Source of the DNA: an uncultured Hyphomicrobiales bacterium | GTDB taxonomy: Bacteria > Bacteroidota > Ignavibacteria > Kapaibacteriales > Kapaibacteriaceae | Assembly: GCA_964620125.1 (NCBI GenBank) | Contig: CAZUGQ010000003.1 | Span: 89,529-153,528 of the forward strand | Length of the DNA: 64,000 nucleotides | Reading direction: 5' to 3' | Shown here: positions 1 to 64,000 of the stretch, in pieces | How the letters are laid out: each line of letters opens with the position of its first letter | How positions within the stretch are numbered: the stretch's first letter is position 1 | Made by a program: the position numbers and the translations under genes | The notes under the pieces: model-generated | What the model saw: only the letters and a program-made list of their open reading frames with translations | The model's database searches: none | Told to the model about the DNA's origin: nothing

Positions 1-985
1 TCCATAGCAGTGTGCCGAACTCCGTGAATTTTGCAACGAAGCCATCGGAACGAGCTTTCCACCGTGGTTGAAAGACACCTGGGCTTTGTGGGAGAGTAGT
101 AATGAATGTGGTTCCGGCTAGGAACACATTGCCAAAAATGTCGTTGGCAGTTTGCACGTCGCCCGAGGTTACTTGTTTGCCGGCGTAGTAGGTAGCCCAC
201 ACAAGCTGTGGGTCGATGATGAGTTCCTGGGAACGGTCGTAGTCACCTACGGAGTATGTGATCGTGTTCCCATCCAAAACTGTTTTGATGGGAACCGAAG
301 CCCCCTGACAAAAGGCGACAGGTGCTTCTTCCTGGATAAGGCCCAGAGGAGTGGTAAAACGGACGCCGCCATCTGGTGAAGGGGAGGCTGATGAAACGCC
401 ATCGTAGAGTAGGCGGATTGAATGTGGATCGGCACCGGGGCGAAGGATGTAGTCAACTTTAACACCTTTGCCGTTTGCGGACAGTCGCATATCGACACCC
501 GGCAGCACATCCACGTATCGAATTTGTTGGTAGCGATCTGCCCGAGCCCCCTTCAATCCAGTGGATGGGGTGATGAAGAAATCGTATCCATTGGCTGCAC
601 GTTCAACCACCAGTCGCGCCTGGGTATTGGCACCGAGCAGGCGAACATCGGTGCGAAAGAGGTCGACGTGAGCATAGAGAGCAGCAGTGTTTGCGATGCT
701 GGGGTTGATCCTAGTGGGAGGAGGCACGGAGGTTTGGGGCGAGTGCCACCGTTCCTGCACGAGGTGGATGCCACCGGCAAAGACGTAGGCCACCATGTTT
801 GGGGCGGAGAGTGTTACGTCGACATGTGATGCAGGTTGGCCGTTTGGGTACGACACTTGGCCCACGTTGTGCACGAATGCCGGGAGCTGGGGGGAAGGGG
901 TTCTGGGGGTAGCTGCCGGTGCAACCGAAGGAAAAGCGAGCGCTGCGATGATGGAGAAAACGACCAGGGAGGTGCGGATGCACAT
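1..985 (-). CDS. secreted SBBP beta-propeller repeat protein, N-terminal part (gene continues beyond window start)
   Basis: Minus-strand frame is open from the ATG at 985-983 to the window edge, so it is absent from the ORF track. Translation starts MCIRTSLVVFSIIAALAFPSVAPAA (signal peptide). It contains ...VLDGNTITYSVGDYDRSQELIIDPQLVWATYYAG..., the same blade motif as the SBBP proteins at 14066 and 17305. Confidence 0.55.
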   Translation of the reverse strand, partial: MCIRTSLVVFSIIAALAFPSVAPAATPRTPSPQLPAFVHNVGQVSYPNGQPASHVDVTLSAPNMVAYVFAGGIHLVQERWHSPQTSVPPPTRINPSIANTAALYAHVDLFRTDVRLLGANTQARLVVERAANGYDFFITPSTGLKGARADRYQQIRYVDVLPGVDMRLSANGKGVKVDYILRPGADPHSIRLLYDGVSSASPSPDGGVRFTTPLGLIQEEAPVAFCQGASVPIKTVLDGNTITYSVGDYDRSQELIIDPQLVWATYYAGKQVTSGDVQTANDIFGNVFLAGTTFITTLPQSPGVFQPRWKARSDGFVAKFTEFGTLLW

Positions 986-1084
986 GGGGACCTCGTGAGT
1001 ACGGATTCGGTGGGATCGTACAAAATGGGGGTAAGTGAGGATAATGGCAAGGGATTAGGTGCCGAGAGAGGAGGAATTCCGGTA

Positions 1085-1292
1085 ATGGTACCGGGAGAAG
1101 AGGTGTCCCGGTAAGGGTACCGGGAGAAGAGGTGTCCCGGTAAGGGTACCGGGAGAAAAGGTGTCCCGGTAATAGTACCGGGACAGAAGGTGTCCCGGTA
1201 CCAGAACCAGGAGAAACGGTGTTCCGGAGATGGTACCGGGAGAAAAGGTGTCCCGGTACTGGTACCGGGAGAAGAGATATCCCGGTAAGTTT
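1085..1292. repeat. tandem array of about 7 palindromic 30-bp units (GGTACCGGGAGAAGAGGTGTCCCGGTAAG) in a divergent intergenic region
   Basis: Direct reading: units at ~1087, 1117, 1147, 1177, 1206 (degenerate), 1231, 1260. Each contains the inverted repeat TACCGGGA...TCCCGGTA. The six-frame ORFs here (711..1352-, 836..1114+, 1230+) show mirror 10-aa periodicity, which is an artefact of the repeats. Confidence 0.85.
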
Positions 1293-1319
1293 CCCGCTAT
1301 CATCTTTAATTTCCTTCGC

Positions 1320-2117
1320 ATGACGCAATTGGAGACGCTTGCCAGCGTTCAAGGACGCTCGCTACTGCGCGATATCTATCGCGAACTGCGCTATGAAAGG
1401 CGTCTGGGAACATTCCAGACGCTTGGTACCATGTGGAGAATTTGCACCACTGAACAAGAGCTGATCCGCCGAACGCGGCACGATGTGGTTGTGCTCCACC
1501 CGCTAGGATGGTGGCAAGGTACTACGTTATGGATGCAGGAGGTCATCAACCGATACTACTTTGCTGCCATCAATGCATGGGTGTATGCTGGTGCTGCAAT
1601 ACTGCTTGTTGCGGTTGGACTCAATCGCGTTGGCGCGATCAATCAACCGTCATTCATTGTTGGTGGCATTGTTCTAGAAGCAGTTCTTCTGCTTGCACTC
1701 TTTGCAGTGATGTACTTTACTCCCCCAGATGAACCGGATGTTGCTCCACATTCATCAGCTGCCTCGGAAGGAACCATCGAGTTGCTGCGTGAACTCGGTG
1801 AGATAGGACGTGATTACGCAGCAATGGCTGTTCAGCTGGAAGCTATCTCAAGCGCACTGAACGACATGGTAGAACGACAAGACGCAATTGTTGAGAGCGT
1901 TCGCGAGAGCGTTGACGCAGCAGTCAAGGCTGTGCAACCCAACCCTGACCTCATGGCTTCCATGAAGGTCACTACTGCGTCGCTTGAACGTTTTTCAGAA
2001 AGTGTCGACGCATTAAGTGATCGCTTGCGTGCTATGGAAACACAGGAAGTAGAGCGAATGGTCCGTGCCGAACTTGAGCGTATCCTTTCCCGTAACATCC
2101 TCAACACCAAGGGATGA
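1320..2117 (+). CDS. two-TM membrane protein with long cytoplasmic coiled-coil tail; topology resembles GldL/PorL
   Basis: ORF 1230..2117 trimmed to the first ATG outside the repeat array (alternatives 1431, 1533). Two hydrophobic helices (AWVYAGAAILLVAVGL; FIVGGIVLEAVLLLALFAV). After them comes an acidic, Ala/Glu/Arg-rich predicted coiled coil. Stop overlaps the next gene start (ATGA). Confidence 0.5.
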   Translation: MTQLETLASVQGRSLLRDIYRELRYERRLGTFQTLGTMWRICTTEQELIRRTRHDVVVLHPLGWWQGTTLWMQEVINRYYFAAINAWVYAGAAILLVAVGLNRVGAINQPSFIVGGIVLEAVLLLALFAVMYFTPPDEPDVAPHSSAASEGTIELLRELGEIGRDYAAMAVQLEAISSALNDMVERQDAIVESVRESVDAAVKAVQPNPDLMASMKVTTASLERFSESVDALSDRLRAMETQEVERMVRAELERILSRNILNTKG

Positions 2118-3577
2118 TTGCACGTCCACGTCGCAGGCGCATCGAGGTCTACTTTATTCTATACCTTGTTGCCCTCGTACTTCTGCTCCCCGATAGCCCA
2201 CAGCGCACCACCAGCGTTGCAACGGTTCCTACCGATCTGAGCCTGGACCTGCAGCCTGAGCGAGTACGACTCGAATGCCAGCTTATAAGGGATTCCGCAG
2301 GGGGCTTGAGGCTGCGTAACCTTGATAGTGTGAACGTGATTCGGTACAGTGGTGATGTTGAGAACATACAGGTTGTGGCCAGAATCGAAGATGTTCTCAC
2401 TGGTCAGATTCTTACTCTCGAACCAGGCAATTCCGCTACGTCGCTGTTCCAGCTTGTACCTCAACCAGATCGGCAAGCTGTCCTGTTTCGCTGGAGTCCT
2501 GATCTGACCGGTGGAATGCCGCGCACCCTTCGTGTTACCGTGACTGGTACAGCGATGCCTCCAGCTACTGGAGGACCGAATGCGTCGGATGCTGACCTTT
2601 TGCCGCAAGGCCTGCGGATCAGTGGGTCAACGCAGTTTGTCCTTGCCACGACGATCGTTGACGAATCCGGAGCCCCCTCCCGTCCATACCAGCTATTCGT
2701 GGATACACTGCGAGTAATTGAGCGAGATGGACGCAGCCTTGGAAATTTCTGGGTTGTTGCTTCTAAAGATGTTGTTAGTGCAGCACCGCTCCAACCGTGG
2801 AGTGTGCGCCTGAGCATGGGCGGAGCAGACCCATTACGGGATCTTGACGGTATGCCTCAGGTGAGAACAACCGTGCCTGGTGTGGATATTGAGAGATTCT
2901 TAGACACAGCAGCACGAAGTGTTGTGCTTCGTGGGCGTGCACCGCGCACGGGTTCGTACGTTGTCATGGTGAATGCCCGACGACGGGATGGGGAGGTAGC
3001 AGAAGCTTCCTTTGTTGTGCAAAGCATATCGTTGCCAGCCGTTAATGTTCCAGACGTGATGTATCCAGGTGTTGAGTACAGTTTTGATGCGCACGTGCCT
3101 GACGTGGCCAGTGCTCAAGCTCTCATCATGAACGGCAATGTTGAGGTAGCGAGTACGCGTTCAGGAAAGTTGACGTGGATGCCACGGCCCTCGGACACGG
3201 GGAAGGTGTACTACTTTGTGCGACACATTGATGGGCAACAGACCGAGGCACCGCGGCCCATCTCAATCCGGAGCTTTCCTCCACCGGAGATAAGGGATGT
3301 GAAGGACATTGGCTCGGGCGACAAGAAGAAGGTTGTTGTTAAGTTCTTTGGCGATCGAAATCAGGATCGACCAATTCTTGAAGTTTTAGAGGGAAACGCG
3401 CGCACTCCACGCAAGCTATTTGGCAATCAACACGCTGCTAACCCGAATGAATCACCGAAGGTGTCTTGGATAGAAGAGTTCGAGATTAGCCGCAGGGATC
3501 CGAGCAAACCGTTTGTGTTTGTTATTCAAGCGCGCGATCCAAGAGGCAGGGTATCGGGAATCTGGGTTGAGAAATGA
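2114..3577 (+). CDS. bitopic membrane protein (N-terminal signal anchor, large periplasmic portion); possible GldM/PorM-like partner
   Basis: 487-aa ORF. The N-terminus RPRRRRIEVYFILYLVALVLLL is a basic stretch followed by a single TM. The rest is hydrophilic and beta-rich. It is translationally coupled to the upstream two-TM protein. Confidence 0.5.
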   Translation: MIARPRRRRIEVYFILYLVALVLLLPDSPQRTTSVATVPTDLSLDLQPERVRLECQLIRDSAGGLRLRNLDSVNVIRYSGDVENIQVVARIEDVLTGQILTLEPGNSATSLFQLVPQPDRQAVLFRWSPDLTGGMPRTLRVTVTGTAMPPATGGPNASDADLLPQGLRISGSTQFVLATTIVDESGAPSRPYQLFVDTLRVIERDGRSLGNFWVVASKDVVSAAPLQPWSVRLSMGGADPLRDLDGMPQVRTTVPGVDIERFLDTAARSVVLRGRAPRTGSYVVMVNARRRDGEVAEASFVVQSISLPAVNVPDVMYPGVEYSFDAHVPDVASAQALIMNGNVEVASTRSGKLTWMPRPSDTGKVYYFVRHIDGQQTEAPRPISIRSFPPPEIRDVKDIGSGDKKKVVVKFFGDRNQDRPILEVLEGNARTPRKLFGNQHAANPNESPKVSWIEEFEISRRDPSKPFVFVIQARDPRGRVSGIWVEK

Positions 3578-3582
3578 CGAAA

Positions 3583-3609
3583 GTACCGGGACATCTACTC
3601 TCCCGGTAC
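3583..3609. repeat. single palindromic unit GTACCGGGACATCTACTCTCCCGGTAC (same family as 1085-1292)
   Basis: Perfect 8-bp arms TACCGGGA/TCCCGGTA around a 9-nt loop. It lies between convergent genes (2114..3577+ and mltG-) and is probably a bidirectional terminator/REP-like element. Confidence 0.7.
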
Positions 3610-3621
3610 GTCTCCGCTACC

Positions 3622-4593
3622 TCAGCCCCCTGCCCTCGCCGCACGATACCGCGCCACATTCCTTACATGCTCCGCATACGTCTTCGCAAACCAATGCTTG
3701 CCGCTGCCGTCACCCCGTGCAACGAAAAAAAAGTATGCATGCTCCTCCGGATCTTGTGCAGCTCGAATTGCTCGTAACCCCGGATTGCAGATCGGCGTGG
3801 GCGGCAGTCCCACGTGCACATACGTATTCCACTCATGGCCCACAGCCAGATGCTCATACAGTACTCTTTCGCGTTTGCCAAGGCCATACTGCACCGTTGG
3901 GTCCGACTCCAGCCTCATCCCACGTTTCAGCCGATTCATGTAAACTCCTGCAATCCTCGGCATCTCGGCTTCATCGGCAGCCTCCGCCTGCACGATCGAA
4001 GCAAGGATTAACTGATCATTCGTGGGCTCACTGTCGGCAACCTGCCGCTCGTATTCTCGAACAAGTCGTTCAGCTACTGCTTCAGCCCCTTCACGCCAAA
4101 AGAACTCGTACGTGTTTGGAAATAGTCGGCCCTCAAGGCTATCAAACGCCGATGCCAACGATGCCGTGTCAGTATCGAGCTTCTGCCCAAGCAACAGCGC
4201 GGTTTCGTGTGCCGTTAGGCCCTCGGGTATGGTTACCTGCACCGTGGGCCTGCGCCGACCGGTAAACAAGGCCTCCAGTACATCGAACTGCTCGTCACCC
4301 TGATGAAATACATACCACCCACTATGGATCGTTGTTAGGGGGCTTAGGCGCATGGTTACTCTTGCGGCGAGCTTTACCAACCATGGCGTAGGCATCGGGC
4401 ATTGCGCGTCTATGCTGTCAATAGCAGCAACCACACTGGTGTTTCGCGGAATGAAAACCATGCCGTTCTCACCAGCATTGATTTCCATCGAGAGTACCCA
4501 CCACGCCAATCCGGCGACCATCACACAGAATCCCAGGATCAGGGATCCGGTTAGGATTGCTGTCTGCCGTACGGACCGTCGTCGTCTACTCAT
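3622..4593 (-). CDS. mltG: endolytic murein transglycosylase MltG (YceG family)
   Basis: ORF 3622..4647 with the start placed at MSRRRRSVRQTAILTGSLILGFCVMVAGLAWWVL (signal anchor). YceG hallmarks are present: IPEGLT, LESDPTVQYGLG, NTYVHVGLPPTPICNPG. Confidence 0.8.
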   Translation of the reverse strand: MSRRRRSVRQTAILTGSLILGFCVMVAGLAWWVLSMEINAGENGMVFIPRNTSVVAAIDSIDAQCPMPTPWLVKLAARVTMRLSPLTTIHSGWYVFHQGDEQFDVLEALFTGRRRPTVQVTIPEGLTAHETALLLGQKLDTDTASLASAFDSLEGRLFPNTYEFFWREGAEAVAERLVREYERQVADSEPTNDQLILASIVQAEAADEAEMPRIAGVYMNRLKRGMRLESDPTVQYGLGKRERVLYEHLAVGHEWNTYVHVGLPPTPICNPGLRAIRAAQDPEEHAYFFFVARGDGSGKHWFAKTYAEHVRNVARYRAARAGG

Positions 4594-4674
4594 GAGCAAA
4601 AATCGGCTGGACGGATGGTAACGTCTTCTACAACAAACAGAACGCACTTGTTTACTCGTGCCGAATGTATCACA

Positions 4675-4694
4675 AAACGCTTTCAGCGTTTTTG
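4675..4694. terminator. bidirectional rho-independent-type hairpin AAAACGCTTTCAGCGTTTTT
   Basis: 8-bp stem AAAACGCT/AGCGTTTT with A/T runs on both sides. It is located 3' of the minus-strand ABC ATPase gene and 5' of mltG. Confidence 0.45.
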
Positions 4695-4797
4695 CACCTA
4701 TCGTAAATGATAGTCCTTGACCAGCGCTAACTGTTCCGTCGATCCTATCGTACGCAAAGGGCGTTTGCTTTTTGGTACTGAGGATGCTTCAACTGTG

Positions 4798-5688
4798 TCA
4801 TGCTCCTACACTCTTCACGAAGATGTCGTGCAGGCTCGGCTCGGCAAGCTCGAATCTGGTGATGTGCACTCGGTCAATGAACAGTCGTAAAAGGGCATCT
4901 GATGTAAGCGAAGGGTCGGTGATGCGAAGCTCAACCCTGCCTACCGTGGAGCTCACTACCTCGGTACCGGGAACCTCACGCACGGCATCGTCGTTGCCAT
5001 CGTACCTGATGATGACGCGATCACTACGATACTCAGCCTTGATGCTTCGAACGCTCCCATGCAAAATCACTTCGCCGCGGTTGATCAATGCAATGTCATC
5101 ACAGAGCTTTTCTACCTGATCCATCTGGTGTGTTGACAGGAGTACGGTTGTCTGCTCATTCCGAAGTTCCTTCACCGTATCTATCAACAGCTGAGCATTC
5201 ACGGGGTCAAGCCCACTGAATGGCTCGTCAAGGATTACCAGCCTTGGGCCATGCAACAGAGTGCTGATGAACTGCACCTTCTGCTGCATACCTTTCGAAA
5301 GCTCTTCAATCTTCTTACGCTCCCAACCACTAGCATCAAGCTTCTCAAGCCAGAACGCCACTCGTTGTTTTGCTTCGTGCTGCGCAAGGCCTTTCAGGCG
5401 AGCGAAGTACTCGAGCTGCTCGGCAACAGTGAGTTTTTTGTACAGGCCGCGTTCCTCAGGCAAATAGCCGATTCTCTCCTGCGCAAGCTCATGCACAGGT
5501 TCACCATCTAATAAAATTTCACCACTATCTGGTTGAGTGATGTTGGTGATCATCCGTATTAGCGTAGTCTTGCCGGCACCGTTGGGGCCGAGCAATCCAA
5601 AGATTCTACCGGGAACGGCTCGCATGCTTATTGCGTTATTAGCCACATGGTTGCCGTAGCGCTTCACCACATTTCGGACTTCAAGCAT
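4798..5688 (-). CDS. ABC transporter ATP-binding protein (ABC-2/NatA-GldA-like)
   Basis: Walker A GPNGAGKTT, Q-loop, signature LSKGMQQKV, Walker B LVILDEP, H-loop STHQ, plus a C-terminal regulatory extension. No permease gene is adjacent. Confidence 0.85.
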   Translation of the reverse strand: MLEVRNVVKRYGNHVANNAISMRAVPGRIFGLLGPNGAGKTTLIRMITNITQPDSGEILLDGEPVHELAQERIGYLPEERGLYKKLTVAEQLEYFARLKGLAQHEAKQRVAFWLEKLDASGWERKKIEELSKGMQQKVQFISTLLHGPRLVILDEPFSGLDPVNAQLLIDTVKELRNEQTTVLLSTHQMDQVEKLCDDIALINRGEVILHGSVRSIKAEYRSDRVIIRYDGNDDAVREVPGTEVVSSTVGRVELRITDPSLTSDALLRLFIDRVHITRFELAEPSLHDIFVKSVGA

Positions 5689-5863
5689 GTGGCAAGATAG
5701 CAGTTCTTTACAGCTTGATGAGAGGCTAGCGAATTACCAGACCATTGTGCATCGTCGTGGGGCCATGTGGTGTCATGACTCTTCACAATCGTCATGCTTA
5801 AAACGCCAACCTCGAAGCGTGAATACGTAACTTTGGCCGGGCGAAACATGAGGAACACAATCA

Positions 5864-6547
5864 ATGCGGTCATTTAGCGCGGTCTGGAATAGCACCATCA
5901 TGCAGAAATGGGTGATGGCGGTAACGGGCATCGGTTTGGTACTGTTTCTGCTTGGCCACTTAAGTGGCAATCTGCTGGTATTCCTCGGGCCAGATCACAT
6001 GAATTCCTATGCTGTAGAACTCCGTGAGATGCTTCACGGAGCGGCGATATGGGTTGTGCGTTTGGGTCTGCTGCTGTTTTTCCTCCTTCACATTTGGTCG
6101 GGCATCAAACTCGCCCGCCTTAATCGCACAGCAAAGGGGGAGGGGTACGAGCGTGCAGATTATCGAGCATCGACTCTGGCTTCGCGTACGATGATGTATT
6201 CAGGCCTGCTCATCCTTGTGTATGTGATCTACCACCTGGCTCACTTCACATGGGGTATCGTGCATCATGAGTTCTATCATTTCACGGATAAAATGGGTCG
6301 GCACGACGTGTACAGGATGGTTGTGGAGAGCTTCCATCAGCCACTGATCAGCGTTTTCTACGTGGTTGCGATGATCGTAACCGGTTTCCACCTTAACCAC
6401 GCCATCAGCAGTGCCTTCCAAACATTAGGCATCAATCACCCGCGATATACACCCCTGATTCGCATCATCGGCCCCGTGCTCGGTGCCGTGATTGTTCTGG
6501 GATTCCTGTCTGTGCCAATTGCCATCATGACTGGAATCGTGAAATAA
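5864..6547 (+). CDS. sdhC: succinate dehydrogenase/fumarate reductase cytochrome b subunit (b558 family)
   Basis: 227-aa polytopic protein with conserved His-bearing helices ([24 protein letters not shown]). It sits immediately upstream of sdhA/sdhB. Confidence 0.8.
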
Positions 6548-6563
6548 GGGGCTTGAGCAGACT

Positions 6564-8480
6564 ATGAACCTTAATAGTAAGATTCCGTCAGGCCCACTTG
6601 AACAGAAGTGGGACAAACACAAGTCCGAACTCAAGCTGGTAAATCCGGCCAACAAACGGAAGTTTTCCGTGATCGTGGTCGGCACCGGTCTTGCTGGTGC
6701 TTCAGCAGCAGCATCTCTTGCGGAACTGGGGTACAACGTGACCGCCATTACGTACCACGATTCTCCTCGGCGGGCACATAGTATTGCTGCTCAAGGTGGA
6801 ATCAATGCTGCGAAGAACTACCAGAATGATGGCGACAGCATCTGGAGGCTTTTCTATGACACCATCAAGGGGGGGGACTTTAGGGCTCGTGAAGGGAACG
6901 TCTACCGCTTGGCTCAGGTGTCAGTCAACATTATTGACCAGTGTGTGGCGCAGGGTGTTCCTTTTGCTCGTGACTATGGTGGATACTTGGATAATCGCTC
7001 CTTTGGTGGTGCACAGGTTAGTCGGACATTCTATGCTCGTGGACAAACGGGACAGCAGCTGCTTCTGGGTGCGTATCAAGCACTCTCCCGTCAGATTGGC
7101 CTCGGCAGGGTGCGGATGCTCAACCGTCGGGAGATGATGGATCTTGTGGTAATCAACGAGCGTGCTCGTGGCGTTGTTACTCGCGACCTTACAACAGGCC
7201 GAATTGAAACCGTGCTTGCAGATGCTGTTTTGCTCTGCACAGGAGGTTATGGCAATGTCTTCTACTTGAGCACAAATGCCAAGAATTGCAATGTGACGGC
7301 TGCCTTCCGGGCATATAAACGAGGCGCTGTCTTCGGCAATCCTTGTTACACGCAGATTCACCCCACGTGTATTCCTGTGAGCGGCGACTATCAGAGTAAA
7401 CTCACGCTGATGAGCGAATCGCTGCGGAACGATGGACGGATCTGGGTGCCAAAAAAGCAAGGAGACACTCGCAAGCCCTCCGACATACCCGAGAGTGAAC
7501 GAGACTACTACCTGGAACGTAAGTACCCAAGTTTTGGCAACCTCTCACCAAGAGATATCGCATCGCGTGCGGCGAAGGAAGCATGCGATGATGGGCGCGG
7601 CGTTGGCCCGGGCGGTCGGGGTGTATACCTCGATTTTGCTGACGCCATTGCTCGCTTGGGCAGAAAGGTTATCGAGGACCGCTATGGCAACCTGTTCGAG
7701 ATGTACGAACGCATTACTGGTGAGGATCCGTACTCCGTGCCAATGCGTATCTACCCTGCCGTTCACTATACAATGGGCGGTCTGTGGGTTGACTACAACC
7801 TGATGAGTAATATCCCTGGTCTATTCGTTCTTGGCGAAGCAAACTTTTCGGACCATGGTGCAAACCGCCTTGGTGCAAGTGCTCTGATGCAGGGCCTGGC
7901 TGATGGATACTTCGTGATTCCCTACACCCTTGGAGGGTACTTCGGTGAGGTAGGCCCAAGCCCCCTGCCATCATCTGATGCGCCTGAAGTGCGGCAGGCT
8001 GAACAGGCTGCAGCAGACAAAGTGAACAGACTGCTATCCATTAATGGCAAGCGCACACCAACAAGCTTTCACCGTGAGTTGGGTAAAATCATGTGGGACA
8101 AGTGCGGCATGGCCAGAAATGAAAGGGGGCTACGGCAGGCGCTGCAAGAAATACCGGCGTTGCGTGAAGAGTTCTGGCAAAATCTGCATGTGCCGGGAAG
8201 TGGCGCAGAGCTCAATCAATCACTTGAGTTGGCATCGCGTGTGGCTGATTTCATGGAGTTCGGTGAGCTAATGGTCCGCGATGCTCTCCATCGCAACGAG
8301 AGTTGTGGCGGGCATTTTCGTGAAGAGTACCAAACAGAGGATGGCGAGGCCAAGCGGAACGATGAAGAGTATGCCTACGTTGCGGCGTGGGAATATGCTG
8401 GTGAATCTGCAGAGCCAGTCTTGCACAAGGAGAAGCTGGAATTCGAGAATGTGCATTTGGCAACGAGGAGCTACAAGTGA
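6564..8480 (+). CDS. sdhA: succinate dehydrogenase/fumarate reductase flavoprotein subunit
   Basis: Dinucleotide fold [12 protein letters not shown], covalent-FAD region [12 protein letters not shown], active-site HYTMGG, RLGASAL; 638 aa. Confidence 0.9.
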
Positions 8481-9229
8481 TGAAACTCAGACTACATATT
8501 TGGCGACAGGCAAACGCCGATGATCAAGGGATGCTAAAGACGTACGATCTAGCGAACGTAAGCGAGCATATGAGCTTTTTGGAAATGCTCGATGTGCTCA
8601 ACGAGCAACTGATCGAATCAGGTCAGGATCCCGTGGCGTTCGAACATGATTGTAGAGAAGGTATCTGTGGTAGCTGCAACATGGTTATCAATGGTCGACC
8701 ACACGGTCCAGTTCCGCGCACTACTGCATGCCAGCTACACATGCGCTCGTTTAAGGATGGAGACGAGATATACATTGAACCATGGAGGGCAAAAGCCTTT
8801 CCCGTGATTCGCGACCTGGTGGTTGATCGAAGTGCATTCGACAGAATCATTCAGTCAGGGGGCTTCATCAGTGCAAACACCGGCACAGCCCCCGATGGGA
8901 ACGCCATCCCCGTACCGAAACAGCAGGCAGACCGTTCTATGGATGCTGCAGCATGCATTGGCTGCGGTGCATGTGTAGCTGCATGCCCAAATGCTAGTGC
9001 GATGTTGTTCGTTGCAGCTAAGATTGGGCATCTGGGCACGTTGCCACAGGGCCAGGCAGAGCGCAACGAGCGTGCAGTGAATATGGTCTTGCAGATGGAT
9101 GCGGAAGGCTTTGGTGCATGCACCAACCATTATGAATGTGAGGCAGCGTGCCCTAAGGGTATCAGCGTCGAGTTCATTGCTCAGATGAATCGCGACTTTG
9201 TAGGTGCCTCGTTGTTTGGTCGTGGATAA
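8477..9229 (+). CDS. sdhB: succinate dehydrogenase/fumarate reductase iron-sulfur subunit
   Basis: 2Fe-2S motif [17 protein letters not shown], 4Fe-4[13 protein letters not shown], 3Fe-4[13 protein letters not shown]. Overlaps the sdhA stop. Confidence 0.9.
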
Positions 9230-9231
9230 TC

Positions 9232-9930
9232 GTGGCAACCATTCTCATCATCGAGGATGACCCCGCGATAATCATTGGCTTGCAGGATGCATTGGCCGCA
9301 GAGGGTTTTACTGTGTTGGTTGAGCGTGATGGTGAATCAGGCTTGCGGCAGGCACGAAGGGAACAGGCAGACTGTATATTACTTGACGTGATGCTGCCAT
9401 TTATGAATGGCCGTGATGTGTGTCGCACTCTGCGCGCGGAAGGGATCAACACACCGGTGCTCATGCTCACAAGTAAGACGGATGAAACGGATGTAGTTCT
9501 CGGCCTTGAGGTTGGGGCAGACGACTATGTAACGAAGCCCTTCAGACTGAATGAGCTCATCGCTCGCATTCGAGCGCTACTCCGCAGAAGAACTGCCCTT
9601 GCGAAGCGCGTTGAGGGTAGTACTCGATTTGGCAACGTTGAAGTGGATATCGAGCGAATGGAATTGAGAGTGGCTGGGCAGGCCGTCAAGGTAAGTGTAC
9701 GAGAACTCGAAGTGCTAAACTTCCTGATGAAACACGAGAATGAAGTTGTGACACGGGAAATGCTGCTTGATACCGTCTGGGGCTACAACCATTATCCTTC
9801 AACCAGAACGGTTGACAACTACATTCTGTCTCTCCGTAAAAAGATTGAGCCTGACCCAGCTCATCCAATTCATTTACGCACTGTACACACGGCAAGATAC
9901 CGTTTTACGAAAGAGGAAACGTCATCGTAA
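9232..9930 (+). CDS. OmpR-family response regulator (REC + winged-helix)
   Basis: ILIIEDD...D51-like LLDVMLP...TSKTD...K in the REC domain; C-terminal TVWGYNHYPSTRTVDNYILSLRKKIE wing. GTG start 2 nt after the sdhB stop. Confidence 0.85.
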   Translation: MATILIIEDDPAIIIGLQDALAAEGFTVLVERDGESGLRQARREQADCILLDVMLPFMNGRDVCRTLRAEGINTPVLMLTSKTDETDVVLGLEVGADDYVTKPFRLNELIARIRALLRRRTALAKRVEGSTRFGNVEVDIERMELRVAGQAVKVSVRELEVLNFLMKHENEVVTREMLLDTVWGYNHYPSTRTVDNYILSLRKKIEPDPAHPIHLRTVHTARYRFTKEETSS

Positions 9931-11969
9931 AGCGCGATCCTACACCAACGCTGCTTGATACGTGGACTCGCCCACCGTTGCCCACTACGGCATGCTGAAC
10001 GAGCGCTAGTCCCAATCCGGTACCACCTGAGGCAATCTCTGACGTATCGTGAACGCGGGTGAATGGCTGGAAGATCGATTCGATCTGTCCCTTTGATTCC
10101 GATTCCGTGGTCAGCAACAACAATACTTGCTTCGTTCGATGTTTGCGTTACGGTGACTTCGATTCTGCGGTCAGTCGTGGAGTATTTCATGGCGTTGCTA
10201 AGCAAGTTCAATACACAGTTCGTTAGTGCATCAGCATCCACGTTACTTACGGCCTGCATGCAGTATTGCTCTGATACGGTAAACTCATGGATTGTGAGTT
10301 GATAGCGTAACATCTGAACGGCCGTTTTCACCAGGAGCACAAGGTCGTACGGTCGCTGACGATAAACCATACCGCCACCTTCGATCTTGGCGTATGCTAG
10401 GGCTTGGTCAATCATCCGCAGCAACCGCTCGCTCTCGCCATCAATGATGTCGAGGTACTTCAGTTCGGTTTCGTTCGTGGTGCGTTGCTGCAGTAGGTTC
10501 GCAAACATGCGAATAGAGGTGAGTGGTGTTTTTAGATCATGTGTGACACCGTTGATGAAGAATGATTTCATGGCAAAGAGTTCCGCCTTTCTCTCTGCTT
10601 CAATGCGTTGCTCCTCAACTGAGTGGTTTAGGGCAAGGCGCTCTAGTTGTTGTTCAGCAGCCAGGAGCAGGCTGTTTAGGAGGTCCAAATCCTCGTCGGT
10701 GTACAACTGCCCTGATCGAAGAGAGCCCAACCGTATCGTGCCATGAACGGTAGCGTCGGCAGTGCAGAACGTTCGCTCGATAGAATGCACAGCAAGACTC
10801 CCATCCTCCTTGACTAGCGTAGTTCCGCTGTTTTCATCGATGAGCTCAATTCGAATTTCTTATGGGGCAAAGGCTGTGGTAACATGGTGGTAGAGCCGAT
10901 CAAGCAAGTCCCGCTGAGACAGTGCTTCGCGTAGTTCCCGAGCTGCCTTGATCTGAGCATCGCGGTATCGATACTGTACGCGAAAGAACAACCAATCCAC
11001 TGCCTGCTGCACTAATCCACGTGCAGGAAAGAAGAGTAAAACATCAATAAGTACGATGCTAGGAGTCAGTACACGCGTATCAATCTGAAGCCGAAAGTAA
11101 TCCATCGCCAGACTCGCGAAGCCAGAGTATATACAAACAGCAATAAGGGTTATCGCAACCTGAACCATACCACGATTCACAATCACATCGATATCCAGTG
11201 CCCTGTCGCGAACGATGCTCGTAGCAAAAGCAATTGGTGCGACTGAAGTAAGAAGTATCGCCCACTCTTCTGGGAACGTTGTTGTTCCCAATGCCTCTGG
11301 AATGATCGACAGAATGATGTACCCACCAGCAGAGATACTTACTCCGCTGATCAGCCACAGCAGTTTGCGGCGGCCCGAGAGATTCTCGGTACGGAAATAC
11401 GTAGCCACAAGCACGGCTAGTCCGACTCCCGAGCTGATACTGAAGACGATTTTCAACCCGTCAATCCAAGCCGTATATACATCTGGTGCAGTGGCGGGAA
11501 AGTGCATGAAGCCACATGCTTCTAGCAACAGAATCACGTTCGCCAAAACAGTGGCGGCACCAATGGAGAAGTAGGCGACTTTGAAAACATCAGAACGGTA
11601 CCACGATCCACGCTGTGGGAACACAGCCACGAAGTGAAGGAGGAGAACGGGCACAAGAAGGTAGCTACCTGCATATACCGACTGCAGAATGGTGTACATG
11701 ACCGGACCAGTAACGTTCTCCGTGCCTGGGGTGGTGCAAACAAGTATGGCAACAGATAGTGAGAGGAAGTGGAAGATCTGTGCGGCAGAGTCGCTTTCCG
11801 TTCGGTGTAAGACCTGTAACGCAAGCGTGTAATACAGAAAACCAACGAAAACGCTGACTACCACATAGGTGGTGCTGAATGGGTTCTCCCACATCTGCCA
11901 TAACCCAATCGCCATGACCAGCGCGATCACGATGTGGAGCACAGTCATCGCTGGATGTACTTTCGCTTT
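9905..11969 (-). pseudogene. sensor histidine kinase (about 10-TM sensor + GAF-like + HisKA + HATPase_c) disrupted by an in-frame TAA and a frameshift
   Basis: Three same-strand pieces. ORF 10860..12101 holds the polytopic sensor and the start of a GAF-like region. The TAA at 10860-10862 is in frame with ORF 9870..10790 (remaining GAF, HisKA HDLKTPL, N-box NAMKYS, G1 DHGIGI). A +1 slip in the GGG run (+strand CCC ~10089-10091) leads into ORF 9905..10123, which carries the G2 box GGTGLGLALV and the true C-terminus. Start trimmed to MKAKVHPAMTVLHIV. Confidence 0.55.
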
Positions 11970-12078
11970 CATTATGCAAAGTAGTCGCGATTGTGCGACC
12001 AAGAAACAGCCCGACATTTTTTTGACAATCATGGCGCTCATCAACCTTGACATACGCCAGGCACATACGCTGCCAAGC

Positions 12079-13227
12079 ATGTGGTATAGAAGCGAAGACA
12101 TCTATCGTAACACGATAGAGCGAGCCTTCCCTTCGTCGTGGCAATACGTTGCCGATGTTGTTCCGCAGCACCATCATACGCTGGAACCAGCAACGATCCT
12201 GCCGCAGGCCATTGGTGAACCAATTCTGATCAAGCGTGCCTCTACCCACAAAGGCTCGATTCGTCCACAATCTGATACGGCTGCTGCACCAGCCGATGTC
12301 GGTACTACGAACACCAACGTGGTTTCCATTCTCTCCAACGTGTGCACGCACCGAGGAACAATCTTGGTATCAGAGTCGTGCAGTCCACGTGAAATACGCT
12401 GTCCCTATCATGGCAGGCGGTTCGATCTGCGTGGCAGGTGCATTCACATGCCTGAATTCACCGAAGTTGAGGGCTTTCCGAGTGAGGCAGATCATCTAAG
12501 CCCCCTACCGCACTTCACCATTGGCCCCATGGTGTTTGCGCGCATCGCAGCACCGGAGTCTGCCGGGGAGCAGCGAAATCACGAAGTGGAGCCGCTCCCT
12601 GCCGATGGTTCGTTACAGACGTTTCCTTCTGACCTTACGGACCTGTTGCATCAGTTGAGTCCACATAGTCCTTTGGGTAGGAAGATTGCAGAGTGTGAGT
12701 TACAGCCTAGTGGATCCAGGACTTTTGAGATCAACGCACACTGGGCGCTGTATGTGGAGAATTATCTGGAAGGGTTTCACGTGCCGTTTGTGCATGGTGG
12801 GTTGAATGCGGTACTGGACTACGGTGCCTACGAGACGCAACTGTATCCGGGGGGAGTGTTGCAGGTAGGAATTGGTAAAAGCGGTGAAAGCTGTTTCGAG
12901 GAATTGCCTGGAAACGTTGCAGCCTTATACTACTGGCTATTTCCGAATACCATGATCAATGTGTACCCGTGGGGCATCTCACTCAATGTTGTCGAGCCCG
13001 CAGGCCTCTCACGCACACTGGTTCACTACCGCGTGTATGTTATGGACGAGGCCAAAATCAGGGAGGGGGCTGGTGCGGACCTGGACAGAGTGGAATTGGA
13101 AGATGATGCCATTGTGGAGAGTGTACATCGAGGGATGCGATCGCGTGTTTATGTGCGTGGACGGTATTCAGCTACACGTGAGCAGGGGGTGCATCATTTT
13201 CATCGGATGATTTCGCGGTTTGGCTGA
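12079..13227 (+). CDS. Rieske [2Fe-2S] non-heme iron oxygenase, alpha-subunit-like
   Basis: Rieske CTHRG...(17)...CPYHGRRF. Catalytic domain with ENYLEGFHVPFVHGG and downstream His/Asp ligands. The ORF-track start at 11869 is trimmed to the ATG at 12079 to avoid overlap with the divergent kinase gene. Confidence 0.7.
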   Translation: MWYRSEDIYRNTIERAFPSSWQYVADVVPQHHHTLEPATILPQAIGEPILIKRASTHKGSIRPQSDTAAAPADVGTTNTNVVSILSNVCTHRGTILVSESCSPREIRCPYHGRRFDLRGRCIHMPEFTEVEGFPSEADHLSPLPHFTIGPMVFARIAAPESAGEQRNHEVEPLPADGSLQTFPSDLTDLLHQLSPHSPLGRKIAECELQPSGSRTFEINAHWALYVENYLEGFHVPFVHGGLNAVLDYGAYETQLYPGGVLQVGIGKSGESCFEELPGNVAALYYWLFPNTMINVYPWGISLNVVEPAGLSRTLVHYRVYVMDEAKIREGAGADLDRVELEDDAIVESVHRGMRSRVYVRGRYSATREQGVHHFHRMISRFG

Positions 13228-13233
13228 TTAGCT

Positions 13234-13286
13234 AACCGGGACAATAGCACTCCCGGTACCGGTACCGGGAGTGCTATTGTCCCGGT
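13234..13286. repeat. 53-bp perfect palindrome made of two inverted copies of the TACCGGGA/TCCCGGTA unit
   Basis: AACCGGGACAATAGCACTCCCGGTACC followed directly by its reverse complement GGTACCGGGAGTGCTATTGTCCCGGT. It lies between the convergent Rieske oxygenase and pdxJ genes. The loop sequence TGCTATTG is 1 nt different from the 19.9-kb array units. Confidence 0.85.
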
Positions 13287-13289
13287 CAT

Positions 13290-14000
13290 TCACCGCAACA
13301 CAGCTAAATACTCCCTCACGGCCCGATCCATCCCCACCATCACAGCATGGCCAATCAAAGCATGGCCGATACTTACCTCCTCTATATAGGGTACCTCGAC
13401 TATCCCAGAGAGGTTGTGAAGATTCAAACCGTGCCCGGCCTTCACGATTAAACCGTGCTCCGTTGCAAGTTCGGCGGCTGCATGCAGGCGCGTCAACTCG
13501 GTTGTAATGCTGCCTCGCGTTCGTGCATGGGAAAATGGTCCTGTGTGAAGTTCCACCATGTCGGCCCCGGTACGTGCAGATGCTTCAATTTGCAGTGGCT
13601 CAGGCTCGATGAACAGGCTAACTTCAATACCACGACTCTGGAATGTGTCCACGAGCTCCGACAGCACTTCTTCCTGGTCGGCAACATTCAGTCCACCTTC
13701 CGTAGTAAGCTCCGCACGCTTTTCGGGTACGATGGTTACCATGTCCGGTAGAATTTCTAAGGCGAATGCCACGATCTCAGCATTGGCTGCCATTTCGAGA
13801 TCGAATTTTGTTGTGACCACTTCCCGTAACGCACGGACATCTCGGTCGTTAATATGTCGCCGATCCTCACGAAGATGCGCAACGATGCCATGAGCACCTG
13901 CCACTTCTGCAAGAATTGCGGCATGAACGGGGTCAGGCTCGACCCCACCACGGGCCTCACGCAGTGTAGCCACGTGGTCTATGTTTACCGACAGCTTCAT
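13290..14000 (-). CDS. pdxJ: pyridoxine 5'-phosphate synthase
   Basis: MKLSVNIDHVATLREARGG...PDPV..A, EGGL...H, typical PdxJ TIM-barrel motifs. Start placed at MKLSV within ORF 13290..14018. Confidence 0.85.
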   Translation of the reverse strand: MKLSVNIDHVATLREARGGVEPDPVHAAILAEVAGAHGIVAHLREDRRHINDRDVRALREVVTTKFDLEMAANAEIVAFALEILPDMVTIVPEKRAELTTEGGLNVADQEEVLSELVDTFQSRGIEVSLFIEPEPLQIEASARTGADMVELHTGPFSHARTRGSITTELTRLHAAAELATEHGLIVKAGHGLNLHNLSGIVEVPYIEEVSIGHALIGHAVMVGMDRAVREYLAVLR

Positions 14001-14065
14001 ATCTTTTTGGTTACGCAACGTTACAAAATTGAGCGGGGTTATTCCCGCACTAAGGGAGAGTGAAT

Positions 14066-17000
14066 ATGATCGTTCGGCACAACCTCGTGGCCTTCGGTTT
14101 GTGTATGGTTATGGCACTACCAACTCTTGCGCGTGTAAACACCCGCGTTGGTGGTTTTGTTCAGAATCGTGGGCAGTGGCCGGCAGAAGTACTATTTCTG
14201 CACAGAGCTCAGAATCTGGATACATGGATAACTCGCGATGGAATGGTTATCGACCAGTACAAGCGCGAAGGAAACGTGAGAAAAGGTCACGTCATTCGAC
14301 TTCGGTGGGTAGGCAGCAATGGTCAGAGTAATGCGTTAACGGAACAGCCGCGTTCTACCGTGACCTATATGGCAGGATCCGACCCGAGCCAAACGATTGC
14401 TACTCAGGCCTACACCTCGGTACGCTTCGCGAATGTTTTCGACGGCACTGGCGTTGTGTACTACATGGATGCCTCTGGTCAGCTTCGGTATGACCTTGAT
14501 GTTGCTCCAGGTGCAACAGCGGATCACATCGCATTCGTCATCGAAGGTGATATGGGGCTTATAGTTGATAGCAAGGACGTTCGGTTGCGCACAACAATGG
14601 GCGGTATTGTTATGACCGACCTTTACGCCTACGTATTAGGCCAGAAGGCTACGGCAACACCAGTATCATTTGAAGCCACCTCGAATGGCGTTCGCATTAA
14701 CGTACCTGCTCGGAATCTTGACCAGCCACTGGTGATTGACCCAGTGGTATATGGCACCTACTTGGGTGGCTCTGATGATGATGCTGTTGAAGCCGTGGCA
14801 TACAAGAATGGGAAAGTATACGTCGCAGGAGGAAGCTCAAATGTTTCCTTCCCTGACGACGTAGGTGCCTACAGCAAGGACGTTACTGGCAATACCGATG
14901 GCTTTGTTGCCTGTCTCTCCGCAGACCTTGGTGAAATCATCAGCTTCACGTACATAGGTGGAACGTCCGTTGATCGTATTAGTGCAATTGATGTTGACAA
15001 TAACAGAAAAGTTTGCGTAGCCGGTAATACCGAGAGTAAAGACTTCCCTATCACTGCTGGGGTAGTTGGGCAAACACATAAAGGTCAAATTGATGTTTTC
15101 ATTAGCCGGTTTTCAGAAGATTTGAAGAACCTGGAAATCTCTACCTACCTGGGCGGCAACAGAGACGACCGCGCCCGAGCCGTGAAAGTAGACCAAGTGA
15201 ACGGAGGCATCGTTGTGTGCGGTGGAACCAACAGCAATTCGGGCTTTCCAATTACCCTGGCGCATCAAAGCACCTATGGAGGAGAGTGGGATTGTTTCAT
15301 TGCCAAACTCGCCGCCGGTGGCGGTTCCTTCCTGTACTGTACATACTTCGGAAAGGCAGGCAGTGAACAGTTCACGGCACTTGCTCTCGACGCCGCAGGT
15401 TCGCCGTACGTTACTGGATCAACGACTTCCTCGAACTTCGAAACAGCACCCGTTCCAGGTTGGTTCTCTTCTGGCCGGGTGCCGTACGACCGCACATTTA
15501 ACGGCGGCAATACGGATGCGTTCTTAATCAAGTTTTTCCCAGATGGCTCTCTTTCACGCCGAGATGACGGAACGTTCTCCACATACTTTGGCGGCGCAGC
15601 AGATGAAGAGGGAAGAGGTGTTTACGTTGATGCACTTGGCCGTCCAATCCTGGTTGGGGTTACAACTTCGAGTGGGCTACCTACAGCAGGCAGCACCGTT
15701 TACCCGGAACGGATTGGTAAACAGGACATCTTCATGTGCTTGTTCACGGACGACGGCAAGGCACTTACTGGTTGCACATACTTCGGCGGGACAGGCGATG
15801 ATGACGTTCGCGGCATGGTCTCCGATCTTGCCCAGTCACACGGCCTTATTTGGGGTACCACAAATTCAACGGACTTCCCAACGCTTGGAGCGGGAGCAAG
15901 TGCCGAACGCCTGGGTGCAACGGATGGTTTCATTGCTAGACTCAATCCATATAACCTTGGGTTCAGTACGATTGTTGGTAGTTATGGTGCCGACACCGTT
16001 CGCTCGGTGGCGGAGGATGCAGAAGGAGACTTCTTCCACTTGATAACCGGTACTTCAATCGATCTTCCCACTCACACTGGTGCTCTGGAGCCAGAACCGA
16101 TCGGAGGTACCGATGGCTACATTGGGAAATGGGCAAATGGTACGCTGTCTTTGGTAGCACCAGTCGGCGGTGAAAGCTGGTGTACGGGAAGTAACCGCAC
16201 CATCGCCTGGGGCACGGAAGGCATGAAAGAGACAGATAGATTCCAAGTTCTGCTTTCTTCAGACGCGGGGGCTACCTGGTCAACTGTTGCTTCGGACATT
16301 TCAAGCCTAAGCTACACATGGAAGCCAAGCACAAGCCTTGAGTCGGGATCCAACTACATGATACGAGTTCAAACAACTCGTGGTCACGTTGTTACGAGCG
16401 AGTCATTTACGCTCTCCTCTCCACCAAGTATTACCACACAACCGAAGAATGCTTCTGCTTGTGAAGGTGCTCCGGTAACCCTCAGTGTAGAAGCAACTGG
16501 TGCTAACCTTCGGTATCAATGGCGACGTAACGGCAGTAACATAACAGGTGCAACTTCGGCTCAGTACACAATCCCGGCTGTGAATGCCTCGCAATCTGGA
16601 TCGTATGATTGTATGGTTACGGGTTCATGCTCGCCTGTTGCCACATCTGCAACAGCAAACGTATCGGTGGCTGTAGCCACTGCGATTACCACACAGCCAC
16701 AGAACGTTTCAACACGTGTCGCAAGCCCCTTTACACTTTCCGTTGTTGCCAAAGGTTCAGACCTGACCTATCAATGGTACAAGAACGATGAACCTCTCGC
16801 AAATGGTAAGAGTGCAACCTACTCCGTTGCGAACGCAACCACATCCGACGCCGGCACATACAAGTGTACCGTAACCGGAGGGTGCGGATCAGCGACTTCA
16901 AACCCAGTGACTGTAATCGTTGAGCCTGCGAGTTCAGTTTCGGAAGACGTTACAAGCGGAAACACCACACTCCGAATTCTTGGACCCGTACCAGCTGGTG

Positions 17001-17221
17001 AGCAGCTCGCGTTGATGTTGAATATGAAGCAGGGGGCTCAGGTTTCTGTTCGCTTTGTTTCAGCTAACGGACAAATCTTAACATCCACTGCTCTCGGTCA
17101 TTTGTCCGAGGGACGGCATTCGTTAAATGTGGACGTGCTCTCACTCCCATCCGGTGTGTACGGCCTGGAAGTAGTGGCCGGCGCAGACGTTGTGCGCACC
17201 GTTGTGCAAATAGGCCGATAA
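14066..17221 (+). CDS. large secreted SBBP beta-propeller repeat protein with three Ig-like (I-set) repeats and type-A T9SS C-terminal sorting domain
   Basis: RBS AAGGGAGAG precedes the ATG at 14066. Signal peptide MIVRHNLVAFGLCMVMALPTLA. About 9 blades of the SBBP motif (D.F..K......GG...D.....AVD..GN.YV.G.T.S.DFP). Three repeats of QPKNASACEGAPVTLSV...YQWRRNG...SGSYDC.VTG. C-terminus ...GVYGLEVVAGADVVRTVVQIGR. Confidence 0.8.
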   Translation: MIVRHNLVAFGLCMVMALPTLARVNTRVGGFVQNRGQWPAEVLFLHRAQNLDTWITRDGMVIDQYKREGNVRKGHVIRLRWVGSNGQSNALTEQPRSTVTYMAGSDPSQTIATQAYTSVRFANVFDGTGVVYYMDASGQLRYDLDVAPGATADHIAFVIEGDMGLIVDSKDVRLRTTMGGIVMTDLYAYVLGQKATATPVSFEATSNGVRINVPARNLDQPLVIDPVVYGTYLGGSDDDAVEAVAYKNGKVYVAGGSSNVSFPDDVGAYSKDVTGNTDGFVACLSADLGEIISFTYIGGTSVDRISAIDVDNNRKVCVAGNTESKDFPITAGVVGQTHKGQIDVFISRFSEDLKNLEISTYLGGNRDDRARAVKVDQVNGGIVVCGGTNSNSGFPITLAHQSTYGGEWDCFIAKLAAGGGSFLYCTYFGKAGSEQFTALALDAAGSPYVTGSTTSSNFETAPVPGWFSSGRVPYDRTFNGGNTDAFLIKFFPDGSLSRRDDGTFSTYFGGAADEEGRGVYVDALGRPILVGVTTSSGLPTAGSTVYPERIGKQDIFMCLFTDDGKALTGCTYFGGTGDDDVRGMVSDLAQSHGLIWGTTNSTDFPTLGAGASAERLGATDGFIARLNPYNLGFSTIVGSYGADTVRSVAEDAEGDFFHLITGTSIDLPTHTGALEPEPIGGTDGYIGKWANGTLSLVAPVGGESWCTGSNRTIAWGTEGMKETDRFQVLLSSDAGATWSTVASDISSLSYTWKPSTSLESGSNYMIRVQTTRGHVVTSESFTLSSPPSITTQPKNASACEGAPVTLSVEATGANLRYQWRRNGSNITGATSAQYTIPAVNASQSGSYDCMVTGSCSPVATSATANVSVAVATAITTQPQNVSTRVASPFTLSVVAKGSDLTYQWYKNDEPLANGKSATYSVANATTSDAGTYKCTVTGGCGSATSNPVTVIVEPASSVSEDVTSGNTTLRILGPVPAGEQLALMLNMKQGAQVSVRFVSANGQILTSTALGHLSEGRHSLNVDVLSLPSGVYGLEVVAGADVVRTVVQIGR

Positions 17222-17304
17222 ATGCCAAATAATTGTCCGAAACATCGTTATTGTAGATTCGTGGGTGCGGTCACACTAATGGTGATCGCACCCACAGTCT
17301 TTTC

Positions 17305-19863
17305 ATGAGCAACAAGCACATGTCCATGGTTGTCATTGTCAGCGCACTGCTAGGCGCACTGGTACTGGGTGCTCCCGCATTCTCAGCTGAGGCTGGTGGT
17401 CCACTTGTGTCAGGGATGATACGCTCAGGCGAAGGCAGAGTGGAAATCACCGATGTTAAGGCACTAGCGGACGGAAGAATTGTGATGTGTGGTTGGATGG
17501 AGGTGCCTGTTGCTTGGCCAGCTCCAGGATGGAATCATGAACATGCTGGCGGTTCGGATGGATTCGTGGCTATCGTTTCCAAGAATCTTGAAGAGTTGGA
17601 GGCCTTTACCCTTATCGGTGGTGGATCTGATGATCAACCAACCGCGCTCACCACTGACAGCAAGGGAAACATCTACGTAGTAGGGTGGACCATATCGAAC
17701 AATTTCCCAACATCTGCCAACTCGATCGGTTACCTTTATTCATCTGCCACTGATGGATTCGTAGTTGGATTTACGCCTTTTCTCGACTCACTGCTGTTCG
17801 GTTCCTACATCCGCGGTAATCGTGACGAGTTTCCAACTGATGTTCAGGTGGACGCTGCATCTACCATTTACATCTGCGGTTCAACAAACTCAAATTCCGG
17901 ATTTCCTAATACGAACGGAATATTCAAGACTCCATTTGGTGGCAGAGATGCTTTTGTAATGCGCCTAGGTGCCAATGCCACTTCCGTGTTATTCAGCACG
18001 TACTTCGGCGGCACGGGTGATGACACCTTCAATGGAATGCTGGTTCATACAAACGGAGCAATCTACCTGGCCGGTTCGACAAGTTCTGTAGACTATAAGA
18101 CGTTTCCGGTAATCAATCCATCCACCTGGTGGCAGTACAGCGAACGACCTTATGACTGGACTTTCAACGGAGGAATTACAGACGCAACGCTGGTTATCCT
18201 CTCCGACGATGGAGCACGTGCAATTGCCTCCACATATCTAGGAGGATCTGCGAATGATGCAGCTATGGACGTAGCAGTGATTGATAGCAATATCATATTA
18301 GTTGGCTCAACGCAGTCACCAGATTTTCCTGTTGCGAGCCCAGTCCAGAATCACCTGCGAGGAAGTAGCGACGCGTTTATATCACGCTTCACACAACTCG
18401 GACAGTCTCTGCCCTCGTCTACGTACTACGGTGGGTATGGAGACGAGGTCGGCACATGTGTGCACATCTACCCACCAGGCCAGTATGCAATCGCGGGCGT
18501 TACAACCTCAAGTGATTTCCCGAATGTAGGAATTGGTACAAGTGGTGATCGACAAGGAGCACACGACGGATTTGTGCTTTTCTCGAACATTTCGTCCGCT
18601 AGCTTCGCCACAACACTTGGTGGAACCGACACAGACAGCATGTATGCGATGGCAGTTCAACCAGACCGTGGGGTTGTGGTTGCTGGATGGTCGAGGAGCT
18701 CGGTCATAGAACTCAGTCCATACGCGCTTGAATCCAACCCAATAGGTGTAAGTGCGTGTGCCATAAGAATTCAGCCAGGAAGCGTGAGCCTCATTGATCC
18801 CGTAGGCGACCAGCGTTACTGCGAAGGATCAACAATGCGCGCCACCTGGCTTGGTACTGAAATGCTAACCTCGGATCGTTACACGCTGGAGGCTTCGGCA
18901 GACGGAATCGTCTGGACGGAACTCGTCTCTGACATAAACGCCCAACGTGTCGACTGGGTAGTATCTCCCGTCGTTGAGCTAGGGCAGCGTTACTTCATTC
19001 GGATACGATCGAGTCGCGGACATACAAGTAGAACGGATACTCCATTATGGCTTGACCCAAAGCCAATGATTACGAAAACGCTCCCAGTCGAGGTATCAAT
19101 CTGCCCTGGGGGAAAGACTGTTCTTCGTGGCAACGCTACCGGTGTTGGAATATCGTACCGCTGGCTGGCCTCGGGCTCGGAAATCAGTGGAGAAATTGAA
19201 GATTCACTTGAAGTTGGCCATGGCACGCCGTATGGAGCAGGCGACTATCAGATGCGGTATCGAGCTCTATGTGGAGTAAACGGCATCGTTGGCACAACCA
19301 AGGTTACTGACGGCATACCAACTGAGATTGAGGCACATCCACAGAACGTGGTTGCTAGTATCGGAGGCTCAGCCACCTTTTCAGTACAGGCTACGGGTAG
19401 CAGACTCCAGTATCAGTGGTTTCGAAACAATAGTCTTATCGAAGGGGCTACCCAACGAGCGTATACCGTAGCTTCGGTTTCCTCAGCTTCAGCTGGACAA
19501 TACACGTGCAAAGTGGTTGGCGACTGCGGCGAGGTTACGAGCAGGCCGGGAACCCTTGTAGTATCTGCAACCGGTGTTCATAACAATGAAGGCACTCCGT
19601 TGCGTGTGTTCCCGAATCCAACGAGCGGTACGGTTACAATCTCGCTACGTACATCGGATGGTGCTGTAAGCGAACAATCTTATCCGCGAACACTAACACT
19701 CTTAAACTCCATTGGTCAGGAAGTGCTGAGCCTTCGGATACCCGACGGCCAGGCTGATATCACTTTCGACATAGGTGATTTGTCACCTGGATTATATCTG
19801 ATTTGCCCTGTTTCGCAATCCCGTAATCGAATGATTGACGGACTACAGCTGATAGTCCGGTAG
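17305..19863 (+). CDS. secreted SBBP beta-propeller repeat protein with Ig-like repeat and type-A T9SS C-terminal domain
   Basis: Signal peptide MSNKHMSMVVIVSALLGALVLGAPAFSA. SBBP blades (GNIYVVGWTISNNFP, ...). Ig repeat HPQNVVASIGGSATFSVQATGSRLQYQWFRN. C-terminus FPNPTSGTVTI...GLYLICPV...LQLIVR. Confidence 0.8.
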   Translation: MSNKHMSMVVIVSALLGALVLGAPAFSAEAGGPLVSGMIRSGEGRVEITDVKALADGRIVMCGWMEVPVAWPAPGWNHEHAGGSDGFVAIVSKNLEELEAFTLIGGGSDDQPTALTTDSKGNIYVVGWTISNNFPTSANSIGYLYSSATDGFVVGFTPFLDSLLFGSYIRGNRDEFPTDVQVDAASTIYICGSTNSNSGFPNTNGIFKTPFGGRDAFVMRLGANATSVLFSTYFGGTGDDTFNGMLVHTNGAIYLAGSTSSVDYKTFPVINPSTWWQYSERPYDWTFNGGITDATLVILSDDGARAIASTYLGGSANDAAMDVAVIDSNIILVGSTQSPDFPVASPVQNHLRGSSDAFISRFTQLGQSLPSSTYYGGYGDEVGTCVHIYPPGQYAIAGVTTSSDFPNVGIGTSGDRQGAHDGFVLFSNISSASFATTLGGTDTDSMYAMAVQPDRGVVVAGWSRSSVIELSPYALESNPIGVSACAIRIQPGSVSLIDPVGDQRYCEGSTMRATWLGTEMLTSDRYTLEASADGIVWTELVSDINAQRVDWVVSPVVELGQRYFIRIRSSRGHTSRTDTPLWLDPKPMITKTLPVEVSICPGGKTVLRGNATGVGISYRWLASGSEISGEIEDSLEVGHGTPYGAGDYQMRYRALCGVNGIVGTTKVTDGIPTEIEAHPQNVVASIGGSATFSVQATGSRLQYQWFRNNSLIEGATQRAYTVASVSSASAGQYTCKVVGDCGEVTSRPGTLVVSATGVHNNEGTPLRVFPNPTSGTVTISLRTSDGAVSEQSYPRTLTLLNSIGQEVLSLRIPDGQADITFDIGDLSPGLYLICPVSQSRNRMIDGLQLIVR

Positions 19864-19883
19864 CGCAATTCGAGTTTCCGAAT

Positions 19884-20150
19884 GTTACCGGGAGTGCTCT
19901 TGTCCCGGTACGCAATTAGGCTAAATCGTAGTTACCGGGAGTACTCTTGTCCCGGTACGCAATCATGCTAAATCGTAGTTACCGGGAGTGCTCTTGTCCC
20001 GGTACACAATCGTGCAAGACTGCAGGAACCGGGAGTGCTCTTGTTCCGGTGCGCAAACATGCCAGACCGTAGGTACCGGGAGTGCTCTTGTCCCGGTACG
20101 CAAACATGCCAGACCGTGGGTACCGGGAGTACTCTTGTCCCGGTACACAA
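19884..20150. repeat. tandem array of 6 units (~47-50 bp) each carrying TACCGGGAGTGCTCTTGTCCCGGTA
   Basis: Units at ~19884, 19931, 19978, 20025 (degenerate), 20072, 20121. The inter-palindrome segments are related to one another (GCAATTAGGCTAAATCGTA / GCAAACATGCCAGACCGT), so this is not CRISPR. It lies between the T9SS cargo gene and sufB. Confidence 0.85.
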
Positions 20151-20271
20151 TCATGTACCCCTTCAATCATCCGCAGCAAACAAGCGCCAGCCGTCGGACG
20201 ACGCTGCCACATCTCCAATATAGGACTGATTAAGTCGTATATTGTGCCACATCACAAAGCACGGAGTTGCA

Positions 20272-21710
20272 TGGCAACTGACATCCTCCACAGCGTTGTT
20301 GGACGCGAGTACGAATACGGTTTCGAGAGTCCTATTGAGCAGGAATTACTCCCAAAGGGGTTGAACGAGGGCGTAATTCGCTTCATTTCTTCCAGGAAAC
20401 AGGAACCTGAATGGATGCTCGAATGGCGTTTGCAAGCCTACGAGCATTGGCTGCGCATGAAGCAACCTCGCTGGGCCAATGTTTCGTATCCAGACATTGA
20501 CTTTCAGGACATCATCTACTACGCCGCTCCAAAAAAGAAGCCTACACTGAGCTCTTTAGATGAAGTTGACCCCGAGTTGCTTGCAACCTTTGCCAAGCTT
20601 GGTATTCCGCTCGAAGAACAGAAGGTTCTTGCAGGTGTTGCGGTTGACGCCGTTCTGGACAGCGTGAGTATAAAGACCACGTTCCAAGAAGCACTCAAGG
20701 AAAAGGGAGTAATCTTCTGCCCAATGAGTGAGGCAATTCGCGAACATCCCGAACTTGTTCGCAAGTACCTAGGATCCGTAGTACCAGTCACCGATAACTT
20801 CTATGCGGCACTCAACAGTGCCGTGTTCAGTGATGGATCGTTCGTCTACGTCCCCAAAGGGGTACGCTGCCCGATGGAACTGAGCACATACTTCCGTATC
20901 AACGCTCGGAACACAGGTCAGTTTGAAAGGACCCTTATCATCGCAGACGAGGGAAGCTATGTAAGCTACCTTGAAGGATGTACAGCGCCACGGCGAGACG
21001 AGAACCAGCTGCATGCTGCCGTTGTGGAACTTGTTGCACACGCCGATGCCGAGATCAAATACAGCACTGTGCAGAACTGGTACCCCGGCGATAAGGATGG
21101 CAAGGGTGGCGTGTACAACTTTGTGACCAAGCGTGGCATCTGCGAAGGAGCGCGTAGCAAAATCTCTTGGACGCAGGTGGAAACAGGGTCGGCGATCACA
21201 TGGAAGTATCCAAGTGTTGTCCTCAAAGGTGATGAGAGCGTTGGGGAGTTCTATAGTGTGGCAGTTACAGCTAACCACCAGCAGGCCGACACTGGAACGA
21301 AGATGACGCATATCGGAAGGAACACGCGGTCGCGTATCGTTAGCAAAGGTATCTCGGCAGGCAAATCACAAAACAGCTATCGCGGCTTGGTGCGCTTCAA
21401 TGCTCGTGCTCACAACAGTAGAAACTATTCGCAATGTGACTCACTGCTCATCGGTGATCAGTGTGGTGCACACACGTTTCCATATCTCGAAACGGGCAAC
21501 CCAACCTGTACGGTGGAGCACGAAGCAACAACGTCGAAGATTGCCGAAGATGTGCTGTTCTACTGCAACCAACGCGGGATCTCAACAGAAAAGGCTGTAG
21601 CCCTGATCGTGAATGGTTATGCTCGCGAAGTGCTCAATCACCTTCCCATGGAGTTTGCCGTCGAAGCGCAAAAACTCCTTGCCATTAGCCTCGAAGGGTC
21701 GGTTGGCTGA
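20272..21710 (+). CDS. sufB: Fe-S cluster assembly protein SufB
   Basis: ORF 20082..21710 trimmed to [24 protein letters not shown], excluding the repeat array. Conserved SufB/SufD fold motifs; 479 aa. Confidence 0.9.
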
Positions 21711-21744
21711 TTCAACAGTGTGAATAGCTCAGAACTCAAGTACC

Positions 21745-22521
21745 ATGGACAATCAAACGATGAACCCGATCCTCACAATTTCGGATTTGCATGCAGGCAT
21801 AGAAGGACGTGAAATCCTGAAGGGCGTAACACTCAATGTGTACCCGGGAGAAGTTCATGCAATCATGGGTCCGAACGGCTCTGGAAAGAGCACGCTGGCC
21901 AGTGTGCTTAGTGGAAGAGAGGACTACTCGGTATCCGCTGGCACAATTACGTTTCAGGATAAGGATCTGCTATCCATGTCGCCGGAAGAACGAGCATGGG
22001 CAGGCATTTTCCAAGCATTTCAGTATCCAGTGGAGATCCCGGGAGTAAGCACTGCCAACTTTGTACGCACGGCATTGAACGAAATCCGCTCAGCACGTGG
22101 CCTTGAGCCCCTTGATCCAGCCAGCTTTCTGATGCTCATGAAAGAACGCATGAAACTTGTGGATATGGATCCGGCGTTTCTTCAGCGATCACTCAATGAA
22201 GGGTTCTCTGGTGGCGAAAAGAAGCGGAACGAAATCTTTCAGATGGCAATGCTAGAACCAACACTGGCCGTGCTGGATGAAACGGACAGCGGCCTCGATA
22301 TCGACGCCTTGCGCATCGTGGCAAATGGTGTGAATGCACTTCGAACGGATCATAATGCAATTGTGCTCATCACACACTACCAACGGCTCCTCACGTATAT
22401 CGTGCCTGATGTGGTTCATGTTCTCATGGATGGCCGCATCGTTCGCACCGGCGGAAAGGACCTCGCGCTTGAACTAGAAGAACGCGGATACGATTGGATT
22501 CGAAGTGGAGTCGAAGCATGA
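21745..22521 (+). CDS. sufC: Fe-S cluster assembly ATPase SufC
   Basis: Walker [10 protein letters not shown], signature [11 protein letters not shown], Walker [14 protein letters not shown]-loop THY. Confidence 0.9.
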
Positions 22522-23732
22522 GTGAAGAATCTGCCAAGGGGCTCGAGGCAGTCGTGTCCAATTCCACTGTAACGGAACAACCGCTGGTGCGAAATGGGTG
22601 GCAAGATGCTTTAGAATACGCTGTTAAAAGCACGCTGCGGCATGAAGAGTGGAAGTATCTGAACTTGCTTCCATTGCTAAAGCTCGGCTTAGCATTCGAA
22701 AGCAGTCTTACTAAAACAGAAGGTAGCAGCTTTCACCCTGCAGGGTCGCAACAGTCAGAACTTGGCCCGTCTATCGTGATTGAAAACGGCAATGTGCTGC
22801 AGCTTACACATGATGCCCAGGTGGTTGCCAACGCTGCACATCACCATGTGGTTCGTGGCACTGCAACGGAGAGTCCGTTTGTTGCATTTGCTACAGACGT
22901 CGCACCGACGGTGGTAGAAGTTGTTATTCCTCCGGGGACTGTGCGGTCCGAACCCCTTCGCATCATCGTGTCGGGCAATAGCTCACAGCATGGAATTGTT
23001 TTTGCCACACGCGTTCGAGTTATTGCTAGCGAAGGCTCATCGGTCGTTATCGAAGAAACACATACGGCTCAGGGACAGGCTCACGTGCTCGGGCTTATGG
23101 TAACCGAACTACAAGCCCACCCGAACAGCCACATCGAGTATGTGAAAACAACCAATCTGCCCGATAATGCAAGGCATATTGGAGCTACCTTGATTCAGGT
23201 AAAAGCTCACGCCCGCGTGGACACACATACGTTCTGTCTGGGAGGTCCACTCGTTCGTAATGACCTCTATGTGCGATTAGAAGAGAGTGGTGCAGAAACC
23301 TATCTGAACGGTCTGTCGCACCTCCATGGCAACGAGGTTGCAGATAATCACACCGCAGTTGATCACCTGGTTCCGCACTGCCATAGTGAAGAACTCTATA
23401 AAGGCATTTATCATGATGCTTCAATGGGCGTGTTCAACGGCAAGATCTTCGTTCGGCACAATGCACAAAAAACAACGGCCTACCAAAGCAGTCGTTCGCT
23501 ATTACTTGGCGATCGTGCACAGGTGAATGCCAAGCCACAATTGGAGATATGGGCTGACGATGTGAAGTGTTCCCATGGTGCAACTACAGGGCAGTTAGAC
23601 GAAGAAACCATCTTTTACCTTCGATCCCGGGGCATCCGGCACGAAAAAGCAAAGGCACTTCTCGTTGAAGCCTTTGAACAGGAAATGTATGAGCGCTTAC
23701 CTGCAGCACTAAGAGCAGAACCTTCAGCGTGA
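22518..23732 (+). CDS. sufD: Fe-S cluster assembly protein SufD
   Basis: ATG overlaps the sufC stop (ATGA). C-terminal SufBD beta-helix ([20 protein letters not shown]...A..LL). Confidence 0.85.
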
Positions 23733-24952
23733 AAACCGACCTGTCCATCTTGCATACAGAGTTTCCGCTTCTATCACGAACGATACATGGCGGGAAGCCC
23801 CTTGTCTATCTAGACAATGCAGCTACTACGCAGAAACCACAGGTTGTGATTGATGCAGTCAACAGGTTCTACCGTGAAAAGAACAGCAACGTTCATCGCG
23901 GTGCACACGCCTTGGCTTCCGAAGCCACAGAAGCCTACGAGGCGGCACGGAGAGCTGTGGCCAAGTTTCTGCACGCCGATCGAGCTGATGAAGTAGTTTT
24001 TACCAAGGGAACTACGGAGAGTATCAACCTGGTAGCGAGCGCGTGGGGGGGGAAGCACTTGAGTCAGGGAGACGAGATCCTCCTCACCGGCATGGAACAC
24101 CATGCAAACATTGTACCCTGGCAGATGATTGCAGAACGCACCGGTGCTCGAATCGTTGTTGTCCCAGTCGAAGACGATGGCTCGATTGATGTGAAGGCTG
24201 CTGCAAACCTTATAACGGATAGAACGGTGCTGTTCAGCTTCACACATGTGAGCAATACGCTGGGTACAGTAAATCCAGTACGCGAATTGTGTGCACTTGC
24301 AAGAAGCCACGGTGCTCTCACGCTTGTTGATGGAGCACAGGCCGTGGCACATGAACAGGTGAACGTTGCAGACATTGGTTGCGACTTCTATGTGTTCTCG
24401 GCTCATAAGCTGTTTGGGCCAACAGGCATTGGCGTGCTGTGGGGACGCTACGACATACTGAACAGTATGCCACCCTATCAGGGCGGCGGAGCCATGATCC
24501 GTAGTGTGTCTTTCGAGGGCACCACATTCAACGACGTCCCATACCGGTTCGAGGCTGGTACTCCGCACATTGCCGGTGCTGTTGGTTTACATGCCGCTCT
24601 CAACTGGTTCAGTGAGCTCGACTCGGAACTGGTTCGCAAGCACGAAAACGCACTTCTCAAGCACATGGTGGATGGTCTAACGTCGATACACGGCGTGCGA
24701 TTCATCGGTCAAGCAAGCAACAGGGTAGGTATCGTGTCTTTCGTTGTGGAAGGTGTTCATGCCCACGACCTTGGCGTACTGCTTGATGAGCAGGGGGTTG
24801 CAATCAGAACAGGTCACCACTGCACGATGCCACTGATGGAGCGTTTCGGATGTAGCACCGTTGCCCGTGCATCACTGGCTGTGTACAACACCCATGATGA
24901 TGTAGATGCATTTCTTTTAGCGGTCACACGATCGGTGGAGATGCTTGTATGA
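23729..24952 (+). CDS. sufS: cysteine desulfurase SufS (class II aminotransferase V)
   Basis: YLDNAATTQKP, PLP-lysine SAHKLFGPTGIGVLWG, persulfide loop RTGHHCTMPL. GTG start overlaps the sufD stop. Confidence 0.9.
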   Translation: MKTDLSILHTEFPLLSRTIHGGKPLVYLDNAATTQKPQVVIDAVNRFYREKNSNVHRGAHALASEATEAYEAARRAVAKFLHADRADEVVFTKGTTESINLVASAWGGKHLSQGDEILLTGMEHHANIVPWQMIAERTGARIVVVPVEDDGSIDVKAAANLITDRTVLFSFTHVSNTLGTVNPVRELCALARSHGALTLVDGAQAVAHEQVNVADIGCDFYVFSAHKLFGPTGIGVLWGRYDILNSMPPYQGGGAMIRSVSFEGTTFNDVPYRFEAGTPHIAGAVGLHAALNWFSELDSELVRKHENALLKHMVDGLTSIHGVRFIGQASNRVGIVSFVVEGVHAHDLGVLLDEQGVAIRTGHHCTMPLMERFGCSTVARASLAVYNTHDDVDAFLLAVTRSVEMLV

Positions 24953-25752
24953 TTCAGCAAGAACCGCCACGCATCTCCGTGTCTGCACAGGAAACGGTGA
25001 AGAACCTTGAGCAAGAGTTTGCATTCTTTGACACGTGGGAAGATCGGTACGCACACATCATTCACATGGCACGGCATCTGGAGCCATATCCCGAGGAGCA
25101 TCGTACAGACGAATACCGGGTTCGCGGCTGTACCTCGCAGGTGTGGTTGTATCCAACATTCGATGGCGCGCGCTTACATTTTGCTGCCGACAGTGATGCC
25201 ATCATAGTTAAGGGCCTTGTGGCCATGCTCCTGCGTGTGTATAATCACCGCACCCCTGATGAAGTGTTGGCCGTTGACCCCGATTTTATCAAGCGGCTAG
25301 GACTCGACACGCACCTCTCTCCCAGTCGTGCAAATGGCCTAGTATCCATGATACAGCAGATTCGCAACTACGCATCTGCAAGTAAACTGCGTGCGGAGAA
25401 TAGCCCACAAACGATAACTAGCTCCGATTCATCTTCAAGCACGAACCAGCCACCAACACGTGATGCCATTATCGAGGCCATGCACACGGTGTTCGACCCC
25501 GAAATACCCATCGATATATACGAGCTTGGGCTGATCTATGAGATAACGGTAGACAAGGCCGGTGTTGTAAACATTGTGATGACGCTTACAACGCCGAACT
25601 GCCCCAGTGCTCAAACGTTACCGGCAGACGTTGAGCGAGCTGCACGTGCCGTTCCAGGTGTGAAGGATGTGAATGTGACCATTACATTCGATCCACCATG
25701 GGACAAGACCATGATGTCGGAAGCAGCACTTTTTTCCATTGGACTCTTTTAA
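24949..25752 (+). CDS. sufE: SufE sulfur-acceptor domain fused to DUF59/SufT (MIP18-family) Fe-S assembly domain
   Basis: N-terminal SufE with the conserved Cys in RVRGCTSQVWL. A Ser/Thr-rich linker (SSDSSSSTNQPPT) follows. C-terminal DUF59: FDPEIPIDIYELGLIY...TPNCPSAQ...PPWDKTMMSEAA. Confidence 0.75.
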   Translation: MIQQEPPRISVSAQETVKNLEQEFAFFDTWEDRYAHIIHMARHLEPYPEEHRTDEYRVRGCTSQVWLYPTFDGARLHFAADSDAIIVKGLVAMLLRVYNHRTPDEVLAVDPDFIKRLGLDTHLSPSRANGLVSMIQQIRNYASASKLRAENSPQTITSSDSSSSTNQPPTRDAIIEAMHTVFDPEIPIDIYELGLIYEITVDKAGVVNIVMTLTTPNCPSAQTLPADVERAARAVPGVKDVNVTITFDPPWDKTMMSEAALFSIGLF

Positions 25753-25755
25753 CCG

Positions 25756-26865
25756 GTGGCCGTCACATTCCATCCGTTAACCATTGCTGACGTTGTGCGA
25801 GAAACGCCCGACGCAATTTCCATTTCTTTTAACGTGCCCGACGATCTGCGGCCCATGTTCCTATACAAGAGTGGCCAGTACCTAACGGTACGGGTTGTGG
25901 TGAACGGCGTGGAACACCGAAGGAATTACTCCCTCTGCAGTTCTCCTGCACACCAGGAGCCCCTTCGCATCGCCGTAAAACGCGTGCATCAGGGCGCTGT
26001 GAGCCAATGGTTGAATGAACATGCCGCACCAGGGATGCCGTTGGAAGTGTACCCTCCGATGGGGAACTTCACCAAGGAACTTCATCCCGACAACTCCCGA
26101 CATTACGTGATGGTGGCAGGGGGCTCTGGTATAACACCCATCCTTAGTTTGCTAAAGTCGGTTCTTCGCATCGAGCAGAACAGTGTTGTAACCCTCGTAT
26201 ACGCCAATCGCAATGAGGAGAGCATCATTTTCGCTGCTGAACTTGCTCGCTTGGCCCAAACACACCCAGAGATCTTGCGTGTGGTGTACGTTCTCGAGGA
26301 GGCATCGGCTCACGGACTCGAGCAGTTCATTGGAAGAATGGATGAAGGCGTAACACGGCAGGTAATCAACTCGGTGGTGCCGTCACTCGAATTGGTAGAG
26401 GCTTTTGTGTGTGGCCCACCCGGCATGATGGAGAGCGTTCTTTCCGTCTTTACATCACTTGGTCTAGCACCTGAGCGCATTCACCGTGAATACTTTACAA
26501 TTAACAAACACCCGGAACTCACAACCGCGAGCGGAATGGACAGTACAGCAACAGACCTTGAAGAACTACCTGGAACGGATCAAATTGTTCCTCGCACAGT
26601 AACCGTGCGGCTGTATGGTGATGAACACACCTTTGAAGTGCAGCCGGATGAAACGATTCTACTTGCAGCCCAACGGGCTAACCTTGACCCCCCATATGCA
26701 TGCCAGATCGGAGCATGCTGTACGTGCAGAGCAAAGATTGTTCGAGGGCGTGTGAAGATGGATGAACGCGAAGCCTTGAGCGACGACGAAATCGCCGAAG
26801 GATATGCCTTAACCTGTCAGAGCCACCCGCTCACCGACGACGTAATTGCAGATTACGATCAGTAA
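25756..26865 (+). CDS. FNR-like FAD/NAD(P)-binding oxidoreductase with C-terminal plant-type [2Fe-2S] ferredoxin domain (PaaE/PaaK-type reductase)
   Basis: FAD-binding R.YS and GQYLTVRV; NAD-binding MVAGGSGITP. C-terminus CQIGACCTC...(28)...C with YALTCQSHP. Confidence 0.75.
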   Translation: MAVTFHPLTIADVVRETPDAISISFNVPDDLRPMFLYKSGQYLTVRVVVNGVEHRRNYSLCSSPAHQEPLRIAVKRVHQGAVSQWLNEHAAPGMPLEVYPPMGNFTKELHPDNSRHYVMVAGGSGITPILSLLKSVLRIEQNSVVTLVYANRNEESIIFAAELARLAQTHPEILRVVYVLEEASAHGLEQFIGRMDEGVTRQVINSVVPSLELVEAFVCGPPGMMESVLSVFTSLGLAPERIHREYFTINKHPELTTASGMDSTATDLEELPGTDQIVPRTVTVRLYGDEHTFEVQPDETILLAAQRANLDPPYACQIGACCTCRAKIVRGRVKMDEREALSDDEIAEGYALTCQSHPLTDDVIADYDQ

Positions 26866-26899
26866 CCACGAAACATGTAGCAGCCACTATCCCATTATC

Positions 26900-27331
26900 A
26901 TGATTCGCCTGAGTAAGAAAGTTGAGTATGCGCTTCTTGCCGTGCAACACATGGCATGTAGGCCAGGGTGTGTTGTGAGCAGCAAAGACATCGCAACCAC
27001 GTTCAACATCTCCTTGGCCTTAGTGGCCAAGGTACTCCAGGCATTGGTTCATGCTGGTGTTGTTCGCTCGTATCACGGTGTGAACGGTGGATACGAATTG
27101 GCAATGCCGGCACAGCAGATCAGTGTTGCCGATGTAATGGCTGCTATCGAAGGTTCGGCGGCTGGCATCGTTGACTGTCAGCATTCGGACCACGAAATTT
27201 GTGACGTGCTCCAAACGTGCACGATACGAAAGCCCCTTTCCATTCTTCAGGAAAGGATTACGGCAACCTTTGCCTCCATGAGTGTGGCGGAGTTGGCCAA
27301 CCCTTCACTTGTAAACATTTCATTGTCATAA
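26900..27331 (+). CDS. Rrf2-family transcriptional regulator (IscR/NsrR-like, 3-Cys cluster site)
   Basis: MIRLSKKVEYALLAVQHMA... wHTH; Cys triad in CQHSDHEICDVLQTC. Start trimmed from ORF 26846. Confidence 0.75.
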   Translation: MIRLSKKVEYALLAVQHMACRPGCVVSSKDIATTFNISLALVAKVLQALVHAGVVRSYHGVNGGYELAMPAQQISVADVMAAIEGSAAGIVDCQHSDHEICDVLQTCTIRKPLSILQERITATFASMSVAELANPSLVNISLS

Positions 27332-27340
27332 GGAGTAACA

Positions 27341-27739
27341 ATGTCCGTTACCATGATTGGTGCCGATGCACTCTCTATCCCAACGGGAATCACCGGCACG
27401 GATGCTGCAGACAACATCACCATCACCAGTAAAGCACTGGCTCAAGTACGAGAGATAAAGCAACAGAACAACATTCCCGACACGCACGGTTTGCGCATTG
27501 GTGTTAAAGGCGGTGGTTGCAGTGGCATGAGCTACACACTCGGCTTTGATAGCGAGTCGCGTGAACATGACATGATTCTTGACGCCGAAGGTGTAAAGGT
27601 GTTTATCGACGCCAAAAGCATGTTCTATCTGATGGGTGTAACGCTCGATTACAGCGATGGACTCATGGGAAGAGGTTTCACCTTCAATAATCCTAATGCT
27701 ACCAAAACCTGTGGTTGTGGTAGTTCGTTTGGAGTGTAA
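27341..27739 (+). CDS. iscA: A-type Fe-S carrier (IscA/SufA/HesB family) with N-terminal extension
   Basis: ITITSKALAQVREI..., CSGMSY, and C-terminal CGCGSSF motifs. Confidence 0.8.
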   Translation: MSVTMIGADALSIPTGITGTDAADNITITSKALAQVREIKQQNNIPDTHGLRIGVKGGGCSGMSYTLGFDSESREHDMILDAEGVKVFIDAKSMFYLMGVTLDYSDGLMGRGFTFNNPNATKTCGCGSSFGV

Positions 27740-27830
27740 GTAGCGAACCTGACTTTCACAGAGCTTCCCCTGAAGGGGGCTTGGTCTGCCAATCTTTCAA
27801 CACTGATACAAATCAACCACGGGAGTAACG

Positions 27831-28454
27831 ATGAGCTACGAATGGAAGTTCAATGCACGGCCATATACAGACGAGGAAGCCAAGGATTTGCTGAAGGATG
27901 TTGTCTCGCCCGAAACGTCGGACTGGCACTACAACACCCATCATAAGGGGTACGTCACGTTCCTGAACAAGATCGAGGCGGCATTACCAGCAGCAGACAA
28001 GTCGGCAGCTAATGGTAACTGGAGCGAATTCGGCGAGCTTAAGCGCAGGCAAACATGGAACCATGCCGGAACGGTTCTGCACGACGTATACTGGGAAGTG
28101 TTAGGGGGCGATGGTAATGTAGAAGCAGGCCCCGAAATTAAGGCAGCAATCGAAGCGGAGTTTGGCTCTGTGGACGCGTGGAAAGCAGATTTTAAAGCCA
28201 CGGCCGTTGCTGCCAAGCTAAGTGGCTGGGGCGTGCTGTGTATAGACAAACTGTACTCTGGTCGTCTACTCAACGTGTTGGTTGACGAACATCACTACGG
28301 CGCCATTTGGGGGGGGATCCCACTCATCTCCTGTGATGTGTTCGAGCATGCATACTATCACAAGGACGGTCCTGGTCGGGCCAAGTACATCGAGAATTTT
28401 TTGAACAACCTGCACTGGGGTAGAATCAACCAGCGCTATTTGTCGTTCAAGTGA
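27831..28454 (+). CDS. sod: Fe/Mn superoxide dismutase
   Basis: N-terminal YNTHHKGYV, C-terminal DVFEHAYYHKDG...AKYIENFLNNLHW. Confidence 0.9.
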   Translation: MSYEWKFNARPYTDEEAKDLLKDVVSPETSDWHYNTHHKGYVTFLNKIEAALPAADKSAANGNWSEFGELKRRQTWNHAGTVLHDVYWEVLGGDGNVEAGPEIKAAIEAEFGSVDAWKADFKATAVAAKLSGWGVLCIDKLYSGRLLNVLVDEHHYGAIWGGIPLISCDVFEHAYYHKDGPGRAKYIENFLNNLHWGRINQRYLSFK

Positions 28455-29080
28455 GGGTAGGACTCTTCCCCCTGAATCTGGTGCTGTTCCCAGGAACACG
28501 CCTGCCTCTGCACATTTTCGAGCCGCGGTACCGGACACTCATCGCTGAATGTTTGGAACGCGGCTCCCGTTTTGGCGTGAACCTCATTGAACACGGGCAT
28601 CTGTTTCCTGTGGGCTGCCTTGCACGAGTGACTACGTTAACTCAGAAGTATTCGGATGGACGGATGGACATCGTAATCGAAGGCACGGACAGATTCAGAT
28701 TGCTGAACGTGCATGACGGCGATCATCCATACGTGGAGGGAGATGTAGAAGTCATCGTTGACGAGCCTATTGCTATCGATCCATCGTTGGTTTCGGACTG
28801 CAGTGGACTCTACAATCAGATTATCCAACTCGTCTATGGCAATACCGAGCCGTTGTTTCAACCAGAGGAGTTGGGTAGTCACAGTCCATCCTTCGTGATG
28901 GCACCGAAGAGTGGGCTCACGAATGACCAAAAGCAGAAGCTCCTGGAGGCTGGTTCGGAGAACGAACGTCTTGAATTGCTCCGTGATCATCTCATGCAGA
29001 TCGTTCCCACCATCCGTCAAGCTGAGCACGTGCAGCGCATCATTCGTTCTGACGGTTATCTAAAGGCGATTGAAGAGTGA
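28451..29080 (+). CDS. LON substrate-binding (Lon N-terminal) domain protein, no protease/ATPase domain
   Basis: MRVGLFPLNLVLFPGTRLPLHIFEPRYRTLIAECLE matches the LON N-domain start. 209 aa; overlaps the sod stop. Confidence 0.75.
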   Translation: MRVGLFPLNLVLFPGTRLPLHIFEPRYRTLIAECLERGSRFGVNLIEHGHLFPVGCLARVTTLTQKYSDGRMDIVIEGTDRFRLLNVHDGDHPYVEGDVEVIVDEPIAIDPSLVSDCSGLYNQIIQLVYGNTEPLFQPEELGSHSPSFVMAPKSGLTNDQKQKLLEAGSENERLELLRDHLMQIVPTIRQAEHVQRIIRSDGYLKAIEE

Positions 29081-29622
29081 TCATTGCCGGTCTTGGCAAC
29101 CCAGGAGAAGAATACGCTGCAACCCGCCATAACGTTGGGTTTATGGTTGTGGACGCATTTGTGAAGAAACATGGGGGTGCATGGAAAACGGAATCAGGTC
29201 TGTACTCTGAATCCAACCTGCGATATGCAAGCAAGAATGTGAGTGTGATCAAGCCCCTTACCTACATGAACGAAAGCGGCCGTGCCATCAGGAAGGCCAT
29301 GGCAGTTCACGGAACTAAACCACAGGATGTGGTGGTGGTGGTAGATGAATTCAATTTCCCGGTAGGCCGAGTACATCTCCGATCCGGTGGTAGCGACGGC
29401 GGTCATAACGGGGTTGCCAGCGTGATTAAGGAACTGGGGACTCCACACTTCTGGCGACTTCGGCTTGGCATTGATCGGGATTTTGGTCCTGGTCAGCTCG
29501 TGGACTATGTGCTTAGTCCATTCCCGTCTGAAAAGTTGGATGCCGTTCGATCAATGCTGGATACGGCTGTCGTCACACTTGAAGCCATCGTTCGATTGGG
29601 ACCAGCCGCTGCACGGACGTAG
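29077..29622 (+). CDS. pth: peptidyl-tRNA hydrolase
   Basis: MIIAGLGNPGEEYAATRHNVGFMVVD, ...HNG; 181 aa; overlaps the previous gene. Confidence 0.9.
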   Translation: MIIAGLGNPGEEYAATRHNVGFMVVDAFVKKHGGAWKTESGLYSESNLRYASKNVSVIKPLTYMNESGRAIRKAMAVHGTKPQDVVVVVDEFNFPVGRVHLRSGGSDGGHNGVASVIKELGTPHFWRLRLGIDRDFGPGQLVDYVLSPFPSEKLDAVRSMLDTAVVTLEAIVRLGPAAART

Positions 29623-30085
29623 CCTCGCAGCCGGACAACCATATACCCGGAATCAGCGAAACGCGGCTCAGGAAAGTCAGATACCGCTGTTTACGTTTTT
29701 GCCACATGCTAGAAGATACTTGAGAAAGACGAATGCAAGTCTGCATGGTTCCTGCGAATAACTGCGTACGTAGATTAACGATTAAACATGTGGAAAACTA
29801 CTTGATAGTACGAGTTAATACGTATATTGTCAGTCCGGTAAACCGTCCATAGGGTCGGAATCTTATATCACTACAGGAGTATTTACTGGGATTTTGTATC
29901 TGTGTTACCACGCAGTTACGGAGTTTCACGTAGGGACTTGTTGTCGCAACTCGTTGCCCTACAACAATTTGCATGGTATTACTGAACACTTTTCCATGCG
30001 TAGGCTCTAGTTTTGTTGCTGTTAGAGAGTGGGGTGGGACCTTCTCTCAAGCAGCATCGGGACAAGTGCCACGTACTATCAAACC

Positions 30086-33000
30086 ATGACGAGACCAATA
30101 GAATGTCTCGCCACAGGACGGCTTCGTAATAGAGCCGCCAGGGCAGTTTTTTTGCTCGTGGCAGCACTTTCGGCAGTCGTTGCAGCGATACCTATATATA
30201 CACAGCCGTATACCGATAACGTTGGTATCGGGACTGCATTGCCTGACCCCTCCGCCTTGCTCGAACTGCGCAGTTCAGAGAAAGGTTTCCTCATCCCGAG
30301 AATGACGCAGTTGGAGCGTGATGCCATTCAGCAGCCTGCAACAGGATTGCTCATCTTCAACTCCACTGCCAACGCCATTCAGTACAACATCGGTACCAAG
30401 TTCTCCCCGGTTTGGGTGAGCATGTTGTACATCAACGTCGACGGGGGATCAAGCTCCGGCGTGTTCTGGTCGCTTCTTGGCAACGACTCTGTTGATGCCA
30501 CGAAAAACTTCCTTGGAACGACCAACGACCAGCCGCTCATCTTAAAGACAGATAGTGTTACTCGGATGACGCTCACAGCTACCGGTGAGATCATCATCGA
30601 AGGGCCAACGAGCATCACGGGGCAGCTCGACCTTACGGGCATCACCTCGCCACTTACACTTGATGGCAATGCCGGCACACCCGGGCAAGTGCTCGTGAGC
30701 AACGGTCCTGGAGTAACACCCAGATATACGGATTCGCTCACCCTCAGCCAGCTCGTCACTACGGGTGACGTACTGGTCGGTGGTGACCTGGTAGTTAGTG
30801 GTAATGCCACATTTGTGGATACAGCCTACTTTGACGTGTTGCCGAGTATTCCCCTGAACTATGGCAACATTCTGGTTGGTGATTCTACCAACCGAGCTGT
30901 TCCGCTGGTGCCCGGCCTTGAGGGCTCGCTCATGCAGATTTCCAGTGGCAGACCGATGTGGATCAAGCCCGATGAAGCCGCATACTGGTCCATCACCGGC
31001 AATGCTGGCATGGGGTCGGCAAACTTCCTTGGCACCTTGGACGCGTCGGACCTTCAGCTGGCCAGCAACGGACAGCTTCGGGCCTCGATTACGGCACTTG
31101 GCCAGTTCAACATCCTGATTCCCACGAGCATTACCGGCAGTCTGGATCTCGTTGGTCCAAGCTCGCCGCTCGTTCTGCAAGGAAATGCTGGCATAGCCGG
31201 GCAGGTGCTCGTATCGCAGGGGCCGGGTACGACGCCTATATACTCCGATAGCCTCACCCTCCGATCGCTCACTGTTATTGGCCCGGCATTCTTTACCGAT
31301 ACGGTAAACTTTAGCCGACTACCTTCCATCCCGCTCAACAACAACCACTTGTTGGTAGGCAATGCCAATAATCTGGCAACCCCCTTTCCTCCAGGCGGCG
31401 ATAGTACCTTTCTAGCAATCTTCGATGGCAACGTTCAGTGGTTCGATCTTGGACTGTTACTCCGCAATACAGCCTGGATTGTGGGTGGTAACAGCAGTGT
31501 TGGCAGCCCTATCCTGGGTAATCTCGACACAACGGGCATGCGAGACCTTCACCTCTACGCAGGTGGCAAGCCCCTTCTCACGTTCGATGGCACCAACTAC
31601 ACCGCTGCCTTGGCTGCACCGCTCAACCTGCAGGGTGCAAGCACCTCCTTGTCACTTGACGGTGACCCTGGCATTGCCGGACAGGTATTGATCAGTCAGG
31701 GGGCTGGGGTTACGCCTCGGTATACGGACTCTCTCGTTCTTAGCTCACTTACCGTTACTGGCCAGAGCCGTTTCCAGGACACGGCCACGTTCGACGTGTT
31801 CCCCGTGTTCCCACTGCTTCATGGCAACATGATTGTAGGAGACAGCACCGGCAAAGCAAGGGTTCTTCCACCCGGACTCGAAGGCTCGCTCATGCAGGTG
31901 TACAATGGGCAACCAACCTGGGTTACTCCCGACGAGGCCAACTACTGGTCACTTGATGGTAATGCCGGTGTGGGCACATCGGCTTTTCTTGGAACCACCG
32001 ACGCTAACGACCTTCGCATTGGTACCAGCGGTGCTTTACGTGCCACCTTTACAGCCGGAGGTGTTCTGGACGTGCAGGTACCTACGACCATCACAGGTTC
32101 GTTGAACCTCGTTGGCCCAAACAGCCCCTTGCAGGTTAATGGTGATGCTGGCTTCAGCGGCTGGGTGTTGATTAGTCAGGGTATCAACCAAACACCGGCG
32201 TATACGGATTCGTTGGTACTGCGTGCAGCCGTGATCAACAGCAGTCTTACGCTTGCCGGTGTCAGTTCGGTGATCATGCTGAACGGCGATGCAGGCACGG
32301 CCGGACAGATCCTTGTATCGCAAGGACCGTCCGCCACGCCTCGGTACACAGACACTCTCACCCTTAGTTCCCTTACTGTAACCGGCGAAAGTTTCTTCCA
32401 GGATACGGCGCACTTTGCCGTGTTCCCGGATTTTCCGCTTCAGCACGGTTTCTTGATTACAGGCGACAGCACTAACAGAGCACGGCAGTTTGCCCCGGGT
32501 CTTGAAGGATCGCTTCTGCAGGTGTACAATGGCCAACCAACCTGGGTAAGTCCGGACGAAGCCAACTACTGGTCTCTTGACGGTAACGCCGGTGTGGGTC
32601 CCACGGCCTTCCTGGGCACCACTGATGCCAACGACTTGCGTATCGGTACAAACGGTGCCTTACGAGCAACCTTTACGGCAACAGGCCTTCTGGATATTCA
32701 GGTGCCTACAAGTATCACAGGCTCCCTAAACCTGGCAGGTTCTTCTTCTCCGTTGTTGCTCAACAGTGATGCGGGGGTATCTGGCTGGGTACTCATCAGT
32801 CAGGGGCCTGCACAAACACCAGTATATACAGACTCATTGCTGCTTCGGGCCGTTGTTGTTAACAGTAGTCTCACGCTCGACGGTCCGTCTACCGAATTTT
32901 TCCTAAACGGTGATGCTGGCGCATCCGGCCAGGTACTCATTTCGCAGGGGCCCGGAGCCACGCCACGATATACGGATACATTGTCGCTCGGATCACTCAC

Positions 33001-33688
33001 AGTAACCGGTGAGAGTTACTTCGTAGACACGGCGCACTTCAGCGTATTCCCGGACTTCCCACTCGAGCATGGTTATCTCATTGTAGGCGATAGCACCAAC
33101 ACTGCCGTTCCGTTTGCTCCCGGACTTGAAGGTTCACTTCTGCAGGTCTACAACGGTCAGCCCACGTGGGTAAGCCCCGACGAAGCGCAGTACTGGTCGT
33201 TATCCGGCAACGCAGGTGTTGGTCCCGCTGCATTCCTTGGTACCACCGACGCCAATGACCTACGTTTTGGCACCAATGGTGGACTGCGAATGACGATCGG
33301 TGCCGTTGATGGAGCCGTAACCATTGAGAGTTTATCGGGTGTGCCTTCCACAGCCCCCTTAACAGCAAATGATGGATTAGTGATTGCCGATGGATCTGGT
33401 ACTATTACGAAAAGGGATAAGAGTGTACTTCTGGACCTGCTGGGTATAGCGGCTGGTCGATTCGAGAATACGGGCGCAACCACGCAATTCAACGTGGTGA
33501 TCAATATTCCTGGTGGGTTCCAAATGGATCCTGCCGCGAGCATTACCATTACGCCAGAAGCCACGAGCAGTGTGAGCATCACACCATTTGTGGTCGCGGG
33601 CAGCCGCACGCCAACGTCGTTCACCATCAACTTTCCGGGTGGCCTTGATCCGGGAGAAGCCATCAACTGGCTGGTAAAGAACCCCTGA
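30086..33688 (+). CDS. secreted fibre-like protein: signal peptide, N-terminal tail-fibre-like motif, six ~190-aa internal repeats, C-terminal WLVKNP-class module
   Basis: ORF 30029 trimmed to MTRPIECLATGRLRNRAARAVFLLVAALSAVVAAI. Motifs VGIGTALPDPSALLELRSSEKGFLIPRMTQLERDAI and NFLGTTD...L.I.T......R..I. The units containing TGSLNLVGPNSPL...GDAG..G.VLISQG......YTDSL.L..L.V.G...F.DTA.F.VFP.FPL.HG..I.GDST......PGLEGSL.QVYNGQPTWV.PDEANYWSL.GNAGVG are repeated six times. Confidence 0.75.
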   Translation: MTRPIECLATGRLRNRAARAVFLLVAALSAVVAAIPIYTQPYTDNVGIGTALPDPSALLELRSSEKGFLIPRMTQLERDAIQQPATGLLIFNSTANAIQYNIGTKFSPVWVSMLYINVDGGSSSGVFWSLLGNDSVDATKNFLGTTNDQPLILKTDSVTRMTLTATGEIIIEGPTSITGQLDLTGITSPLTLDGNAGTPGQVLVSNGPGVTPRYTDSLTLSQLVTTGDVLVGGDLVVSGNATFVDTAYFDVLPSIPLNYGNILVGDSTNRAVPLVPGLEGSLMQISSGRPMWIKPDEAAYWSITGNAGMGSANFLGTLDASDLQLASNGQLRASITALGQFNILIPTSITGSLDLVGPSSPLVLQGNAGIAGQVLVSQGPGTTPIYSDSLTLRSLTVIGPAFFTDTVNFSRLPSIPLNNNHLLVGNANNLATPFPPGGDSTFLAIFDGNVQWFDLGLLLRNTAWIVGGNSSVGSPILGNLDTTGMRDLHLYAGGKPLLTFDGTNYTAALAAPLNLQGASTSLSLDGDPGIAGQVLISQGAGVTPRYTDSLVLSSLTVTGQSRFQDTATFDVFPVFPLLHGNMIVGDSTGKARVLPPGLEGSLMQVYNGQPTWVTPDEANYWSLDGNAGVGTSAFLGTTDANDLRIGTSGALRATFTAGGVLDVQVPTTITGSLNLVGPNSPLQVNGDAGFSGWVLISQGINQTPAYTDSLVLRAAVINSSLTLAGVSSVIMLNGDAGTAGQILVSQGPSATPRYTDTLTLSSLTVTGESFFQDTAHFAVFPDFPLQHGFLITGDSTNRARQFAPGLEGSLLQVYNGQPTWVSPDEANYWSLDGNAGVGPTAFLGTTDANDLRIGTNGALRATFTATGLLDIQVPTSITGSLNLAGSSSPLLLNSDAGVSGWVLISQGPAQTPVYTDSLLLRAVVVNSSLTLDGPSTEFFLNGDAGASGQVLISQGPGATPRYTDTLSLGSLTVTGESYFVDTAHFSVFPDFPLEHGYLIVGDSTNTAVPFAPGLEGSLLQVYNGQPTWVSPDEAQYWSLSGNAGVGPAAFLGTTDANDLRFGTNGGLRMTIGAVDGAVTIESLSGVPSTAPLTANDGLVIADGSGTITKRDKSVLLDLLGIAAGRFENTGATTQFNVVINIPGGFQMDPAASITITPEATSSVSITPFVVAGSRTPTSFTINFPGGLDPGEAINWLVKNP

Positions 33689-33833
33689 TCCGTTCACTTT
33701 TCGACTGACCTCGATGAACGCAAACCAATCAACCTCACTGACCTCATTTCTTCACACAACGGGAGTGCTTACCATGAAAACAAACAAGGGTAAAGAACCC
33801 ATCATTTCTATCCACAATACATGGAGAACATCC

Positions 33834-34772
33834 ATGACATTCAATTCACTTTGGAAGGGGCTTGCCATTGCGGCTACCCTGTTCCTTATCGGCTCGGAAG
33901 CTTTTGCTCAGCTTCCTGTACGGACGCGTCAGTTGGAGATGCTAGGCACCACTGCTGGTCGCCTGCTGTTCGATACTCCAGCTACCATAACGAACTACAC
34001 TGTTACTTGGCCAGCGAATGCTACTGGATTCCTCGCTGATGGTGATACAGCCATCATCGTTGGTGTGCGAACAGCCGCTAACGACATTGATCTCGGCTGG
34101 AGACAGGTAACCGGTGACCTGATCGACGGTATCGGTACAGCTGGTCAGGTAGCTTGGTTCCAAGATGCCAACACAATCGTGTCGGATGGAGGCTTCACAT
34201 ACAACTCGGCAACGCAGGATGTTGGAGTTGGTAATGACGTGAACGCTGGCAACGACGTGAATGCTGCCAACGACGTAGATGCTGCTAACGACGTCCGTGC
34301 AGGCACCACCATTACCCTTGATGGTTCTGCCGGTGACATCGTTTTTAATGGAGTTACGCTGCAATCTGGAACTTCCACGGGAACTACGATTGCGTTCGAC
34401 AACGCACCAAACGGAGGAAGCTATTACGTCACTCCATCTACAAACCCTGCAATTCTGGCAACGGATGGATACATCCTTGTATCAAACGGAGATGGTACTG
34501 CAACCTGGATTGCTAACCCTGCTTCCGGATTCAAGGCAGGTGTGTACACGCATGCTGGTGCAGACACGTACACGGTAAACATCACCTTTACGAACGCATA
34601 CCCTGCACTTACTGTGCCTTCGGTTACGCTTACCTACTTCGATGCCACAAACGCCAACATCGTTCAAGCCACAGCGATATCGAACACAGGGTTCACGATT
34701 ACAAGCACAGCACCAATCGTTGCTGGTGATGCAATAAGCTGGATGGCAAGCTCACCGGTTGACCTTCCATAA
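33834..34772 (+). CDS. secreted protein, member of the fibre-array family (short form)
   Basis: Signal peptide MTFNSLWKGLAIAATLFLIGSEAFA followed by QLPVRTRQLEMLG, which is shared with the next gene. Has VNAGNDVNAANDV repeats. C-terminus ...DAISWMASSPVDLP. Confidence 0.65.
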   Translation: MTFNSLWKGLAIAATLFLIGSEAFAQLPVRTRQLEMLGTTAGRLLFDTPATITNYTVTWPANATGFLADGDTAIIVGVRTAANDIDLGWRQVTGDLIDGIGTAGQVAWFQDANTIVSDGGFTYNSATQDVGVGNDVNAGNDVNAANDVDAANDVRAGTTITLDGSAGDIVFNGVTLQSGTSTGTTIAFDNAPNGGSYYVTPSTNPAILATDGYILVSNGDGTATWIANPASGFKAGVYTHAGADTYTVNITFTNAYPALTVPSVTLTYFDATNANIVQATAISNTGFTITSTAPIVAGDAISWMASSPVDLP

Positions 34773-34782
34773 CACTCTCCGT

Positions 34783-34838
34783 CCGGGGGCGCAGCCCCCG
34801 GCTTCTGGAGGGCAGGCAACGCCCTGCCTTCCAGAAGC
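34783..34838 (+). terminator. two consecutive GC-rich hairpins between tandem paralogs (CCGGGGGCGCAGCCCCCGG; CTTCTGGAGGGCAGGCAACGCCCTGCCTTCCAGAAG)
   Basis: Direct reading: 8-bp and ~15-bp stems immediately after the stop of the 33834 gene and 9 nt before the GTG of the 34847 gene. No T-run, so this is an attenuator/partial terminator or an RNA-processing structure. Confidence 0.4.
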
Positions 34839-34846
34839 TACATACA

Positions 34847-36472
34847 GTGAAGCTACGCGCCTACCATAGCCCCCTTTCAATCAGCATCATCGTGATGATG
34901 GTGGCGGTGTGCATTGTGCCCATACAGGCACAGTTGCCGGTGCGTACGCGGCAGGTGCAGCTATTGTCGAACAACAACACCAACTACACGACACTACGGA
35001 GTGCCGACGGGCAAACCACAAACTGGAGCCTGATCCAGCCGACGACGGTAGGGACAACCGGTAGTCTGCAGTTGAGTACGGTTACTGGTTCCGATGCACA
35101 GTTAAGTTGGCTTGCACCGGGATTGCCGGGGTACATCCTAGGCCTTGCGGCTGGCATTCCAGCCTGGGTGGATCCTGCCACATACCTGAGTGGTAGCTTC
35201 TGGGCGCTTACCGGCAACGCCGCCACCAACCCGGCTACCAACTTTCTTGGCACCACCGATGCGCAGCCTCTGGTGATTCGTACCAATGCCACCGAGGCCA
35301 TGCGAGTACTGAGCACAGGGCAGGTAGGTATTGGGACGGCAACACCTGGTGAGTTGCTTGAGGTGGAAGACGGCAACGTTCTCATCGGAACCAGTGCGGC
35401 AGGCAGCACGGGTGAGTTGCGCTTGGAAGAAGCGGGTGCCAATGGCAACAATTACGTAGGCTTCCAGGCAGCCGATGCCATGGCTGCGAATACAACGTAC
35501 ACGTTGCCGGATGCCTACCCATCGGTAAACAACTACGTGTTGGCTGCCACAACGGCTGGAGTAATGAACTGGCAGGATGCCAATGCATTGGTAGACAACT
35601 TCTGGTCGCTTGACGGTAATGCGGGAACCAACCCAGCCACACAGTACCTGGGCACGCAGGATGCACAACCACTTGTGATTCGTACCAATGCCACCGAGGC
35701 CGTGCGCATTAATGCCACCGGTGAGGTAGGCATTGGCACTACGGCTGCGGCGGGCTACCTACTGCATGTGGATGGCACGGCCGGTACACCGAACATTCGG
35801 TTTACAAGCGTGAGCGGAATTGCCAATGCAAGCATACCGGGAGGATTCGATAGGGTACTGATTTCTGATGCAACAGGCAATGTAGACCAGGCTTCGTATG
35901 CAGCTGTTGTTGGTACCACTGCATGGACACTGACCGGAAACGCCGGTACCAGCGTGGCTACAAACTTTGTTGGTACCACGGACAATGTTGGCCTGGTGTT
36001 CCGAACAAACAATACCGAAGTTGCACGCTTCAATGCGACGGGGGAGTTTGGTTTGGGTACCACTGCAGCAGCAGGATATCGGTTGCATGTTGCAGGCACA
36101 GGCGGCACGCCAAACGTAAGGATTGCAAGCCTGTCGTCGGACGCAGCAACAGTGCCCTCGGGTGAAGGCGTCGTCACTGCCGATGCCAACGGTGATCTGC
36201 GCCGACGCAGTGCTAATGACCTGTACACAATTCTGGGTATCGGCAGGGGCATCTACACGCCGGGTGCCGCAGGCAGCTCGTTTACTGTAACAACTACCGG
36301 ATTCGACATTGCTGCCGGTGCAACCGTAAACATTACGGTGTTCGGACCAACAGGTGGTGCCGTTCATGCTATGCTCACTTCGATTAGTGCCGCTACAGAC
36401 CAATTCTCCTTTACCACGTCTGCCACGATCGACGCCACCTACAGCATTCACTGGATGATCTTCAACCCGTGA
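34847..36472 (+). CDS. secreted tail-fibre-like repeat protein (fibre-array family)
   Basis: Signal peptide MKLRAYHSPLSISIIVMMVAVCIVPIQA + QLPVRTRQVQLL. Two copies of FW.L.GNA.TNPAT.[FY]LGT.DAQPLVIRTNATEA.R....G.VGIGT. Repeated VDGTAGTPN.R..S.S modules. C-terminus ...YSIHWMIFNP. Confidence 0.7.
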   Translation: MKLRAYHSPLSISIIVMMVAVCIVPIQAQLPVRTRQVQLLSNNNTNYTTLRSADGQTTNWSLIQPTTVGTTGSLQLSTVTGSDAQLSWLAPGLPGYILGLAAGIPAWVDPATYLSGSFWALTGNAATNPATNFLGTTDAQPLVIRTNATEAMRVLSTGQVGIGTATPGELLEVEDGNVLIGTSAAGSTGELRLEEAGANGNNYVGFQAADAMAANTTYTLPDAYPSVNNYVLAATTAGVMNWQDANALVDNFWSLDGNAGTNPATQYLGTQDAQPLVIRTNATEAVRINATGEVGIGTTAAAGYLLHVDGTAGTPNIRFTSVSGIANASIPGGFDRVLISDATGNVDQASYAAVVGTTAWTLTGNAGTSVATNFVGTTDNVGLVFRTNNTEVARFNATGEFGLGTTAAAGYRLHVAGTGGTPNVRIASLSSDAATVPSGEGVVTADANGDLRRRSANDLYTILGIGRGIYTPGAAGSSFTVTTTGFDIAAGATVNITVFGPTGGAVHAMLTSISAATDQFSFTTSATIDATYSIHWMIFNP

Positions 36473-36513
36473 TAAGCACAACTCACGATAGGAAACCTTC
36501 AATTCTCACTGGT

Positions 36514-39500
36514 ATGAGATACAGTCCACGGCTAGAGCAAACGTGCAGCCGGTTGTTGGCTGTGCTTCTCGTTGTCTGGTTACTACTGGCCGGTACGGGC
36601 ATGACGTTGGCTCAGGGCACACTTACGGATTCACTCATCCTCCGGAACGCTACGAACGGACGCCTAACGTTTGCACCGAACACTGCAACAACGCCTGCAG
36701 GATCATGGAGGCTTACATGGCCTCAAAGCGCTGGTAGCACAGGGTCGATCCTGTACGGAACGCTAACCGGAAGTGATGTGGCGCTAAGCTGGTTGGCCCC
36801 TGGTATCAACGGACAGGTCTTAACGTTAAGTGGCGGTGTGCCAACGTGGGCTTCTGCGCCAAACTGGCTAACTACTGGCAATGCTGGCTTGAACACGGGA
36901 TCTCTCGGATCTCCGGGTCCGAACTACCTGGGCACCAATGATGCACAAGACTTGCCGTTCGTTGTGAACAGTATCGAACGTATGCGCATTCGTAACGGTA
37001 GCTTTATTGACTGGCGCAACATTGTAACCGCGGCTGGTGGGCATACCGGCACTGTACTGACGCTTGACTACAGAACAGCCACAGGTGGTCCATACACGCA
37101 AAGCGGAACTACGCGAGGTCATTGGGTAAGCCCTGTCCTTGGCGGTGCCGGACTTGGTACGGCAAGCTCGGGTACGATTGTTTCATTTTTCTCGCAGTAT
37201 GATATTCAGGCAGCCGGCGACAACACAGGTTCCCTCATTGGTTTTCAGTCGCGTTACAACGTCAACGCCTCCTCGGGTGGGGTGTCTGGCGAAGCTATTG
37301 CGTTTAACGCAACACTGCAGATGCCCGGAGGAACTATTGCCAATCATTACGGTTTCAGGGAAAACGACATTACGGCTGCTGGCACAATCACCAACAAGTG
37401 GGGCTTCCGCGCCACCCCGCCGGGAAGTGCAACCAATTATGTTGGTGTGCAGATAGATAACATTGGCTTGAGTGGATCGCAACGCCGCAGACCTTTCTTC
37501 TACAATGCCACGAACCTTAACGAGCAGTTTTTGGTAAACGGTGCCGGCTTTATGGCTCTTGGCGACAGTTCACTGTCTGCAAAGTTTGTGATTGCCGATA
37601 ACGCAGCCCGCACGGCGGCTTTCACAGGGCAGTTAATCAATAACTTTGCTACCAGTTCAACCGCTGCAATCAACAAGATTGGCCTCGACATTGCGAGTAC
37701 AGGCTCCTGGACAGGGCTTGCGGCAACCAACATCGGTTTGCGCGTGCTTGTGTCGGGTGGCACAACGAACTATGCTGCTACATTCACGGGTGGCAACGTT
37801 GGTGTTGGTACAACCGCACCTGCCGCAGCATTCCATGTTGATGGCACAGCTGGCACGCCCAACGTTCGGCTTACGAGCGTAAGTGGTGCAGCAGCTGGCA
37901 CCGTTCCTCTTGGGTACGATCGGGTGTTGATTGCAAACAACACAGGCGACGTTAACCAGGCCAGCTACAACGCCGTTGTGGGAACAACTGCATGGTTGTT
38001 GGCTGGTAACTCCATAACCGCCAGTTGGGATGGAATCACTGGCTCGTTCCTTGGCACTACCAATACACAGGATCTTGTTCTCAACACCAATAACGTATTC
38101 AGAGCGCGCCTGGTTGGTGGTGCCGTCAACACAGGTAACCTCGTGCTAGGCACTACGGCTGCATCGCCAACAAACTCGACTGCAGCAAGTGCTACGGACA
38201 GGCTCACCGTGCTGGGTGGCGACATTTCTCTGAACTCCGAAACCAACAGCGCAATTACCCGCCAGATACTGTTCCGAGGAACTTCCGGGGCTGGCAACTT
38301 CCGCGTTGGTGCCGATGGTGGCGACATCTTCTGGCAAGGCGGCGGTGGACAGCAACTTCAGATGGGTTCCTTTTGGGGAATCCAGCTTCTTGGCCAGCGC
38401 GGCGTTGTTGGTTTCCCTGCATTCGCCGCTGGAGCAGCAGCAAACCCGCATGTAAACGTCATCCTTCAGCAGAATGCTGTCACCGGTCTAGCAATTACAC
38501 CAACACTCACCTTCACGGCAAACCAGCAGGAATGGCGAAACAATGCTGGCACAGCATTAAGTGTGGTGAATGCTAGCGGCAACTTCGGCTTAGGCGTTAT
38601 TACAGGAATCACTGCAAAGTTGCAGGTGAATGCCAACACTACTTCCGGAAATGCCATCCAATTGGATCCACACGGCGTCGCCGCTGGGAATACGAGTCAG
38701 ATTCGCTTCCTGGAGTTGGCAGCAAATGGCACCAACTATGCAGCCTTCAGGAGTGCCGACAACATGGCTGCAAACAACATTTACACACTTCCAGCGAGTG
38801 TTGGAACAGCCGGTCAAACATTAACGATTGCCTCCGTTACTGGTACGGATGCAACGCTTACGTGGAGTACGGCAGGTTCCAGCATTCACGAAGAAGTAAC
38901 AGCCGGCACGGGCGACATTCGTCGGCGCGTGGCCTACACCAACGGTACTGTTGGCAACCCTGGTGATTATGCCAACGACTTCATGGGAGTGCGAACTGCA
39001 GCAACCATGACGGCTTCTGGAAACTACTCTGGAATTTTAACCGGTACCTCCAATACAGCCTCAGGGCAGTACTCTCTTGTGGTTGGTGGTGCAAGCAACC
39101 AGGCAACCAATAGCTATTCCTCAGTGCTTGGCGGATCGTTCAATATCGTCGGCGGACAATACTCCTTTGTCGGTTCAGGAACAAGCAACAACGTTAGTGG
39201 TAATTACTCTGCCGTACCCGGTGGGGCATCAAACAACGTGTCCAGTAACTACAGTCTTACTGCTGGCCAATTAAACTCCGTATCTGGGAACAACACATTT
39301 GTTTTTGGATACGGTGCTAGCGTTTCGCAAAGCAACAGTGTTGTGTTCAACTTCCCAACGGCAGGCACTGATGCTACCCGAGTTGGCATCAACACCAACT
39401 CACCAAACACCAACCTAGACGTAGACGGTGGTGTGGCCATACGTCCACCTGCCAACGTGCAAATCAACGCCAACGGTGCGACGCTTACGCCCGGTCACCG

Positions 39501-39744
39501 CTCGTACATTGTCCTAGACCCAAATGGAGGTGACAGGACCGGACTCATCCTTGCAAACGGCGTCCAAACTGGACAAATCCTCATTCTTAGAATCCTTGAA
39601 ACTTCCGGTAACTTCATTCAACTTCCCGATGCCGGTGCCAACAATGCATCTCTAACTGGTAACTGGGTTGGAAGAGCCGATGATACCATAACGCTCATCT
39701 GGTCTGGTGTGGACTGGGTAGAGCTTTCGCGAAGCAACAACTAA
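36514..39744 (+). CDS. large secreted beta-helical fibre/adhesin-like protein with C-terminal WVELSRSNN module
   Basis: ORF 36469 trimmed to MRYSPRLEQTCSRLLAVLLVVWLLLAGTGMTLAQG. N-terminal module (SWRLTWPQSAGSTGSILYGTLTGSDVALSWLAPG) is shared with the 34847 gene. YadA-like GNYSGILTGTSNTASGQYSLVVGGASNQATNSYSSVLGG repeats. C-terminal ...TGLILANGVQTGQIL...LPDAGANNASLTGNWVGRADDTITLIWSGVDWVELSRSNN. Confidence 0.75.
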   Translation: MRYSPRLEQTCSRLLAVLLVVWLLLAGTGMTLAQGTLTDSLILRNATNGRLTFAPNTATTPAGSWRLTWPQSAGSTGSILYGTLTGSDVALSWLAPGINGQVLTLSGGVPTWASAPNWLTTGNAGLNTGSLGSPGPNYLGTNDAQDLPFVVNSIERMRIRNGSFIDWRNIVTAAGGHTGTVLTLDYRTATGGPYTQSGTTRGHWVSPVLGGAGLGTASSGTIVSFFSQYDIQAAGDNTGSLIGFQSRYNVNASSGGVSGEAIAFNATLQMPGGTIANHYGFRENDITAAGTITNKWGFRATPPGSATNYVGVQIDNIGLSGSQRRRPFFYNATNLNEQFLVNGAGFMALGDSSLSAKFVIADNAARTAAFTGQLINNFATSSTAAINKIGLDIASTGSWTGLAATNIGLRVLVSGGTTNYAATFTGGNVGVGTTAPAAAFHVDGTAGTPNVRLTSVSGAAAGTVPLGYDRVLIANNTGDVNQASYNAVVGTTAWLLAGNSITASWDGITGSFLGTTNTQDLVLNTNNVFRARLVGGAVNTGNLVLGTTAASPTNSTAASATDRLTVLGGDISLNSETNSAITRQILFRGTSGAGNFRVGADGGDIFWQGGGGQQLQMGSFWGIQLLGQRGVVGFPAFAAGAAANPHVNVILQQNAVTGLAITPTLTFTANQQEWRNNAGTALSVVNASGNFGLGVITGITAKLQVNANTTSGNAIQLDPHGVAAGNTSQIRFLELAANGTNYAAFRSADNMAANNIYTLPASVGTAGQTLTIASVTGTDATLTWSTAGSSIHEEVTAGTGDIRRRVAYTNGTVGNPGDYANDFMGVRTAATMTASGNYSGILTGTSNTASGQYSLVVGGASNQATNSYSSVLGGSFNIVGGQYSFVGSGTSNNVSGNYSAVPGGASNNVSSNYSLTAGQLNSVSGNNTFVFGYGASVSQSNSVVFNFPTAGTDATRVGINTNSPNTNLDVDGGVAIRPPANVQINANGATLTPGHRSYIVLDPNGGDRTGLILANGVQTGQILILRILETSGNFIQLPDAGANNASLTGNWVGRADDTITLIWSGVDWVELSRSNN

Positions 39745-39785
39745 CAACACCAACAGGATTTTTTCGGGAACACAGGAGAACCACG

Positions 39786-41675
39786 ATGCCATCAGGAAAG
39801 ACCACCGACCTCAGGTCTGCACAGATGGCCGCCACCCTGGCCACACTCACCATCTTGGCGGTCTGCGGACCACATGCGCTCGCACAGACCAACGATCAGG
39901 TTACGTGGGGTACGTTTCGCATTGAGCGCAACGCTGCTCCAGGTACATACATCACCTTTGAACCCCCGCTAACTTCTATTACGCCGTATACAATCCGGTG
40001 GGGAGCTACAGGACCAAGCAGCAACTATGTTTTTGTTGGAACTCTTGTTGCACCAGATAGCGTGGTATTGGAAGGTGAGTTGTCTTCACAATACATCTTG
40101 GAATTGGTATCGAGCGGGCAGCTCAATATCCGCCGGTCCTCGTTAGCACTAGCGCCTGGCAGTCCGCAGGCAACACCCGGGTATGTAGCACACGACTTTC
40201 AAGGTGCGCGTACAAGCAGCGACCAGACGGCAAGCGGAGACCGATCGGTCATCTTGGGAGGTGCATCCAACCGCGCGGATGGTTCGAAGGCCGCCGTTGG
40301 TGGTGGCCTTGGCAACCGAACGTCCAGCACCAATGATGTGATTGCTGGCGGTTCCGGCAACTACGTCTCGTCGAGCGACGGTGCAATTCTCGGTGGAGGA
40401 AACAACTACATCAACCAGAACGATGCCGTGATCATCGGTGGCTACGACAACAGTGCCAATGCTAATCGCGGTGTGTTGCTTGGTGGCACCGATAACAGCA
40501 TCACTGCTAATCAGGCGTTCATTGGCGGTGGTAGTAGTAATTCAAACAGCGGCGACAATGGAACACTTTTCGGCGGATACGACAACACAACATCTGGAAC
40601 ACATTGTGTTCTAATCGGTGGGTGGATGAACACCGTATCCTCTACCAACGAAGCCACACTCTTCGGTGGTCAGAACAACTCCATCAACGGTAATCACGTG
40701 TTTGTTGGAGGGGGCTTTACCAACACAGCAAACAGCGGTCAGTGCGTGATTTTTGGTGGGAGCAACATGAGCGTGGCCGGAAATCAATGCGTGGGCCTGG
40801 GCGGTCAGCAGAATCAGACGAACGGATCCCAGAACACGGTGCTGGGTGGCCAGACGCATACCTTCAGCAGTAGTGGGCAAATGTCAATCGGTGGTGGCAA
40901 TACAAATCAAACGCAAGCCAACTACACTACTGTGAATGGTGGCAGAACGAACACGGTGCAACAACAATACAGCACCATCATGGGTGGAAGAAACGGAACC
41001 CTCAACGCTCAGAACTCTCTCATGTTCAGTGGAGAAAGCTCATCTACGTTAACCGTGACAACAACGGCAACGGCAACGTTCACCAATGTTGATATCTGGT
41101 TGGCAAATAATGACGGCACTCCACGGCAGTTCCGGTTTTGGGAAAGCAGTGGATCGTCTGGGTCATACCCAGGTGCTACCACCAACTACGTTGCCATCGT
41201 TGCACCGTCGGCAACAAACTCCAACCTTGATAACAGCTACACGCTACCGGATAGAATACAGACAAGTGGATTACGAGCACTTGCCATTGCATCCAGTCCG
41301 GCACCAACATCCACATCAGCAACTCTCGAGTGGGTAACGGCACCAGTGTATACCGTAACCACAGTGAACGCCACTGGAGCAACCACAAACCTCTCAGCTG
41401 CCAATCTGAATGTTGACCAGCCAGTAAAGATTAACCCAAATAGCACACCAGCTAACAGGCGAGTAACCCTTGCTAACGGAACCACTGATGGTCGGGTGGT
41501 AACCATTTATGTATACAATGGCACGGCGGGCAACGGCATCCGAATTCAGGGAACTGACACCAACCTTGCTCTGCAAGGCGGTGCCAATGTAGACCTTGAT
41601 CAGAATGACTCCATTTCACTCATCTGGGACAACACATCCACGAAGTGGATCGAGATAGGGAGGTCGGTAAACTAA
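39786..41675 (+). CDS. secreted YadA-head-like (Hep_Hag-type Gly/Asn-rich beta-roll) repeat protein with conserved N- and C-terminal modules
   Basis: Signal peptide ...LAVCGPHALAQTNDQ. N-module VTWGTFRIERNAAPGTYITFEPPLTSITPYTIRWGATGP. About 18 repeats of the GG.SN.A.G..A.I.GG.NN type. C-module NRRVTLANGTTDGRVVTIYVYNGTAGNGIRIQGTDTNLALQGGANVDLDQNDSISLIWDNTSTKWIEIGRSVN. Confidence 0.75.
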   Translation: MPSGKTTDLRSAQMAATLATLTILAVCGPHALAQTNDQVTWGTFRIERNAAPGTYITFEPPLTSITPYTIRWGATGPSSNYVFVGTLVAPDSVVLEGELSSQYILELVSSGQLNIRRSSLALAPGSPQATPGYVAHDFQGARTSSDQTASGDRSVILGGASNRADGSKAAVGGGLGNRTSSTNDVIAGGSGNYVSSSDGAILGGGNNYINQNDAVIIGGYDNSANANRGVLLGGTDNSITANQAFIGGGSSNSNSGDNGTLFGGYDNTTSGTHCVLIGGWMNTVSSTNEATLFGGQNNSINGNHVFVGGGFTNTANSGQCVIFGGSNMSVAGNQCVGLGGQQNQTNGSQNTVLGGQTHTFSSSGQMSIGGGNTNQTQANYTTVNGGRTNTVQQQYSTIMGGRNGTLNAQNSLMFSGESSSTLTVTTTATATFTNVDIWLANNDGTPRQFRFWESSGSSGSYPGATTNYVAIVAPSATNSNLDNSYTLPDRIQTSGLRALAIASSPAPTSTSATLEWVTAPVYTVTTVNATGATTNLSAANLNVDQPVKINPNSTPANRRVTLANGTTDGRVVTIYVYNGTAGNGIRIQGTDTNLALQGGANVDLDQNDSISLIWDNTSTKWIEIGRSVN

Positions 41676-43531
41676 TGATGAACCCAACCAACACTCGCAT
41701 GATCGCGGTCTTCCCCGCGACTCTGATACTTCTTGCGTTCGGACGTACTCTTTCAGCGCAAACGAACGACGTTATCACCGTTCAAGAAATCCGCATTGAA
41801 CGCAATGCCCAGCCCGGCACATACATCACTCTCAGCCCGCCAACCACAGCGATCACGCCCTATACCATGATCTGGCCGCCAACACCACCATCTTCAAGCG
41901 GTCTTGCACTAGCCTCTACGGGAACGAGCAGTCCCTACCAACTGCAATGGGGAGTTGCGGCGGGATTGACGATTGAACTGGTAGAGAGCACGAACGGCAA
42001 CCTGCGGCGTATCGGTTCGCTGAATGAAGGGGGTATTGTTGGTACTCCTGGAGCATACTCCAACGACTTCTCCGGCAGCCGAGACAATTCTTCGATGACG
42101 GCGAGCGGCAACTATGCGCTGATTGGAGGTGGCGAAGACAATACGGCAAGTGGTAACTATAGTGTTGTACTTGGTGGTCAAGACAATACGGCTTCGGGTT
42201 TGAACAGCACCGTTGCTGGTGGTGCAAACAACGTTGCCAGTGGAACAGGAGCGGCCATCCTTGGTGGTACTACAAACTCAAGTGCCGGTGACTACGCCTC
42301 GATAGGCGGCGGTGGCAACAACAGCATCTCTGCCTCCGGTGACTATGGCTTCATTGGGGGGGGGACCAATAACGTTCTTTCTGGCATGGGTGGCTTTATT
42401 GGCGGAGGCGAAAACAATAATGCCAGTGGTTTGTACACGGTGATTGGCGGTGGTGCAAACAACGACGCCACCGATACCGCTGCCGTTGTTGGTGGAGGAA
42501 GCAACAATACTGCCAGTGGCCGACGCAGTGTTGTTGGAGGTGGTGATGGCAACACCGCCAGTGGAATACTCAGCTTTGTTGGTGCTGGAACGGGTAACCT
42601 TGCTAGTGGTCAGGGGGCTGCGGTAGGCGCCGGCACGAGCAATACGGCAAGTGGTCAGTACGCATTGGTTGGTGGGGGTGCTAGCAACACCGTTGGCCAG
42701 AACTATGGCGTTATTGGCGGAGGCCAAAGCAACACGGTAAACACCGGAACGCACAGTGCGGTTGTTGGTGGTGCTAGCAACAGCGTCACAGGTAGCTACA
42801 GCTTCATCGGGGGAGGGCAGAACAACAGCATTGCTAGCGACTATTCTGCTATCCCTGGTGGGCAAGGAATGACGTTAGCAAGTGGCTCAACTGGTTCCTT
42901 TGGTTGGAATGCTACGGGAACCAGCATGAGCATCTCCACGCCGAATGTGTTTGTAGTGGCCAATGCAGATATCTGGCTGGCAAACAACAACAGCAATCAA
43001 GGTGAGCTGAGACTGTTTGAAGCCAATAGCACCACAGGCAGCTTCCCGCCCGCCAATACCAACTACGTGTCTATCCAAGCCCCTTCCAGTACAAATGGCA
43101 ACCTGAACAACACCTACACCCTGCCCGACAGAGTTGGTAGTTCAGGGCAGGTTTTAACCATTGCATCAGGAGCCACAACGACTGCTGCAACCTTACAGTG
43201 GTCCAGTGTGATTAGCCAAAACGTGAACACGGTGAACGTAACTGCTGATGATCAAGCAATCACGGCTGCACAGATGGACGGCATAACGTATCTGCGGCTG
43301 AACTCCGACGGCACTGCCGGAAATCGTACGGTTACATTGGCCAACGGAGTAGTTGATGGCATACGTTTGGTGGTTCGGTGCGTGGCCACGGCAGGCAACG
43401 GAGTCGAGCTGGCAGACGCAGGAAACCTAGCTCTGAATGGAACAATGACGATGGGTAATCAGGATGCCATCGTGCTGATGTGGGACGCAACGAACACGCT
43501 ATGGGTAGAGCTCAGCAGGAGTGACAACTAA
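41675..43531 (+). CDS. paralog of the 39786 gene (YadA-head-like repeats, same N- and C-modules)
   Basis: ATG overlaps the previous TAA (TAATGATG). MMNPTNTRMIAVFPATLILLAFGRTLSAQTNDV. N-module ITVQEIRIERNAQPGTYITLSPPTTAITPYTMIWPPTPP. C-module NRTVTLANGVVDGIRLVVRCVATAGNGVELADAGNLALNGTMTMGNQDAIVLMWDATNTLWVELSRSDN. Confidence 0.75.
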   Translation: MMNPTNTRMIAVFPATLILLAFGRTLSAQTNDVITVQEIRIERNAQPGTYITLSPPTTAITPYTMIWPPTPPSSSGLALASTGTSSPYQLQWGVAAGLTIELVESTNGNLRRIGSLNEGGIVGTPGAYSNDFSGSRDNSSMTASGNYALIGGGEDNTASGNYSVVLGGQDNTASGLNSTVAGGANNVASGTGAAILGGTTNSSAGDYASIGGGGNNSISASGDYGFIGGGTNNVLSGMGGFIGGGENNNASGLYTVIGGGANNDATDTAAVVGGGSNNTASGRRSVVGGGDGNTASGILSFVGAGTGNLASGQGAAVGAGTSNTASGQYALVGGGASNTVGQNYGVIGGGQSNTVNTGTHSAVVGGASNSVTGSYSFIGGGQNNSIASDYSAIPGGQGMTLASGSTGSFGWNATGTSMSISTPNVFVVANADIWLANNNSNQGELRLFEANSTTGSFPPANTNYVSIQAPSSTNGNLNNTYTLPDRVGSSGQVLTIASGATTTAATLQWSSVISQNVNTVNVTADDQAITAAQMDGITYLRLNSDGTAGNRTVTLANGVVDGIRLVVRCVATAGNGVELADAGNLALNGTMTMGNQDAIVLMWDATNTLWVELSRSDN

Positions 43532-43610
43532 CATGGCAAACCGAGTATACATGTGTAACCGAACTCCAGCTAGTCCACCGACTCGTTCGAGAGAAGGCAC
43601 AGGAGTTCGG

Positions 43611-44006
43611 ATGCAGTTGCCTTTGGTCAGTGCAGTTGTTGTCACACTTGCATGGCTCGGGTGTGCTCTACCAGGCATGGCTCAGCAGCCGGTGCTCGTA
43701 AACATGGGAGCTACGATCACCGTTACCGGTGGGGGGCTTCTGTATGTGTCTGGTCCAACGGAAATACGCGCAGGCCGCATCGATGCAATGGACCTCTCAC
43801 AGGTGCGATTCAATGGTCCAATGGCGATTTACACAGGTGGTCTGTACCTGTTTAAAGATGCAACGGGACTCATCACAGGTGATTTGGACATCAAACTCGA
43901 TGGCGTATGCTGGCGGTATAAACCTGGAGTGCTAACCGTTGAAGGAACCATTTACAATGACGGAGAACTCAACAACGACGGAGAAATCGTCATCGGCAAA
44001 CCATAA
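43611..44006 (+). CDS. small secreted protein (about 131 aa) embedded in the fibre array
   Basis: ORF 43521 trimmed to MQLPLVSAVVVTLAWLGCALPGMAQQ (signal peptide). Gly-rich beta-type sequence; ends NDGELNNDGEIVIGKP. No recognisable family. Confidence 0.5.
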   Translation: MQLPLVSAVVVTLAWLGCALPGMAQQPVLVNMGATITVTGGGLLYVSGPTEIRAGRIDAMDLSQVRFNGPMAIYTGGLYLFKDATGLITGDLDIKLDGVCWRYKPGVLTVEGTIYNDGELNNDGEIVIGKP

Positions 44007-44053
44007 TCTGCACGTAGGGTTCTAGGTCGTAAATCTCCTGTGGGGTAAACATC

Positions 44054-45340
44054 ATGCGAACAATCAACACGCTCATTTGCTTCTGCCTATCCAGTGCCAT
44101 TCTTTCTGGTCAGGATGACTCGTACCAAACATTCAACGCAATACGATTGGAGAACAGCAGCAACCCAGGTGCTTTTGTCCAGCTCAATGCACCAACGGGC
44201 CTAACATCCTATAACCTTACTTTGCCCGCAACTGGTCCGTTAAACACCACACAACGTTGGGCCTTCTCTCTGAACGGTTCCAACAATGCCTTGAGTTGGT
44301 ATGCAACACCATTAGGCAACACCAATCAGATTGCTTACTTCACTGGTACCGAATCCATTGTTAGTGGTAGCAACCTGACGTGGAATCCTACAACCCAGCA
44401 GATGGGCGTGTCGGGTACGTTGAACAACACCCTGTTGAGCCTTACAAAGTCAGGTGCAATAACAGGCAACGATACTTTGCTCATGATTACAGCAACATCC
44501 ACTGGAAGTACGGCAATCTCTCAAACATTGCTTGAGCTTAATGCATCAAGTACGTTAACTGCAGGCACTCGGCGTGGTCTTCACATAGCTGTTACCGGTG
44601 CTACCAACAACTATGCAGCCATTTTTGAGTCAGGAAGGGTTGGTGTTGGTGTAGTTGCACCGAATACCACCTTCGATGTTAGTGGCACGACAGCAACTCG
44701 TGAGTTTAACTACACTGCCAATCTTAGTGCTACGAACAACAACGTGGATTTTACTGGTGATGGTAACACGTCTTCGTTCGTCCGGGTTGGCTCAACTACT
44801 TCGGGAACAGTCTCAATTACCGGATTTGCAGGTGGATCAAATGGGAAAGTGCTAACCGTTTACAACGCAACTGGGTACGGATTGCGCTTGGAGCATAACG
44901 ATGCGGGATCTACGGCTGCCAATAGAATAAAGGCTCCTAACAGTACGGACTTTGTAATAATTCCTGGCGCAGCGTACCAGCTTGTGTATTCCGAAACAGA
45001 TCAACGTTGGATAGTAGCCTTTTCAGGACCGGGCGAGATAACGACTCTCGGTAATGCCAACGTTACGGTGACAACAAGCTCTAGCTACCAGCTGCCTTCG
45101 TCAATGTCCTCCTACATTCAAGTTACCAGCAATTGCCCAGGAAACGACTGCTTTGCTACGTTCGAGGATGGCATTTCGCCGGGACAGATTCTGGTTGTTC
45201 AGAATCTTGGTCCCGATATACTGAAATTCTCAGGTTCAAACTTTGCACCGGACAACAGCACCAACCTTCAGGATGACGAGTCAATACCCTTTATCTGGAA
45301 TGGTACGAAGTGGGTGCAAATGGCGGAGGCATCAAACTAA
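44054..45340 (+). CDS. secreted fibre-array family protein with two copies of the C-terminal WVE-type module
   Basis: Signal peptide MRTINTLICFCLSSAILSGQ. N-module FNAIRLENSSNPGAFVQLNAPTGLTSYNLTLPATGP. Internal module GKVLTVYNATGYGLRLEHND...AAYQLVYSETDQRWIV. Terminal GQILVVQNLGPDILKF...DDESIPFIWNGTKWVQMAEASN. Confidence 0.7.
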   Translation: MRTINTLICFCLSSAILSGQDDSYQTFNAIRLENSSNPGAFVQLNAPTGLTSYNLTLPATGPLNTTQRWAFSLNGSNNALSWYATPLGNTNQIAYFTGTESIVSGSNLTWNPTTQQMGVSGTLNNTLLSLTKSGAITGNDTLLMITATSTGSTAISQTLLELNASSTLTAGTRRGLHIAVTGATNNYAAIFESGRVGVGVVAPNTTFDVSGTTATREFNYTANLSATNNNVDFTGDGNTSSFVRVGSTTSGTVSITGFAGGSNGKVLTVYNATGYGLRLEHNDAGSTAANRIKAPNSTDFVIIPGAAYQLVYSETDQRWIVAFSGPGEITTLGNANVTVTTSSSYQLPSSMSSYIQVTSNCPGNDCFATFEDGISPGQILVVQNLGPDILKFSGSNFAPDNSTNLQDDESIPFIWNGTKWVQMAEASN

Positions 45341-45599
45341 TGATGCCACAATGTTTTCTCAATAAGAGTTGCCGCTCGACTGTTTCCGTGATTCGTAGCA
45401 GGTTCGGCACCTTTGCTGTTGGAGAATCCATCCTAAAGGGTAGCCTACTTGATACAAGTAGCGAAAATTACGGCTGGAAAGCCAATAGGTGTACACTGGA
45501 TCGCGTGCACCCAGCGTACTGCCGGGCAACCACAACGCTGATGATCAACTTCCGAGGGGTTCACGTGGTACGTGATGAGGGAAGTGTGGTGATGGTCAA

Positions 45600-45687
45600 T
45601 ATGGGAATGTGGGAATGTGGGAATATGGGAATATGGGAATATGAGAATATGAGAATGTGGGAATGTGCAAATGTGGGAATGGTAGAA
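45600..45687. repeat. simple-sequence repeat: ~11 tandem copies of an 8-bp unit (TGTGGGAA/TATGGGAA/TATGAGAA) ending at the start codon of the next gene
   Basis: Direct reading of 45601-45695: ATGGGAA TGTGGGAA TGTGGGAA TATGGGAA TATGGGAA TATGAGAA TATGAGAA TGTGGGAA TGTGCAAA TGTGGGAA TGGTAGAA TGCAGACA. Several ATGs in different frames lie inside the repeat. Confidence 0.85.
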
Positions 45688-47807
45688 TGCAGACAATAGG
45701 AACCAATGTTCCGAGATGTCTGGGCAGGCGAGTGCGCCATATCGTATTTGCCTGTTTGTCCATGTCCTTTGCCATGTTCTCGCATGCCGCTGCTTACGCT
45801 CAGCATCTTGAGAACAGAGCCACGGGCACTGTTCGTAACTCCGGCACAATCCGGTTTCGCAGTGATTCGGGGAAGTATAAAAACGATGCTGCCTATACCA
45901 ACATCACTAATAACGTAATCCAGTTTGAAGGGTCAAACAACCAGTTCACGGACCTCTCCGGACAAATCGTGGGCACCACTGCTCTTGGACAGAATCCGGC
46001 ATGGCGTGTTCCTGGAATGGTTCGGTACAGCAATCCAACTAGCGCGATGCAGTACGTGCAAAAACGATACTACACCGACTTGGAGATGGCGGATAGCTCT
46101 TCAAAGTGGATACCAGACAGCGTTTTTGTAGGGGGCAGGTATACGATCTTCCTGTCCGGTCCGAGAACCTATAACGGAACCTTCTTCTATGATGGCTCAC
46201 AGCCACAAGACATCATGCAGGAGAAGGAGTTAAGTGGCACTACCAACCGTTACAACAACATAACGTTGCTTCATAGCCCCAAGAATGTGCGTTCAGGCTA
46301 CGAAGTACGTATGGATGGAATATTCCTCAATGATACGCTGAGCCCCTTGTATGTTGAAGGCGACTTTACATGGGGTTCAAACTCATATGTGAATGCACCG
46401 GTAACGGTCTGGGCTGGTGGCAAACAAACCACAGGATATGGTGTTACAGAGTTACGAGCTGACGTAGAAGTGCAGAATGGACTGTTCCTCGTAGCAGATG
46501 ATGCCGACACCGTGACCATCTTTCCAACGTACGAGTTGAGGCAGCAAGCTGATCCAGCCGCCCTTTTTGCCATGGGGCGCAACACACGCTTGTTAGTGTT
46601 GGGTGACTATCGCAATCTGTATGGTCCGCTCACGAATAGCACGTTTGATACCACGTCGCTCGTTGACTACGCCGGAGTACAGGATCCGCAGATAATGCAG
46701 GCAACTGCAGCTACACACCCGTATGGACATCTGCGCACTTCCAACTCCGTGAAGAATGCCAACGGAGATGTCCATGTGGCTTCTACGTTGAGTGTAAACG
46801 ATACGAATGTTGTTATGGTGCCTCACACGATGAGTCTCACTCTCGGTGCTGCTACCTACACGAATAACGCCGAAGTGATTGGTGCCTTCCGCCGAGTGTT
46901 GGCGGGTGCTACCACCACGAATGCATATACATTCAATAACAGCGAGACAACAGCACTGTTCGTTACCGTACCCAACCAGCTCACACTCGATGTACGGCCG
47001 CAAACACGCCCGAACGACTACGATCCTACTACCGACATCTTCCGAAAGATCACGGTAACACACGACGGTAATTGGAAGGCAACGATCAGAGTGGGGTATA
47101 AAGCCGAAGACATTCCAAACACCTGGGTGCCAAGCACGGCCGAACGCTTGCTCAAGATGTACAACGCCTACCCGCCACCTAATGAATACTCCATAAAGCT
47201 CACACCTACCGTGCCGCCAACGTACATCCGACGTCCACTTGCACAAAGCACGGGCATTGCTTTTATTGAGTTGTTCGGAATCGAAAATCAAGGTCCGGAC
47301 AATCTTCGACTTGATAATGGAAACGATCTGCTGCTACGTGCAAGCCGCGACACACTCAAGGCTGTTGCCTCCGGGCGGTGGAGTAACCCATTTACGTGGG
47401 ATGAAGCCCGTGAACCAGAACCTGAAGACAGAGTTGTGATTGACGGATTCACCGTTCACACTGGATACATACGTGCCAACGACAACTATGCTGTCCGTGA
47501 AGCGTGGCCGGACAGCATGGCTCTGCAGGTAACCATTGGCACATCACCAAACAGTGCCTTGCTGTTTGGTTATGAAAGCCCTGGAGTTTGGGACGCTTTC
47601 TCGCTGGTTCCTAACTCATCCGTAAATCTCATCACGCGCCGTATTGCTCCAGCGTTTGTTCAGGCGGACGTTCTTGACCAAACAGCGGCCGATATAGATG
47701 GTGGTCTGATTGTTTACCGCGGAAGCACGTTCCTGTCGCCGAATCTCATTCTCGCACCTAATGCTACCGTAAACAATGCCGGTACGCTTGTAGTGGGGGT
47801 GCCCTAA
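45687..47807 (+). CDS. large secreted protein of unknown function (paralog of the 47894 gene)
   Basis: MQTIGTNVPRCLGRRVRHIVFACLSMSFAMFSHAAAYAQ signal peptide. The upstream in-frame ATG at 45657 lies inside the SSR. N-terminal region GTVRNSGTIRFRSDSG...VIQFEGSNNQF aligns with GVIKNTGMIKIRGDAS...HIHFEGTSRKM of the next gene. Confidence 0.65.
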   Translation: MQTIGTNVPRCLGRRVRHIVFACLSMSFAMFSHAAAYAQHLENRATGTVRNSGTIRFRSDSGKYKNDAAYTNITNNVIQFEGSNNQFTDLSGQIVGTTALGQNPAWRVPGMVRYSNPTSAMQYVQKRYYTDLEMADSSSKWIPDSVFVGGRYTIFLSGPRTYNGTFFYDGSQPQDIMQEKELSGTTNRYNNITLLHSPKNVRSGYEVRMDGIFLNDTLSPLYVEGDFTWGSNSYVNAPVTVWAGGKQTTGYGVTELRADVEVQNGLFLVADDADTVTIFPTYELRQQADPAALFAMGRNTRLLVLGDYRNLYGPLTNSTFDTTSLVDYAGVQDPQIMQATAATHPYGHLRTSNSVKNANGDVHVASTLSVNDTNVVMVPHTMSLTLGAATYTNNAEVIGAFRRVLAGATTTNAYTFNNSETTALFVTVPNQLTLDVRPQTRPNDYDPTTDIFRKITVTHDGNWKATIRVGYKAEDIPNTWVPSTAERLLKMYNAYPPPNEYSIKLTPTVPPTYIRRPLAQSTGIAFIELFGIENQGPDNLRLDNGNDLLLRASRDTLKAVASGRWSNPFTWDEAREPEPEDRVVIDGFTVHTGYIRANDNYAVREAWPDSMALQVTIGTSPNSALLFGYESPGVWDAFSLVPNSSVNLITRRIAPAFVQADVLDQTAADIDGGLIVYRGSTFLSPNLILAPNATVNNAGTLVVGVP

Positions 47808-47893
47808 TGGTGTGGGTAGATCACATCTTAGCTCGATGTGCATCGTTCTTGGCACGTATTCCTTTACCGTTGCCACCAGGTAGCACATGGGCA

Positions 47894-49996
47894 ATGCCTA
47901 ACCTTGTCGGGTTGGCAGTTATGCTCCTCGCACTCTGCTTACCATGCTCCAGCCTCTTATCGCAGCAGCCTTCCATTCTGTTCTCGGAAGGAGTGATAAA
48001 GAATACAGGTATGATCAAGATACGCGGCGACGCAAGCTTAACACAGGATAGCATCGGTGGTGTTGTGCGCTACGAGCGCAATCATGCTGCAGATACTCAG
48101 CTTGTAGCACAGCTCACCTATGCACACATTCACTTCGAAGGTACAAGCCGAAAGATGATCCTTGACCCAACAAGGCCGCTCATCGCCGATAGCACCTTCT
48201 GGTCAGTTGCTAGAGATGTTCAACTAACTCTCAGCCCAGACACATACATCCAGGCAAATAGAACTGTACGCCACGAAGGTGTGATCAACCTCAACCTCCG
48301 CTATGGACGGTTTGTTCTTCGTGGTACGGAAAATCAAGATGTAAGTGGACAAGGTTTTATCCCGATTCTCGAGCTTGATAACCCAACGGGAGCAACAATC
48401 ACCCGAGGGGGGGGGCTGCGGGTGTACGAGCGCCTGGACTTGCAGCGAGGCCAGCTTTCCAACTCACCTGCCGACAACATTTCCGTGTTGCAGGGGGCTT
48501 GGGTTTGGCGTGATGACAGTGGCTCAATTGCCGTGGAGCCACAATGGAACACACGCCTCAACCTTCGGTATTATGGTGATAGTGCGATGCTCGGGGGGCC
48601 AGAAATGGTTCGGAACACCAACGCAATCGGTCACCTGGTGAATGACGACCTAGCCGGTCTCACCCTACCCTACACGATAACCGTTAATGACTCGCTGATT
48701 CTGCGTGGGCACATTCATACCGAGCAGGATGATGTGAACCGTCATGAATTGGTGTACAGTGCAACAATGGACCCTAACTATGTGGGGGTATGGCCAGAAG
48801 TGATCGGCACGCTTACCCGAAGTACACTGCTGGATGGTCGTACAATGAGAATGAACAACAGCTTCACGACCATCTACTTCGCGAATTCTCAAGATCGCGG
48901 CAGTGTGGTCCAATATGCAGTGCGAAGCAAACCTAAAACCACACCACTGCCACTAACGGACATTACCTATAAGGTAGACAGATTCCTGCAGCTCCAAGCA
49001 CGAGATTTTGTGGGCGACACCGTTGCTGATAGCACGTACACGCTCACGCTTGGGTATGCCTGGCGCAACCGAGAGATAGCTGGAGTGGAGCAACCGACTG
49101 TTGTGGAAACCACTGCTCCGTTGCAGGGCCTTGAAGACCAGTTGGTTCTAATGCGGTATAATGGCCTGTCATATAACCCATACGGCTTTTCGATTACGCC
49201 AACAACACCTCTACCGGATCCGCTTGAGGCGTGGCGGTACAGTACAGCAAGTTTGGTGCGTGCCGGCGGTGATTTTGCAATTGGGCTTTCAACAGGACCA
49301 ATCTGGGTGTTAAACACTCGAGTATTCCTCGAAGGTCCGATGCGCACGTATGGTGAGAACTTCACGCCAGAAATGTCGACCGATCTTGCGGCCCTCGGTC
49401 TTGTGCCCAATGTTGCCCCAGACGTATACCCGTACTCGCTCGACCCGGACAGGCTTACAGACACTGCCATCGCCATCGGAGACAGTATCGTTGACTGGGT
49501 GACCGTGGAATTTCGTACCTCGCCAACCGCCAGTGGTCCAGCAGACCTAATTGAAACCTTACTGCTCACAAAGGATGGTCGGGTGTTGGATCCGCAAACG
49601 TTACGACCCAGAATTATCGAAGGTATTCCGTCAGGCTTCTACAACATTGCTGTTCGACACCGAAATCACTTGGCTGTCATCACTGAGCAAAAGGTGTTGG
49701 TAGACAGATCCAACCTCGGGTATGTGGTGGACCTTACAACCGGCACTGGCATGTTCGGTGGAGCCGCTTCGCAAAAGCTGATTGGAACGGCAAACGGACG
49801 GCGGTGGTTTGGCTTGATCGCTGGAGAGGTAGAGGGGGGGGACGAAATACTCCGCTCCGACTACAACCTTGTTTGGGATGCCAGAAATCTGGAAGGCTAC
49901 CTGATCACAGACACCGACTTGAACGGCATCGTGACTACACGGGATGTGAACGTAACATGGAACAATCGGGAGCGCAGCAGTGTGGCCCCGAGATAA
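47894..49996 (+). CDS. large secreted protein of unknown function (paralog of the 45687 gene)
   Basis: ORF 47807 trimmed to MPNLVGLAVMLLALCLPCSSLLSQQ. Contains G9 and G8 homopolymer tracts (~48404, ~49833) encoding Gly runs. Confidence 0.6.
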   Translation: MPNLVGLAVMLLALCLPCSSLLSQQPSILFSEGVIKNTGMIKIRGDASLTQDSIGGVVRYERNHAADTQLVAQLTYAHIHFEGTSRKMILDPTRPLIADSTFWSVARDVQLTLSPDTYIQANRTVRHEGVINLNLRYGRFVLRGTENQDVSGQGFIPILELDNPTGATITRGGGLRVYERLDLQRGQLSNSPADNISVLQGAWVWRDDSGSIAVEPQWNTRLNLRYYGDSAMLGGPEMVRNTNAIGHLVNDDLAGLTLPYTITVNDSLILRGHIHTEQDDVNRHELVYSATMDPNYVGVWPEVIGTLTRSTLLDGRTMRMNNSFTTIYFANSQDRGSVVQYAVRSKPKTTPLPLTDITYKVDRFLQLQARDFVGDTVADSTYTLTLGYAWRNREIAGVEQPTVVETTAPLQGLEDQLVLMRYNGLSYNPYGFSITPTTPLPDPLEAWRYSTASLVRAGGDFAIGLSTGPIWVLNTRVFLEGPMRTYGENFTPEMSTDLAALGLVPNVAPDVYPYSLDPDRLTDTAIAIGDSIVDWVTVEFRTSPTASGPADLIETLLLTKDGRVLDPQTLRPRIIEGIPSGFYNIAVRHRNHLAVITEQKVLVDRSNLGYVVDLTTGTGMFGGAASQKLIGTANGRRWFGLIAGEVEGGDEILRSDYNLVWDARNLEGYLITDTDLNGIVTTRDVNVTWNNRERSSVAPR

Positions 49997-51305
49997 TTAC
50001 CGGCCTTATAGAACACAGCGTGTTTTAACAGCTCTGGGTTGCTTGGTGTTCCTTGCCGGACTTGTTCGTGCTCAGGTAGACGGCCGTATCGTCGTGCGGC
50101 CGATGTTGGATCCAGCATACGGGCGATTTACCTTCGACCTTACCATCAGGCGAGAGAGTTCGCGGTGGACGTATCTGGCTAATACGACCATACGGCTTGA
50201 AAGCGTTGACCTTGATCCAACCGGCGGATTCAATCCTGCAGTTCATCAGATCACATTTGTTCCTGATAGCAGCGATCTAAACCTTGTTCCATACAACGCG
50301 CCATCAATGGATGGGTACTATGTTGACTATGGCATGGTGAATGGTGACCTTGTGGTGCACGTGCTAGGTCCGGACAGTGTGCAGAATGCTCACGATATGA
50401 CCAGTACGCTCGATTCCGCTCGAGTTGGCCGATTCATCATCGAGAGCAATGACGGCTCGTATGTGCCTGAACAGCTGCGCATGGCTCAGCCCCTTGACTA
50501 CTATCAGGCAACGGCGTTCAAGATTGACCATGACAGCGTAACGGGTACGGGCTTCGACCGGAACGTCTGGTTTAACAAGCACGACAACCCACCACTCGTC
50601 ATGGCATTTGATGAGCTGCCACCCCCACCGGACACCTGTGGAGCCATTTTTAACTTCTATGGATCCTACGTTGGTGATCTGAGAGTAATGCTTGGCTTCG
50701 ACGTTACGGACGAACACTGCTATGAAGGTTTCATCATCGAACGTGCCTTAGTTGATCGGACACAACCTGACGTTCTGGACTTTCAGGGCAGACCGCAGTT
50801 AACCTATCTCAATGAACCCCGCTTGTTAAGCTGTTTGTGCCTCGAGCCACAAGTGCATGACAGTTTGTTCGACGAAGTAGAATTCAGACGTGAGATTTAT
50901 GCCTATCGCCTGATTGGCAAACGGTTGCCATTTTACGGTGACTCAAATGAAGTGATTGACACGATTTTTCTTCGAATTCCCAATGCGATCATCTCCAACG
51001 CTCGCATACTTGAGAATCCGTTCAAGGACGTAACCACCATTCGGTTCAATGCCGATGATCGGTTACGACTCGATGCAAAAGTGTTTGATCTTGGTGGACG
51101 CCTGATCGGATACCTGGAGAATGAGAAGGGGCAACCAGCGGAAAACATGGAGTATCCGCTTGGAATAGGATATGAGTTGAAATTCAATGCTCCCGACATA
51201 GCATCGCAAGGGCTGTACAACATCCTACTGGTAGGTACACCAGTTGATGATGAAAGTGTGGCGGAGGGTAGTCGAGTGATCATCAAGGCGCAGCTTCTAC
51301 GATGA
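49980..51305 (+). CDS. secreted protein with type-A T9SS C-terminal sorting domain
   Basis: Signal peptide ...VLTALGCLVFLAGLVRAQ. C-terminal ~90 aa ILENPFKDVTTIRFNADDRLRLDAKVFDLGGRLIGYLEN...GLYNILLVG...RVIIKAQLLR fits the T9SS CTD pattern. Confidence 0.7.
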   Translation: MWPRDNYRPYRTQRVLTALGCLVFLAGLVRAQVDGRIVVRPMLDPAYGRFTFDLTIRRESSRWTYLANTTIRLESVDLDPTGGFNPAVHQITFVPDSSDLNLVPYNAPSMDGYYVDYGMVNGDLVVHVLGPDSVQNAHDMTSTLDSARVGRFIIESNDGSYVPEQLRMAQPLDYYQATAFKIDHDSVTGTGFDRNVWFNKHDNPPLVMAFDELPPPPDTCGAIFNFYGSYVGDLRVMLGFDVTDEHCYEGFIIERALVDRTQPDVLDFQGRPQLTYLNEPRLLSCLCLEPQVHDSLFDEVEFRREIYAYRLIGKRLPFYGDSNEVIDTIFLRIPNAIISNARILENPFKDVTTIRFNADDRLRLDAKVFDLGGRLIGYLENEKGQPAENMEYPLGIGYELKFNAPDIASQGLYNILLVGTPVDDESVAEGSRVIIKAQLLR

Positions 51306-52108
51306 GACCTCTGTTTACCATCGGACTGATCATCATGTGCAGTGCCTTCACAGCAAGTGGACAGATAAGTCAGACTGGGACGGATGAAGGCCTGCAGTAT
51401 CCTCTTGATACGCTCGTGCGAAAGCATGAATGGTGGCTTGGCATCGGAGGCAGTGCGTACTACGCGATGAATTATGGTACCCTGACTGTTGACATCCTGG
51501 GAGGTACCGCACCAAATAGCCCGTCCTTCACCGTTCAGCCATCCGGTGGGTATGGCTATGGGGCCGGATTCGGGCCAGTGGTGGAGTTTCGGCCGATTTT
51601 TTCCCAGTTGGGTTTCCTGTTAACAACGAATGCTGAGTGGCGCTGGGCAACTGCACAAACTGAGGTGCCAATAGCATCTGATATCTTTGCGTACAACGCG
51701 GTATTTGAAGCTCAGTCGCAAGTGTTGTATCTAGCAACCTCGTTCTCAGTGAAAGCCCAGATTGGAGTAACCGGATTGTTTGCCATGGCGGGTATTACTG
51801 CAGATGTTCCACTATCGACGCAGGAAACCTATGTATGGCAACACGAGATTTGGGAAGGCGAGCCACCAAGCAACCTTCCCGGAGCTCCGCAAACAAGCAT
51901 TAAATGGCAAACCCAGGTAGAGTACAGTCCGCGGTTGGGATTGCAAGTCGGAATTGGCCACGACTTTTTGGCTGGTATGTTTGGATATCGAGAACAGTTG
52001 GTAACGCCTTATCTGGTTATTCAGGGAGCAACACCGGCGGTGTTCGAGCCAAGTGCATGGAATAGCATCAGTGCCCGTCTAGGCTTTTTGTGGCGAGCGG
52101 GCTTGTAG
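51302..52108 (+). CDS. signal-peptide protein, putative outer-membrane beta-barrel partner of the upstream T9SS cargo (possibly PorP/SprF-like)
   Basis: MRPLFTIGLIIMCSAFTASGQ signal. Alternating amphipathic beta-strand-like segments with aromatic girdle residues; ends ...ARLGFLWRAGL. Start overlaps the cargo-gene stop (ATGA). Confidence 0.45.
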   Translation: MRPLFTIGLIIMCSAFTASGQISQTGTDEGLQYPLDTLVRKHEWWLGIGGSAYYAMNYGTLTVDILGGTAPNSPSFTVQPSGGYGYGAGFGPVVEFRPIFSQLGFLLTTNAEWRWATAQTEVPIASDIFAYNAVFEAQSQVLYLATSFSVKAQIGVTGLFAMAGITADVPLSTQETYVWQHEIWEGEPPSNLPGAPQTSIKWQTQVEYSPRLGLQVGIGHDFLAGMFGYREQLVTPYLVIQGATPAVFEPSAWNSISARLGFLWRAGL

Positions 52109-52124
52109 AAAATCGCACTCCTTT

Positions 52125-52257
52125 TACCACTCGTGCGAATTGAGGTCAGCCAACGAGCCCCGGTTTTCGGACCGGGGCCCTGCGGCAGGGGAGCCACCAG
52201 TGGTTGTGCGAATTGAGGTCACAGTGAGCCCCGGGCAACCGGGGTTTGCTGTTTTAA
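52125..52257. terminator. duplicated ~75-bp module, each copy with motif GTGCGAATTGAGGTCA and a GCCCCGG...CCGGGGC hairpin; second hairpin followed by TTTGCTGTTTT
   Basis: Direct reading: copy 1 at 52127-52180 (hairpin GCCCCGGTTTTCGGACCGGGGC); copy 2 at 52200-52256 (hairpin GCCCCGGGCAACCGGGG + T-rich tail). It lies between convergent genes. Confidence 0.5.
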
Positions 52258-52267
52258 GCTTGGGTTG

Positions 52268-54310
52268 TTATGCCGATGGCATTTTCAAGGCGAAGATTGC
52301 GCCAGGTCCATCATGATCCACATACTCAATGGTTGCATTCATGCGTTGCGCCATGCGTTTTACTAGGTACAGTCCAAGCCCAATACTGTCCTCACCCCCT
52401 GTTGGGCGAGCACTCAAGCGAGCATACTTGGTGAAGAGTTTTGCGCGCTCAGCAGCAGGTACTCCCGGACCCGCATCTTGCACATGAACGGCAACTTCCT
52501 TGTTCTCCGTGAACACCGTGATTGTGATGGTGCTGTCGCGTGGACTATACTTAATGGCATTCGATATCAGATTATCCAAAACAGCATCAACGATTGAGTG
52601 GTCGGCGTAAGCCCACGCCTCGCCGGTACTTTTTACAAGGATGTTAATCTTCTTTGAGTAGGCTCTAGCTTCATAGCGCTCAACGGCACGATGCGCCATG
52701 TGCACGATATCCAGTTTGTCCAGACTTAAACCATTGCTTCTCCTATCCGTGCGGCTTACTTCAAGAAAGGCATGCACCGTGGCGATCATTCGCGTTACAG
52801 CTGATAGGAGTTCTTTGCAAACATCCAACACATCGTCGCGTCCAAGAACATCATAGTGTGCGATGATGCTTTGCAGCATGGTGCGCATGTCGGCCAGTGG
52901 ATTGCGTAGGTCGTGAGCAGCGATTGCCATGAACTCATCTTTCTCAGTTGCCAATTCCGAAAGCTCCTTGTTCATGCGAGTGAGCTTTTCGTTGGCCGCA
53001 ACCAGTTCCACATTTCTCAGGCGTTGTATTTCATCTTCCTTTTCTTTTCTGTCCTTTTCACGTGCCGCCTGTAACCGACGCATGCGTGTTTCCATGCTGT
53101 CTGCATGCTGTTGTGTGTAAGCCGATGCCCATGCAGACATCAGCTCATATGCTTCACGTGTAGCGCCAACGCCTGCTTGCGCTCGGGCGAGTTCAGAAAA
53201 CGCACGTAACGTGTCAACATGTGCTTGCACGGCAGCCAGGTAATCGCGCGCCTTCGTAAGTACTGAAATGGCCTCCTTGTATTTCCCTTGATCGTTGTAC
53301 ATTCTACCGAGTACCAGAAGCCAATGCCCACAGGCATACCTATCCCCTTCCATTTCACTGATTGATAGGGCTTCATTCAACAGTGGCTCTGCCTTTTCGT
53401 ACTCCTGTTGACTCACATACATCTGCCCGAGGTTTCCCAGAACCTTACTGCGAATGCTTTCAAATGGATAGCGCTCAAGGTAGGTTTTTGCATCGAGCAA
53501 GGAACTGATTTGAGCCGTTTTGTCGCCCAGTGATTCAAAGATCGAGGCAGCATTGCTCTTTACTATAGCAATGACCATTTGTACTGCCGATTCTATTGCA
53601 GCTGCAGTGCTTTCCTCGAAGTATCGAAGTGCCTCGTCTCTGTTTCCACGCCGAGCATGCAGTTGAGCCAGGTGGGATGCAGATTGTGCCAATCCACTCA
53701 TGTTTCGATAATCACGTTCGATATTGTAGCACTTACTGAAATATTCCAGTGCACGCGCATCATCGTCACGGCGCATACAGAACTCAGCGTAATTATAATA
53801 CACCGTAGCAAGGCCAAGGGGATCGCCAATGGCCTCGCGTAACTCAAGTGCTGCCTGATAGCTCTGGTCGGCCCTGTCCGTTTCGCCGAGTGAGTCCAAT
53901 ATGCCTGCTCGCAGCGTCTGCAAACGAGCAGCAACCAATTTGTTGTTTACCTCACCTACCTTCTCATACGGCTCAAGTACCGTGAGAGCCTCCCGCAGGC
54001 GGCGTTGCCGCATAAGAATTGCAGCGTGTGTATATGCAATCCACGCTTGAGCTGAATAATTGTCTCCTGCGCAGGCTCGGGCTTTATTAAGCCATTCGTA
54101 GCTACTGTCGAATTCGGCGTAGTTGTGAAAGTGCAGAGCAAGAACGCAGTAGAACTCGGTTTTCAGTTCAACATCACTACATGACTCGGCAGCCGATGCG
54201 GCCAGTTCACGAGCGTTTCGGATTCGCTCCGATGATGGGTTGGTGATCAGGTCACGGCGAACGGTGGCCAAGACGGCACTATAGTCCGAGGGTTGATTGA
54301 GTTCTATCAT
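52268..54310 (-). CDS. cytoplasmic TPR-repeat sensor histidine kinase (TPR x ~8, coiled coil, HisKA, HATPase_c)
   Basis: C-terminal H-box IAAHDLRNPL, N-box ISNAIKYSP, G1 DAGPGV, G2 GLGLYLV. The N-terminal two-thirds are TPR-like (YELMSAWASAY, ALRYFEEST...). Start placed at MIELNQ within ORF 52268..54364. Confidence 0.75.
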   Translation of the reverse strand: MIELNQPSDYSAVLATVRRDLITNPSSERIRNARELAASAAESCSDVELKTEFYCVLALHFHNYAEFDSSYEWLNKARACAGDNYSAQAWIAYTHAAILMRQRRLREALTVLEPYEKVGEVNNKLVAARLQTLRAGILDSLGETDRADQSYQAALELREAIGDPLGLATVYYNYAEFCMRRDDDARALEYFSKCYNIERDYRNMSGLAQSASHLAQLHARRGNRDEALRYFEESTAAAIESAVQMVIAIVKSNAASIFESLGDKTAQISSLLDAKTYLERYPFESIRSKVLGNLGQMYVSQQEYEKAEPLLNEALSISEMEGDRYACGHWLLVLGRMYNDQGKYKEAISVLTKARDYLAAVQAHVDTLRAFSELARAQAGVGATREAYELMSAWASAYTQQHADSMETRMRRLQAAREKDRKEKEDEIQRLRNVELVAANEKLTRMNKELSELATEKDEFMAIAAHDLRNPLADMRTMLQSIIAHYDVLGRDDVLDVCKELLSAVTRMIATVHAFLEVSRTDRRSNGLSLDKLDIVHMAHRAVERYEARAYSKKINILVKSTGEAWAYADHSIVDAVLDNLISNAIKYSPRDSTITITVFTENKEVAVHVQDAGPGVPAAERAKLFTKYARLSARPTGGEDSIGLGLYLVKRMAQRMNATIEYVDHDGPGAIFALKMPSA

Positions 54311-54446
54311 CGAAAAACACGTTGCTAAGTTGCAAGAGCAATTTACGGAGGTATACACCCCCAACTCATGCCGGCATGGGCAAGGAAAGCTTACTATATT
54401 GCGCCGCTTTTCGAGGTACCTTCTTCAGCATGGAAAACACTCGCGT

Positions 54447-55979
54447 ATGGGCGTTGTAGCACTGTTGTGTACGTTGTTCGCACCACTGGTGGGTGCGGCA
54501 GCGGTGGTATTAACGGAGAAGGATCAGGAGCGTGCCATCCGCATTACTGCACTGGTCAGTGCTATCGGTACGTTCATCGCTTCGCTGTTTCTCCTACCCG
54601 AGTTTGATCTTGGATCATCAGCCATGCAGTTCATGGTAAACATGCCATGGATCACGCAACTGGATGCCGGTTTTCGAATTGGGATCGATGGCACCAGTTT
54701 GCTCCTTGTGCTTCTTACCACCCTCATCATGCCGATTGCCCTGCTGGCAAGCTGGCAAAGCATCACCCATCGCGTTAAGGAATATCATGCCTTGATGCTA
54801 CTTCTGCAGTTCGGGATGACCGGAGTGTTCATTGCTCTCGACACATTTCTATTCTATGTGTTCTGGGAGCTGATCCTGATACCGATGGTATTCATCATTG
54901 GTATCTGGGGCGGGAAAGACAAGGTGTACGCTGCCATCAAGTTTTTCCTGTACACCCTCGTAGGTTCTCTGCTGATGCTTGTGGCCATTTTGTGGCTAGG
55001 ATTTGCTGCCGAAGCACAGGGTTTGGGTTTTACAGCCGATCTCATGAAGCTGCGAATGGTTGGGCCTGCAATCCCAATGTCTATCCAGCTTTGGTTGTTT
55101 CTGGCCTTTGCTTTGAGCTTTTGTATCAAGGTACCGCTCTTCCCATTTCACACATGGCTGCCTGATGCACACGTTCAGGCACCAACGGCGGGATCCGTAG
55201 TGCTTGCCTCTGTACTGCTCAAAATGGGAACGTACGGCTTGATCCGTTTCAATCTTGAGTTGTTTCCTCAGGCATCGGCTGAACTTGCAGGGCCTATCTG
55301 CGTCCTTGCCGTGATTGGAATTATCTATGGCGCACTGGTTGCCATGGTGCAAACCGACGTGAAGAAGCTCGTTGCCTACTCCTCGGTGAGCCACATGGGT
55401 TTTGTTGTCCTTGGCATCTTCTCACTCACTGTTGAAGGTGTGCAAGGGGCTGTGATTCAGATGGTAAACCACGGACTCAGTACAGGCGCACTGTTCCTTT
55501 GTGTTGGAGTGTTGTATGAAAGGCGCCATACTCGCGAGATAGCCGACTACGGTGGCGTTACCAACGTGATGCCTCGGTTTGCCGTACTGTTTGCGATTGC
55601 AATGTTCGCATCAGTTGGTTTACCCGGCCTGAATGGATTCGTTGGCGAGTACCTCACGTTGCTTGGAGCCTTCCAGAGCCCCTTCCTGAACAACTGGACC
55701 TATGCCATCGTGAGCGCGAGCGGCGTGATTTTCGCTGCTGTGTATCTGCTCTGGATGTTCCAACGAGTGATGTTCGGCAAGAATGAGAATCCCGCAAACC
55801 ATCATCTAAGAGATCTGAACAAGCTTGAGTATTGGCAGCTGGTGCCTCTCACGATTATGATGATCTGGATTGGCGTGGCACCGCGAACGTTTATGGATTT
55901 GTCCGAACAAAGCATACGTAAGGTGGTCTCCACAGTGGAGCACATCAGGTTTGGAAGCACTGCACACAACATCCGCTGA
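54447..55979 (+). CDS. nuoM: NADH-quinone oxidoreductase subunit M (complex I antiporter-like subunit)
   Basis: ORF 54297 trimmed to MGVVALLCTLFAPLV. 14-TM protein with FYVFWELILIPM, HTWLPDAH and LKKLVAYSSVSHMGFV motifs. Confidence 0.85.
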   Translation: MGVVALLCTLFAPLVGAAAVVLTEKDQERAIRITALVSAIGTFIASLFLLPEFDLGSSAMQFMVNMPWITQLDAGFRIGIDGTSLLLVLLTTLIMPIALLASWQSITHRVKEYHALMLLLQFGMTGVFIALDTFLFYVFWELILIPMVFIIGIWGGKDKVYAAIKFFLYTLVGSLLMLVAILWLGFAAEAQGLGFTADLMKLRMVGPAIPMSIQLWLFLAFALSFCIKVPLFPFHTWLPDAHVQAPTAGSVVLASVLLKMGTYGLIRFNLELFPQASAELAGPICVLAVIGIIYGALVAMVQTDVKKLVAYSSVSHMGFVVLGIFSLTVEGVQGAVIQMVNHGLSTGALFLCVGVLYERRHTREIADYGGVTNVMPRFAVLFAIAMFASVGLPGLNGFVGEYLTLLGAFQSPFLNNWTYAIVSASGVIFAAVYLLWMFQRVMFGKNENPANHHLRDLNKLEYWQLVPLTIMMIWIGVAPRTFMDLSEQSIRKVVSTVEHIRFGSTAHNIR

Positions 55980-55980
55980 T

Positions 55981-57417
55981 ATGCAGATAGACTTTTTTGG
56001 CGCCCTGCCGCTCGTTGTGATCTGGCTTGCCTTGGGAGCCATTGGTATCGTTATCCAAGCTTTTGTGAAGGGTGATTCGAAGCTTGTATACGGATACTAT
56101 CTGGCAACACTTACCGCTACAGGCGTTCTGGCAATCGCCACCATGTGGCATCGCGGAGCAACCTTTCACAACATGATTACGCTTGGTGGTACGGCGGCAT
56201 ATTTCGACCTGCTGTTCTGTACTGCCGGCATCCTTGCCATGCTTGCCGCACGAGACTATCTCGAACGGTGGCACAGCGGGTATGATGAGTTCTACACCAT
56301 GCTTGTAAGCAGCGTGGCTGGTATGATGCTCATGGCACATGCACGCAACCTACTTGTGCTGTTTGTTGGCGTGGAACTAATGTCCATCAGCTTCTACATC
56401 ATGGCGGGATTCCTACGCCACCGATCGCGAAGCGTGGAGAGCGCGATGAAATACTTTCTGCTGGGCGCGTTTGCCAGCGGTTTCCTGGCGTATGGAATGG
56501 CCCTGTTGTATGGAGCAACGGGATCATTCGACTATGATCGTATCCTAGGTGTTGTTGCGTCGGGCACGAGCGCATACCCAGCACTCCTTGCCATTGGGGC
56601 AGTGCTTTTGGCGGTCGGCCTGTCCTTTAAAATTGCTGCCTTCCCATTTCATCAGTGGGCACCAGACGTATATGAAGGCGCACCTACAGTGGTTACGTCA
56701 TTCATGAGCACGGCCGGCAAAGCAGCTGCGTTTGCGGCAATCGTGCCTGTGTTTACCGTACTCATGCCCATGGTGCAGACGGCACCTCTTACGCCAGGAC
56801 TGCAAACAATGTTGGCTGTGATCTCGGCCATCACCATGCTTGTTGGTAACATCACGGCCGTTGCACAGACAAACATCAAGCGCATGCTGGCCTACTCGTC
56901 CGTGGCACATGCAGGATATCTGCTCATGGGTGTTGTTGCAGGCACTGCGCATGGCCAGGAGGCAGTCATCTTCTACCTCACGGCATACACCTTCATGCAG
57001 CTTGGTGCCTTTGTCGTAGTCGGTTTGCTAGAGAAGGAAGAAGCGGATTCGCTGGAACTCTCCTGGTATGCTGGACTGTCGAAACGCCACCCGGCCTTGG
57101 CGGCGGTTATGGCTGTGTTCATGTTTTCGCTTGCGGGCATACCTCCCTTTGCCGGATTCTTCGGAAAGTATCTTCTGTTTCTATCAGCCGTGGAAAGCGG
57201 CTTCACATGGCTAACGATCGTTGCTGTTGTTTCGTCGGTGATCTCTGTATGGTTCTACCTGGGCCTCATCGTGAAAATGTACTTCCAGGAGAGTCAGGTG
57301 GAAGTCTCTCCAGCACCGGCTGGCCTGGCTGGTGTGGCTATCGCCGTATGCACCATTGCCAGCATTGGCTTGGGTATACTACCAATGCTTGTTGTGAACC
57401 TGGTCTCCACATGGTAG
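55981..57417 (+). CDS. nuoN: NADH-quinone oxidoreductase subunit N
   Basis: MQIDFFGALPLVVIWL..., FHQWAPDVYEGAPT, KRMLAYSSVAHAGY. ATG 2 nt after the nuoM stop. Confidence 0.85.
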   Translation: MQIDFFGALPLVVIWLALGAIGIVIQAFVKGDSKLVYGYYLATLTATGVLAIATMWHRGATFHNMITLGGTAAYFDLLFCTAGILAMLAARDYLERWHSGYDEFYTMLVSSVAGMMLMAHARNLLVLFVGVELMSISFYIMAGFLRHRSRSVESAMKYFLLGAFASGFLAYGMALLYGATGSFDYDRILGVVASGTSAYPALLAIGAVLLAVGLSFKIAAFPFHQWAPDVYEGAPTVVTSFMSTAGKAAAFAAIVPVFTVLMPMVQTAPLTPGLQTMLAVISAITMLVGNITAVAQTNIKRMLAYSSVAHAGYLLMGVVAGTAHGQEAVIFYLTAYTFMQLGAFVVVGLLEKEEADSLELSWYAGLSKRHPALAAVMAVFMFSLAGIPPFAGFFGKYLLFLSAVESGFTWLTIVAVVSSVISVWFYLGLIVKMYFQESQVEVSPAPAGLAGVAIAVCTIASIGLGILPMLVVNLVSTW

Positions 57418-59678
57418 TTCGGCAGGGGGCTTTCCCACTCCTGCTTATAATCCTGTCAACGTTATGTGCCGGGCTACTCCATGCGCAGCCTAACGTGGAA
57501 GTATTCTGGTTGCCAACCAATAGGGCAGACACGGTGATGGATTTTGGGGTAACGCTAGAAGGGTTCCCTGTTCGATTGCCGTTTCATGTGATCAACCACG
57601 ATGTTGTGCCTGTTGGTATCCTGCCCACGAACAGTCAGGCAGAGCCTTACTATGCAATCGTGAACACTCCGGCATTGCCACCACCACACCAGATGAAGGA
57701 TGAGTTCGAGCGCGTAGGTAGTCTGCCATATATCGTACAACCAGGTGATACTGGAAGCTTCGAGGTTGAATACCAGGCGTGGACAGGAAGTCCGGGACAT
57801 CCTCCCGATAGCGTGGCAACAGCACTCCTGGAGATTAGAGTGGTGAAGATGACGGATTCGTTGGGTCCTGCCATCTTTCGGCGGTTTCTGCTACGCGCCC
57901 TTAAAACACGATATGCACTTGCCACCACCACACCTCTCATTCGATTCGACAGCGTGTACGTCAACCCTCAGCCAAAGCCACCACAAGAACCATACGCTGT
58001 TACAAATGCTAGTTCACTCGCCATACCGGTGGAACGACAGGTTCTAGATTTCAAAACCAGTGTGTCGGGTGATGCAGAAATCTTGATAGATACGCTGCGA
58101 GACGCCGTCTTCGCACCACGAACATCGTTGCTGTGGAACGTTGAATACAAACCCCACAACATGGGTAAAGACTCTGCACACTTCCATGTTGTGTACCGTC
58201 CGAACCCTGGCAGTGAGACCGATTCCGTTACACTCCGCGTTTCCGGTACTGGTGTGTTGCAGCAGATCGCTGTAGACAGCGCCAATGCCGTTCCGCCATC
58301 GGTTGTGGTACGGGGCGACACGATAGATTTTGGTGATGTTGATGCTGATGGCAGCGGCGGCAAGCTTGCCAGAATCATTGTCCGAAATACAGGAAACATC
58401 AACGTTCGATATACCAGTGAACGCGAAGTTGGGACAGTGGGAGATACTCTGGCCTATCAGATCGAGCGTTCTTTGCAATCTGGTGGTTCAGATCTGCTAA
58501 CGAATGCGTGGGACACCCTGTTGGTGCGATTTGCTCCAGTAAATGGCGGTCCTCACATCATCCAGTATGTGATCGAAACCGATCTGATGTCGAGGCAGGT
58601 GAAAGGTGTTCCCGACGGTGCACACCAGCGAGTATTCACCTTCCGTGGCTTTGCACGGAAACCGCAGATGGCTGTGCTGCCAACATCCGTTGACTTTGGT
58701 CCTGTTGTTCTGTTGCCTGCATGTTCCTCTGCCGTGGAGCGTACCGTTGTGGTTCGTAACGTTGGAAACATCCTTCTGCGAATTGACAGTGTGCGTGTTC
58801 ATCCTCCAACGTCGGCCATAACCGTGAACCCGCCCGAGCCTATTCCGGCGATTGAGGTTGATGGCTCGCAAACACTCATCGTGCGGTATCAACCGGCACA
58901 GATCGAACAGCTTTCGGCGTTTCTTGTTCTGTACACCAACGCGTTTGGTCCACCAGTTCACATACCACTCGCAGGCTCGGCTATTGGTGCGGACACAATC
59001 ACGGTATCCGTTCCCTCACAGGCACTTCGGCCTGGTTCCACGTTAGCACTGCCGATACATGTGGATGCTGACAGAGTCATGTTAGCCCAGACGTCGAAAC
59101 TCACGTTGAGCTTTGATCCATCGCAGTTACGGTATCGAGGATTGATCACCGGAGGCACGAGCACGGAAGGTGCAACCGTTCTGAACAGCGCCGAGAATCC
59201 TCGTGGCGTGCTCAAGCTGGAGTTCGAAGCCAACGGATCGTTTGCGGAACGCGATACCTTCGTCATCGTGGTGTTTGATACCTACCTCGGCACCAATGCT
59301 GCCACGGAGTTGGCGCTTAACAGTTCTACCACGCAGTTCGGAAATGCGGGCTGCGCCTCCATTTTACGCGTTACTACGGTGAATGGAACATTCGCAGCAG
59401 ATAGTGTTTGCGGACTCCCATTCAAGACGGCAACCAACGGCACACTAAACATGAGCATTGCTCCACTCCCTGCAGGTAACGAGGTGCATGTTACCGTAGA
59501 GAGTTCAACGGGGCAGGCGGTGCAGCTTGCACTCTACGATACCTATGGAACGTTACTTTCTACGTTCGAAGGTAGACCGCACACTCGAATTGACCTGCAG
59601 GCCCTCCCTGTGGGTTTGTATGTACTCGTGGCTCGTAGTGGTGGGCTATGGCGTGAGCGGGTGATTGTGCATCAATGA
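57411..59678 (+). CDS. secreted protein with repeated ASH/choice-of-anchor-D-type Ig-like domains and type-A T9SS C-terminal domain
   Basis: ATG at 57411 overlaps the nuoN stop (ATGGTAG). Signal peptide MVVRQGAFPLLLIILSTLCAGLLHA. Repeats of the DFG.V.....R.V.VRN.GN..L.I type. C-terminus ...GLYVLVARSGGLWRERVIVHQ. Confidence 0.7.
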   Translation: MVVRQGAFPLLLIILSTLCAGLLHAQPNVEVFWLPTNRADTVMDFGVTLEGFPVRLPFHVINHDVVPVGILPTNSQAEPYYAIVNTPALPPPHQMKDEFERVGSLPYIVQPGDTGSFEVEYQAWTGSPGHPPDSVATALLEIRVVKMTDSLGPAIFRRFLLRALKTRYALATTTPLIRFDSVYVNPQPKPPQEPYAVTNASSLAIPVERQVLDFKTSVSGDAEILIDTLRDAVFAPRTSLLWNVEYKPHNMGKDSAHFHVVYRPNPGSETDSVTLRVSGTGVLQQIAVDSANAVPPSVVVRGDTIDFGDVDADGSGGKLARIIVRNTGNINVRYTSEREVGTVGDTLAYQIERSLQSGGSDLLTNAWDTLLVRFAPVNGGPHIIQYVIETDLMSRQVKGVPDGAHQRVFTFRGFARKPQMAVLPTSVDFGPVVLLPACSSAVERTVVVRNVGNILLRIDSVRVHPPTSAITVNPPEPIPAIEVDGSQTLIVRYQPAQIEQLSAFLVLYTNAFGPPVHIPLAGSAIGADTITVSVPSQALRPGSTLALPIHVDADRVMLAQTSKLTLSFDPSQLRYRGLITGGTSTEGATVLNSAENPRGVLKLEFEANGSFAERDTFVIVVFDTYLGTNAATELALNSSTTQFGNAGCASILRVTTVNGTFAADSVCGLPFKTATNGTLNMSIAPLPAGNEVHVTVESSTGQAVQLALYDTYGTLLSTFEGRPHTRIDLQALPVGLYVLVARSGGLWRERVIVHQ

Positions 59679-60439
59679 AAACGCTCGCCATTCTGTGCTT
59701 GCTTCTGGCTATTGCCGCTGATGGTAAGGGGCAGGGGTATGCGTGGGAGTTTAGCCCTCGATTTCCGATGTTCATGCCAACTCGATTTGTTGGCATCGAA
59801 GTAAGTGGCAGCTATGCATTCCATTCGGCGAGTGTGCTGTATGTAGAAGACTTGCTTCCGTGCTGCACATTCAAGGATGGAACAGGCGTTCCACTCCGCA
59901 TTGTAGTTACTGGTGAGCAATGGTTGAATGCCAACCTGGCTGTTGGTGCTGGATTGGGTGTTCAACTTCAGTCTGCAGTTCTCACAGCTCCAGGCGACAC
60001 CTTGCCCGTGATCGACGGCAATACTGTTGAATTGATGATCACCGAGTGGGAACTGGCAACCAGCGTAACCTACGCAAGCATCGAAGCAAACTCCCGTTTG
60101 CGATTGTTCACTTCGGCTCTTTCAGTCGGTGTTGGACTCCGGGGCCACATTCGCATCACATCGCAAGCTCAGGTTATCGAAAGAATTATTCAACCCGAAG
60201 ACGCTTTCTTCCAGGATTCACAGAGCAATGAGCGTGTTTCGGCCACTGCCGACTTTGACCAGAGTGCTCTGTTTGTGCTTGAGCCCGCACTCTCGCTGCA
60301 GTATGATGTTCCATTGAGTACAGGGCTTGTGTTATCACCATCAATACTGGTATCGAAGCCCCTTACAAGCCTTAGCTCACAACAGGATTGGAGTTACCTG
60401 GCCTTGGGTTTTGGCGTAAGAATTTCCAGGGGACTCTGA
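59675..60439 (+). CDS. signal-peptide protein, putative outer-membrane beta-barrel partner (architecture parallel to the 51302 gene)
   Basis: MKTLAILCLLLAIAADGKGQ signal; 254 aa; amphipathic beta segments; ends ...YLALGFGVRISRGL. Overlaps the stop of the upstream T9SS cargo gene (ATGA). Confidence 0.45.
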   Translation: MKTLAILCLLLAIAADGKGQGYAWEFSPRFPMFMPTRFVGIEVSGSYAFHSASVLYVEDLLPCCTFKDGTGVPLRIVVTGEQWLNANLAVGAGLGVQLQSAVLTAPGDTLPVIDGNTVELMITEWELATSVTYASIEANSRLRLFTSALSVGVGLRGHIRITSQAQVIERIIQPEDAFFQDSQSNERVSATADFDQSALFVLEPALSLQYDVPLSTGLVLSPSILVSKPLTSLSSQQDWSYLALGFGVRISRGL

Positions 60440-60576
60440 AAGGTTTGCCGTGAAACTTATCGTGTTGCGAGCACACCTACGATGGCCCTTCGTAATTTCG
60501 AAGGGTGTTGTGCGTCACACCGCACGTTCAATCTCCAACAGAACATTTTTTACAATTTCAGAATAGTGGAGGAAAC

Positions 60577-61401
60577 ATGCGTTCAGGATTCCTGATGCTC
60601 TCTGTGCTTGCATTTGCCGCTGTCGTGGGATATGCGCAGACTACTACCACGCCAGCACAAACCCCAGCGACCCAGAGCAAGCTGGAGATTATTGGCGGTG
60701 ACACGTATGATTGGGGTAAAACCAAGCCGCCGACAGAGGGCCACCTGGAAGCAACCATCAAAATGAAAAATGCTGGTACGGCCGGCATGAAGTTGGTGGA
60801 AATCAAGCCAGGATGTGGATGCACTAAGACCGACCCGGATAAAATGGAAGTCCAGCCCGGTGATGTGAGCACGATGGGCGTGAAGCTGAACGTAAGCCCA
60901 TCCCAGAACGGACCAATCACGAAGAGCATCACCATCCGGTGGATGGACCTAGCCGCGTATGAGGCACGGGAAGCAGCACGCAAGTCCGGTCAAGCCGTCC
61001 CTGCCAACCTTGATACAACCGAAAAGGTTGCCTACCTGTTTTTGAAAGCCGACATTCAGCGTGCCATCGCGCTCTCGCCTAGTATCTACTTCTCTTTCCA
61101 AAACCTGGAGATTGGGCAAAAAAGCAACGCTACCGTTACCATCTCGAACAACTCCGATCAGGAGGTAACCTTTAGCGACTTTAAGGCAGACAATGGCCTG
61201 GTGTTAAGCAAGAGTGGTAAGGTTACGCTGAAGCCCGGTGAGTCCTTCGATCTTACTGCAACACTTGTACCTTCCATGAAGGGCCAATATTCTGGGCTGG
61301 CACAGTGCAAGACAAGCCATCCCGAACATCCCACGGTAGAGATTAGAGCGTACGGCTTCGTTAAGGAGAACGAAAGTCCAGTGTACCAGCAACCCAAGTA
61401 A
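60577..61401 (+). CDS. DUF1573 domain lipoprotein/secreted protein (two DUF1573 Ig-like repeats)
   Basis: ORF 60505 trimmed to MRSGFLMLSVLAFAAVVGYAQ. The first repeat has the diagnostic IKNAGTAGMKLVEIKPGCGCT. The second is FQNLEIGQKSNATVTISNNSDQEVTF. Confidence 0.7.
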   Translation: MRSGFLMLSVLAFAAVVGYAQTTTTPAQTPATQSKLEIIGGDTYDWGKTKPPTEGHLEATIKMKNAGTAGMKLVEIKPGCGCTKTDPDKMEVQPGDVSTMGVKLNVSPSQNGPITKSITIRWMDLAAYEAREAARKSGQAVPANLDTTEKVAYLFLKADIQRAIALSPSIYFSFQNLEIGQKSNATVTISNNSDQEVTFSDFKADNGLVLSKSGKVTLKPGESFDLTATLVPSMKGQYSGLAQCKTSHPEHPTVEIRAYGFVKENESPVYQQPK

Positions 61402-61472
61402 GGTTTGGTAGCCAGGGCGAGGTCAAACGTCTATACTGTCCTTTACAGCCCTGCGTTCAGCTACAACTCACA

Positions 61473-62087
61473 CTAGGCGCTCATTTCGATAAGGGAACTG
61501 CACCACGTTCGTTCCTCACTATCGTTGGTAGCAAGAATCACGACACCGCCATGTTGGCGGTGTCGTGTTATTTCTGCCCGAACCAAACTCTTGCCAGCCT
61601 CATCAAGGGTGGTAGATGGCTCGTCAAGCAAGAGCAAACGAGGCCTCCGATGAGTGGCCAGGGCAAGCATCACTCGTTGGCGCAAACCACTGCTTAGAGA
61701 TCGAACAACATCGCGAGATCGGTTTGCAATGCCAAGTCGATCCAGAGTTTGCAGTGCCTCGGTGGGTAACTGGTTCTCTCCGTGCAAGTGCGCCTGAAGG
61801 GCTAGGAGTTCCAAGGGGGTGAACTCATCGTAAAGACTGTACCATGGGGCCACCAGGCCGGTGGTGGACAGTGGTTCCGCAACAATCACCCTATCAACCG
61901 TTAAATGAACAGACCCAGCATCTGGCTGTATCAACCTGCCTAGTACTTTTAAAAGCGTACTCTTCCCGGAACCGTTCGGCCCCACGAGGCCTAGGCATTC
62001 ACCGCCGTGTACGGTTACGTTAAGGTTGCTGAAAATCGTTCGATTACCATACGACTTAGCAACCCCCTTGGCCACAAGCTCCGTCAT
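61473..62087 (-). CDS. ABC transporter ATP-binding protein (small, CcmA-like)
   Basis: Walker [10 protein letters not shown], signature LSSGLRQRV, Walker B LLLLDEPSTTLD. Start placed at MTELVAK; overlaps the upstream gene's stop. Confidence 0.8.
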   Translation of the reverse strand: MTELVAKGVAKSYGNRTIFSNLNVTVHGGECLGLVGPNGSGKSTLLKVLGRLIQPDAGSVHLTVDRVIVAEPLSTTGLVAPWYSLYDEFTPLELLALQAHLHGENQLPTEALQTLDRLGIANRSRDVVRSLSSGLRQRVMLALATHRRPRLLLLDEPSTTLDEAGKSLVRAEITRHRQHGGVVILATNDSEERTWCSSLIEMSA

Positions 62088-63709
62088 CTGCGCACCACCA
62101 CCTTGTGCAGCGTAGGCACGCCGTTGCTCGTGCACCGAACAAGGTACGTTCCCGGACTCACGGTTGGTGCAAGTTCCAGAAGTGCCACAATTCGGTCATT
62201 GTCCAGCGAAACGGTTACTGACTGCTTATCAACACCCACAAAGTTCATTGTGAGAACCTCCACGTCGACCACGTCTCCCGGTTTGGCACCCTCCACCGGT
62301 ACAAATACGTTTCTTGATGCGCTTAGAACAACTGGGTGGGGATAGGGGGATGGAATGCGTTGCGTAACGGAGCCGTCAATCCACGCTGCAATGGATGGGG
62401 GCTCTACCCGGATTCCCCACGTGGTTCCAGCAAGCAATACATCAGTGGTCAGCGGGTTCTGGAGTACTGATACAGTGAACATCTTTCTTTCGAGTGCATC
62501 CGCTCGGATGAAGGCATCTGTATCTGGCCAGGTGATGACAATTGCCGTGCTCATATCTTCCCCCCCCGCAGCCGATGGCAGGGCGCAGCGAAAGGCACGC
62601 ACCTCCATGGCTCGTAACTCGCCAGTGAATTGAATGCTTGGGGGTATGGCTTTACTATCGGCAGATAGGAATACTTCTGGTAGCAGTGCTGTGTGCGGTA
62701 GCACATCATTGGGCAGACTCCGTGACCCTGTGCGGTAAAAAAAGTCCAGGCTGCTGGCCAATCGTTGCCCAAGTGGAGCTCCAAAGGCTTCACAGGCTCG
62801 AGCCAAGGCGGGGAACGGAAGTTCACCCAAGGCTATGTTCTCCCACGCTGTTCGAAGAATGGCATCATTGCCGTTCTGGTGAAGGATGTTGCCAAAGAAC
62901 CCCCATACATACCCAGCCGAGCTGGACGTTTCGCTCATTGGCCAAGCCGCGGGTGTTTCGAACAATCGTTTGCTATAGGTTACCCAGTCAGGAACATTAG
63001 GAAGAGTGCGAATCTCCATCCAGGTTGATGTGAGCTCATACACCATCCTCTGCACATCGGTTACTCCGTAGGAGCCAATCTGGAATACATGATGCAGTTC
63101 GTGACTGCACGTTACCCGCAAACCATCGATACCAGTGGTTGCAAACACAGGATTACCATTTCGATTGCGGTCGTCAGCAGAAAAATCGTTGTCCATCTCC
63201 ATCCAAGCCGTGAAACGCTCGGGGGTCATGGCACTGATCCGCGTTTCAGGCACTGTGCGGCCATACCAGCCTAGGCCTTGCTCACCCGCCTGGCTTAAAT
63301 CGTGCAGATAAACGTCCACAGCATCAGAGCCCCCTACCAGCCCATCTCTTGGGGGCACCCGATAGCCCATGGTATCGGCAAACGTTCGCCATGCCGTGGT
63401 AAGTGCGTCAAGTCCGGCCTCAACGAAGTCTGGCAGTCCATTGTTATTGGAATCTTCGAGTGGAACGGCATCGGGGCCGGAACGCGTAAAGTGAATACGG
63501 AAGCGCCTGTCGGGACTGTCTGCAAACTCCGTTAACTGAGGCCTCTCCTCACTAGCTAGTCCGTGGCGGATCTCTGCCAGTCGTTGCACACCGGCGGCAT
63601 CGAACAAGCCACAGCGCGCGCCTAGATGGGCGTCGGAAGCCAGAAGTGAAGTGTAGGGGGCTAAGCTAAGCGCGAGGCAAACGATATAAACCCGAAACAC
63701 GGGGAGCAC
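62084..63709 (-). CDS. secreted HEXXH zinc-metallopeptidase-like protein with T9SS-type C-terminal domain
   Basis: GTG start with signal peptide MLPVFRVYIVCLALSLAPYTSLLA. HELHHVFQ motif. C-terminus SPYPHPVVL...VDVEVLTMNFVGVDKQ...GTYLVRCTSNGVPTLHKVVVRR resembles the T9SS CTD. Confidence 0.65.
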   Translation of the reverse strand: MLPVFRVYIVCLALSLAPYTSLLASDAHLGARCGLFDAAGVQRLAEIRHGLASEERPQLTEFADSPDRRFRIHFTRSGPDAVPLEDSNNNGLPDFVEAGLDALTTAWRTFADTMGYRVPPRDGLVGGSDAVDVYLHDLSQAGEQGLGWYGRTVPETRISAMTPERFTAWMEMDNDFSADDRNRNGNPVFATTGIDGLRVTCSHELHHVFQIGSYGVTDVQRMVYELTSTWMEIRTLPNVPDWVTYSKRLFETPAAWPMSETSSSAGYVWGFFGNILHQNGNDAILRTAWENIALGELPFPALARACEAFGAPLGQRLASSLDFFYRTGSRSLPNDVLPHTALLPEVFLSADSKAIPPSIQFTGELRAMEVRAFRCALPSAAGGEDMSTAIVITWPDTDAFIRADALERKMFTVSVLQNPLTTDVLLAGTTWGIRVEPPSIAAWIDGSVTQRIPSPYPHPVVLSASRNVFVPVEGAKPGDVVDVEVLTMNFVGVDKQSVTVSLDNDRIVALLELAPTVSPGTYLVRCTSNGVPTLHKVVVRR

Positions 63710-63714
63710 CCCGA

Positions 63715-64000
63715 TTATCGGAACATCTCTTTAATCATGCCCCAGGTGCGTTTGATGCTGCTAACGCTATGGGAAACACCGGCCGTTACGCTGTAGTCGG
63801 CCGTCCTGTCAGTTCGCACGAGCCGCAAACGATAGGTGAAATAACTTGCTGCAACCTTGTTGCCATCAGGTTTATTGAAGGCTTCATTGTCGGTGTACTC
63901 ATACGTCTGGTTGTTCCCCTTTGCCTCGACCGTAGCTACGTATCGGAAGATGCCATCCTGTCCGGCGCGCTCAACTTCGTACTTGGCAACATTGTTTTCC
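63715..64000 (-). CDS. 3' end of an upstream minus-strand gene (5' end beyond the window), product unknown
   Basis: Open minus-strand frame to the window edge ending ...YSVTAGVSHSVSSIKRTWGMIKEMFR* with stop TAA (+strand TTA 63715-63717). Same strand and 6-nt spacing from the metallopeptidase gene. Confidence 0.45.
   Translation of the reverse strand, partial: ENNVAKYEVERAGQDGIFRYVATVEAKGNNQTYEYTDNEAFNKPDGNKVAASYFTYRLRLVRTDRTADYSVTAGVSHSVSSIKRTWGMIKEMFR

Follow-up and report, generated by a model that had tools for sequence, protein, structure and literature searches.

A family of short hairpin repeats is dispersed over four intergenic loci between positions 1058 and 20151 of the window, the 64-kb stretch of DNA from a Kapabacteria-like host that we analyzed. 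On balance, we favor the interpretation that it is a new lineage-specific REP-like family, which was copied between nearby gaps, amplified in tandem locally and, where transcribed, forms RNA hairpins at gene 3′ ends; this assignment is based on 64 kb of the genome, a high and dispersed genome-wide copy number (tens to thousands) being a defining trait of REPs. The exact motif TACCGGGA-N(5-12)-TCCCGGTA occurred 12 times in the window, compared with 0.00 expected from 100 dinucleotide shuffles, confirming the four-locus repeated palindrome described in the initial annotation. When up to three mismatches were allowed, 16 matches (0.13 expected) were found at positions 1060–20145 and none in the region from 20.2 to 64 kb, and the arm octamer by itself was present 30 times in the window (1.1 expected). 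Including degenerate copies, the family comprises 16–17 units in the 64 kb analyzed. Its consensus unit, 5′-GGTACCGGGAG-N6-TGTCCCGGTAC-3′, is a 25–29-bp palindrome consisting of two arms, which pair in a stem of 8–9 bp, and a loop that is 9 nt long in each copy rather than 7–9 nt as annotated. The window contains no other dispersed family of non-coding repeats. One locus holds a single unit, one an inverted dimer and two a direct tandem array each, every copy being intergenic, as previously claimed. The loci, their units and the genes beside array A are as follows.

1058–1289, plus strand: array A, eight head-to-tail 29-bp units, each a 25-bp hairpin followed by a 4-bp linker
1058 (degenerate), 1087, 1116, 1145, 1174, 1203 (degenerate), 1232 and 1261, plus strand: unit starts of array A
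ATG at 985, minus strand: DUF7948 secreted-protein gene, left of array A
ATG at 1320: membrane-protein gene of unknown kind, right of array A
3582–3610, minus strand: single unit S, minus-strand reading CGTACCGGGAGAGTAGATGTCCCGGTACT
13232–13289: inverted dimer D, composed of D1 (13232–13260, minus strand) and D2 (13261–13289, plus strand), 5′ ends facing
19856–20151, plus strand: array B, a partial arm TCCGGTAG followed by six head-to-tail 47-bp units
19884, 19931, 19978, 20025 (degenerate), 20072 and 20119, plus strand: hairpin starts of array B

Array A, with six perfect and two degenerate units whose loop is GAAGAGGTG or GAAAAGGTG, occupies most of a 334-bp gap between divergent genes. Array B contains five perfect units and one degenerate unit in addition to the leading partial arm; each unit is a 25-bp hairpin with a conserved 22-bp linker, and the loop is GTGCTCTTG or GTACTCTTG. 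Tandem Repeats Finder reported 7.2 copies with a period of 29 for array A (1079–1288) and 6.3 copies with a period of 47 for array B (19857–20151). The tandem arrays described in the initial annotation are real and the count of six units in array B is correct, but the repeats recur every 29 and 47 bp instead of every 30 and about 48 bp, and array A holds eight units, degenerate ones included, instead of seven. Fourteen of the 17 units sit in these direct arrays. The TAG within the partial arm of array B (19856–19863) is the stop codon of a gene encoding a T9SS cargo protein (17305–19863); at its other end, the array stops 120 bp before the sufB ATG (20271), leaving about 65 bp between it and the conserved suf operator and promoter.

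Unit S is situated in a convergent gap of 44 bp, 6 nt past the stop codon of the ORF at 2114–3577 and 13 nt from the stop codon of a yceG-family gene (3622–4647). Dimer D occupies a 62-bp convergent gap between a Rieske oxygenase gene, whose stop codon ends at 13227, and pdxJ, whose stop codon is at 13290–13292. Separated by a 4-bp spacer, the two inverted units of D do form a perfect palindrome, although one of 52 bp (13235–13286) and not 53 bp, and this is the only inverted doublet of the family. The distances from stop codon to element are 6, 6 and 0 nt for S, D and B, which makes these three loci gene 3′ ends; array A alone lies between divergent genes. Folded as RNA, the hairpins of the three loci that follow genes ranged from −13 to −52 kcal/mol, with −13 to −16 kcal/mol (z about −3 to −4) for the 25–29-bp unit, −16 to −21 kcal/mol for S and −49 to −52 kcal/mol (z about −11) for D.

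Comparison of the units revealed that 19 nt, namely the arms and three loop-closing bases, are identical in the consensus of all four loci. By contrast, the six central loop bases are locus-specific and essentially unrelated from one locus to another. Arrays A and B share 3 of 9 loop bases, B and S 4 of 9, A and S 6 of 9, and D and B 8 of 9, the last pair differing by a single base (GTGCTATTG in D versus GTGCTCTTG in B), in agreement with what had been noticed for the 13.2- and 19.9-kb loci. A covariation test on the units found zero compensatory pairs, arguing for copies of one element and against independently evolved terminators; for the same reason, the test is silent on RNA structure beyond the palindrome. 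That the arm sequence itself is kept, beyond its pairing, is expected of copies of one element or of one recognition target. Sequence common to different loci ends at the 26–29-nt unit, with nothing further shared. Similarity among the array units is no more than about 83% (Tandem Repeats Finder), so that amplification was probably not very recent.

The REP/BIME-like reading offered in the initial annotation fits these data: the unit is a palindrome within the 20–40-bp range of REPs and has stem-loop potential, it occurs in single, dimeric and tandem forms 0–6 nt from stop codons, and it is extragenic, mostly 3′ of genes in convergent or co-directional gaps. A consistent unpaired tag at the foot of the stem, as in the GTAG/CGTC super-families, was not seen. 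GTAG precedes only B2, B3 and B5, three of the six array B units, while B4 and B6 have GCAG and GTGG in this place; CGTC is found only after unit S, and array A and dimer D have neither tag. Several other classes were considered and rejected. The alternative suggestion of a MITE-like element did not hold, as the 25–29-bp unit is just two arms and a 9-nt loop and lacks the internal body of 50–500 bp that the terminal inverted repeats of a MITE enclose; target-site duplications are missing, and no duplicated flanks were seen at S and D. A CRISPR array, in which unique spacers of similar length separate identical repeats, was ruled out by linkers of 4 bp (A) or a conserved 22 bp (B) and by the lack of cas domains among the roughly 37 window proteins scanned. 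A DNA uptake sequence or restriction-related word was likewise dismissed, the arm sub-words being at order-2 Markov expectation outside the four loci (6 ACCGGGA versus 6.4 expected; 23 GGTACC versus 27 expected). Rfam at gathering thresholds and a tRNA scan gave no match.

Among known systems, the closest likeness is to the REP/BIME elements of Enterobacteria and the GTAG/CGTC super-families (Di Nocera et al. 2013, PMC3733652). Both are 20–40-bp palindromes with an 8–9-bp stem; both are extragenic, lie at most 20 bp from stop codons in convergent and co-directional gaps, occur as single units, inverted dimers and tandem clusters with flanking DNA, and have a species-specific sequence with sub-families differing in the loop. 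REPs are found less than 20 bp from gene 3′ ends, GTAG REPs can supply TAG stop codons, and units in REP clusters are repeated in tandem together with flanking DNA (PMC3733652). The family differs in its inconsistent GTAG or CGTC tag, in its direct head-to-tail clusters, which are rare in described REP families (BIMEs alternate in orientation), and in having array A in a divergent gap, the least common REP position (PMC3733652). Dimer D, with 4 bp between its units, is reminiscent of REPINs and of the head-to-head/tail-to-tail dimers of REPs. Like the REPINs of REPIN–RAYT systems (Bertels and Rainey 2011, PMC3116915; PMC5581495), it consists of two inverted units that form one long hairpin, and a lineage-specific family is what would be expected for vertically inherited REPIN populations. 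However, the spacer here is merely 4 bp, direct arrays hold most copies rather than inverted doublets, the main replicating form of REPINs, and no RAYT gene was found among the window proteins scanned. The array-dominated layout matches that of the GTAG-23 REPs of Thermomicrobium roseum, which form large blocks at few loci and are not evenly spread; these differ in phylum and sequence, are GTAG-tagged and are inserted into a small target palindrome (PMC3733652). CGTC-type REPs and RAYT groups are on record in the neighboring phyla Bacteroidetes and Chlorobi (PMC3733652, PMC6006769). The nearest taxonomic precedent for hairpin repeats associated with a Y1 HUH enzyme within the FCB group is provided by TnpA_REP subclasses 2.4 and 2.6, for which 'atypical secondary structures' were described in Bacteroidetes (Quentin et al. 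2018, PMC6006769), although those structures flank the transposase gene.

We envisage that a unit was copied from gap to gap nearby, either by a single-strand hairpin-recognizing enzyme encoded elsewhere (a RAYT or an IS200-type HUH transposase) or by ectopic recombination/gene conversion. The arrays would then have grown in situ via unequal recombination or replication slippage of a hairpin and its adjoining linker, and amplification of the hairpin with whatever linker adjoined it would explain the two periods of 29 and 47 bp. At S, D and B the hairpins are presumably transcribed as mRNA 3′ ends, where, like REPs, the stem-loops may prevent read-through or obstruct 3′ exonucleases; array A, located between divergent genes, probably has no function and is simply tolerated. 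In REP–RAYT systems, the hairpins flank a single-copy Y1 HUH transposase gene (RAYT, PF01797). A Pfam scan of roughly 37 window proteins detected no transposase domain and no RAYT, and neither a RAYT nor another transposase was found among the called genes in about 120 kb from relatives. The two-gene unit between A and S encodes membrane proteins, and we rejected these genes as element-associated enzymes: they had no Pfam, NCBIfam or PDB sequence match, and the 487-aa protein is modeled as an N-terminal membrane helix followed by a chain of Ig-like β-sandwich domains (pLDDT 84.6). A GldL/GldM-like identity for the pair obtained no support and was dropped.

Against the REP-like interpretation, the four loci are confined to the first 20 kb, and about six gaps of at least 40 bp in the other 44 kb are empty; a Fisher-type count made by hand on the gap list (first 20 kb versus the rest) gave p of about 0.12, so this clustering is not decisive. 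It is nevertheless what a purely local, non-mobile family would show, in which a terminator-type hairpin reached nearby gaps through segmental duplication or ectopic gene conversion and later expanded by slippage, with no dedicated enzyme and no genome-wide dispersal. Every copy indeed falls within 20 kb, the most similar loops belong to neighboring loci (D and B, 6.6 kb apart, 8 of 9; A and S, 2.3 kb apart, 6 of 9), and no transposase was seen among the window proteins scanned. Moreover, a different module of this genome, a 'box plus GC-rich hairpin', has been duplicated locally at 52109–52267, showing that local tandem duplication of hairpin modules occurs here without a dispersed family. 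Neutral duplicates should diverge evenly, however, and the identity of 19 positions beside six randomized central loop bases points to sequence-specific recognition or repeated homogenization of the arms; unlike the products of segmental duplication, the loci also have nothing in common past the unit. We regard a purely local family as rather unlikely. Invariant arms around a free spacer are also the classic signature of a two-half-site operator, and the arrays could bind a dimeric protein (a regulator, a nucleoid protein or a centromere-like partition protein) that recognizes the duplex half-site TACCGGGA. The position of array A between divergent genes, a region that must contain promoters, would suit such a role. 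In the sopC-type centromere of the F plasmid, tandem units of about 40–50 bp each contain a short inverted repeat, as do the tandem units here. The present loci are instead chromosomal, four in number and include single copies between stop codons, and no partition genes were found near them among the window proteins. A binding-site function, and with it the reused binding site suggested in the initial annotation if read as one for a transcription factor, appears distinctly improbable: three of the four loci are at gene 3′ ends, S and D are in convergent gaps between two stop codons with no promoter, and the suf operator and promoter downstream of array B differ from the motif and are conserved in relatives lacking the array. 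The conserved promoter-proximal motifs of relatives differ as well, and their orthologous promoters lack the motif. Isolated half-sites are not enriched (4 versus 1.5 expected), and the 17-bp center-to-center spacing would put half-sites on different helix faces.

The two remaining explanations have very little probability. An independent origin of ordinary intrinsic terminators at the separate gene ends, with no more than a resemblance among them, would be in keeping with the three loci at gene 3′ ends and with the GC-rich hairpins that are the norm for 3′ gaps in this genome. This idea, whose chances are close to nil, is effectively refuted by arm identity, the same 19-nt sequence being present at four loci with a chance expectation of 0; covariation is also missing, termination needs no six to eight tandem copies, and one locus is between divergent genes. 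Nor are the hairpins canonical intrinsic terminators individually, because no T-run follows them on the sense strand. A terminator scan flagged none of S, D and B, and in array A only minus-strand alternative-register hairpins, where no gene ends; the true terminator-like site is at 17261–17295. An artefact of assembly, with repeats collapsed or wrongly joined, would be in keeping with a metagenome-assembled contig of an uncultured organism and with relatives' contigs, which break at their own repeats. It is very improbable, given that the units differ (83% matches), the degenerate copies are ordered, the flanking genes are intact on both sides and the S and D copies are not tandem.

The REP-like family appears to be confined to this lineage in the material searched. 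A covariance model of the unit had no credible match in nine loci of five related lineages, and the motif was absent from their orthologous gaps; in the closest relative, the gap orthologous to that of array A is 136 bp long versus 334 bp here. A genome-collection scan for TACCGGGA-N9-TCCCGGTA yielded at least 103 unrelated single chance palindromes and, among the matches listed, no multi-copy locus. A metagenome scan with the 19-base consensus gave one chance match only, inside a gene of a high-GC contig, and the family was not found in viral contigs, plasmids or phages. One related species has its own, different hairpin families at two orthologous gaps, one preceding the conserved two-gene membrane-protein unit and the other the suf operon: TCCCCGC-N4-GCGGGGA occurs five times at two loci, together with two other families. 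Because unrelated hairpin families occupy the same two gaps here and there, one might speculate, with a low degree of belief, that Kapabacteria harbor hairpin-repeat systems which are lineage-specific, turn over fast and come to occupy the same intergenic sites again and again.

Much is known of REP-type repeats in Proteobacteria, but they are barely documented for the Bacteroidota/Chlorobi/Kapabacteria radiation; in the literature we found no link between Kapabacteria and such repeats, in line with the earlier remark that these elements are seldom described in this group. The locus offers a clean new family whose consensus is defined, an unusual contrast of invariant arms with free loops, direct tandem arrays with two periods, and a comparative hint that different hairpin families refill the same gaps in sister lineages. 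If a cognate enzyme is encoded in the full genome, the family would constitute a compact system for hairpin recognition, copying and amplification outside Proteobacteria. If the agent is a non-RAYT one that recognizes the invariant 19-nt arms with any loop and produces direct arrays, it would represent a new route by which REP-like DNA is made and spread. The arrays also account for the breaks of short-read assemblies of the clade at these gaps.

Exact matches to TACCGGGA-N(5-12)-TCCCGGTA numbered 12 in the window against 0.00 expected from 100 dinucleotide-preserving shuffles, and a window scan allowing 3 mismatches returned 16 copies (0.13 expected), every one inside 1060-20145. The octamer TACCGGGA by itself occurred 30 times in the window, compared with 1.1 expected. 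Tandem Repeats Finder recovered one array at 1079-1288 (array A; period 29, 7.2 copies, 83% matches) and another at 19857-20151 (array B; period 47, 6.3 copies, 82% matches). Between them lie a lone copy (unit S) and a pair of inverted units forming a perfect 52-bp palindrome at 13235-13286 (dimer D). The repeat family described in the initial annotation was thus borne out, arrays, dimer and single unit all being recovered, although its measurements needed correction: the tandem arrays have periods of 29 and 47 bp rather than 30 and about 48 bp, the inverted dimer spans 52 bp rather than 53 bp, and the loop, put at 7-9 nt, is 9 nt in every copy. Since neither period is a multiple of three, the arrays encode no peptide repeats. 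The four loci and their settings are as follows.

Up to 985, minus strand: DUF7948 secreted-protein gene, ATG at 985, continuing past the window start
1058-1289, plus strand: array A, eight 29-bp units, occupying most of the 334-bp divergent gap between the DUF7948 gene and an unknown membrane-protein gene (ATG 1320)
3584-3608, minus strand: unit S, following the ORF 2114-3577 stop codon by 6 nt and preceding that of a convergent yceG-family gene by 13 nt
13232-13289, first unit minus and second unit plus: dimer D, filling the 62-bp gap from the Rieske oxygenase stop codon to that of pdxJ
19856-20151, plus strand: array B, six 47-bp units, a partial arm at its start providing the TAG stop codon of a T9SS-cargo gene and its end lying 120 bp before the sufB ATG (20271)

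The host has a G+C content of about 52% in the window, its proteins there include T9SS sorting domains, and its best SufB matches (85-88% identity) come from sources with names such as Candidatus Kapabacteria, Ignavibacteria, Chlorobiota and Bacteroidota. These SufB matches and T9SS domains mark the host as Kapabacteria-like and belonging to the FCB group. Of the 10 gaps within the first 20 kb, 4 held repeat loci, compared with 0 of the 6 beyond (p about 0.12, calculated by hand from the gap list). The 20-64 kb portion consists largely of long co-directional operons with few gaps, and this scarcity partly explains why it holds no copies. Within the first 20 kb just one site resembles a canonical intrinsic terminator: at 17261-17295, between two T9SS-cargo genes, a T-run follows a 14-bp stem. 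The repeat hairpins, by contrast, lack T-runs.

We aligned the 16 units in one orientation, taking S and the first half of D from the minus strand, and obtained the consensus GGTACCGGGAG-N6-TGTCCCGGTAC. The consensuses of all four loci share eight stem pairs and three loop bases (G at position 1, TG at positions 8-9), whereas the six central loop bases are locus-specific. Loop bases common to pairs of loci amounted to 3/9 for A and B, 4/9 for B and S, 6/9 for A and S and 8/9 for D and B, so that the two most alike pairs (D/B and A/S) are physical neighbours. A covariation test on the aligned units found no compensatory change at any stem pair; departures in the stem consisted of pairing lost in a few degenerate units and of two G-U cells. 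This absence of compensatory changes indicates that the sequence of the arms itself has been kept, and not just their ability to pair. Single units were predicted to fold as RNA with -13 to -16 kcal/mol and dimer D with about -50 kcal/mol, and array A was predicted to be foldable in two registers, as neighbouring arms also pair over a 4-nt linker.

We then compared these gaps with syntenic loci from five related lineages. The TACCGGGA motif occurred 0 times in those loci, and a covariance model of the unit gave no credible match in them, indicating that the family is specific to the lineage of the window. The hairpin is missing at the relatives' orthologous sites and was therefore gained in this lineage. 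In the closest relative (locus L114; 66% protein identity for a neighbouring gene), the gap orthologous to that of array A measures 136 bp against 334 bp in the window and has no array. Two imperfect GTAC-centred hairpins, C[CG]GGTAC-N5-GTACTCGG, stand at L114 1778-1797 and 4076-4095, the sites orthologous to A and S; they have GTAC and CCGG words in common with the window element and are missed by the covariance model. A species represented by loci L108 and L115 (GCA_039810465.1) carries hairpins of other sequences: TCCCCGC-N4-GCGGGGA four times and TCCCTGC-GCAA-GCAGGGA twice in the A-orthologous gap, and in the B-orthologous gap one more TCCCCGC hairpin (five in all) as well as a 26-38-bp palindrome present twice, GTGCCGGGGTGTG..CACACCCCGGCAC. 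When hairpin families with stems of 7 bp were sought systematically in the window and the relatives' loci, only the window and this species proved to hold repeated ones. Other repeats in the relatives include a 20-bp tandem unit, CCTTGCCCTGAACTAGTGGC, with which a contig of another lineage ends at the B site upstream of sufB, and a 13-bp tandem unit, GATGCAGAAGTAC, downstream of the 485-aa gene; several short-read contigs of relatives terminate precisely at gap repeats. The variety of hairpins and tandem repeats in the orthologous gaps indicates that these gaps are variable and repeat-prone across the clade. Their positions are listed here.

L115 4800-5110; L108 9699-9730 and 9784-9933: hairpin families of the GCA_039810465.1 species
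L111 1-110; L115 7500-7600; L109 1-30; L116 1-70: further tandem repeats in orthologous gaps

In wider collections, the hairpin family was found in no viral contigs, plasmids or phages, and Rfam and tRNA scans gave no match. A scan of a metagenome collection with the 19-base consensus gave one match, which lay inside a gene and was judged to be due to chance, and a 16-base pattern run against a genome collection returned, among the matches listed, only unrelated single palindromes.

One sequence-defined hairpin has thus been copied into several gaps; it occurs as a single unit, an inverted dimer and tandem clusters, and it hugs stop codons. On balance we lean towards regarding it as a lineage-specific element resembling repetitive extragenic palindromes (REPs), known here from the 64-kb window. 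Among described elements, those nearest to it are the REP families in the survey by Di Nocera et al., which are 20-40-bp palindromes with 5-13-bp stems (PMC3733652). In that survey, Conv-REPs lie <20 bp from both stop codons, GTAG REPs supply TAG stop codons, dimers are arranged head-to-head or tail-to-tail with a spacing of sometimes just 1-5 bp, the T. roseum GTAG-23 family is clustered at few loci, and the CGTC REPs of Chlorobi and Bacteroidetes have no known transposase (PMC3733652). REP-associated tyrosine transposase (RAYT)-type enzymes have been reported from Bacteroidetes (subclasses 2.4 and 2.6; PMC6006769) and from Chlorobia (group 4; PMC5581495); among the about 37 window proteins scanned against Pfam, 0 had transposase, recombinase or Cas domains. 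Unlike GTAG and CGTC REPs, the window family has no consistent tag, GTAG preceding 3/6 units of array B and CGTC following unit S only. It also differs from the surveyed REPs in that its arrays are direct head-to-tail repeats, an arrangement called rare in those surveys, and in that array A lies in a divergent gap. The hairpins probably work like REPs and would best be filed as a probable new REP-like family; they are not filed under the GTAG, CGTC or REPIN-RAYT families.

A serious rival is a purely local duplication family. All loci lie inside 20 kb, neighbouring loci are the most similar, and at 52109-52267 the genome holds another 'box plus hairpin' module that was duplicated locally; however, even neutral divergence cannot yield 19 identical positions beside six randomised ones. 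The latter module stands twice in tandem in a convergent gap, each copy having a 16-nt box, GTGCGAATTGAGGTCA, and after it a GC-rich hairpin, GAGCCCCGG..CCGGGGC; it is unrelated to the TACCGGGA family. We disfavour the view that the four loci are operator or iteron arrays: S and D lie between stop codons, conserved promoter elements differ from it in sequence, half-sites standing alone show no enrichment (4, where 1.5 were expected), and the motif is absent at the relatives' orthologous promoters. Independent terminators were excluded: the four loci carry an identical 19-nt sequence, covariation is lacking, and no T-runs occur on the sense strand. An uptake sequence or restriction word was rejected on the grounds that arm sub-words occur at the expected frequency outside the four loci. 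CRISPR and MITE were rejected because their defining features fail. The class proposed in the initial annotation, REP/BIME or MITE-like, was broadly right in its REP-like part and not in its MITE part.

If the hairpins are REP-like, the copying would be the work of an enzyme, encoded elsewhere, that recognises hairpins in single-strand DNA, or else of gene conversion. Arrays could have grown when a hairpin together with its adjacent linker underwent unequal recombination or slippage, and amplification of such a composite would explain why there are two periods and why array B has a conserved linker of 22 bp. S, D and B would be transcribed at the 3' ends of their upstream genes, where they may serve as read-through barriers or exonuclease blocks, whereas array A, between two divergent promoters, is probably untranscribed and tolerated rather than functional. 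The family would represent a REP-like addition in a little-studied clade; its importance would be greater if the full genome held a non-RAYT copying mechanism, or if the same gaps had been refilled repeatedly by different hairpin families.

Between array B and sufB, about 30 bp before sufB, lies a palindrome, AATATAGGACTGATTAAGTCGTATATT (window 20217-20245), which is kept in three relatives (L108 9948-9975, L111 248-275 and L105 9965-9991). It resembles an operator of the IscR type (Rrf2 family) that overlaps a Bacteroidetes-type -7 box (TAnnTTTG); the relatives' suf operon includes an Rrf2-family gene. The position of this conserved operator/promoter-like palindrome places array B upstream of the suf promoter, in the zone 3' to the preceding gene and outside the suf leader.

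The two-gene unit at 1320-3577, bracketed by array A and unit S, is conserved across Kapabacteria-like genomes (at least 62 homologues, E <= 1e-10) and had no match in Pfam, NCBIfam or PDB sequences. Its 487-aa product was predicted (mean pLDDT 84.6) to have an N-terminal membrane helix or anchor followed by a chain of Ig-like beta-sandwich domains, and its 265-aa product, when the translation is read by eye, seems to combine two hydrophobic segments with a tail resembling a coiled coil. An element-associated enzyme encoded by these genes was rejected, as neither has a family or PDB sequence match and the 487-aa model is an Ig-like chain. Between sdhB and the Rieske oxygenase gene (9232-12101) are genes for an OmpR-type response regulator, a histidine kinase and a 413-aa protein without a family match, which are missing at the same position in the syntenic loci L105 and L108; the regulator and kinase ORFs are convergent and overlap by ~60 bp. 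A long co-directional cluster at 30029-52108 encodes very large proteins with almost no family matches, the sole ones being Phage_depo_C beta-sandwich domains in two proteins and an antifreeze-type beta-roll in one. It includes a 624-bp internal repeat present three times (31712-33259); in relatives, a PTL_trimer-domain protein is encoded at the matching position. About 10-12 tandem copies of an 8-bp repeat, AATGTGGG/AATATGGG, lie at 45574-45701, at the start of ORF 45657-47807; since its period is not a multiple of three, the repeat could shift the frame or start site.

What the first reader, a model, noticed from the sequence alone, without database searches (positions are those of the whole stretch)
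30086..52108. 22-kb co-directional array of 11 secreted fibre/adhesin-like paralogs with shared N- and C-terminal modules and no recognisable secretion tag on most members
Eleven consecutive plus-strand genes, all with signal peptides, start after a 460-bp low-GC leader. They are built from tail-fibre-like motifs (NFLGTTD...R..I.GNVGIGT) and YadA-head-like Gly/Asn beta-roll repeats. Six members share an N-terminal module right after the signal peptide: (I/L)R(I/L)ERNA.PGTYI.L.PP.T.ITPYT..WP, or the variant AQLPVRTRQ..LL. They terminate in one of two conserved extreme-C-terminal modules instead of the type-A T9SS CTD used by the SBBP proteins elsewhere in the window. Only the penultimate gene (49980) has a classical T9SS CTD, and it is followed by a small OMP-like partner. 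The organisation is conserved attachment module, variable shaft, conserved C-terminal module. This is what phage receptor-binding fibres or a family of cell-surface fibrils show, yet no phage structural, assembly or integrase genes are present. I cannot match the locus to a described system.
Basis: partly seen in the sequence, partly recalled or inferred. Interest (0 to 1): 0.85.

Follow-up and report, generated by a model that had tools for sequence, protein, structure and literature searches.

The report
Surface fibre genes beside conserved cassette
An uncultured Kapaibacteria (Bacteroidota) chromosome carries seven phage-tail-fibre-like surface fibre genes next to a five-gene cassette of unknown function that is conserved across the whole lineage; the cassette is a candidate for the still-unknown cell-surface anchor of such fibres.

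Summary
The locus is real, but it is not eleven paralogs. Twelve co-directional genes (30086-52108) all have Sec signal peptides and fall into two parts.

**Fibres.** Seven genes (G1-G6, G8) are mosaic fibre proteins. They combine:
- shaft repeats homologous to the Bdellovibrio MAT fibre Bd3182, carrying its NVGIGT capping-loop motif;
- UspA1/YadA-like beta-roll heads;
- a ~65-aa neck module that is both N-terminal and internal;
- one of two unrelated C-terminal tips (C1, C2) that resemble phage receptor-binding domains.

Neither tip resembles a T9SS CTD.

**Cassette.** G7 and G9-G12 are not fibre paralogs.
- G9 and G10 are homologous; G10 is modelled as a right-handed beta-helix. The two are fused in some genomes.
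- G11 has a divergent but real T9SS type-A CTD.
- G12 is an OmpA-family outer-membrane barrel.
- G9-G10-G11 is colinear in nearly every complete locus among 80 Kapaibacteria species genomes, at a fixed chromosomal site with no phage genes.
- Upstream of it lie either fibres plus G7, or a >3000-aa protein sharing the C-terminal motif of G7 and G9, or neither.

**Best reading.** MAT-like non-S74 adhesive fibres sit next to a lineage-specific, uncharacterised surface-anchoring cassette. The composition is shown; the mechanism is inferred. This is a new variant of a known kind, of moderate to high interest.

The parts
29623..30085 (+). 463-bp leader upstream of G1, 45.4% GC; presumed promoter region
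   Evidence: The sigma-70 consensus scan was no better than chance.
30086..33688 (+). G1: ~1200-aa fibre. It has no N-neck module, three clear ~208-aa (624-nt) tandem shaft repeats with NFLGT motifs, and a C2 tip.
   Evidence: paralogy to G3 and G4; three 300-nt copies spaced 624 nt
33834..34772 (+). G2: short fibre (ORF opens at 33714; the likely start is the Met at 33834). It has the AQLPVRTRQ variant of the N-neck, an (NDVxAA)n 18-bp repeat, and a C2 tip with a weak H_lectin hit.
34847..36472 (+). G3: 541-aa fibre with an N-neck, three shaft repeats carrying the capping-loop motif, an internal neck, and a C2 tip.
   Evidence: PHROG tail fibre; 8OJN Bd3182, E 2e-5, residues 269-421
36469..39744 (+). 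G4: 1091-aa chimeric fibre with an N-neck, a G3-like shaft, an internal neck, a UspA1-like beta-roll (residues 849-963), and a C1 tip.
39786..41675 (+). G5: 629-aa fibre with an N-neck (residues 34-100), a UspA1/YadA-like beta-roll (142-384), a second neck (440-520), and a C1 tip (535-629).
   Evidence: (PF25692, 33.7 bits against a cutoff of 25)
41645..43531 (+). G6: 628-aa paralog of G5 (39% identity over the full length).
43521..44006 (+). G7: small (161-aa ORF) secreted protein. It carries the extreme C-terminal motif ..YNDGELNNDGEIVIGKP that is shared with G9 and with giant upstream proteins of other Kapaibacteria.
   Evidence: (G7+G9 fusion, P0180)
44054..45340 (+). G8: 428-aa fibre with an N-neck, a short shaft and a C1 tip. 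Only in this window does a fibre gene lie between G7 and G9.
   Evidence: (PF25692, 26.6 bits)
45598..45681 (.). 8-bp tandem repeat (AATGTGGG x 10.5) ending 5 nt before the G9 start codon
   Evidence: It is not conserved in relatives.
45687..47807 (+). G9: ~706-aa secreted protein, homologous to G10 over ~140 aa and, by that homology, probably a beta-helix. It has the conserved GRWSNPxTWDEG motif and the C-terminal motif shared with G7.
47807..49996 (+). G10: ~700-aa protein with a right-handed parallel beta-helix, a C-terminal beta-sandwich containing an invariant HRNHL, and a low-confidence tail whose sequence resembles a dockerin-type loop.
49980..51305 (+). G11: 441-aa protein whose N-terminal region has no recognisable domain. 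It carries a divergent T9SS type-A CTD (about residues 334-441, nt 50979-51302).
   Evidence: hhalign 97.6%, E 4e-12
51302..52108 (+). G12: 268-aa outer-membrane beta-barrel of the OmpA family. The OmpA_C peptidoglycan-binding domain found in distant orthologues is missing here.

Best explanation
The region is a core chromosomal locus of a Kapaibacteria-class bacterium (Bacteroidota) with two parts.

**Part A: the fibres (G1-G6, G8).** These are seven Sec-exported fibre proteins of the mosaic adhesive trimer (MAT) kind, non-S74 branch. They are assembled by domain shuffling from:
- triple-beta-helix shaft repeats with NVGIGT capping loops;
- YadA/UspA1-type beta-roll heads;
- a ~65-aa neck module;
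- one of two C-terminal tip domains (C1, C2) that resemble phage receptor-binding domains.

**Part B: the cassette (G7, G9-G12).** This is lineage-wide and uncharacterised. It encodes two paralogous beta-helix proteins, a T9SS type-A cargo protein, and an OmpA-family outer-membrane barrel.

**Inferred mechanism.**
1. G12 sits in the outer membrane. In most lineages it is also tied to peptidoglycan.
2. G11 is delivered and surface-anchored by the T9SS.
3. G10, G9 and G7 form a head-to-tail beta-helical stalk or platform on this base. The C-terminal motif of one subunit would meet the N-terminal cap of the next.
4. The adhesin encoded upstream forms the distal ligand-binding part. Here that is a repertoire of trimeric fibres. 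In other clades it is one >3000-aa protein carrying the same C-terminal motif.
5. The paralog repertoire gives multi-specific adhesion, probably to glycans on particles or other cells.

**Shown:** composition, homologies, synteny and gene fusions.
**Inferred:** trimer state, surface location, physical coupling of fibres to the cassette, and the ligand class.
For: **Fibre identity**
- BLASTP shows mosaic paralogy among G1, G3, G4, G5, G6 and G8.
- G3 and G4 match Bd3182, PDB 8OJN (E 2e-5 and 0.01).
- The MAT capping-loop consensus NVGIGTxxPxxKL is present in G1, G3, G4 and G8.
- G4 and G5 match the UspA1 head.
- There is no S74 domain and no YadA anchor.
- The described MAT architecture is a signal peptide, a conserved N-terminal domain, a trimeric shaft and swapped tips, with the surface anchor unknown (PMC10769870).

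**Cassette**
- The G10 model (pLDDT 83) is a right-handed beta-helix.
- G9 and G10 are homologous (98%).
- G9+G10 and G7+G9 fusion proteins exist.
- G11 has a CTD.
- G12 homologues combine OMP_b-brl_2 with OmpA.
- G9-G10-G11, usually with G12, is colinear in nearly every complete locus among 80 species genomes.
- The locus sits at the same chromosomal site, Pth ... TPR-HisKA/NuoMN.
- The C-terminal motif is shared by G9 (78 copies), G7 (31) and the giant proteins (12 or more), and is absent elsewhere.

**Link between the two parts**
- All four successful look-ups that started from a fibre homologue landed beside the cassette.
- 34 loci have fibres directly upstream of the cassette.
Against: - About half of the cassette loci have no fibre upstream. 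Roughly 16 have a giant protein and roughly 15 have neither. The cassette therefore does not require fibres, and the association could be synteny only.
- No route across the outer membrane is evident for the CTD-less fibres or for G7, G9 and G10.
- Homology of the ~65-aa neck to the ~130-aa N-domain of Bdellovibrio MATs could not be tested (one search was uninformative).
- The N-module is not preferentially conserved within the G5/G6 subfamily, which weakens the idea that it is a dedicated anchor.
- There are no expression data.
Confidence: 0.55

Rival explanations
1. Two unrelated neighbours. The fibre array is an independent set of adhesins that expands at a permissive chromosomal site. It merely sits upstream of a conserved cassette whose function has nothing to do with fibres, for example a beta-helical surface protein complex or an exopolysaccharide-processing complex.
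For: - The cassette occurs without detectable fibres in about 31 of 65 loci with enough upstream sequence.
- Fibres share no module or C-terminal motif with the cassette proteins.
- A 346-nt gap containing a repeat array separates G8 from G9.
- The beta-helix fold matches include pectate and alginate lyases.
Against: - In the fibre-bearing clade the adjacency is invariant. All four successful fibre-first look-ups landed beside the cassette.
- Genes are co-directional and often overlap from the last fibre into G7.
- The slot upstream of G9 always holds a large adhesin-like gene when anything is there.
Confidence: 0.25
2. The two C-terminal modules are new kinds of T9SS sorting domains (the reading closest to the first reader's). 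Fibres would then be exported by the T9SS, with G11 and G12 acting as a cognate adaptor pair, as with SprB and SprF.
For: - Each module is about 90 aa, beta-rich, lies at the extreme C-terminus, and is shared by fibres with different shafts.
- The organism uses a T9SS (CTD proteins in the window).
- No other export route is encoded in the locus.
- From my own knowledge: some Flavobacterium T9SS cargo have CTDs that fit neither type A nor type B.
Against: - hhalign probability against type-A CTDs is 0.8% for C1 and 1.2% for C2, while the positive control (the G11 C-terminus) scores 97.6%.
- jackhmmer seeded from true CTDs never recruits a fibre.
- There is no TIGR04131 (type B) or PorP/SprF hit.
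- Bdellovibrio has MAT fibres with swapped tips; from my own knowledge it has no T9SS, so such tips need not be T9SS tags (PMC10769870).
Confidence: 0.1
3. A degraded prophage or tailocin remnant whose tail-fibre genes have been retained.
For: - PHROG tail-fibre hits for G3.
- PF25692 hits.
- Remote tblastn hits to cyanophage and pelagiphage tail-fibre genes.
- Abundant viral structural matches.
Against: - No phage structural, assembly, lysis or integrase genes in or beside the locus.
- The locus sits at the same housekeeping-flanked site across a whole bacterial class.
- GC content equals that of the genome.
- All products carry Sec signal peptides, which is not usual for phage tail fibres (the last point is from my own knowledge).
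- Identity to phage genes is only 25-36% over single modules.
Confidence: 0.03

Closest known systems
Mosaic adhesive trimer (MAT) fibre superfamily of Bdellovibrio bacteriovorus, non-S74 branch (Caulton et al. 2024, PMC10769870)
   Same: - A Sec signal peptide followed by a conserved beta-rich N-terminal module.
- Shaft repeats homologous to Bd3182 (8OJN), with the NVGIGT..P..KL capping-loop motif.
- Chimeric, swappable C-terminal tip domains without the S74 chaperone.
- Many paralogs per genome.
- The outer-membrane route and the surface anchor are unknown.
   Different: - A different phylum (Bacteroidota, Kapaibacteriia) with no known predatory lifestyle.
- The genes form one tandem, co-directional array at a fixed site.
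- The N-module is about 65 aa and also recurs internally. Its homology to the ~130-aa MAT N-domain is untested.
- The tips are Phage_depo_C-like and H-lectin-like. These are not among the tip folds the paper describes for Bdellovibrio (TNF-like, C-type lectin, two novel beta-sandwiches).
- Several members carry YadA/UspA1-type beta-roll heads.
- The array sits next to a conserved beta-helix / CTD / OmpA cassette, which the paper does not describe for the Bdellovibrio fibres.
Phage tail fibres and tailspikes (T5 pb1 / K1F endosialidase stalk type; CBA120 TSP4 N-terminal XD domains; depolymerase C-terminal beta-sandwich, PF25692)
   Same: - Shaft repeat type, and PHROG tail-fibre hits.
- C2 members weakly hit H_lectin, K1-lyase_C and Gp53-like_C.
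   Different: - No S74 domain.
- No baseplate-attachment context and no phage genes nearby.
- Sec signal peptides are present.
- The locus is a vertically conserved cellular one.
Trimeric autotransporter adhesins (YadA/UspA1)
   Same: Left-handed beta-roll head repeats in G4 and G5 (E 6e-10 and 1e-8 to the UspA1 head), and in G6 by paralogy to G5.
   Different: No C-terminal YadA-type membrane-anchor barrel and no coiled-coil stalk. Type Vc self-export is therefore excluded.
T9SS cargo with an adjacent outer-membrane partner (type-A CTD proteins; SprB/SprF-style gene pairs)
   Same: G11 ends in a type-A-like CTD. Its gene is translationally coupled to the next gene, G12, which encodes an outer-membrane barrel. 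In distant orthologues the barrel carries an OmpA_C peptidoglycan-binding domain.
   Different: - The CTD is divergent and falls below the Pfam and NCBIfam thresholds.
- G12 is OmpA/OMP_b-brl_2-like, not PorP/SprF.
- None of the large proteins in the locus carries a CTD.
Beta-helical passenger and TPS domains of type V secretion (Ag43, IgA1 protease, FHA, HMW1, EtpA)
   Different: - No autotransporter barrel.
- No TpsB/Omp85 partner.
- No NPNL/NPNG TPS motif was tested or seen.
- The similarity is at the level of the generic fold only.

Membership tests
MAT fibre superfamily (PMC10769870) | Sec signal peptide | tested here: met
   Inspection of all seven fibre N-termini shows an n-region, a hydrophobic core and a small-x-small site followed by Gln. 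No predictor tool was available.
MAT fibre superfamily (PMC10769870) | Trimeric beta-helical shaft with capping loops (consensus NVGIGTxxPxxKL) | tested here: met
   G3 residues 269-421 match Bd3182 8OJN at E 2e-5, and G4 matches at E 0.01. The motif occurs in G1, G3, G4 and G8. G5 and G6 instead use a beta-roll head. The trimer state itself is not testable here.
MAT fibre superfamily (PMC10769870) | Conserved ~130-aa beta-rich N-terminal domain directly after the signal peptide | tested here: inconclusive
   A conserved ~65-aa module follows the signal peptide in six of the seven fibres. It also occurs internally. No Bdellovibrio N-domain sequence was available for comparison, and the profile search with A5 returned only 2 hits.
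MAT fibre superfamily (PMC10769870) | Variable, swappable C-terminal tip (S74 or non-S74) | tested here: met
   Two unrelated tips, C1 and C2, sit on different shafts. No PF13884 hit in any fibre.
MAT fibre superfamily (PMC10769870) | Localisation on the cell surface | not testable with these tools
   Needs microscopy or proteomics.
T9SS type-A CTD cargo (TIGR04183 / PF18962) | C-terminal ~80-aa Ig-like sorting domain | tested here: met
   This applies to G11 only. The direct HMM hit is weak (E 0.14). However, jackhmmer from two bona fide CTDs recruits all 74 G11 orthologues, and hhalign against a CTD set with G11 removed gives 97.6%, E 4e-12.
T9SS type-A CTD cargo (TIGR04183 / PF18962) | The same domain on the fibres, G7, G9 or G10 | tested here: not met
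T9SS type-B CTD cargo with a PorP/SprF partner (TIGR04131 / TIGR03519, PF11751) | A type-B CTD on the cargo and a PorP/SprF barrel encoded downstream | tested here: not met
   No NCBIfam or Pfam hit for any of the 12 products. G12 homologues are OMP_b-brl_2 plus OmpA.
Trimeric autotransporter adhesins (type Vc) | YadA-like head repeats | tested here: met
   UspA1 head at E 6e-10 for G4 and 1e-8 for G5. G6 is included by paralogy to G5.
Trimeric autotransporter adhesins (type Vc) | C-terminal YadA membrane-anchor barrel | tested here: not met
   No PF03895 hit. The C-termini are the C1 beta-sandwiches.
Prophage or tailocin tail-fibre module | Adjacent phage structural, assembly or integrase genes, or a mobile and variable location | tested here: not met
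   The flanks are housekeeping genes. The site is the same in distant genomes. Only G3 hits a PHROG family.
Two-partner secretion (type Vb) | A TpsB Omp85/POTRA transporter next to a beta-helical TpsA | tested here: not met
   G12 has 268 aa and no POTRA or Bac_surface_Ag hit. The G10 match to TPS domains is a generic beta-helix similarity.

The most novel reading that the evidence does not exclude
The G7/G9-G12 cassette is a previously undescribed outer-membrane assembly and anchoring apparatus. It would consist of an OmpA-type barrel, a T9SS-delivered CTD protein, and head-to-tail beta-helix subunits joined through a dedicated C-terminal motif. It would display CTD-less adhesins encoded upstream: MAT-like trimeric fibres in one clade and a >3000-aa beta-helical giant in others. 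If so, it is the kind of 'surface element' that MAT fibres are thought to bind but which has not been identified in Bdellovibrio.
Probability: 0.25. Interest if true: 0.8.

Novelty: new variant of a known kind. Interest (0 to 1): 0.6.

Why it matters
- MAT-type fibres were described only in 2024, in a predatory proteobacterium. How they cross the outer membrane and what they attach to are both open questions.
- Here the same kind of fibre appears in a different, uncultured phylum-level lineage. It forms a tandem, domain-shuffled repertoire encoded directly upstream of a small set of conserved envelope proteins.
- That gives concrete candidate partners (G7, G9, G10, G11, G12) to test by multimer modelling and heterologous expression.
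- It also defines a lineage-wide marker locus for Kapaibacteria surface biology.
- The G9, G10 and G11 families have no Pfam or PDB relatives. They are present in nearly every complete locus sampled, so whatever they build is probably central to how these widespread environmental bacteria interact with surfaces or other cells.

Tried and rejected
- The exact-sequence look-up of G5 found nothing, so the window's own contig is not in the collection.
- NCBIfam and PHROG scans of the ten largest products were almost empty.
- The profile search with the neck-module alignment A5 against 5.8 billion proteins returned only 2 short hits. The module is too short for that database size. This used the last search, so homology to the MAT N-domain stayed untested.
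G11, G12, G9 and G7 therefore have no models.
- Profile searches of PDB sequences with G9, G10, G11, C1 and C2 found nothing significant.
- The afdb50 fold library was unavailable.
- Consensus promoter and terminator scans were no better than shuffled sequence.
- Rfam found nothing in the window.
- The 8-bp repeat upstream of G9 is not conserved in relatives, so it is not a shared regulatory element.
- I tested whether the N-module is more conserved, or the C1 tip more variable, than the rest within the G5/G6 subfamily. It is not; all regions are 44-50% identical.
- PF26696 (PTL_trimer), listed for the first fibre gene in two relatives, did not reproduce with the Pfam copy available here.
- The ORF at 45310-45699 was rejected as a gene. 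It has no signal peptide, and its C-terminal third is a translation of the 8-bp repeat.

Full report
**1. What is in the sequence**

Between Pth (29077-29622) and a minus-strand TPR-HisKA kinase (52268-54364) lie twelve co-directional plus-strand ORFs. I call them:

| Gene | Coordinates | Note |
|---|---|---|
| G1 | 30086-33688 | |
| G2 | 33834-34772 | ORF opens at 33714 |
| G3 | 34847-36472 | |
| G4 | 36469-39744 | |
| G5 | 39786-41675 | |
| G6 | 41645-43531 | |
| G7 | 43521-44006 | |
| G8 | 44054-45340 | |
| G9 | 45687-47807 | |
| G10 | 47807-49996 | |
| G11 | 49980-51305 | |
| G12 | 51302-52108 | |

- Junctions are tight or overlapping (-31 to +145 nt), except for 346 nt before G9.
- The leader is 463 bp at 45.4% GC, against 52.4% for the window. 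The array itself has genome-like GC.
- All twelve products have plausible Sec/SPI signal peptides, each with Gln at +1. That matches the Bacteroidetes Q-rule (PMC5837995).
- A thirteenth ORF (45310-45699) is probably spurious. Its C-terminal third is a translation of an 8-bp tandem repeat.

**2. Seven fibres, not eleven paralogs**

All-against-all BLASTP links only G1, G3, G4, G5, G6 and G8, in a mosaic pattern. G2 joins them through its N- and C-modules.

Examples of the mosaic pattern:
- G4 residues 442-599 resemble G3 residues 292-454 (46% identity).
- G4 residues 773-938 resemble G6 residues 80-244 (40%).
- G4 shares its C-terminus with G6 and G8.
- G1 shares its shaft with G3.
- G5 and G6 are 39% identical over their full length.

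G7, G9, G10, G11 and G12 have no similarity to the fibres.

The building blocks are as follows.

- **Shaft repeats** carrying N[FY]LGT...GxVGIGT.
  - G3 residues 269-421 match PDB 8OJN at E 2e-5, and G4 matches at E 0.01.
  - 8OJN is Bd3182 of Bdellovibrio, a MAT fibre.
  - G3 also hits PHROG tail-fibre families.
  - G1 contains three clear 624-nt repeats.
- **Beta-roll heads.** G4 and G5 match the UspA1 head (E 6e-10 and 1e-8) and sub-threshold LbR_Ice_bind. G6 is included as the full-length paralog of G5, with its own sub-threshold LbR_Ice_bind hit.
- **A ~65-aa neck module**, [ILF]R[ILF]xE..G.NY..F.AP....YTLP...G..GQ.L....G...L.W.
  - It also occurs inside G3, G4, G5 and G6.
  - In related loci it occurs 127 times in 80 ORFs, half of them N-terminal and half internal.
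  - It also sits inside S74- and YadA-type fibres of other phyla.
- **Two C-terminal modules.**
  - C1 (G4, G5, G6, G8) scores above the Pfam cutoff for PF25692, Phage_depo_C.
  - The same model has 239 BFVD matches, many of them tail fibres, minor tail proteins and tailspikes.
  - C2 (G1, G2, G3) members weakly hit H_lectin, K1-lyase_C and Gp53-like_C.
  - C1 and C2 are unrelated to each other.
  - No fibre has an S74 domain or a YadA anchor.

**3. Are the C-modules secretion tags?**

I ran a controlled test.

- jackhmmer seeded with two bona fide T9SS type-A CTDs was run against the C-termini of all ORFs in the window and in 86 related loci. The seeds were the window protein at 57207-59678, which is above the TIGR04183 cutoff, and a WD40 protein of L047 with PF18962 at 32 bits.
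- The search recruited every G11 orthologue (74) and the other CTD proteins. It recruited no fibre, G7, G9, G10 or G12.
- hhalign of the G11 C-termini against a CTD set with G11 removed gave 97.6% probability (E 4e-12).
- C1 against the CTD set gave 0.8%, and C2 gave 1.2%.
- Type-B CTD and PorP/SprF models hit nothing.

So G11 has a real but divergent type-A CTD. The direct HMM gives only E 0.14. The fibre C-modules show no sign of being CTDs.

**4. The conserved cassette**

- **G10.** It has only 40 database homologues. All are about 700 aa, lack Pfam domains, and come from Kapabacteria/Ignavibacteria MAGs.
  - It also has a C-terminal beta-sandwich with an invariant HRNHL and a low-confidence tail.
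- **G9.** It has 179 representative relatives and is homologous to G10 over about 140 residues (98%).
  - Proteins of 1450-1580 aa are G9+G10 fusions.
  - One 911-aa protein joins G7-like and G9-like parts.
- **G12.** Its distant orthologues are 450-480 aa and combine OMP_b-brl_2 with OmpA_C. The window copy is barrel-only.
- **Distribution.** A genome scan with the G9 profile returned 80 loci. All are from Kapaibacteria-type MAGs, several with mislabelled titles. G9-G10-G11, usually followed by G12, is colinear in nearly every complete locus.
- **Chromosomal site.** The site is conserved: SOD, Lon-N and Pth upstream, and a sensor kinase plus NuoM/N downstream.
- **Relative conservation.** Cassette proteins are conserved over their full length (for example 78-80% identity to L007). 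The fibre complement differs in number and in domain content between relatives.

**5. What sits upstream of the cassette**

In the window's clade, two to eight fibre genes are followed by G7.
- All four successful look-ups that began from a fibre homologue landed beside the cassette.
- L087 shows a complete array: Pth, eight fibre genes, G7, G9, G10, G11, G12, kinase.

Other clades differ.
- Some have one G1-like fibre of about 1000-1200 aa plus G7.
- About 16 loci have a protein of at least 2900-3300 aa that runs off the fetched flank.
- About 15 loci have neither. Many of these carry G9+G10 fusions.

An extreme C-terminal motif, (I/V)xNxGxLxNxGxIx(V/I)Gx(P), is shared by G9 (78 copies), G7 (31) and the giant proteins (12 or more). 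It is absent from the fibres and from G10-G12.

G7, G9 and G10 each begin, after the signal peptide, with G-x-I-x-N-x-G-x-I-type rungs. Together with the gene order and the fusions, this suggests a head-to-tail G7 (or giant) to G9 to G10 assembly. That is inference.

**6. Interpretation**

*Shown:*
- The fibres are MAT-like, non-S74, phage-fibre-derived mosaic proteins.
- The cassette is a lineage-wide set of envelope proteins: two beta-helix paralogs, one T9SS cargo and one OmpA-family barrel.
- The locus is chromosomal and vertically inherited, not a prophage. Similarity to phage genes is only 25-36% over single modules.

*Inferred:* the cassette forms an outer-membrane-anchored platform, and the upstream adhesins (a fibre repertoire or a giant) are its distal binding elements. 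This would give multi-specific adhesion.

*Weak points:*
- The cassette exists without fibres in about half of the loci.
- No export route for the CTD-less proteins is evident.
- The N-module is not preferentially conserved.
- There are no expression data.

**7. Comparison with known systems**

The closest known class is the MAT superfamily (PMC10769870). That paper describes a signal peptide, a conserved N-domain, a meandering trimeric shaft and swapped tips. It states that the surface element bound by the N-domain 'awaits further study'.

Membership tests:
- Met: signal peptide, shaft and capping loop, non-S74 swapped tips.
- Inconclusive: N-domain homology.
- Not testable here: surface location.

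The fibres are not trimeric autotransporters (no anchor), not T9SS type-A or type-B cargo, not a TPS system, and not a prophage.

**8. Verdict**

- The fibres are new members of a recently described kind.
- The tandem array plus the conserved, uncharacterised cassette make the locus a new variant of that kind.
- There is a minority chance (about 0.25) that the cassette is a new adhesin-display apparatus.
- Interest: 0.6.

Noticed in passing
window 45598-45681: An 8-bp tandem repeat (AATGTGGG x 10.5, 88% matches) ends 5 nt before the G9 start codon, inside a 346-nt gap. It could be a slipped-strand switch or a binding-site array. It is not conserved in relatives.
   Followed up: partly
window 44054-45340: The G8 fibre gene lies between G7 and G9 only in this window. 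In every related locus G7 directly abuts G9. This looks like a local rearrangement or insertion that also created the long G8-G9 gap.
   Followed up: partly
window 30086-52108 (all 12 N-termini): Every predicted signal-peptide cleavage site exposes Gln at +1 (the Bacteroidetes Q-rule, PMC5837995). This extends the rule to a Kapaibacteria-class genome, at least for this locus.
   Followed up: no
L045, L055, L062, L063, L069, L070, L083; proteins P0182, P0185, P0197, P0203, P0208, P0214, P0180: Natural fusion proteins join G9 to G10 (1450-1580 aa) and G7 to G9 (P0180). This is Rosetta-stone evidence that these three products act together.
   Followed up: yes
L036-L041, L047, L051, L060, L061, L071-L073, L076, L077, L085 (about positions 1-9800): Proteins of more than 2900-3300 aa, cut by the fetch limit, lie directly upstream of G9 and end in the same C-terminal motif as G7 and G9. 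One has a G8 domain. A LuxR-type response regulator is often inserted between the giant gene and G9.
   Followed up: partly
window 51302-52108 versus L064:15649-17010 and L047:17555-19006: The window's G12 lacks the OmpA_C peptidoglycan-binding domain that its distant orthologues carry.
   Followed up: partly
window 34236-34294: An 18-bp tandem repeat (3.3 copies) inside G2 encodes an (N-D-V-x-A-A)n stretch.
   Followed up: no
L081:8892-9240; L074:5495-5556: Unrelated tandem repeats (21 bp x 16.6 and 13 bp x 4.7) also lie upstream of G9 in two distant Kapaibacteria. The region before G9 may generally be prone to repeats.
   Followed up: no
window 14060-17221, 17305-19863, 57207-59678: Three further secreted proteins end in T9SS type-A CTD-like tails. 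Two also have weak SBBP/beta-propeller hits, and the 57207-59678 protein is the only one above the TIGR04183 cutoff. This confirms that the organism uses a T9SS.
   Followed up: partly
record titles of L007, L008, L011, L037, L041, L073, L079, L084, L085: Several MAGs carrying this Kapaibacteria-specific locus are titled 'Hyphomicrobiales' or 'Bradyrhizobiaceae' in the public records. These are probably taxonomic mislabels.
   Followed up: no
L004:14318-17799; L088:14817-16210: Some relatives carry additional fibre genes of about 375-437 aa downstream of G12, so the fibre repertoire can flank the cassette on both sides.
   Followed up: no

Follow-up and report, generated by a model that had tools for sequence, protein, structure and literature searches.

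Putative surface fibres of a Kapaibacteriaceae bacterium that end in a module assigned to the phage family PF25692

Described relatives of the module

Pfam family PF25692 (Phage_depo_C) is the C-terminal beta-sandwich domain of phage depolymerases, and in phages its module closes the chain of tail fibres, tailspikes and appendages. Domains of related fold, namely T4 gp9, gp10-XD1 and CBA120 TSP4 XD1, are N-terminal or internal and reside in baseplate and branching proteins. In T4 gp9/gp10 and TSP4 this fold is reported to serve structural or protein-protein roles, not glycan binding; it reportedly packs around threefold axes in TSP4 XD1, T4 gp9 and gp10, and partner binding is ascribed to XD2 and XD3, the domains next to XD1, and not to XD1 itself (PMC8825819). 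The tandem repeats of CpaA and the beta-sandwich of StcE (PF20944) are reported glycan-binding modules of secreted glycoproteases. T9SS CTDs resemble the module in their C-terminal place on Sec-signal-bearing proteins, in size and in beta-richness. In the trimeric autotransporter adhesins YadA and UspA1, the C-terminus is a beta-barrel membrane anchor.

We analyzed a 64,000-nucleotide stretch of DNA (the window) in which four genes encode proteins ending in the same module. In contrast to the virion members of PF25692, these are Sec-exported chromosomal proteins in which the module follows YadA/UspA1-head-like repeats, and the copies come without a recognisable depolymerase or pectate-lyase body. 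Unlike T4 gp9, gp10-XD1 and TSP4 XD1, with which sequence identity is only 13-21%, the window copies are terminal and sit on fibre-like proteins. They also differ from the CpaA/StcE glycoproteases in having no metalloprotease domain. The likeness to trimeric autotransporter adhesins lies in the head-like repeats of one product (gene 2, below); Pfam scans of the window fibre proteins detected no YadA-type C-terminal anchor, and these proteins instead end in the PF25692 sandwich.

Module copies in the window and their family membership

The four module-bearing ORFs listed by the sequence-only reading were borne out as consecutive genes, all on the plus strand. Gene 1 (36469..39744, +; 1091 aa) encodes a signal-peptide-like N-terminus, mosaic repeats and a terminal module (copy 1; 39445..39741, +; residues 993-1091) that ends in LIWSGVDWVELSRSNN before the stop; its product is identical to database protein P0050. 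The product of gene 2 (39786..41675, +; 629 aa) has a signal peptide (signal-like N-terminus, ...HALAQT), UspA1/YadA-head-like repeats and copy 2 (41352..41672, +; residues 523-629), which ends in LIWDNTSTKWIEIGRSVN. Its central GG-x-x-N repeats (residues 142-384) align with the UspA1 head (PDB 3pr7, E 9.8e-9). Gene 3 (41645..43531, +; 628 aa) is a paralogue of gene 2, with 37% identity over the full length, and closes with copy 3 (43214..43528, +; residues 524-628; ending in LMWDATNTLWVELSRSDN). Gene 4 (44054..45340, +; 428 aa) encodes a probable internal copy and a terminal copy 4 (45041..45337, +; residues 330-428; ending in FIWNGTKWVQMAEASN). The paralogues share segments in mosaic fashion. 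The four full-length module proteins had no match in PHROGs, and a neighbouring paralogue has tail-fibre PHROG matches. These matches, the head-like repeats of gene 2 and the mosaic sharing of segments speak for fibre-like proteins. Three upstream array paralogues (30029, 33714 and 34847) have shared N-terminal segments and a different C-terminal module; a distant relationship of that module to the PF25692 module was considered and rejected (hhalign probability 0.3%).

The shared C-terminal module is real, but it measures about 100 aa by HMM envelopes and not ~80 aa as first proposed. Asn is the last residue, directly before the stop, in all four products, which end, in gene order, in WVELSRSNN, WIEIGRSVN, WVELSRSDN and WVQMAEASN. 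The proposed motif W(V/I)E(L/I)xRSxN is thus present in three copies but not in that of gene 4. Among the 283 six-frame ORFs of the window, the module or terminal motif is confined to these four. The likeness among the four modules is far beyond chance: a homologue profile, which takes in the four copies themselves, matched them with E 3e-17 to 2e-27, and the isolated copies matched the independent model PF25692 with E 1.6e-9 to 8e-3.

The module had been put forward as a new domain. It is not new, because the existing family Pfam PF25692 takes it in. At the curated gathering score of 25 bits, three isolated modules passed (copy 2, 38.5 bits; copy 1, 25.4 bits; copy 4, 25.2 bits), and copy 3 (17.0 bits) and the internal copy (14.7 bits, E 0.04) fell below. 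In full-length scans PF25692 passed only in the products of gene 2 (33.7 bits) and gene 4 (26.6 bits), and it was absent from the full-length Pfam scan of the gene 1 product. The match to copy 2 covers profile positions 4-89 of 90. With the A4 profile, copies 1, 3 and 4 were found at E 2.8e-24 (hmmsearch), 2.2e-27 and 2.8e-17, respectively. PF25692 also matched 36 of 48 homologous modules, and PF25692.2 is the precomputed assignment of P0002 and P0003, the nearest homologues in the database. As judged by these profile scores, the module is a member of PF25692, a catalogued and very common family. PF20944 (StcE_b-sandwich) reached at best 20.0, 18.7 and 16.0 bits (16-20 bits for copy 3), all below its gathering score of 27, and is a related fold without membership.

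Searches of PDB sequences with the module profiles A1 and A4 gave no significant match, and the structural assignment therefore rests on a predicted model. The AlphaFold2 model of copy 2 is all-beta (pLDDT 80.8, pTM 0.75); a single-sequence model of the whole gene 4 product was unusable (pLDDT 37). Based on the former, the module is predicted to fold into a beta-sandwich (~100 aa) of the T4 gp9 / TSP4-XD1 / CpaA-repeat / StcE type, a fold that it shares with the C-terminal beta-sandwich of phage tailspikes and depolymerases. In the model the W-x-E-L-S-R-S stretch forms the final, confidently predicted beta-strand and is preceded by the ...LIWD strand; these two strands may make up a hairpin that closes the fold.

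Within the gene 4 product there is probably another copy of the module, internal and diverged (44768..45016, +; about residues 239-321; GKVLTVYNATGYGLRLEH...AYQLVYSETDQRWIV), as the sequence-only reading had suggested. This copy was recovered by profile-profile comparison (hhalign of A5 against A4, probability 78%, E 1.8e-5, 73 columns), but plain HMMs on the window sequence did not reach significance (7 bits with our own profiles). Two orthologues of the gene 4 product at locus L015 have internal module matches with E 2e-4 and 1e-3.

Distribution of the module and its terminal motif

A module profile search matched 9,323 cluster representatives. Among the hosts are Alphaproteobacteria, Actinomycetota, Chloroflexota, CPR bacteria, methanogenic archaea, cultured phages and IMG/VR contigs, and the module was seen in Shimia, Solirubrobacterales, Dehalococcoidales, Patescibacteria, Saccharimonadales, Methanosarcinales, Methanomethylophilaceae MAGs and phages. 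We know of no T9SS in any of the latter groups. Matches usually adjoin tail genes, and most of them have no signal peptide. The module is present in tail fibre or tailspike proteins of phages, in phrog_33904, in prophage-like loci and in IMG/VR. In Achromobacter phage Axy11 gp43 ('appendage') and Escherichia phage alia gp023 ('tail protein') it lies at the C-terminal end, and in phrog_33904 ('tail fiber protein'), 542 positions long, it spans positions 458-542. At the Shimia locus the module gene neighbours a tape measure protein and a J-like tail fibre, and at two archaeal loci the neighbours match tail or virion PHROGs. Note that tblastn with window copy 3 found no match in cultured phages, whereas a more typical family member as query did. 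A literature search on phage Solidus gp83 returned nothing relevant. As a family, PF25692 modules form the ends of thousands of tail fibres of phages in both bacteria and archaea.

The module is not restricted to the extreme C-terminus, where it had been thought to stay. Copies also occur internally, in tandem arrays. In the 150 proteins with the best scores, a selection that favours multi-copy proteins, the domain was internal in 170 copies and terminal in 115, and the window itself holds the probable internal copy. Of 77 proteins with a single copy, 74 have it at the terminus. Wherever a terminal copy has a Trp in the last 14 residues (110 copies), W-[LVI]-E-[LIV]-[SA]-R-S-[DN]-N was followed by only 0-2 residues. 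In all 12 genome loci (the query of the related-locus search being a short C-terminal alignment, A3) the motif was terminal, with 0-1 residues between it and the stop, and the exact motif lay 0-3 residues from the stop in six IMG/VR contigs. Literature searches on PF25692 and on the motif strings found no paper quoting the W-x-E-L-S-R-S-[DN]-N signature.

Role of the module and the fibre locus

The sequence-only reading had offered two roles for the module, a sorting or anchoring signal comparable to T9SS CTDs or a conserved distal knob. A sorting signal would be recognised by the secretion machinery and then removed or used in attachment. The position at the very C-terminus of Sec-signal-bearing proteins would fit, as would the CTD-like size (~100 aa, beta-sandwich) and the striking conservation of the last 9 residues and of their distance to the C-terminus; moreover, the bacterium evidently uses a T9SS, with type A CTDs on other window proteins. 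However, the type A models (TIGR04183 / PF18962) found no CTD at E<=1 in the full-length proteins or at E<=10 in the isolated modules, and the type B model (TIGR04131) had no match to the module proteins. As positive controls, the product of 57207-59678 scored 24.9 bits with the type A CTD model (cut-off 23) and that of 17305-19863 scored 31.6 bits with PF18962 (gathering score 27). In addition, the module occurs in phages and in taxa that are not known to have a T9SS, and a signal peptide is missing in about 94% of the best-scoring family members. It further differs from T9SS CTDs in its frequent internal or tandem copies. Because of the absent CTD match, the genuine type A CTDs elsewhere in the window, the range of taxa and phages and the scarcity of signal peptides, the sorting-signal role is unsupported. 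It is already largely refuted and, in our estimate, extremely improbable; most likely the module is no secretion tag.

The evidence agrees with the second proposal, the distal knob, which essentially coincides with our own explanation. We consider it likely that Sec-exported surface fibres resembling tail fibres have the PF25692 end domain as their folded free end, and that this domain is not a secretion tag. Each of the four proteins starts with a Sec signal peptide and an N-terminal segment common to them, continues with mosaic beta-helical repeats that resemble the UspA1/YadA head, and is capped by the module. The chain would stop right after ...W-x-E-L-S-R-S-x-N because W-x-E-L-S-R-S is the final beta-strand, beyond which no further chain would be needed. 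The fibre is probably trimeric, with the module presumably at its distal end, where it may either bind a ligand or cap and nucleate the fibre. If there is a ligand, the CpaA and StcE domains make a glycan plausible, although the structural or protein-protein roles reported for this fold in T4 gp9/gp10 and TSP4 (PMC8825819) weigh against it. Against a receptor-binding tip in an arms race speaks the conservation of the module, whose identity between orthologues (60-82%) equals or exceeds that of the remaining protein; this conservation fits a structural cap and a conserved ligand equally well.

A module that is not hypervariable between orthologues could also be chiefly a retained trimerisation or folding nucleus with no ligand-binding role. 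Folding of trimeric phage fibres is commonly nucleated by C-terminal domains. The threefold packing of TSP4 XD1, T4 gp9 and gp10 (PMC8825819) speaks for such a cap, and the near-invariant R-S-[DN]-N-COOH ending could sit at the trimer axis. We regard a purely structural role as unlikely. Much less probable still is that the module is a protein-protein docking domain, with the C-terminus proximal and plugged into an anchor made of the conserved downstream proteins. Such docking could draw on the occurrence of the fold in the baseplate/assembly proteins T4 gp9/gp10 and TSP4-N, on a module common to all fibre paralogues, as expected of a common docking site, and on the conserved accessory genes that come after the array. 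However, the 30029, 33714 and 34847 paralogues combine the shared N-terminal segments with an unrelated C-terminal module, which suggests that the fibres are all attached by their N-termini. Moreover, the module is C-terminal in the phage fibres and appendages that bear it, and the C-terminal end of phage fibres is the virion-distal end.

The locus that encodes these likely free-ended fibres is flanked by housekeeping genes, without phage genes, and is chromosomal, not a prophage. It recurs in L015, L016, L011, L007 and L001, and is conserved in Ignavibacteria/Kapaibacterium-like genomes. Four conserved downstream genes (45657..52108, +; 716, 729, 441 and 268 aa), all with signal-peptide-like N-termini, keep their order at these loci. 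The downstream accessory proteins had no Pfam, PHROG, NCBIfam or PDB sequence match, nor did NCBIfam or Pfam place the 268-aa protein in the PorP/SprF family. One homologue of the 268-aa protein, the product of the last downstream gene, matches PF13568 (OMP_b-brl_2), and the protein itself is a probable outer-membrane beta-barrel. The four genes are candidate accessory or anchoring genes of the fibre locus, and their products may mediate outer-membrane crossing or attachment.

In a broader reading, which we hold to be unlikely, the twelve consecutive signal-peptide genes at 30029-52108 would constitute an undescribed cell-surface fibre system of Ignavibacteria/Kapaibacterium-like bacteria, built from domesticated phage tail-fibre parts, in which the near-invariant ...R-S-[DN]-N-COOH ending, common to thousands of phage fibres, is functional. 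Seven proteins of the system would be tail-fibre-like, their C-terminal end domains falling into two kinds, and five would be conserved proteins of unknown fold, including the probable outer-membrane barrel; export may proceed without a T9SS CTD. The ending may then act beyond being the end of a strand, as a threefold-axis, ion-binding or chaperone/assembly recognition site.

Once the supposed new C-terminal domain is recognised as a catalogued, common end domain of phage tail fibres, it no longer misleads the search for new secretion signals. The PF25692 signature, W-x-E-L-S-R-S-[DN]-N plus 0-2 residues, recurs across bacterial and archaeal viruses and provides a handy marker for the annotation of fibre genes. 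A lineage of the FCB group keeps a conserved chromosomal locus for Sec-exported fibres assembled from phage-type modules and for uncharacterised accessory proteins. The fibre locus of these Ignavibacteria/Kapaibacterium-like genomes may represent a reuse of phage receptor-binding hardware on the cell surface.

A C-terminal module of the Phage_depo_C family

Four consecutive forward-strand ORFs end in a common module of ~100 aa (HMM envelopes): 36469-39744 (1091 aa; C-terminus ...WVELSRSNN; envelope 39445-39741), 39786-41675 (629 aa; ...WIEIGRSVN; 41352-41672), 41645-43531 (628 aa; ...WVELSRSDN; 43214-43528) and 44054-45340 (428 aa; ...WVQMAEASN; 45041-45337), here copies 1 to 4. Module and motif are confined to these four among the 283 six-frame ORFs of the window. 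The sequence-only reading had described such a shared terminal module with a final Asn, and both hold for all four products. Its literal motif, W(V/I)E(L/I)xRSxN, is present in three copies but replaced by the variant WVQMAEASN in copy 4, and its starts at 36514 and 41675 are ATG codons inside ORFs 36469-39744 and 41645-43531. The second, internal copy that it proposed in the 44054 product (~residues 239-321) was weak by plain HMMs, but is supported by profile-profile comparison with the module (hhalign 78%, E 1.8e-5) and by internal matches in two orthologues from an Ignavibacteria MAG (L015; E 2e-4 and 1e-3).

The module had also been proposed as a new domain. Instead, it falls in an existing Pfam family, PF25692 (Phage_depo_C, "Phage depolymerase C-terminal beta sandwich domain"). 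Against a gathering score of 25, copies 2, 1 and 4 scored 38.5, 25.4 and 25.2 bits in isolation and copy 3 only 17.0 bits, with the best match spanning model positions 4-89 of 90. PF20944 (StcE_b-sandwich) was a second, weaker match. PF25692 was matched by 36 of 48 homologous modules gathered from the database. The four copies add new members to a known family.

Copy 2, modelled with AlphaFold2 from an alignment of the 48 homologous modules, was all-beta (pLDDT 80.8, pTM 0.75), with highest confidence in the final two strands (...SISLIWD and KWIEIGRS). Comparison with the module fold gave CpaA (6o38, score 10.9), the tailspike depolymerase gp83 of Acinetobacter phage Solidus (24qj, 10.3), CBA120 TSP4-N (7rej, 9.0), the long tail fibre proximal subunit of phage KP1 (9f4a, 7.7), the phage Pa223 capsid spike (9ny6, 6.8), StcE (4dny, 6.1) and the Gp9-like baseplate protein of KP1 (9f4a, 6.0). 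In essence, this reproduces the set (TSP4 XD1, T4 gp9, gp10 XD1, CpaA repeats and StcE) assigned to one fold in the TSP4-N structure paper, where the CpaA repeats and StcE are described as glycan-binding (PMC8825819). In BFVD, 160 viral models matched at E<=1e-3, among them minor tail proteins, tail fibres and pectate-lyase proteins. Predicted giant-virus proteins (Marseillevirus, Pandoravirus, Klosneuvirus, Edafosvirus) also matched (E 4e-6 to 1e-4); thus, the fold extends past tailed phages.

Phage carriers, distribution and terminal signature

The module forms the C-terminal end of Achromobacter phage Axy11 gp43 ('appendage'; N4-like) and Escherichia phage alia gp023 ('tail protein') and matches that of phrog_33904 ('tail fiber protein'), and the motif lies 0-3 residues before the stop in six IMG/VR viral contigs. 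At two archaeal loci, neighbours of the module gene match tail-fibre and virion-protein PHROGs; at a Shimia locus (L003), they encode a tape measure protein and a J-like tail fibre. A second Shimia locus (L005) lies ~320 kb away on the same MAG contig (NZ_CBDDGH010000005.1), and the two proteins (615 and 762 aa) have near-identical C-termini (...WVEISRSDNA and ...WVEISRSNNA), suggesting two related prophages or tail-like elements.

At E<=1e-3, a profile of module homologues matched 9,323 cluster representatives out of 1.84 billion (2,097 at E<=1e-10), ranging from stand-alone proteins of 94-160 aa to 5-16 tandem copies. Among the best 150 of the 9,323, the module was C-terminal in 74 of 77 single-copy proteins. 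Internal copies outnumbered terminal ones (170 vs 115) in this same sample, which favours multi-copy proteins because scores sum. Proteins P0005, P0006, P0008 and P0026, with 5-16 tandem internal copies ending in a shortened ...YDGTNW-x-x... without the S-R-S-[DN]-N tail, are a distinct repeat-type subfamily.

The consensus of terminal copies was W-[LVI]-E(96%)-[LIV]-[SA]-R(94%)-S(92%)-[DN]-N(95%), percentages that may be inflated because the ranking profile itself held the motif; 0, 1 or 2 residues followed in 19, 23 and 68 cases. No quotation of W-x-E-L-S-R-S-[DN]-N was found in the searchable literature. Scanning one genome per species located WVE[LI]SRS[DN]N at 12 loci, always 0-1 residues before the stop, in bacteria (Kapaibacterium, Bacteroidales, Shimia, Dehalococcoidales, Patescibacteria, Saccharimonadales, Solirubrobacterales and two alphaproteobacterial-labelled MAGs) and archaea (Methanomethylophilaceae, Methanosarcinales).

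A conserved fibre locus

All 12 consecutive forward-strand ORFs at 30029-52108 have signal-peptide-like N-termini. The flanks are housekeeping (SufBCDS, superoxide dismutase, a Lon N-terminal-domain protein, a TPR histidine kinase, Nuo/Mrp subunits), and no phage genes were found around the array in the window. Seven fibre-like proteins share segments in mosaic fashion. Their central repeats resemble tail-fibre PHROGs and the trimeric UspA1 head (PDB 3pr7, E 9.8e-9, for the GG-x-S/N-N repeats at 40200-40950, residues ~142-384 of the 39786 product), with sub-threshold matches to the LbR_Ice_bind beta-roll; repeats of the GG-x-S/N-N kind recur in the 41645 and 36469 products. These repeats are like the heads of UspA1/YadA adhesins; Pfam showed no YadA-type membrane anchor in the repeat-bearing fibre proteins. 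Three upstream paralogues (30029-36472, forward strand; 1219, 352 and 541 aa) carry a different C-terminal module of ~90 aa, with endings ...INWLVKNP, ...ISWMASSPVDLP and ...IHWMIFNP (pattern ...W(L/M)...NP) directly before the stop. This module has no Pfam match, and no relationship with PF25692 was detected (hhalign probability 0.3%). Tail-fibre PHROGs 9942 and 18345 are matched by the 34847 product.

Five genes close the array (161, 716, 729, 441 and 268 aa), in an order kept in L001 (Kapaibacterium MAG), L007, L011, L015 (GCA_016191145.1) and L016 (CP129493.1, 2.99 Mb). In these genomes the fibres are followed by proteins of ~130-160, ~710, ~700, ~440 and ~270 aa and then by the TPR kinase. 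The five proteins gave no Pfam, PHROG or NCBIfam match, and a PDB sequence search of the 716- and 729-aa products found none. One homologue of the 268-aa protein carries PF13568, an outer-membrane beta-barrel family, and the protein is probably such a barrel. L007 and L011 are syntenic with the window (63-79% nucleotide identity across aligned segments). Across orthologues, the module (60-82% identity) is conserved at least as well as the remaining protein; hence these comparisons give no sign of arms-race hypervariability. L007 (JAGFIZ010000052.1) is labelled a Bradyrhizobiaceae MAG and L011 (CAZGHI010000010.1) a Hyphomicrobiales MAG; with a GC of 50-53%, like the Kapaibacterium and Ignavibacteria loci, both contigs look mis-binned or mislabelled.

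Sorting signal, docking site or free end

The sequence-only reading offered a T9SS-like sorting or anchoring signal as one role for the module. The organism does use T9SS with standard tags, since window proteins carry type A CTDs: 57207-59678 (TIGR04183, 24.9 bits, cut-off 23), 17305-19863 (PF18962, 31.6 bits, gathering score 27) and, as a weak match only, 14060-17221, all on the forward strand. These carriers, Ig-domain and beta-propeller repeat proteins, are an internal positive control for CTD detection. The fibre proteins are without standard tags, and TIGR04183, TIGR04131 and PF18962 (NCBIfam and Pfam) did not match the module even at permissive thresholds. The taxonomic spread of the module, its internal copies and the scarcity of signal peptides, with signal-peptide-like N-termini in only ~9 of the 140 best-scoring family members, also argue against a sorting signal, a reading that is not supported. 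Paralogues within the array differ in C-terminal module but have N-terminal segments in common, which makes proximal docking through the module less likely.

The alternative of a distal knob is supported. The module is an end domain of a phage type already known. In the predicted sandwich, W-x-E-L-S-R-S forms the last beta-strand, which explains why the chain stops directly after the module. The module would sit, folded, at the free end of a Sec-exported and probably trimeric fibre, and may bind a ligand (possibly a glycan), cap and nucleate the fibre, or both. The conserved downstream proteins would be the obvious candidates, by inference only, for fibre passage or attachment at the outer membrane. 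The module itself is an ordinary member of a known family; the points of modest note are the conserved fibre locus and the terminal signature.

Follow-up and report, generated by a model that had tools for sequence, protein, structure and literature searches.

A degenerate tandem repeat at a cistron junction of a Kapabacteria-like bacterium, a candidate mRNA leader element

Several bacterial repeat systems may be compared with the tandem repeat described here. CTCTT repeats reportedly lie in the leader-peptide coding region of the Neisseria opa genes, cyanobacteria are said to carry the STRR heptamers, and intercistronic hairpins of the REP/BIME type are reported from enterobacterial operons. 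In Haemophilus influenzae, the (ATCTTTC)n tract of hmw1A is the left arm of a hairpin in the 5'-UTR (PMC12721329). Direct repeats of the TAACTGA heptamer are intergenic and have been described in Beggiatoaceae, Cyanobacteria and Bacteroidetes. They form arrays just upstream of start codons, relatives which lack them have shorter gaps, and it has been proposed that they are linked with the rearrangement of genes and play a part in translation (PMC4679880). The GGGNATC repeats of Xanthomonas and Nostoc form quadruplexes. They are dispersed throughout the genome, with a preference for four units, and are found upstream of ORFs, mostly on the antisense strand (PMC4692102).

What is known of switches based on short repeats comes from a few pathogens adapted to their hosts, where they are well understood, and next to nothing is known of them in environmental bacteria. 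The repeat we have analyzed belongs to an uncultured Kapabacteria-like lineage and lies in a stretch of 64 kb, which we call the window. An earlier note on this DNA had considered it a probable phase-variation switch, attached to the start of a gene for a 716-aa secreted protein.

Tandem Repeats Finder detects an array with a period of 8, 10.5 copies, 88% matches and a score of 105. It has a length of 84 bp and the consensus unit AATRTGRG. From 5' to 3', the units are AATATGGG, AATGTGGG twice, AATATGGG twice, AATATGAG twice, AATGTGGG, AATGTGCA and AATGTGGG. The terminal units are the most diverged, and the start codon, ATG 45687, sits inside the second degenerate one, AATGCAGA. The presence of a simple-sequence repeat at the start of a secreted-protein gene, with a unit not divisible by three, agrees with the earlier description. 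The tract is genuine but imperfect: The longest stretches of perfect 8-bp periodicity have 23, 26 and 20 bp, each shorter than 3.3 units. A pattern of two units has 10 matches in the window, all of them within the tract, while shuffled sequences are expected to give 0.63 and none of 100 shuffles reaches 10. Elsewhere in the window, single units are no more frequent than expected by chance. Three pairs of adjacent units are identical (2-3, 4-5 and 6-7), which shows that single units have slipped in the past. Most differences between units are A/G transitions, which preserve pairing with U. The tract is A/U-rich, with a GC content of 0.39, in a genome which seldom uses Shine-Dalgarno sequences. 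The coordinates of the features discussed here are shown in Table 1.

Table 1. Features at the repeat locus, in coordinates of the window.
Feature	Position	Strand	Basis
Insertion specific to the window, between the 161-aa and 706-aa genes	44007..45686	+	gene order in 17 relatives
428-aa gene, part of the insertion	44054..45340		
Weak hairpin resembling a terminator, where the 428-aa gene ends; stem of 7 bp, tail ACAATGTTTT	45328..45347	+	consensus scan; not functional evidence
Orphan 119-aa ORF bridging the spacer	45340..45699	+	ORF list; P0070 in source record
Tandem array	45598..45681	+	Tandem Repeats Finder
Canonical G-quadruplex motif, GGG-N5 five times, sense strand	45603..45637	+	regex scan
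In-frame TGA (45642-45644), then in-frame GTG (45657) and ATG (45663)	45642..45665	+	ORF list, codon map
Left arm of predicted long-range RNA stem (3' array units)	45655..45671	+	RNA fold
Two degenerate terminal units, AATGGTAG and AATGCAGA	45678..45693	+	direct sequence reading
Gene for 706-aa secreted all-beta (solenoid-like) protein	45687..47807	+	P0001, 100% identical, 706 aa
Right arm of predicted stem, UUUGCCAUGUUCUCGCAU	45768..45785	+	RNA folds and duplex energy

The recorded product, P0001, starts at ATG 45687 and has 706 aa. The length of 716 aa given before is that of a mechanical ORF which starts at GTG 45657. The same codon had been taken for an in-frame ATG, which is actually found at 45663. 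On the other hand, the codon map agrees with the statements that out-of-frame ATGs lie within the tract and that the length of the unit cannot be divided by three. Frame 0 is closed inside the tract by TGA 45642, which arises from the variant unit AATATGAG. We read MQTIGTNVPRCLGRRVRH-IVFACLSMSFAMF-SHAAAYA/QHLEN as a signal peptide, which would comprise residues 1-38 and leave QHLEN as the mature N-terminus. The description of the protein as secreted is supported by this reading, by the conservation of AQHLEN among orthologues (an alignment of 44 sequences is conserved from Q39 on) and by an N-terminal helix of low confidence in the predicted structure. The start codon aligns with that of the closest relative (MQTI... 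vs MNTI...), to which it is homologous. The number of units cannot set the main reading frame, because the gene has its own ATG 45687 and its whole signal peptide on the downstream side of the tract.

The AlphaFold2 model of the 706-aa protein has an all-beta fold, with a mean pLDDT of 86.8. A Foldseek search against the PDB gave only a weak resemblance to tailspikes and autotransporter passengers, with a best E-value of 0.036 and no match below 0.03. No Pfam or NCBIfam family matches this protein, and a search of viral contigs for relatives of its family found none. The surroundings are a cluster of surface-type beta-helix proteins, which ends in a sensor kinase gene conserved in relatives.

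The array is found at the right-hand end of an insertion. In all 17 relatives checked, the 161-aa gene is directly followed by the 706-aa gene, and only the window has the 428-aa gene and a 346-bp spacer between them. The product of the inserted gene contains a Phage_depo_C beta-sandwich (Pfam). The GC content of the gene is 0.479, compared with 0.51-0.54 in its neighbours. The spacer has no homology with the related loci or with the rest of the window, and it is not a remnant of the 161-aa gene, a possibility ruled out by tblastn (E > 10). Within this 346-bp gap, the array is a direct forward repeat of the 7-8-nt class, placed a few nt from the start codon. Rfam and tRNA scans of the window gave no matches. 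A sigma-70 promoter scan found no site on the + strand near the tract, with a consensus which may not suit the promoters of this lineage. Distant orthologues have a conserved upstream motif, TACGGATTG, which was considered as a promoter lead and discarded: It has 62 matches in the window, compared with 47 +/- 7 expected.

The tract is unusually complementary to the region just downstream, which codes for the signal peptide. The duplex energy between the array and the downstream 120 nt is -59.0 kcal/mol. Other windows of 120 nt have an average of -37.6 +/- 6.1, with none of 297 as good, and shuffles matched for composition have an average of -42.9 +/- 5.2, with 2 of 300 as good. The predicted fold of 45640-45789 has an energy of -57.2 kcal/mol (z = -4.48), and none of 200 shuffles is equally stable. 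Its long-range stem is retained in folds of 211 and 481 nt, and whole-region folds are modestly better than shuffles (z = -2.4 and -2.8). The right arm belongs to the sequence which codes for the hydrophobic core and resembles array units in inverted, degenerate form. G-U pairs are needed for this stem, and the hairpins of relatives are far stronger. A search for inverted repeats in the DNA around the tract found no partner; the complementarity appears only as RNA with G-U pairs.

Arrays of short units are also found in related genomes. About 23 arrays of 7-8-bp units are located at cistron boundaries of this operon in the window and related loci. One of them is at the 3' end of the operon and the remaining ones are at or near a cistron start; the boundary zones make up about 20% of the sequence. 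All the short-unit arrays we have found have units of 7 or 8 bp, never 6 or 9. Most of them are pairs of forward and inverted arrays with extreme predicted hairpin stability, with z values of -9.6 in L058, -7.9 and -5.7 in L063, -8.2 in L004 and -6.2 in L064. In the window, the forward array lies at a cistron boundary as well, with a degenerate partner which depends on G-U pairs and is seen as an RNA duplex only. The arrays of relatives often encode the signal peptide. Several lie between the ATG and the signal-peptide core, in L058 (10003-10091), L063 (265-320 and 2425-2504) and L004 (2122-2153). Some unit families recur in relatives, such as AGCGAGY and GCTCGTA. In orthologous loci, the tract is absent or unrelated units are found instead. 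One array-bearing relative has identical arrays in the aligned loci L058-L060 and an identical protein on four contigs. Between genomes 82-88% identical, the arrays have turned over completely. The differences between relatives correspond to in-frame blocks of 39 bp rather than to single units.

The tract also has a match in a viral contig. L068, a phage contig of Bacteroidota type which encodes portal, protease, capsid, tail and amidase, has forward and inverted AATRTGNN arrays, with 85% identity to the tract over 79 bp, in every intergenic gap longer than 90 nt. Arrays of this kind are found between portal, capsid, tail and lysin genes of a phage, and AATRTGNN arrays recur in a second viral contig, L070. 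Bacuni_F1, a cultured relative of L068, has tight gaps, and no DNA match to the tract was found in GenBank phages. In the window of 64 kb the unit of the tract has no second locus, and a comparison with 64 related loci did not find it either, so its membership in a family rests on architecture and on the match to the viral contig, not on descent.

With somewhat less than even confidence, we propose to place the tract, in degenerate form, among a family of intercistronic tandem-repeat hairpins; it would act as an mRNA leader and as a slow "tuning knob". The family would consist of tandem repeats of 7-9 bp at cistron junctions of the Kapabacteria-like lineage and of at least one phage of Bacteroidota type. 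Its usual form would be a forward array followed by its reverse complement, and the two would fold into a long hairpin which includes the start codon or follows it closely. In the window, the 428-aa gene would have been inserted between the 161-aa and 706-aa genes, with the element at the resulting junction, and this insertion would have broken the tight stop-start coupling present in every relative. The array is probably transcribed as an A/U-rich leader of the 706-aa cistron. According to the predicted folds, its 3' units may form a stem which contains G-U wobbles, together with part of the sequence for the signal peptide, some 100 nt further downstream. The AUG would then be enclosed in a structured leader, which may set the initiation of translation, the processing and stability of the mRNA, or both. 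The number of units would shift by slippage over evolutionary time, and the main frame would not be flipped. Some points count against a leader: Transcription could start downstream of the tract, no promoter-like site is found on the + strand, the stem is weak and dependent on G-U pairs, no inverted copy was detected in the DNA, the folds of the whole region are not much better than shuffles, the unit has not been found in the related loci, and the junction may have a neutral origin.

Other explanations have to be weighed against this leader element. The tract might be a contingency locus, in which frequent slipped-strand mispairing switches or grades the 706-aa surface protein and the co-transcribed downstream genes. 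Such an effect would depend on the length or structure of the leader, or on upstream ORFs, rather than on the main reading frame. We consider it unlikely, although a number of facts speak for it. A unit which is not a multiple of three is found at the 5' end of a secreted-protein gene, amid a cluster of surface-type beta-helix proteins, and identical adjacent units are a trace of past slippage. Units of 7 or 8 bp are used throughout. In L058, L063 and L004, where arrays separate the ATG from the core of the signal peptide, the gain or loss of a single unit would shift the frame, as in opa of Neisseria, and in the window the deletion of one unit would fuse the upstream frame-1 ORF with the 706-aa ORF. 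The heptamer tract of hmw1A also acts from the 5'-UTR (PMC12721329). On the other hand, the array is imperfect, with no perfect tract longer than 26 bp, which does not correspond to the classic contingency-locus architecture that had been claimed, and the main start does not depend on it for its frame. Look-ups of the exact proteins of the window found no contig, those of clusters show the species on one contig only, and the comparison of arrays within a species refers to a relative, whose four assemblies are identical. On and off alleles were not found side by side among relatives: The ORF-internal arrays which we have read through from the start codon are in frame in nine out of nine cases. 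The only frameshift was seen in L062, a contig with 3x coverage, and is due to one inserted base next to, not within, the coding array's units; the number of units is not changed. The shorter gene calls P0004 and P0005, considered as possible off alleles, are intact ORFs called from a later start. Relatives differ by 39-bp blocks, not by single units. Arrays of this type also separate the structural genes of a phage, and one is located where the operon ends; a switch would make no sense in either place. What stands of the phase-variation proposal is the repeat at the start of a secreted-protein gene, its past slippage and the 7-8-bp arrays which relatives have at the 5' ends of genes in this operon; the imperfect units and the absence of frame dependence do not agree with it. 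High-frequency switching by the present tract is unlikely, and a slow-changing mRNA leader element is more likely than a fast on/off switch. It is also rather improbable that the tract is a neutral by-product, a scar of slippage or template switching left by the insertion of the 428-aa gene, tolerated upstream of an intact start and now decaying. Its position exactly at the right-hand junction, the degenerate units, a unit unique in the window and absent from relatives and the complete turnover of arrays between similar genomes all fit such an origin, and a published comparison ties intergenic heptamer arrays to gene rearrangement (PMC4679880). Against it we should note that the complementarity with the downstream coding region is well above background and that variation between units mostly keeps the pairing with U. 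In addition, the starts of cistrons have such arrays in several genomes and in a phage, with arms that match in spite of different units, which points to constraint or to a specific generating mechanism.

The remaining alternatives are given less weight, with one exception. The GGGAAU units might form a G-quadruplex or bind a protein, such as a CsrA-like protein at GGA motifs, ribosomal protein S1 or a cold-shock protein, and thus control the initiation of translation at AUG 45687. There are five GGG tracts on the sense strand with loops of 5 nt, so that the predicted motif would have the four or more G-tracts of the GGGNATC type, and the GGGAAT core is similar to GGGAATC, a repeat of Xanthomonas which forms quadruplexes (PMC4692102). 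GGA is present in every unit, the tract is A/U-rich in a genome with few Shine-Dalgarno sequences, and binding proteins of this kind have been proposed for the TAACTGA arrays (PMC4679880). Nevertheless, we find this very unlikely. The window contains two G-quadruplex motifs, with about 1.8 expected from shuffles. When quadruplex energies are included, the isolated array folds as a quadruplex (-9.3 vs -5.7 kcal/mol), but the hairpin wins in context. Neither a quadruplex nor a landing pad can explain this class of arrays, because units of relatives such as GGTTCCA and GCTCGTA have no G-runs or GGA. Direct repeats upstream of a gene, in a cluster with a conserved sensor kinase, might suggest an array of transcription-factor sites, or a promoter element in which the number of units determines the spacing. 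The former was rejected, as a spacing of 8 bp is out of phase with the helix and orthologous loci have no tract or unrelated units. The promoter spacing fails because 84 bp is too long for a -35/-10 spacer, and no promoter-like site was found on the + strand; taken together, these two variants are highly improbable. It is hardly credible that a real 119-aa gene has its 3' coding part in the tract, or that the tract is an assembly artefact. The ATG of this ORF overlaps the TAA of the 428-aa gene (TAATG), and it is called as a gene in the source record. It spans the entire array and stops 13 nt past ATG 45687. Its frame 1 is open across the spacer, while the other frames have 6 and 8 stops in the 258 nt outside the array. 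However, no true homologue was found among 1.84 billion representatives, and its tail, encoded by the array, is an acidic low-complexity sequence. The codon log-likelihood of the 258-nt part is +8.6, below the 5th percentile of real genes (12.3, with an average of 26.7), while off-frame windows have an average of -36. An artefact does not agree with the variant units, nor with a length of 84 bp, shorter than a typical sequencing read. The exception is a broader proposal, which is rather improbable as well: a previously undescribed family of palindromic tandem repeats with units of 7-9 bp, of which the tract would be one arm, might colonise junctions of Kapabacteria surface-protein operons and of Bacteroidota phage structural operons. 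It would mark or mediate the insertion of cassettes and be co-opted for signal peptides, in genes which could be switched by slippage of one unit. The purine-rich arm would then encode the charged N-region, and its complement the hydrophobic core.

To return to the leader element, this uncultured Kapabacteria-like lineage repeatedly places arrays of 7-8 bp at the starts of genes for secreted beta-helix proteins. If the arrays act on mRNA, they would be a new way to set relative expression inside long operons. If they slip, they would be a surface-variation system for free-living bacteria, perhaps against phages. There is also a lesson for annotation: A repeat next to a start codon, with a unit which is not a multiple of three, is insufficient evidence for phase variation.

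Each of the described systems shares some features with this locus and differs in others. Like REP/BIME elements, the arrays would form stable hairpins at cistron boundaries, which differ between close relatives and would act on mRNA stability. REP elements, however, are not known to be built of tandem 7-8-bp units or to overlap signal-peptide coding sequences. The opa genes resemble the related loci L058, L063 and L004, in which part of the signal peptide is encoded by an array within its coding region, again with units that are not a multiple of three. They differ in that the tract of the window lies upstream of the ATG, outside the ORF, and in that the arrays of relatives are imperfect and paired with inverted copies, with no out-of-frame alleles seen in the nine arrays read. 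The GGGNATC and STRR repeats are transcribed and variable in copy number, as the tract may be. With them the tract shares G-tract repeats of 7-8 nt between co-directional ORFs, and the GGGAAT core is common to its unit and the GGGAATC of Xanthomonas. The window has instead a single array of 10 units on the sense strand. The TAACTGA arrays are similar as forward 7-nt direct repeats a few nt from a start codon, with shorter gaps free of repeats in close relatives. Nevertheless, they use one unit at many loci per genome, while the unit of the window is unique in 64 kb and units vary by locus.

The hmw1A and hmw2A genes of Haemophilus influenzae also have repeats which are not a multiple of three, upstream of the start of a large gene for a secreted beta-helix protein of the adhesin type (PMC12721329, PMC8262952). 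In hmw, the repeats are the left arm of a long leader hairpin, the right arm lies downstream, and expression depends on the leader, not on the frame. The hmw repeats are perfect, with at least 11 units, they vary in populations, and their processing by RNase III has been demonstrated. The window, by comparison, has imperfect 8-bp units and a modest predicted stem, in an uncultured environmental bacterium.

The 8-bp repeat pointed out in the earlier note is real. Tandem Repeats Finder describes it as period 8, with 10.5 copies and 88% matches, and all 10 matches of a two-unit pattern in the window fall within the tract (0.63 expected); single units outside it occur at chance frequency. The units follow in the order AATATGGG, AATGTGGG (twice), AATATGGG (twice), AATATGAG (twice), AATGTGGG, AATGTGCA and AATGTGGG, then a degenerate AATGGTAG and AATGCAGA, which includes ATG 45687. 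Neighbouring units 2-3, 4-5 and 6-7 are identical, so single-unit duplications are later than the point mutations. Some details have to be corrected: The in-frame ATG proposed at 45657 is a GTG codon, the one within the tract being at 45663, and the protein, given as 716 aa, is recorded with 706 aa from ATG 45687 (P0001).

The homologues of this 706-aa protein come from records named Ignavibacteria or Kapabacteria. Their N-terminal signal peptide is variable, while the mature part is conserved from AQHLEN onward. Searches of Pfam and NCBIfam gave no family. The AlphaFold2 model is an all-beta, solenoid-like fold (mean pLDDT 86.8), with only weak resemblance to solved tailspikes and autotransporter passengers. 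The gene is found in a 22-kb + strand run of large secreted-protein genes, some with a phage-depolymerase C-terminal sandwich domain. A C-terminal motif is common to the 161-aa and 706-aa proteins, and distant orthologous loci (L025 and others) end in ...GTIEVGPP; this may be a shared C-terminal signal.

The tract is found at an insertion junction. In 17 of the 17 relatives examined the order is a 628- or 428-type gene, the 161-aa gene, 706 and 729, with stop and start codons overlapping or less than about 160 nt apart. Only in the window are a 428-aa gene, with a Phage_depo_C sandwich and a GC of 0.479, and a 346-bp spacer placed between the 161-aa and 706-aa genes. More distant relatives have a 428-type gene 5' of the 161-aa gene, and in the closest ones the 428-aa gene is not found within 4 kb upstream. 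The spacer matches nothing else searched. ATG 45687 (MQTI...) aligns with the start in the closest relative (MNTI...), so the tract, at the insertion's right-hand end, adjoins the ancestral start codon. A motif T(T/C)TACGGATTG, conserved about 100-250 nt upstream of distant orthologues (L025, L026, L028, L031, L032), may be a promoter element of the lineage; its nearest match in the window is not above chance.

Coordinates of repeat arrays and associated features (L handles are related loci, other positions refer to the window)
Feature	Position	Remarks
29-bp array, x7.2	1079-1288	Gap just 5' of a + strand ORF
47-bp array, x6.3	19857-20151	Gap just 5' of a + strand ORF
161-aa gene	43521-44006	Ends in ...NNDGEIVIGKP, stop
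428-aa gene and spacer	44007-45686	
Orphan 119-aa ORF	45340-45699	Spans the spacer exactly, reads through the array
Nearest match to T(T/C)TACGGATTG	45468-45477	
8-bp tract	45598-45681	
706-aa gene	45687-47807	Ends in ...NAGTLVVGVP, stop
TPR-HisKA-HATPase sensor kinase gene	52268-54364 (- strand)	Convergent on the surface-protein cluster, at its end
Same gene, position kept in relatives	L058 16650-18731	
Signal peptides from a repeat arm and its reverse complement	L063 255-420, 2423-2600; L004 1-110, 2118-2240; L058 10001-10170; L064 1307-1460	
(CTCGTAG) x7.6	L062 10254-10306	Immediately 3' of the last operon gene's stop, short inverted copy next; array hairpin at the operon 3' end, facing the convergent sensor kinase gene
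Same unit family	L062 6045-6080; L004 4291-4342	
27-bp unit GTCATTCCGAGTGAAGCGAGGAACGG (encodes VIPSEARNG)	L061 65-206, 2326-2425; L057 490-520	x5.3 in one genome, x1 in an 88%-identical relative; inverted 36-bp version at the following gene's 5' end
50-bp deletion, L058 vs L059 (same species)	L058 3627-3676	Truncates an 843-aa cluster gene
4-bp indel, L058 vs L059	L058 20609	Antiporter gene; all tandem arrays identical

Closer relatives (L003, L004, L006, L057, L058, L061-L064) contain about 23 arrays of 7-8-bp units. All but one are at or near a cistron start in the operon of the 706-aa gene, the exception is 3' of the last gene. The units vary by locus (AAAGCGG, GGTTCCA, GCAGAGA, GTGCCTG, AGCGAGY, GCTCGTA, AATACTCG), and some families are shared by several sites and several genomes. 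Most of these arrays are pairs, forward and reverse-complement, with very stable predicted hairpins (z from -5.7 to -9.6 relative to shuffled sequence). Several pairs code for the signal peptide itself: One arm gives the charged N-region and the other the hydrophobic core, as in L063, where the purine-rich arm encodes MSSEQRAASSEQRAASSEQRAESREQRVKN and the complementary arm SVFSALCSLLFCALCLVLSAPAFA. Units differ between genomes, yet the two arms match each other in every case. The 29-bp and 47-bp arrays of the window share a palindrome, TACCGGGA-N9-11-TCCCGGTA, and are thus tandem REP-like hairpins.

Viral contigs were scanned for (GGGAATRT)n and four matched. Phage contig L068 (IMGVR_UViG_3300045988_110344) has a structural module (1882-8021) and carries genes for a portal, a protease, major head and major tail proteins and an amidase; the portal shares 66% identity with its counterpart in Bacteroides phage Bacuni_F1, where gaps are tight. 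All intergenic gaps of more than 90 nt in L068 are occupied by forward and inverted arrays with 8-9-bp units (AATGTGCT, AATATGCT, AATATGGA, AATGTGGG), one of which has 85% identity with the window tract across 79 bp. Such arrays are thus general junction elements, not specific to variable surface genes.

The tract has a weak partner. A search for a DNA inverted repeat found none, yet in RNA folding 45655-45671 is predicted to pair with 45768-45785, which codes for the signal peptide's hydrophobic core, and the pairing encloses the AUG. The fold of 45640-45789 has z = -4.5, and the pairing persists in larger folds. The duplex of the intact array with the 120 nt that follow the AUG has an energy of -59.0 kcal/mol, which is reached by none of 297 other windows of the same DNA (mean -37.6 +/- 6.1) and by 2 of 300 shuffled downstream sequences (mean -42.9 +/- 5.2).

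The best-supported reading, which we prefer tentatively, is that the tract is a degenerate member of this family of intercistronic tandem-repeat hairpins. The insertion would have destroyed translational coupling, and the tract would then be transcribed as the A/U-rich, structured leader of the 706-aa cistron, with a length drifting through slippage as a tuning knob. A neutral scar of the junction is an unlikely explanation; the position of the tract at the insertion end speaks for it, the duplex energy just described against it. The tract also matches a G-quadruplex motif, and a quadruplex or RNA-binding-protein site is very improbable; an array of transcription-factor sites is hardly to be expected. 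Least credible of all is that the tract codes for the tail of the orphan ORF or is an assembly artefact. The ATG of this ORF overlaps the upstream stop (TAATG), and its own stop is 13 nt past ATG 45687. A role in restoring translational coupling is conceivable, but the ORF scores only marginally in codon usage, and no homologue is found among 1.84 billion representatives.

A contingency locus working via the leader, the likeliest of the alternatives, seems doubtful. The strongest point in favour of the earlier note is given by the signal-peptide-coding arrays of relatives, where the gain or loss of a single unit would shift the frame; in L058 the ORF begins ATG-(GGTTCCA)x12.7, with no alternative start codon between array and hydrophobic core. 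However, all 9 ORF-internal arrays read from the start codon are in frame, and the sole frameshift, in L062, comes from a 1-bp insertion that lies outside the array, in a contig with 3x coverage. Protein records P0004 and P0005, which look like truncated alleles, are only late gene calls. The L058 species was assembled in four samples, with identical protein on 4 of 4 contigs, and its arrays show no difference among the three loci compared, despite other indels among them. Within 90%-identity protein clusters, arrays differ by 39-bp blocks that keep the frame or by replacement of the whole array, between genomes with only 82-88% DNA identity. The window species has a single record. The earlier note had proposed a classic contingency locus, switched by slipped-strand mispairing, but purity, frame dependence and ON/OFF alleles all speak against it: The longest perfect 8-bp periodicity is 26 bp, and frame 0 is closed at TGA 45642, a product of the AATATGAG variant unit.

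A limited literature search found no description of paired arrays which encode signal peptides and recur in a phage. Arrays within signal-peptide coding regions of the relatives recall the CTCTT repeats of Neisseria opa genes. As a genomic phenomenon, the tract is similar to the STRR heptamers of cyanobacteria. It also resembles the arrays of TAACTGA that adjoin start codons (PMC4679880) and the GGGNATC quadruplex repeats (PMC4692102). In mechanism it comes closest to the (ATCTTTC)n leader hairpin of hmw1A in Haemophilus influenzae (PMC12721329), though it would be only a putative member of that type.
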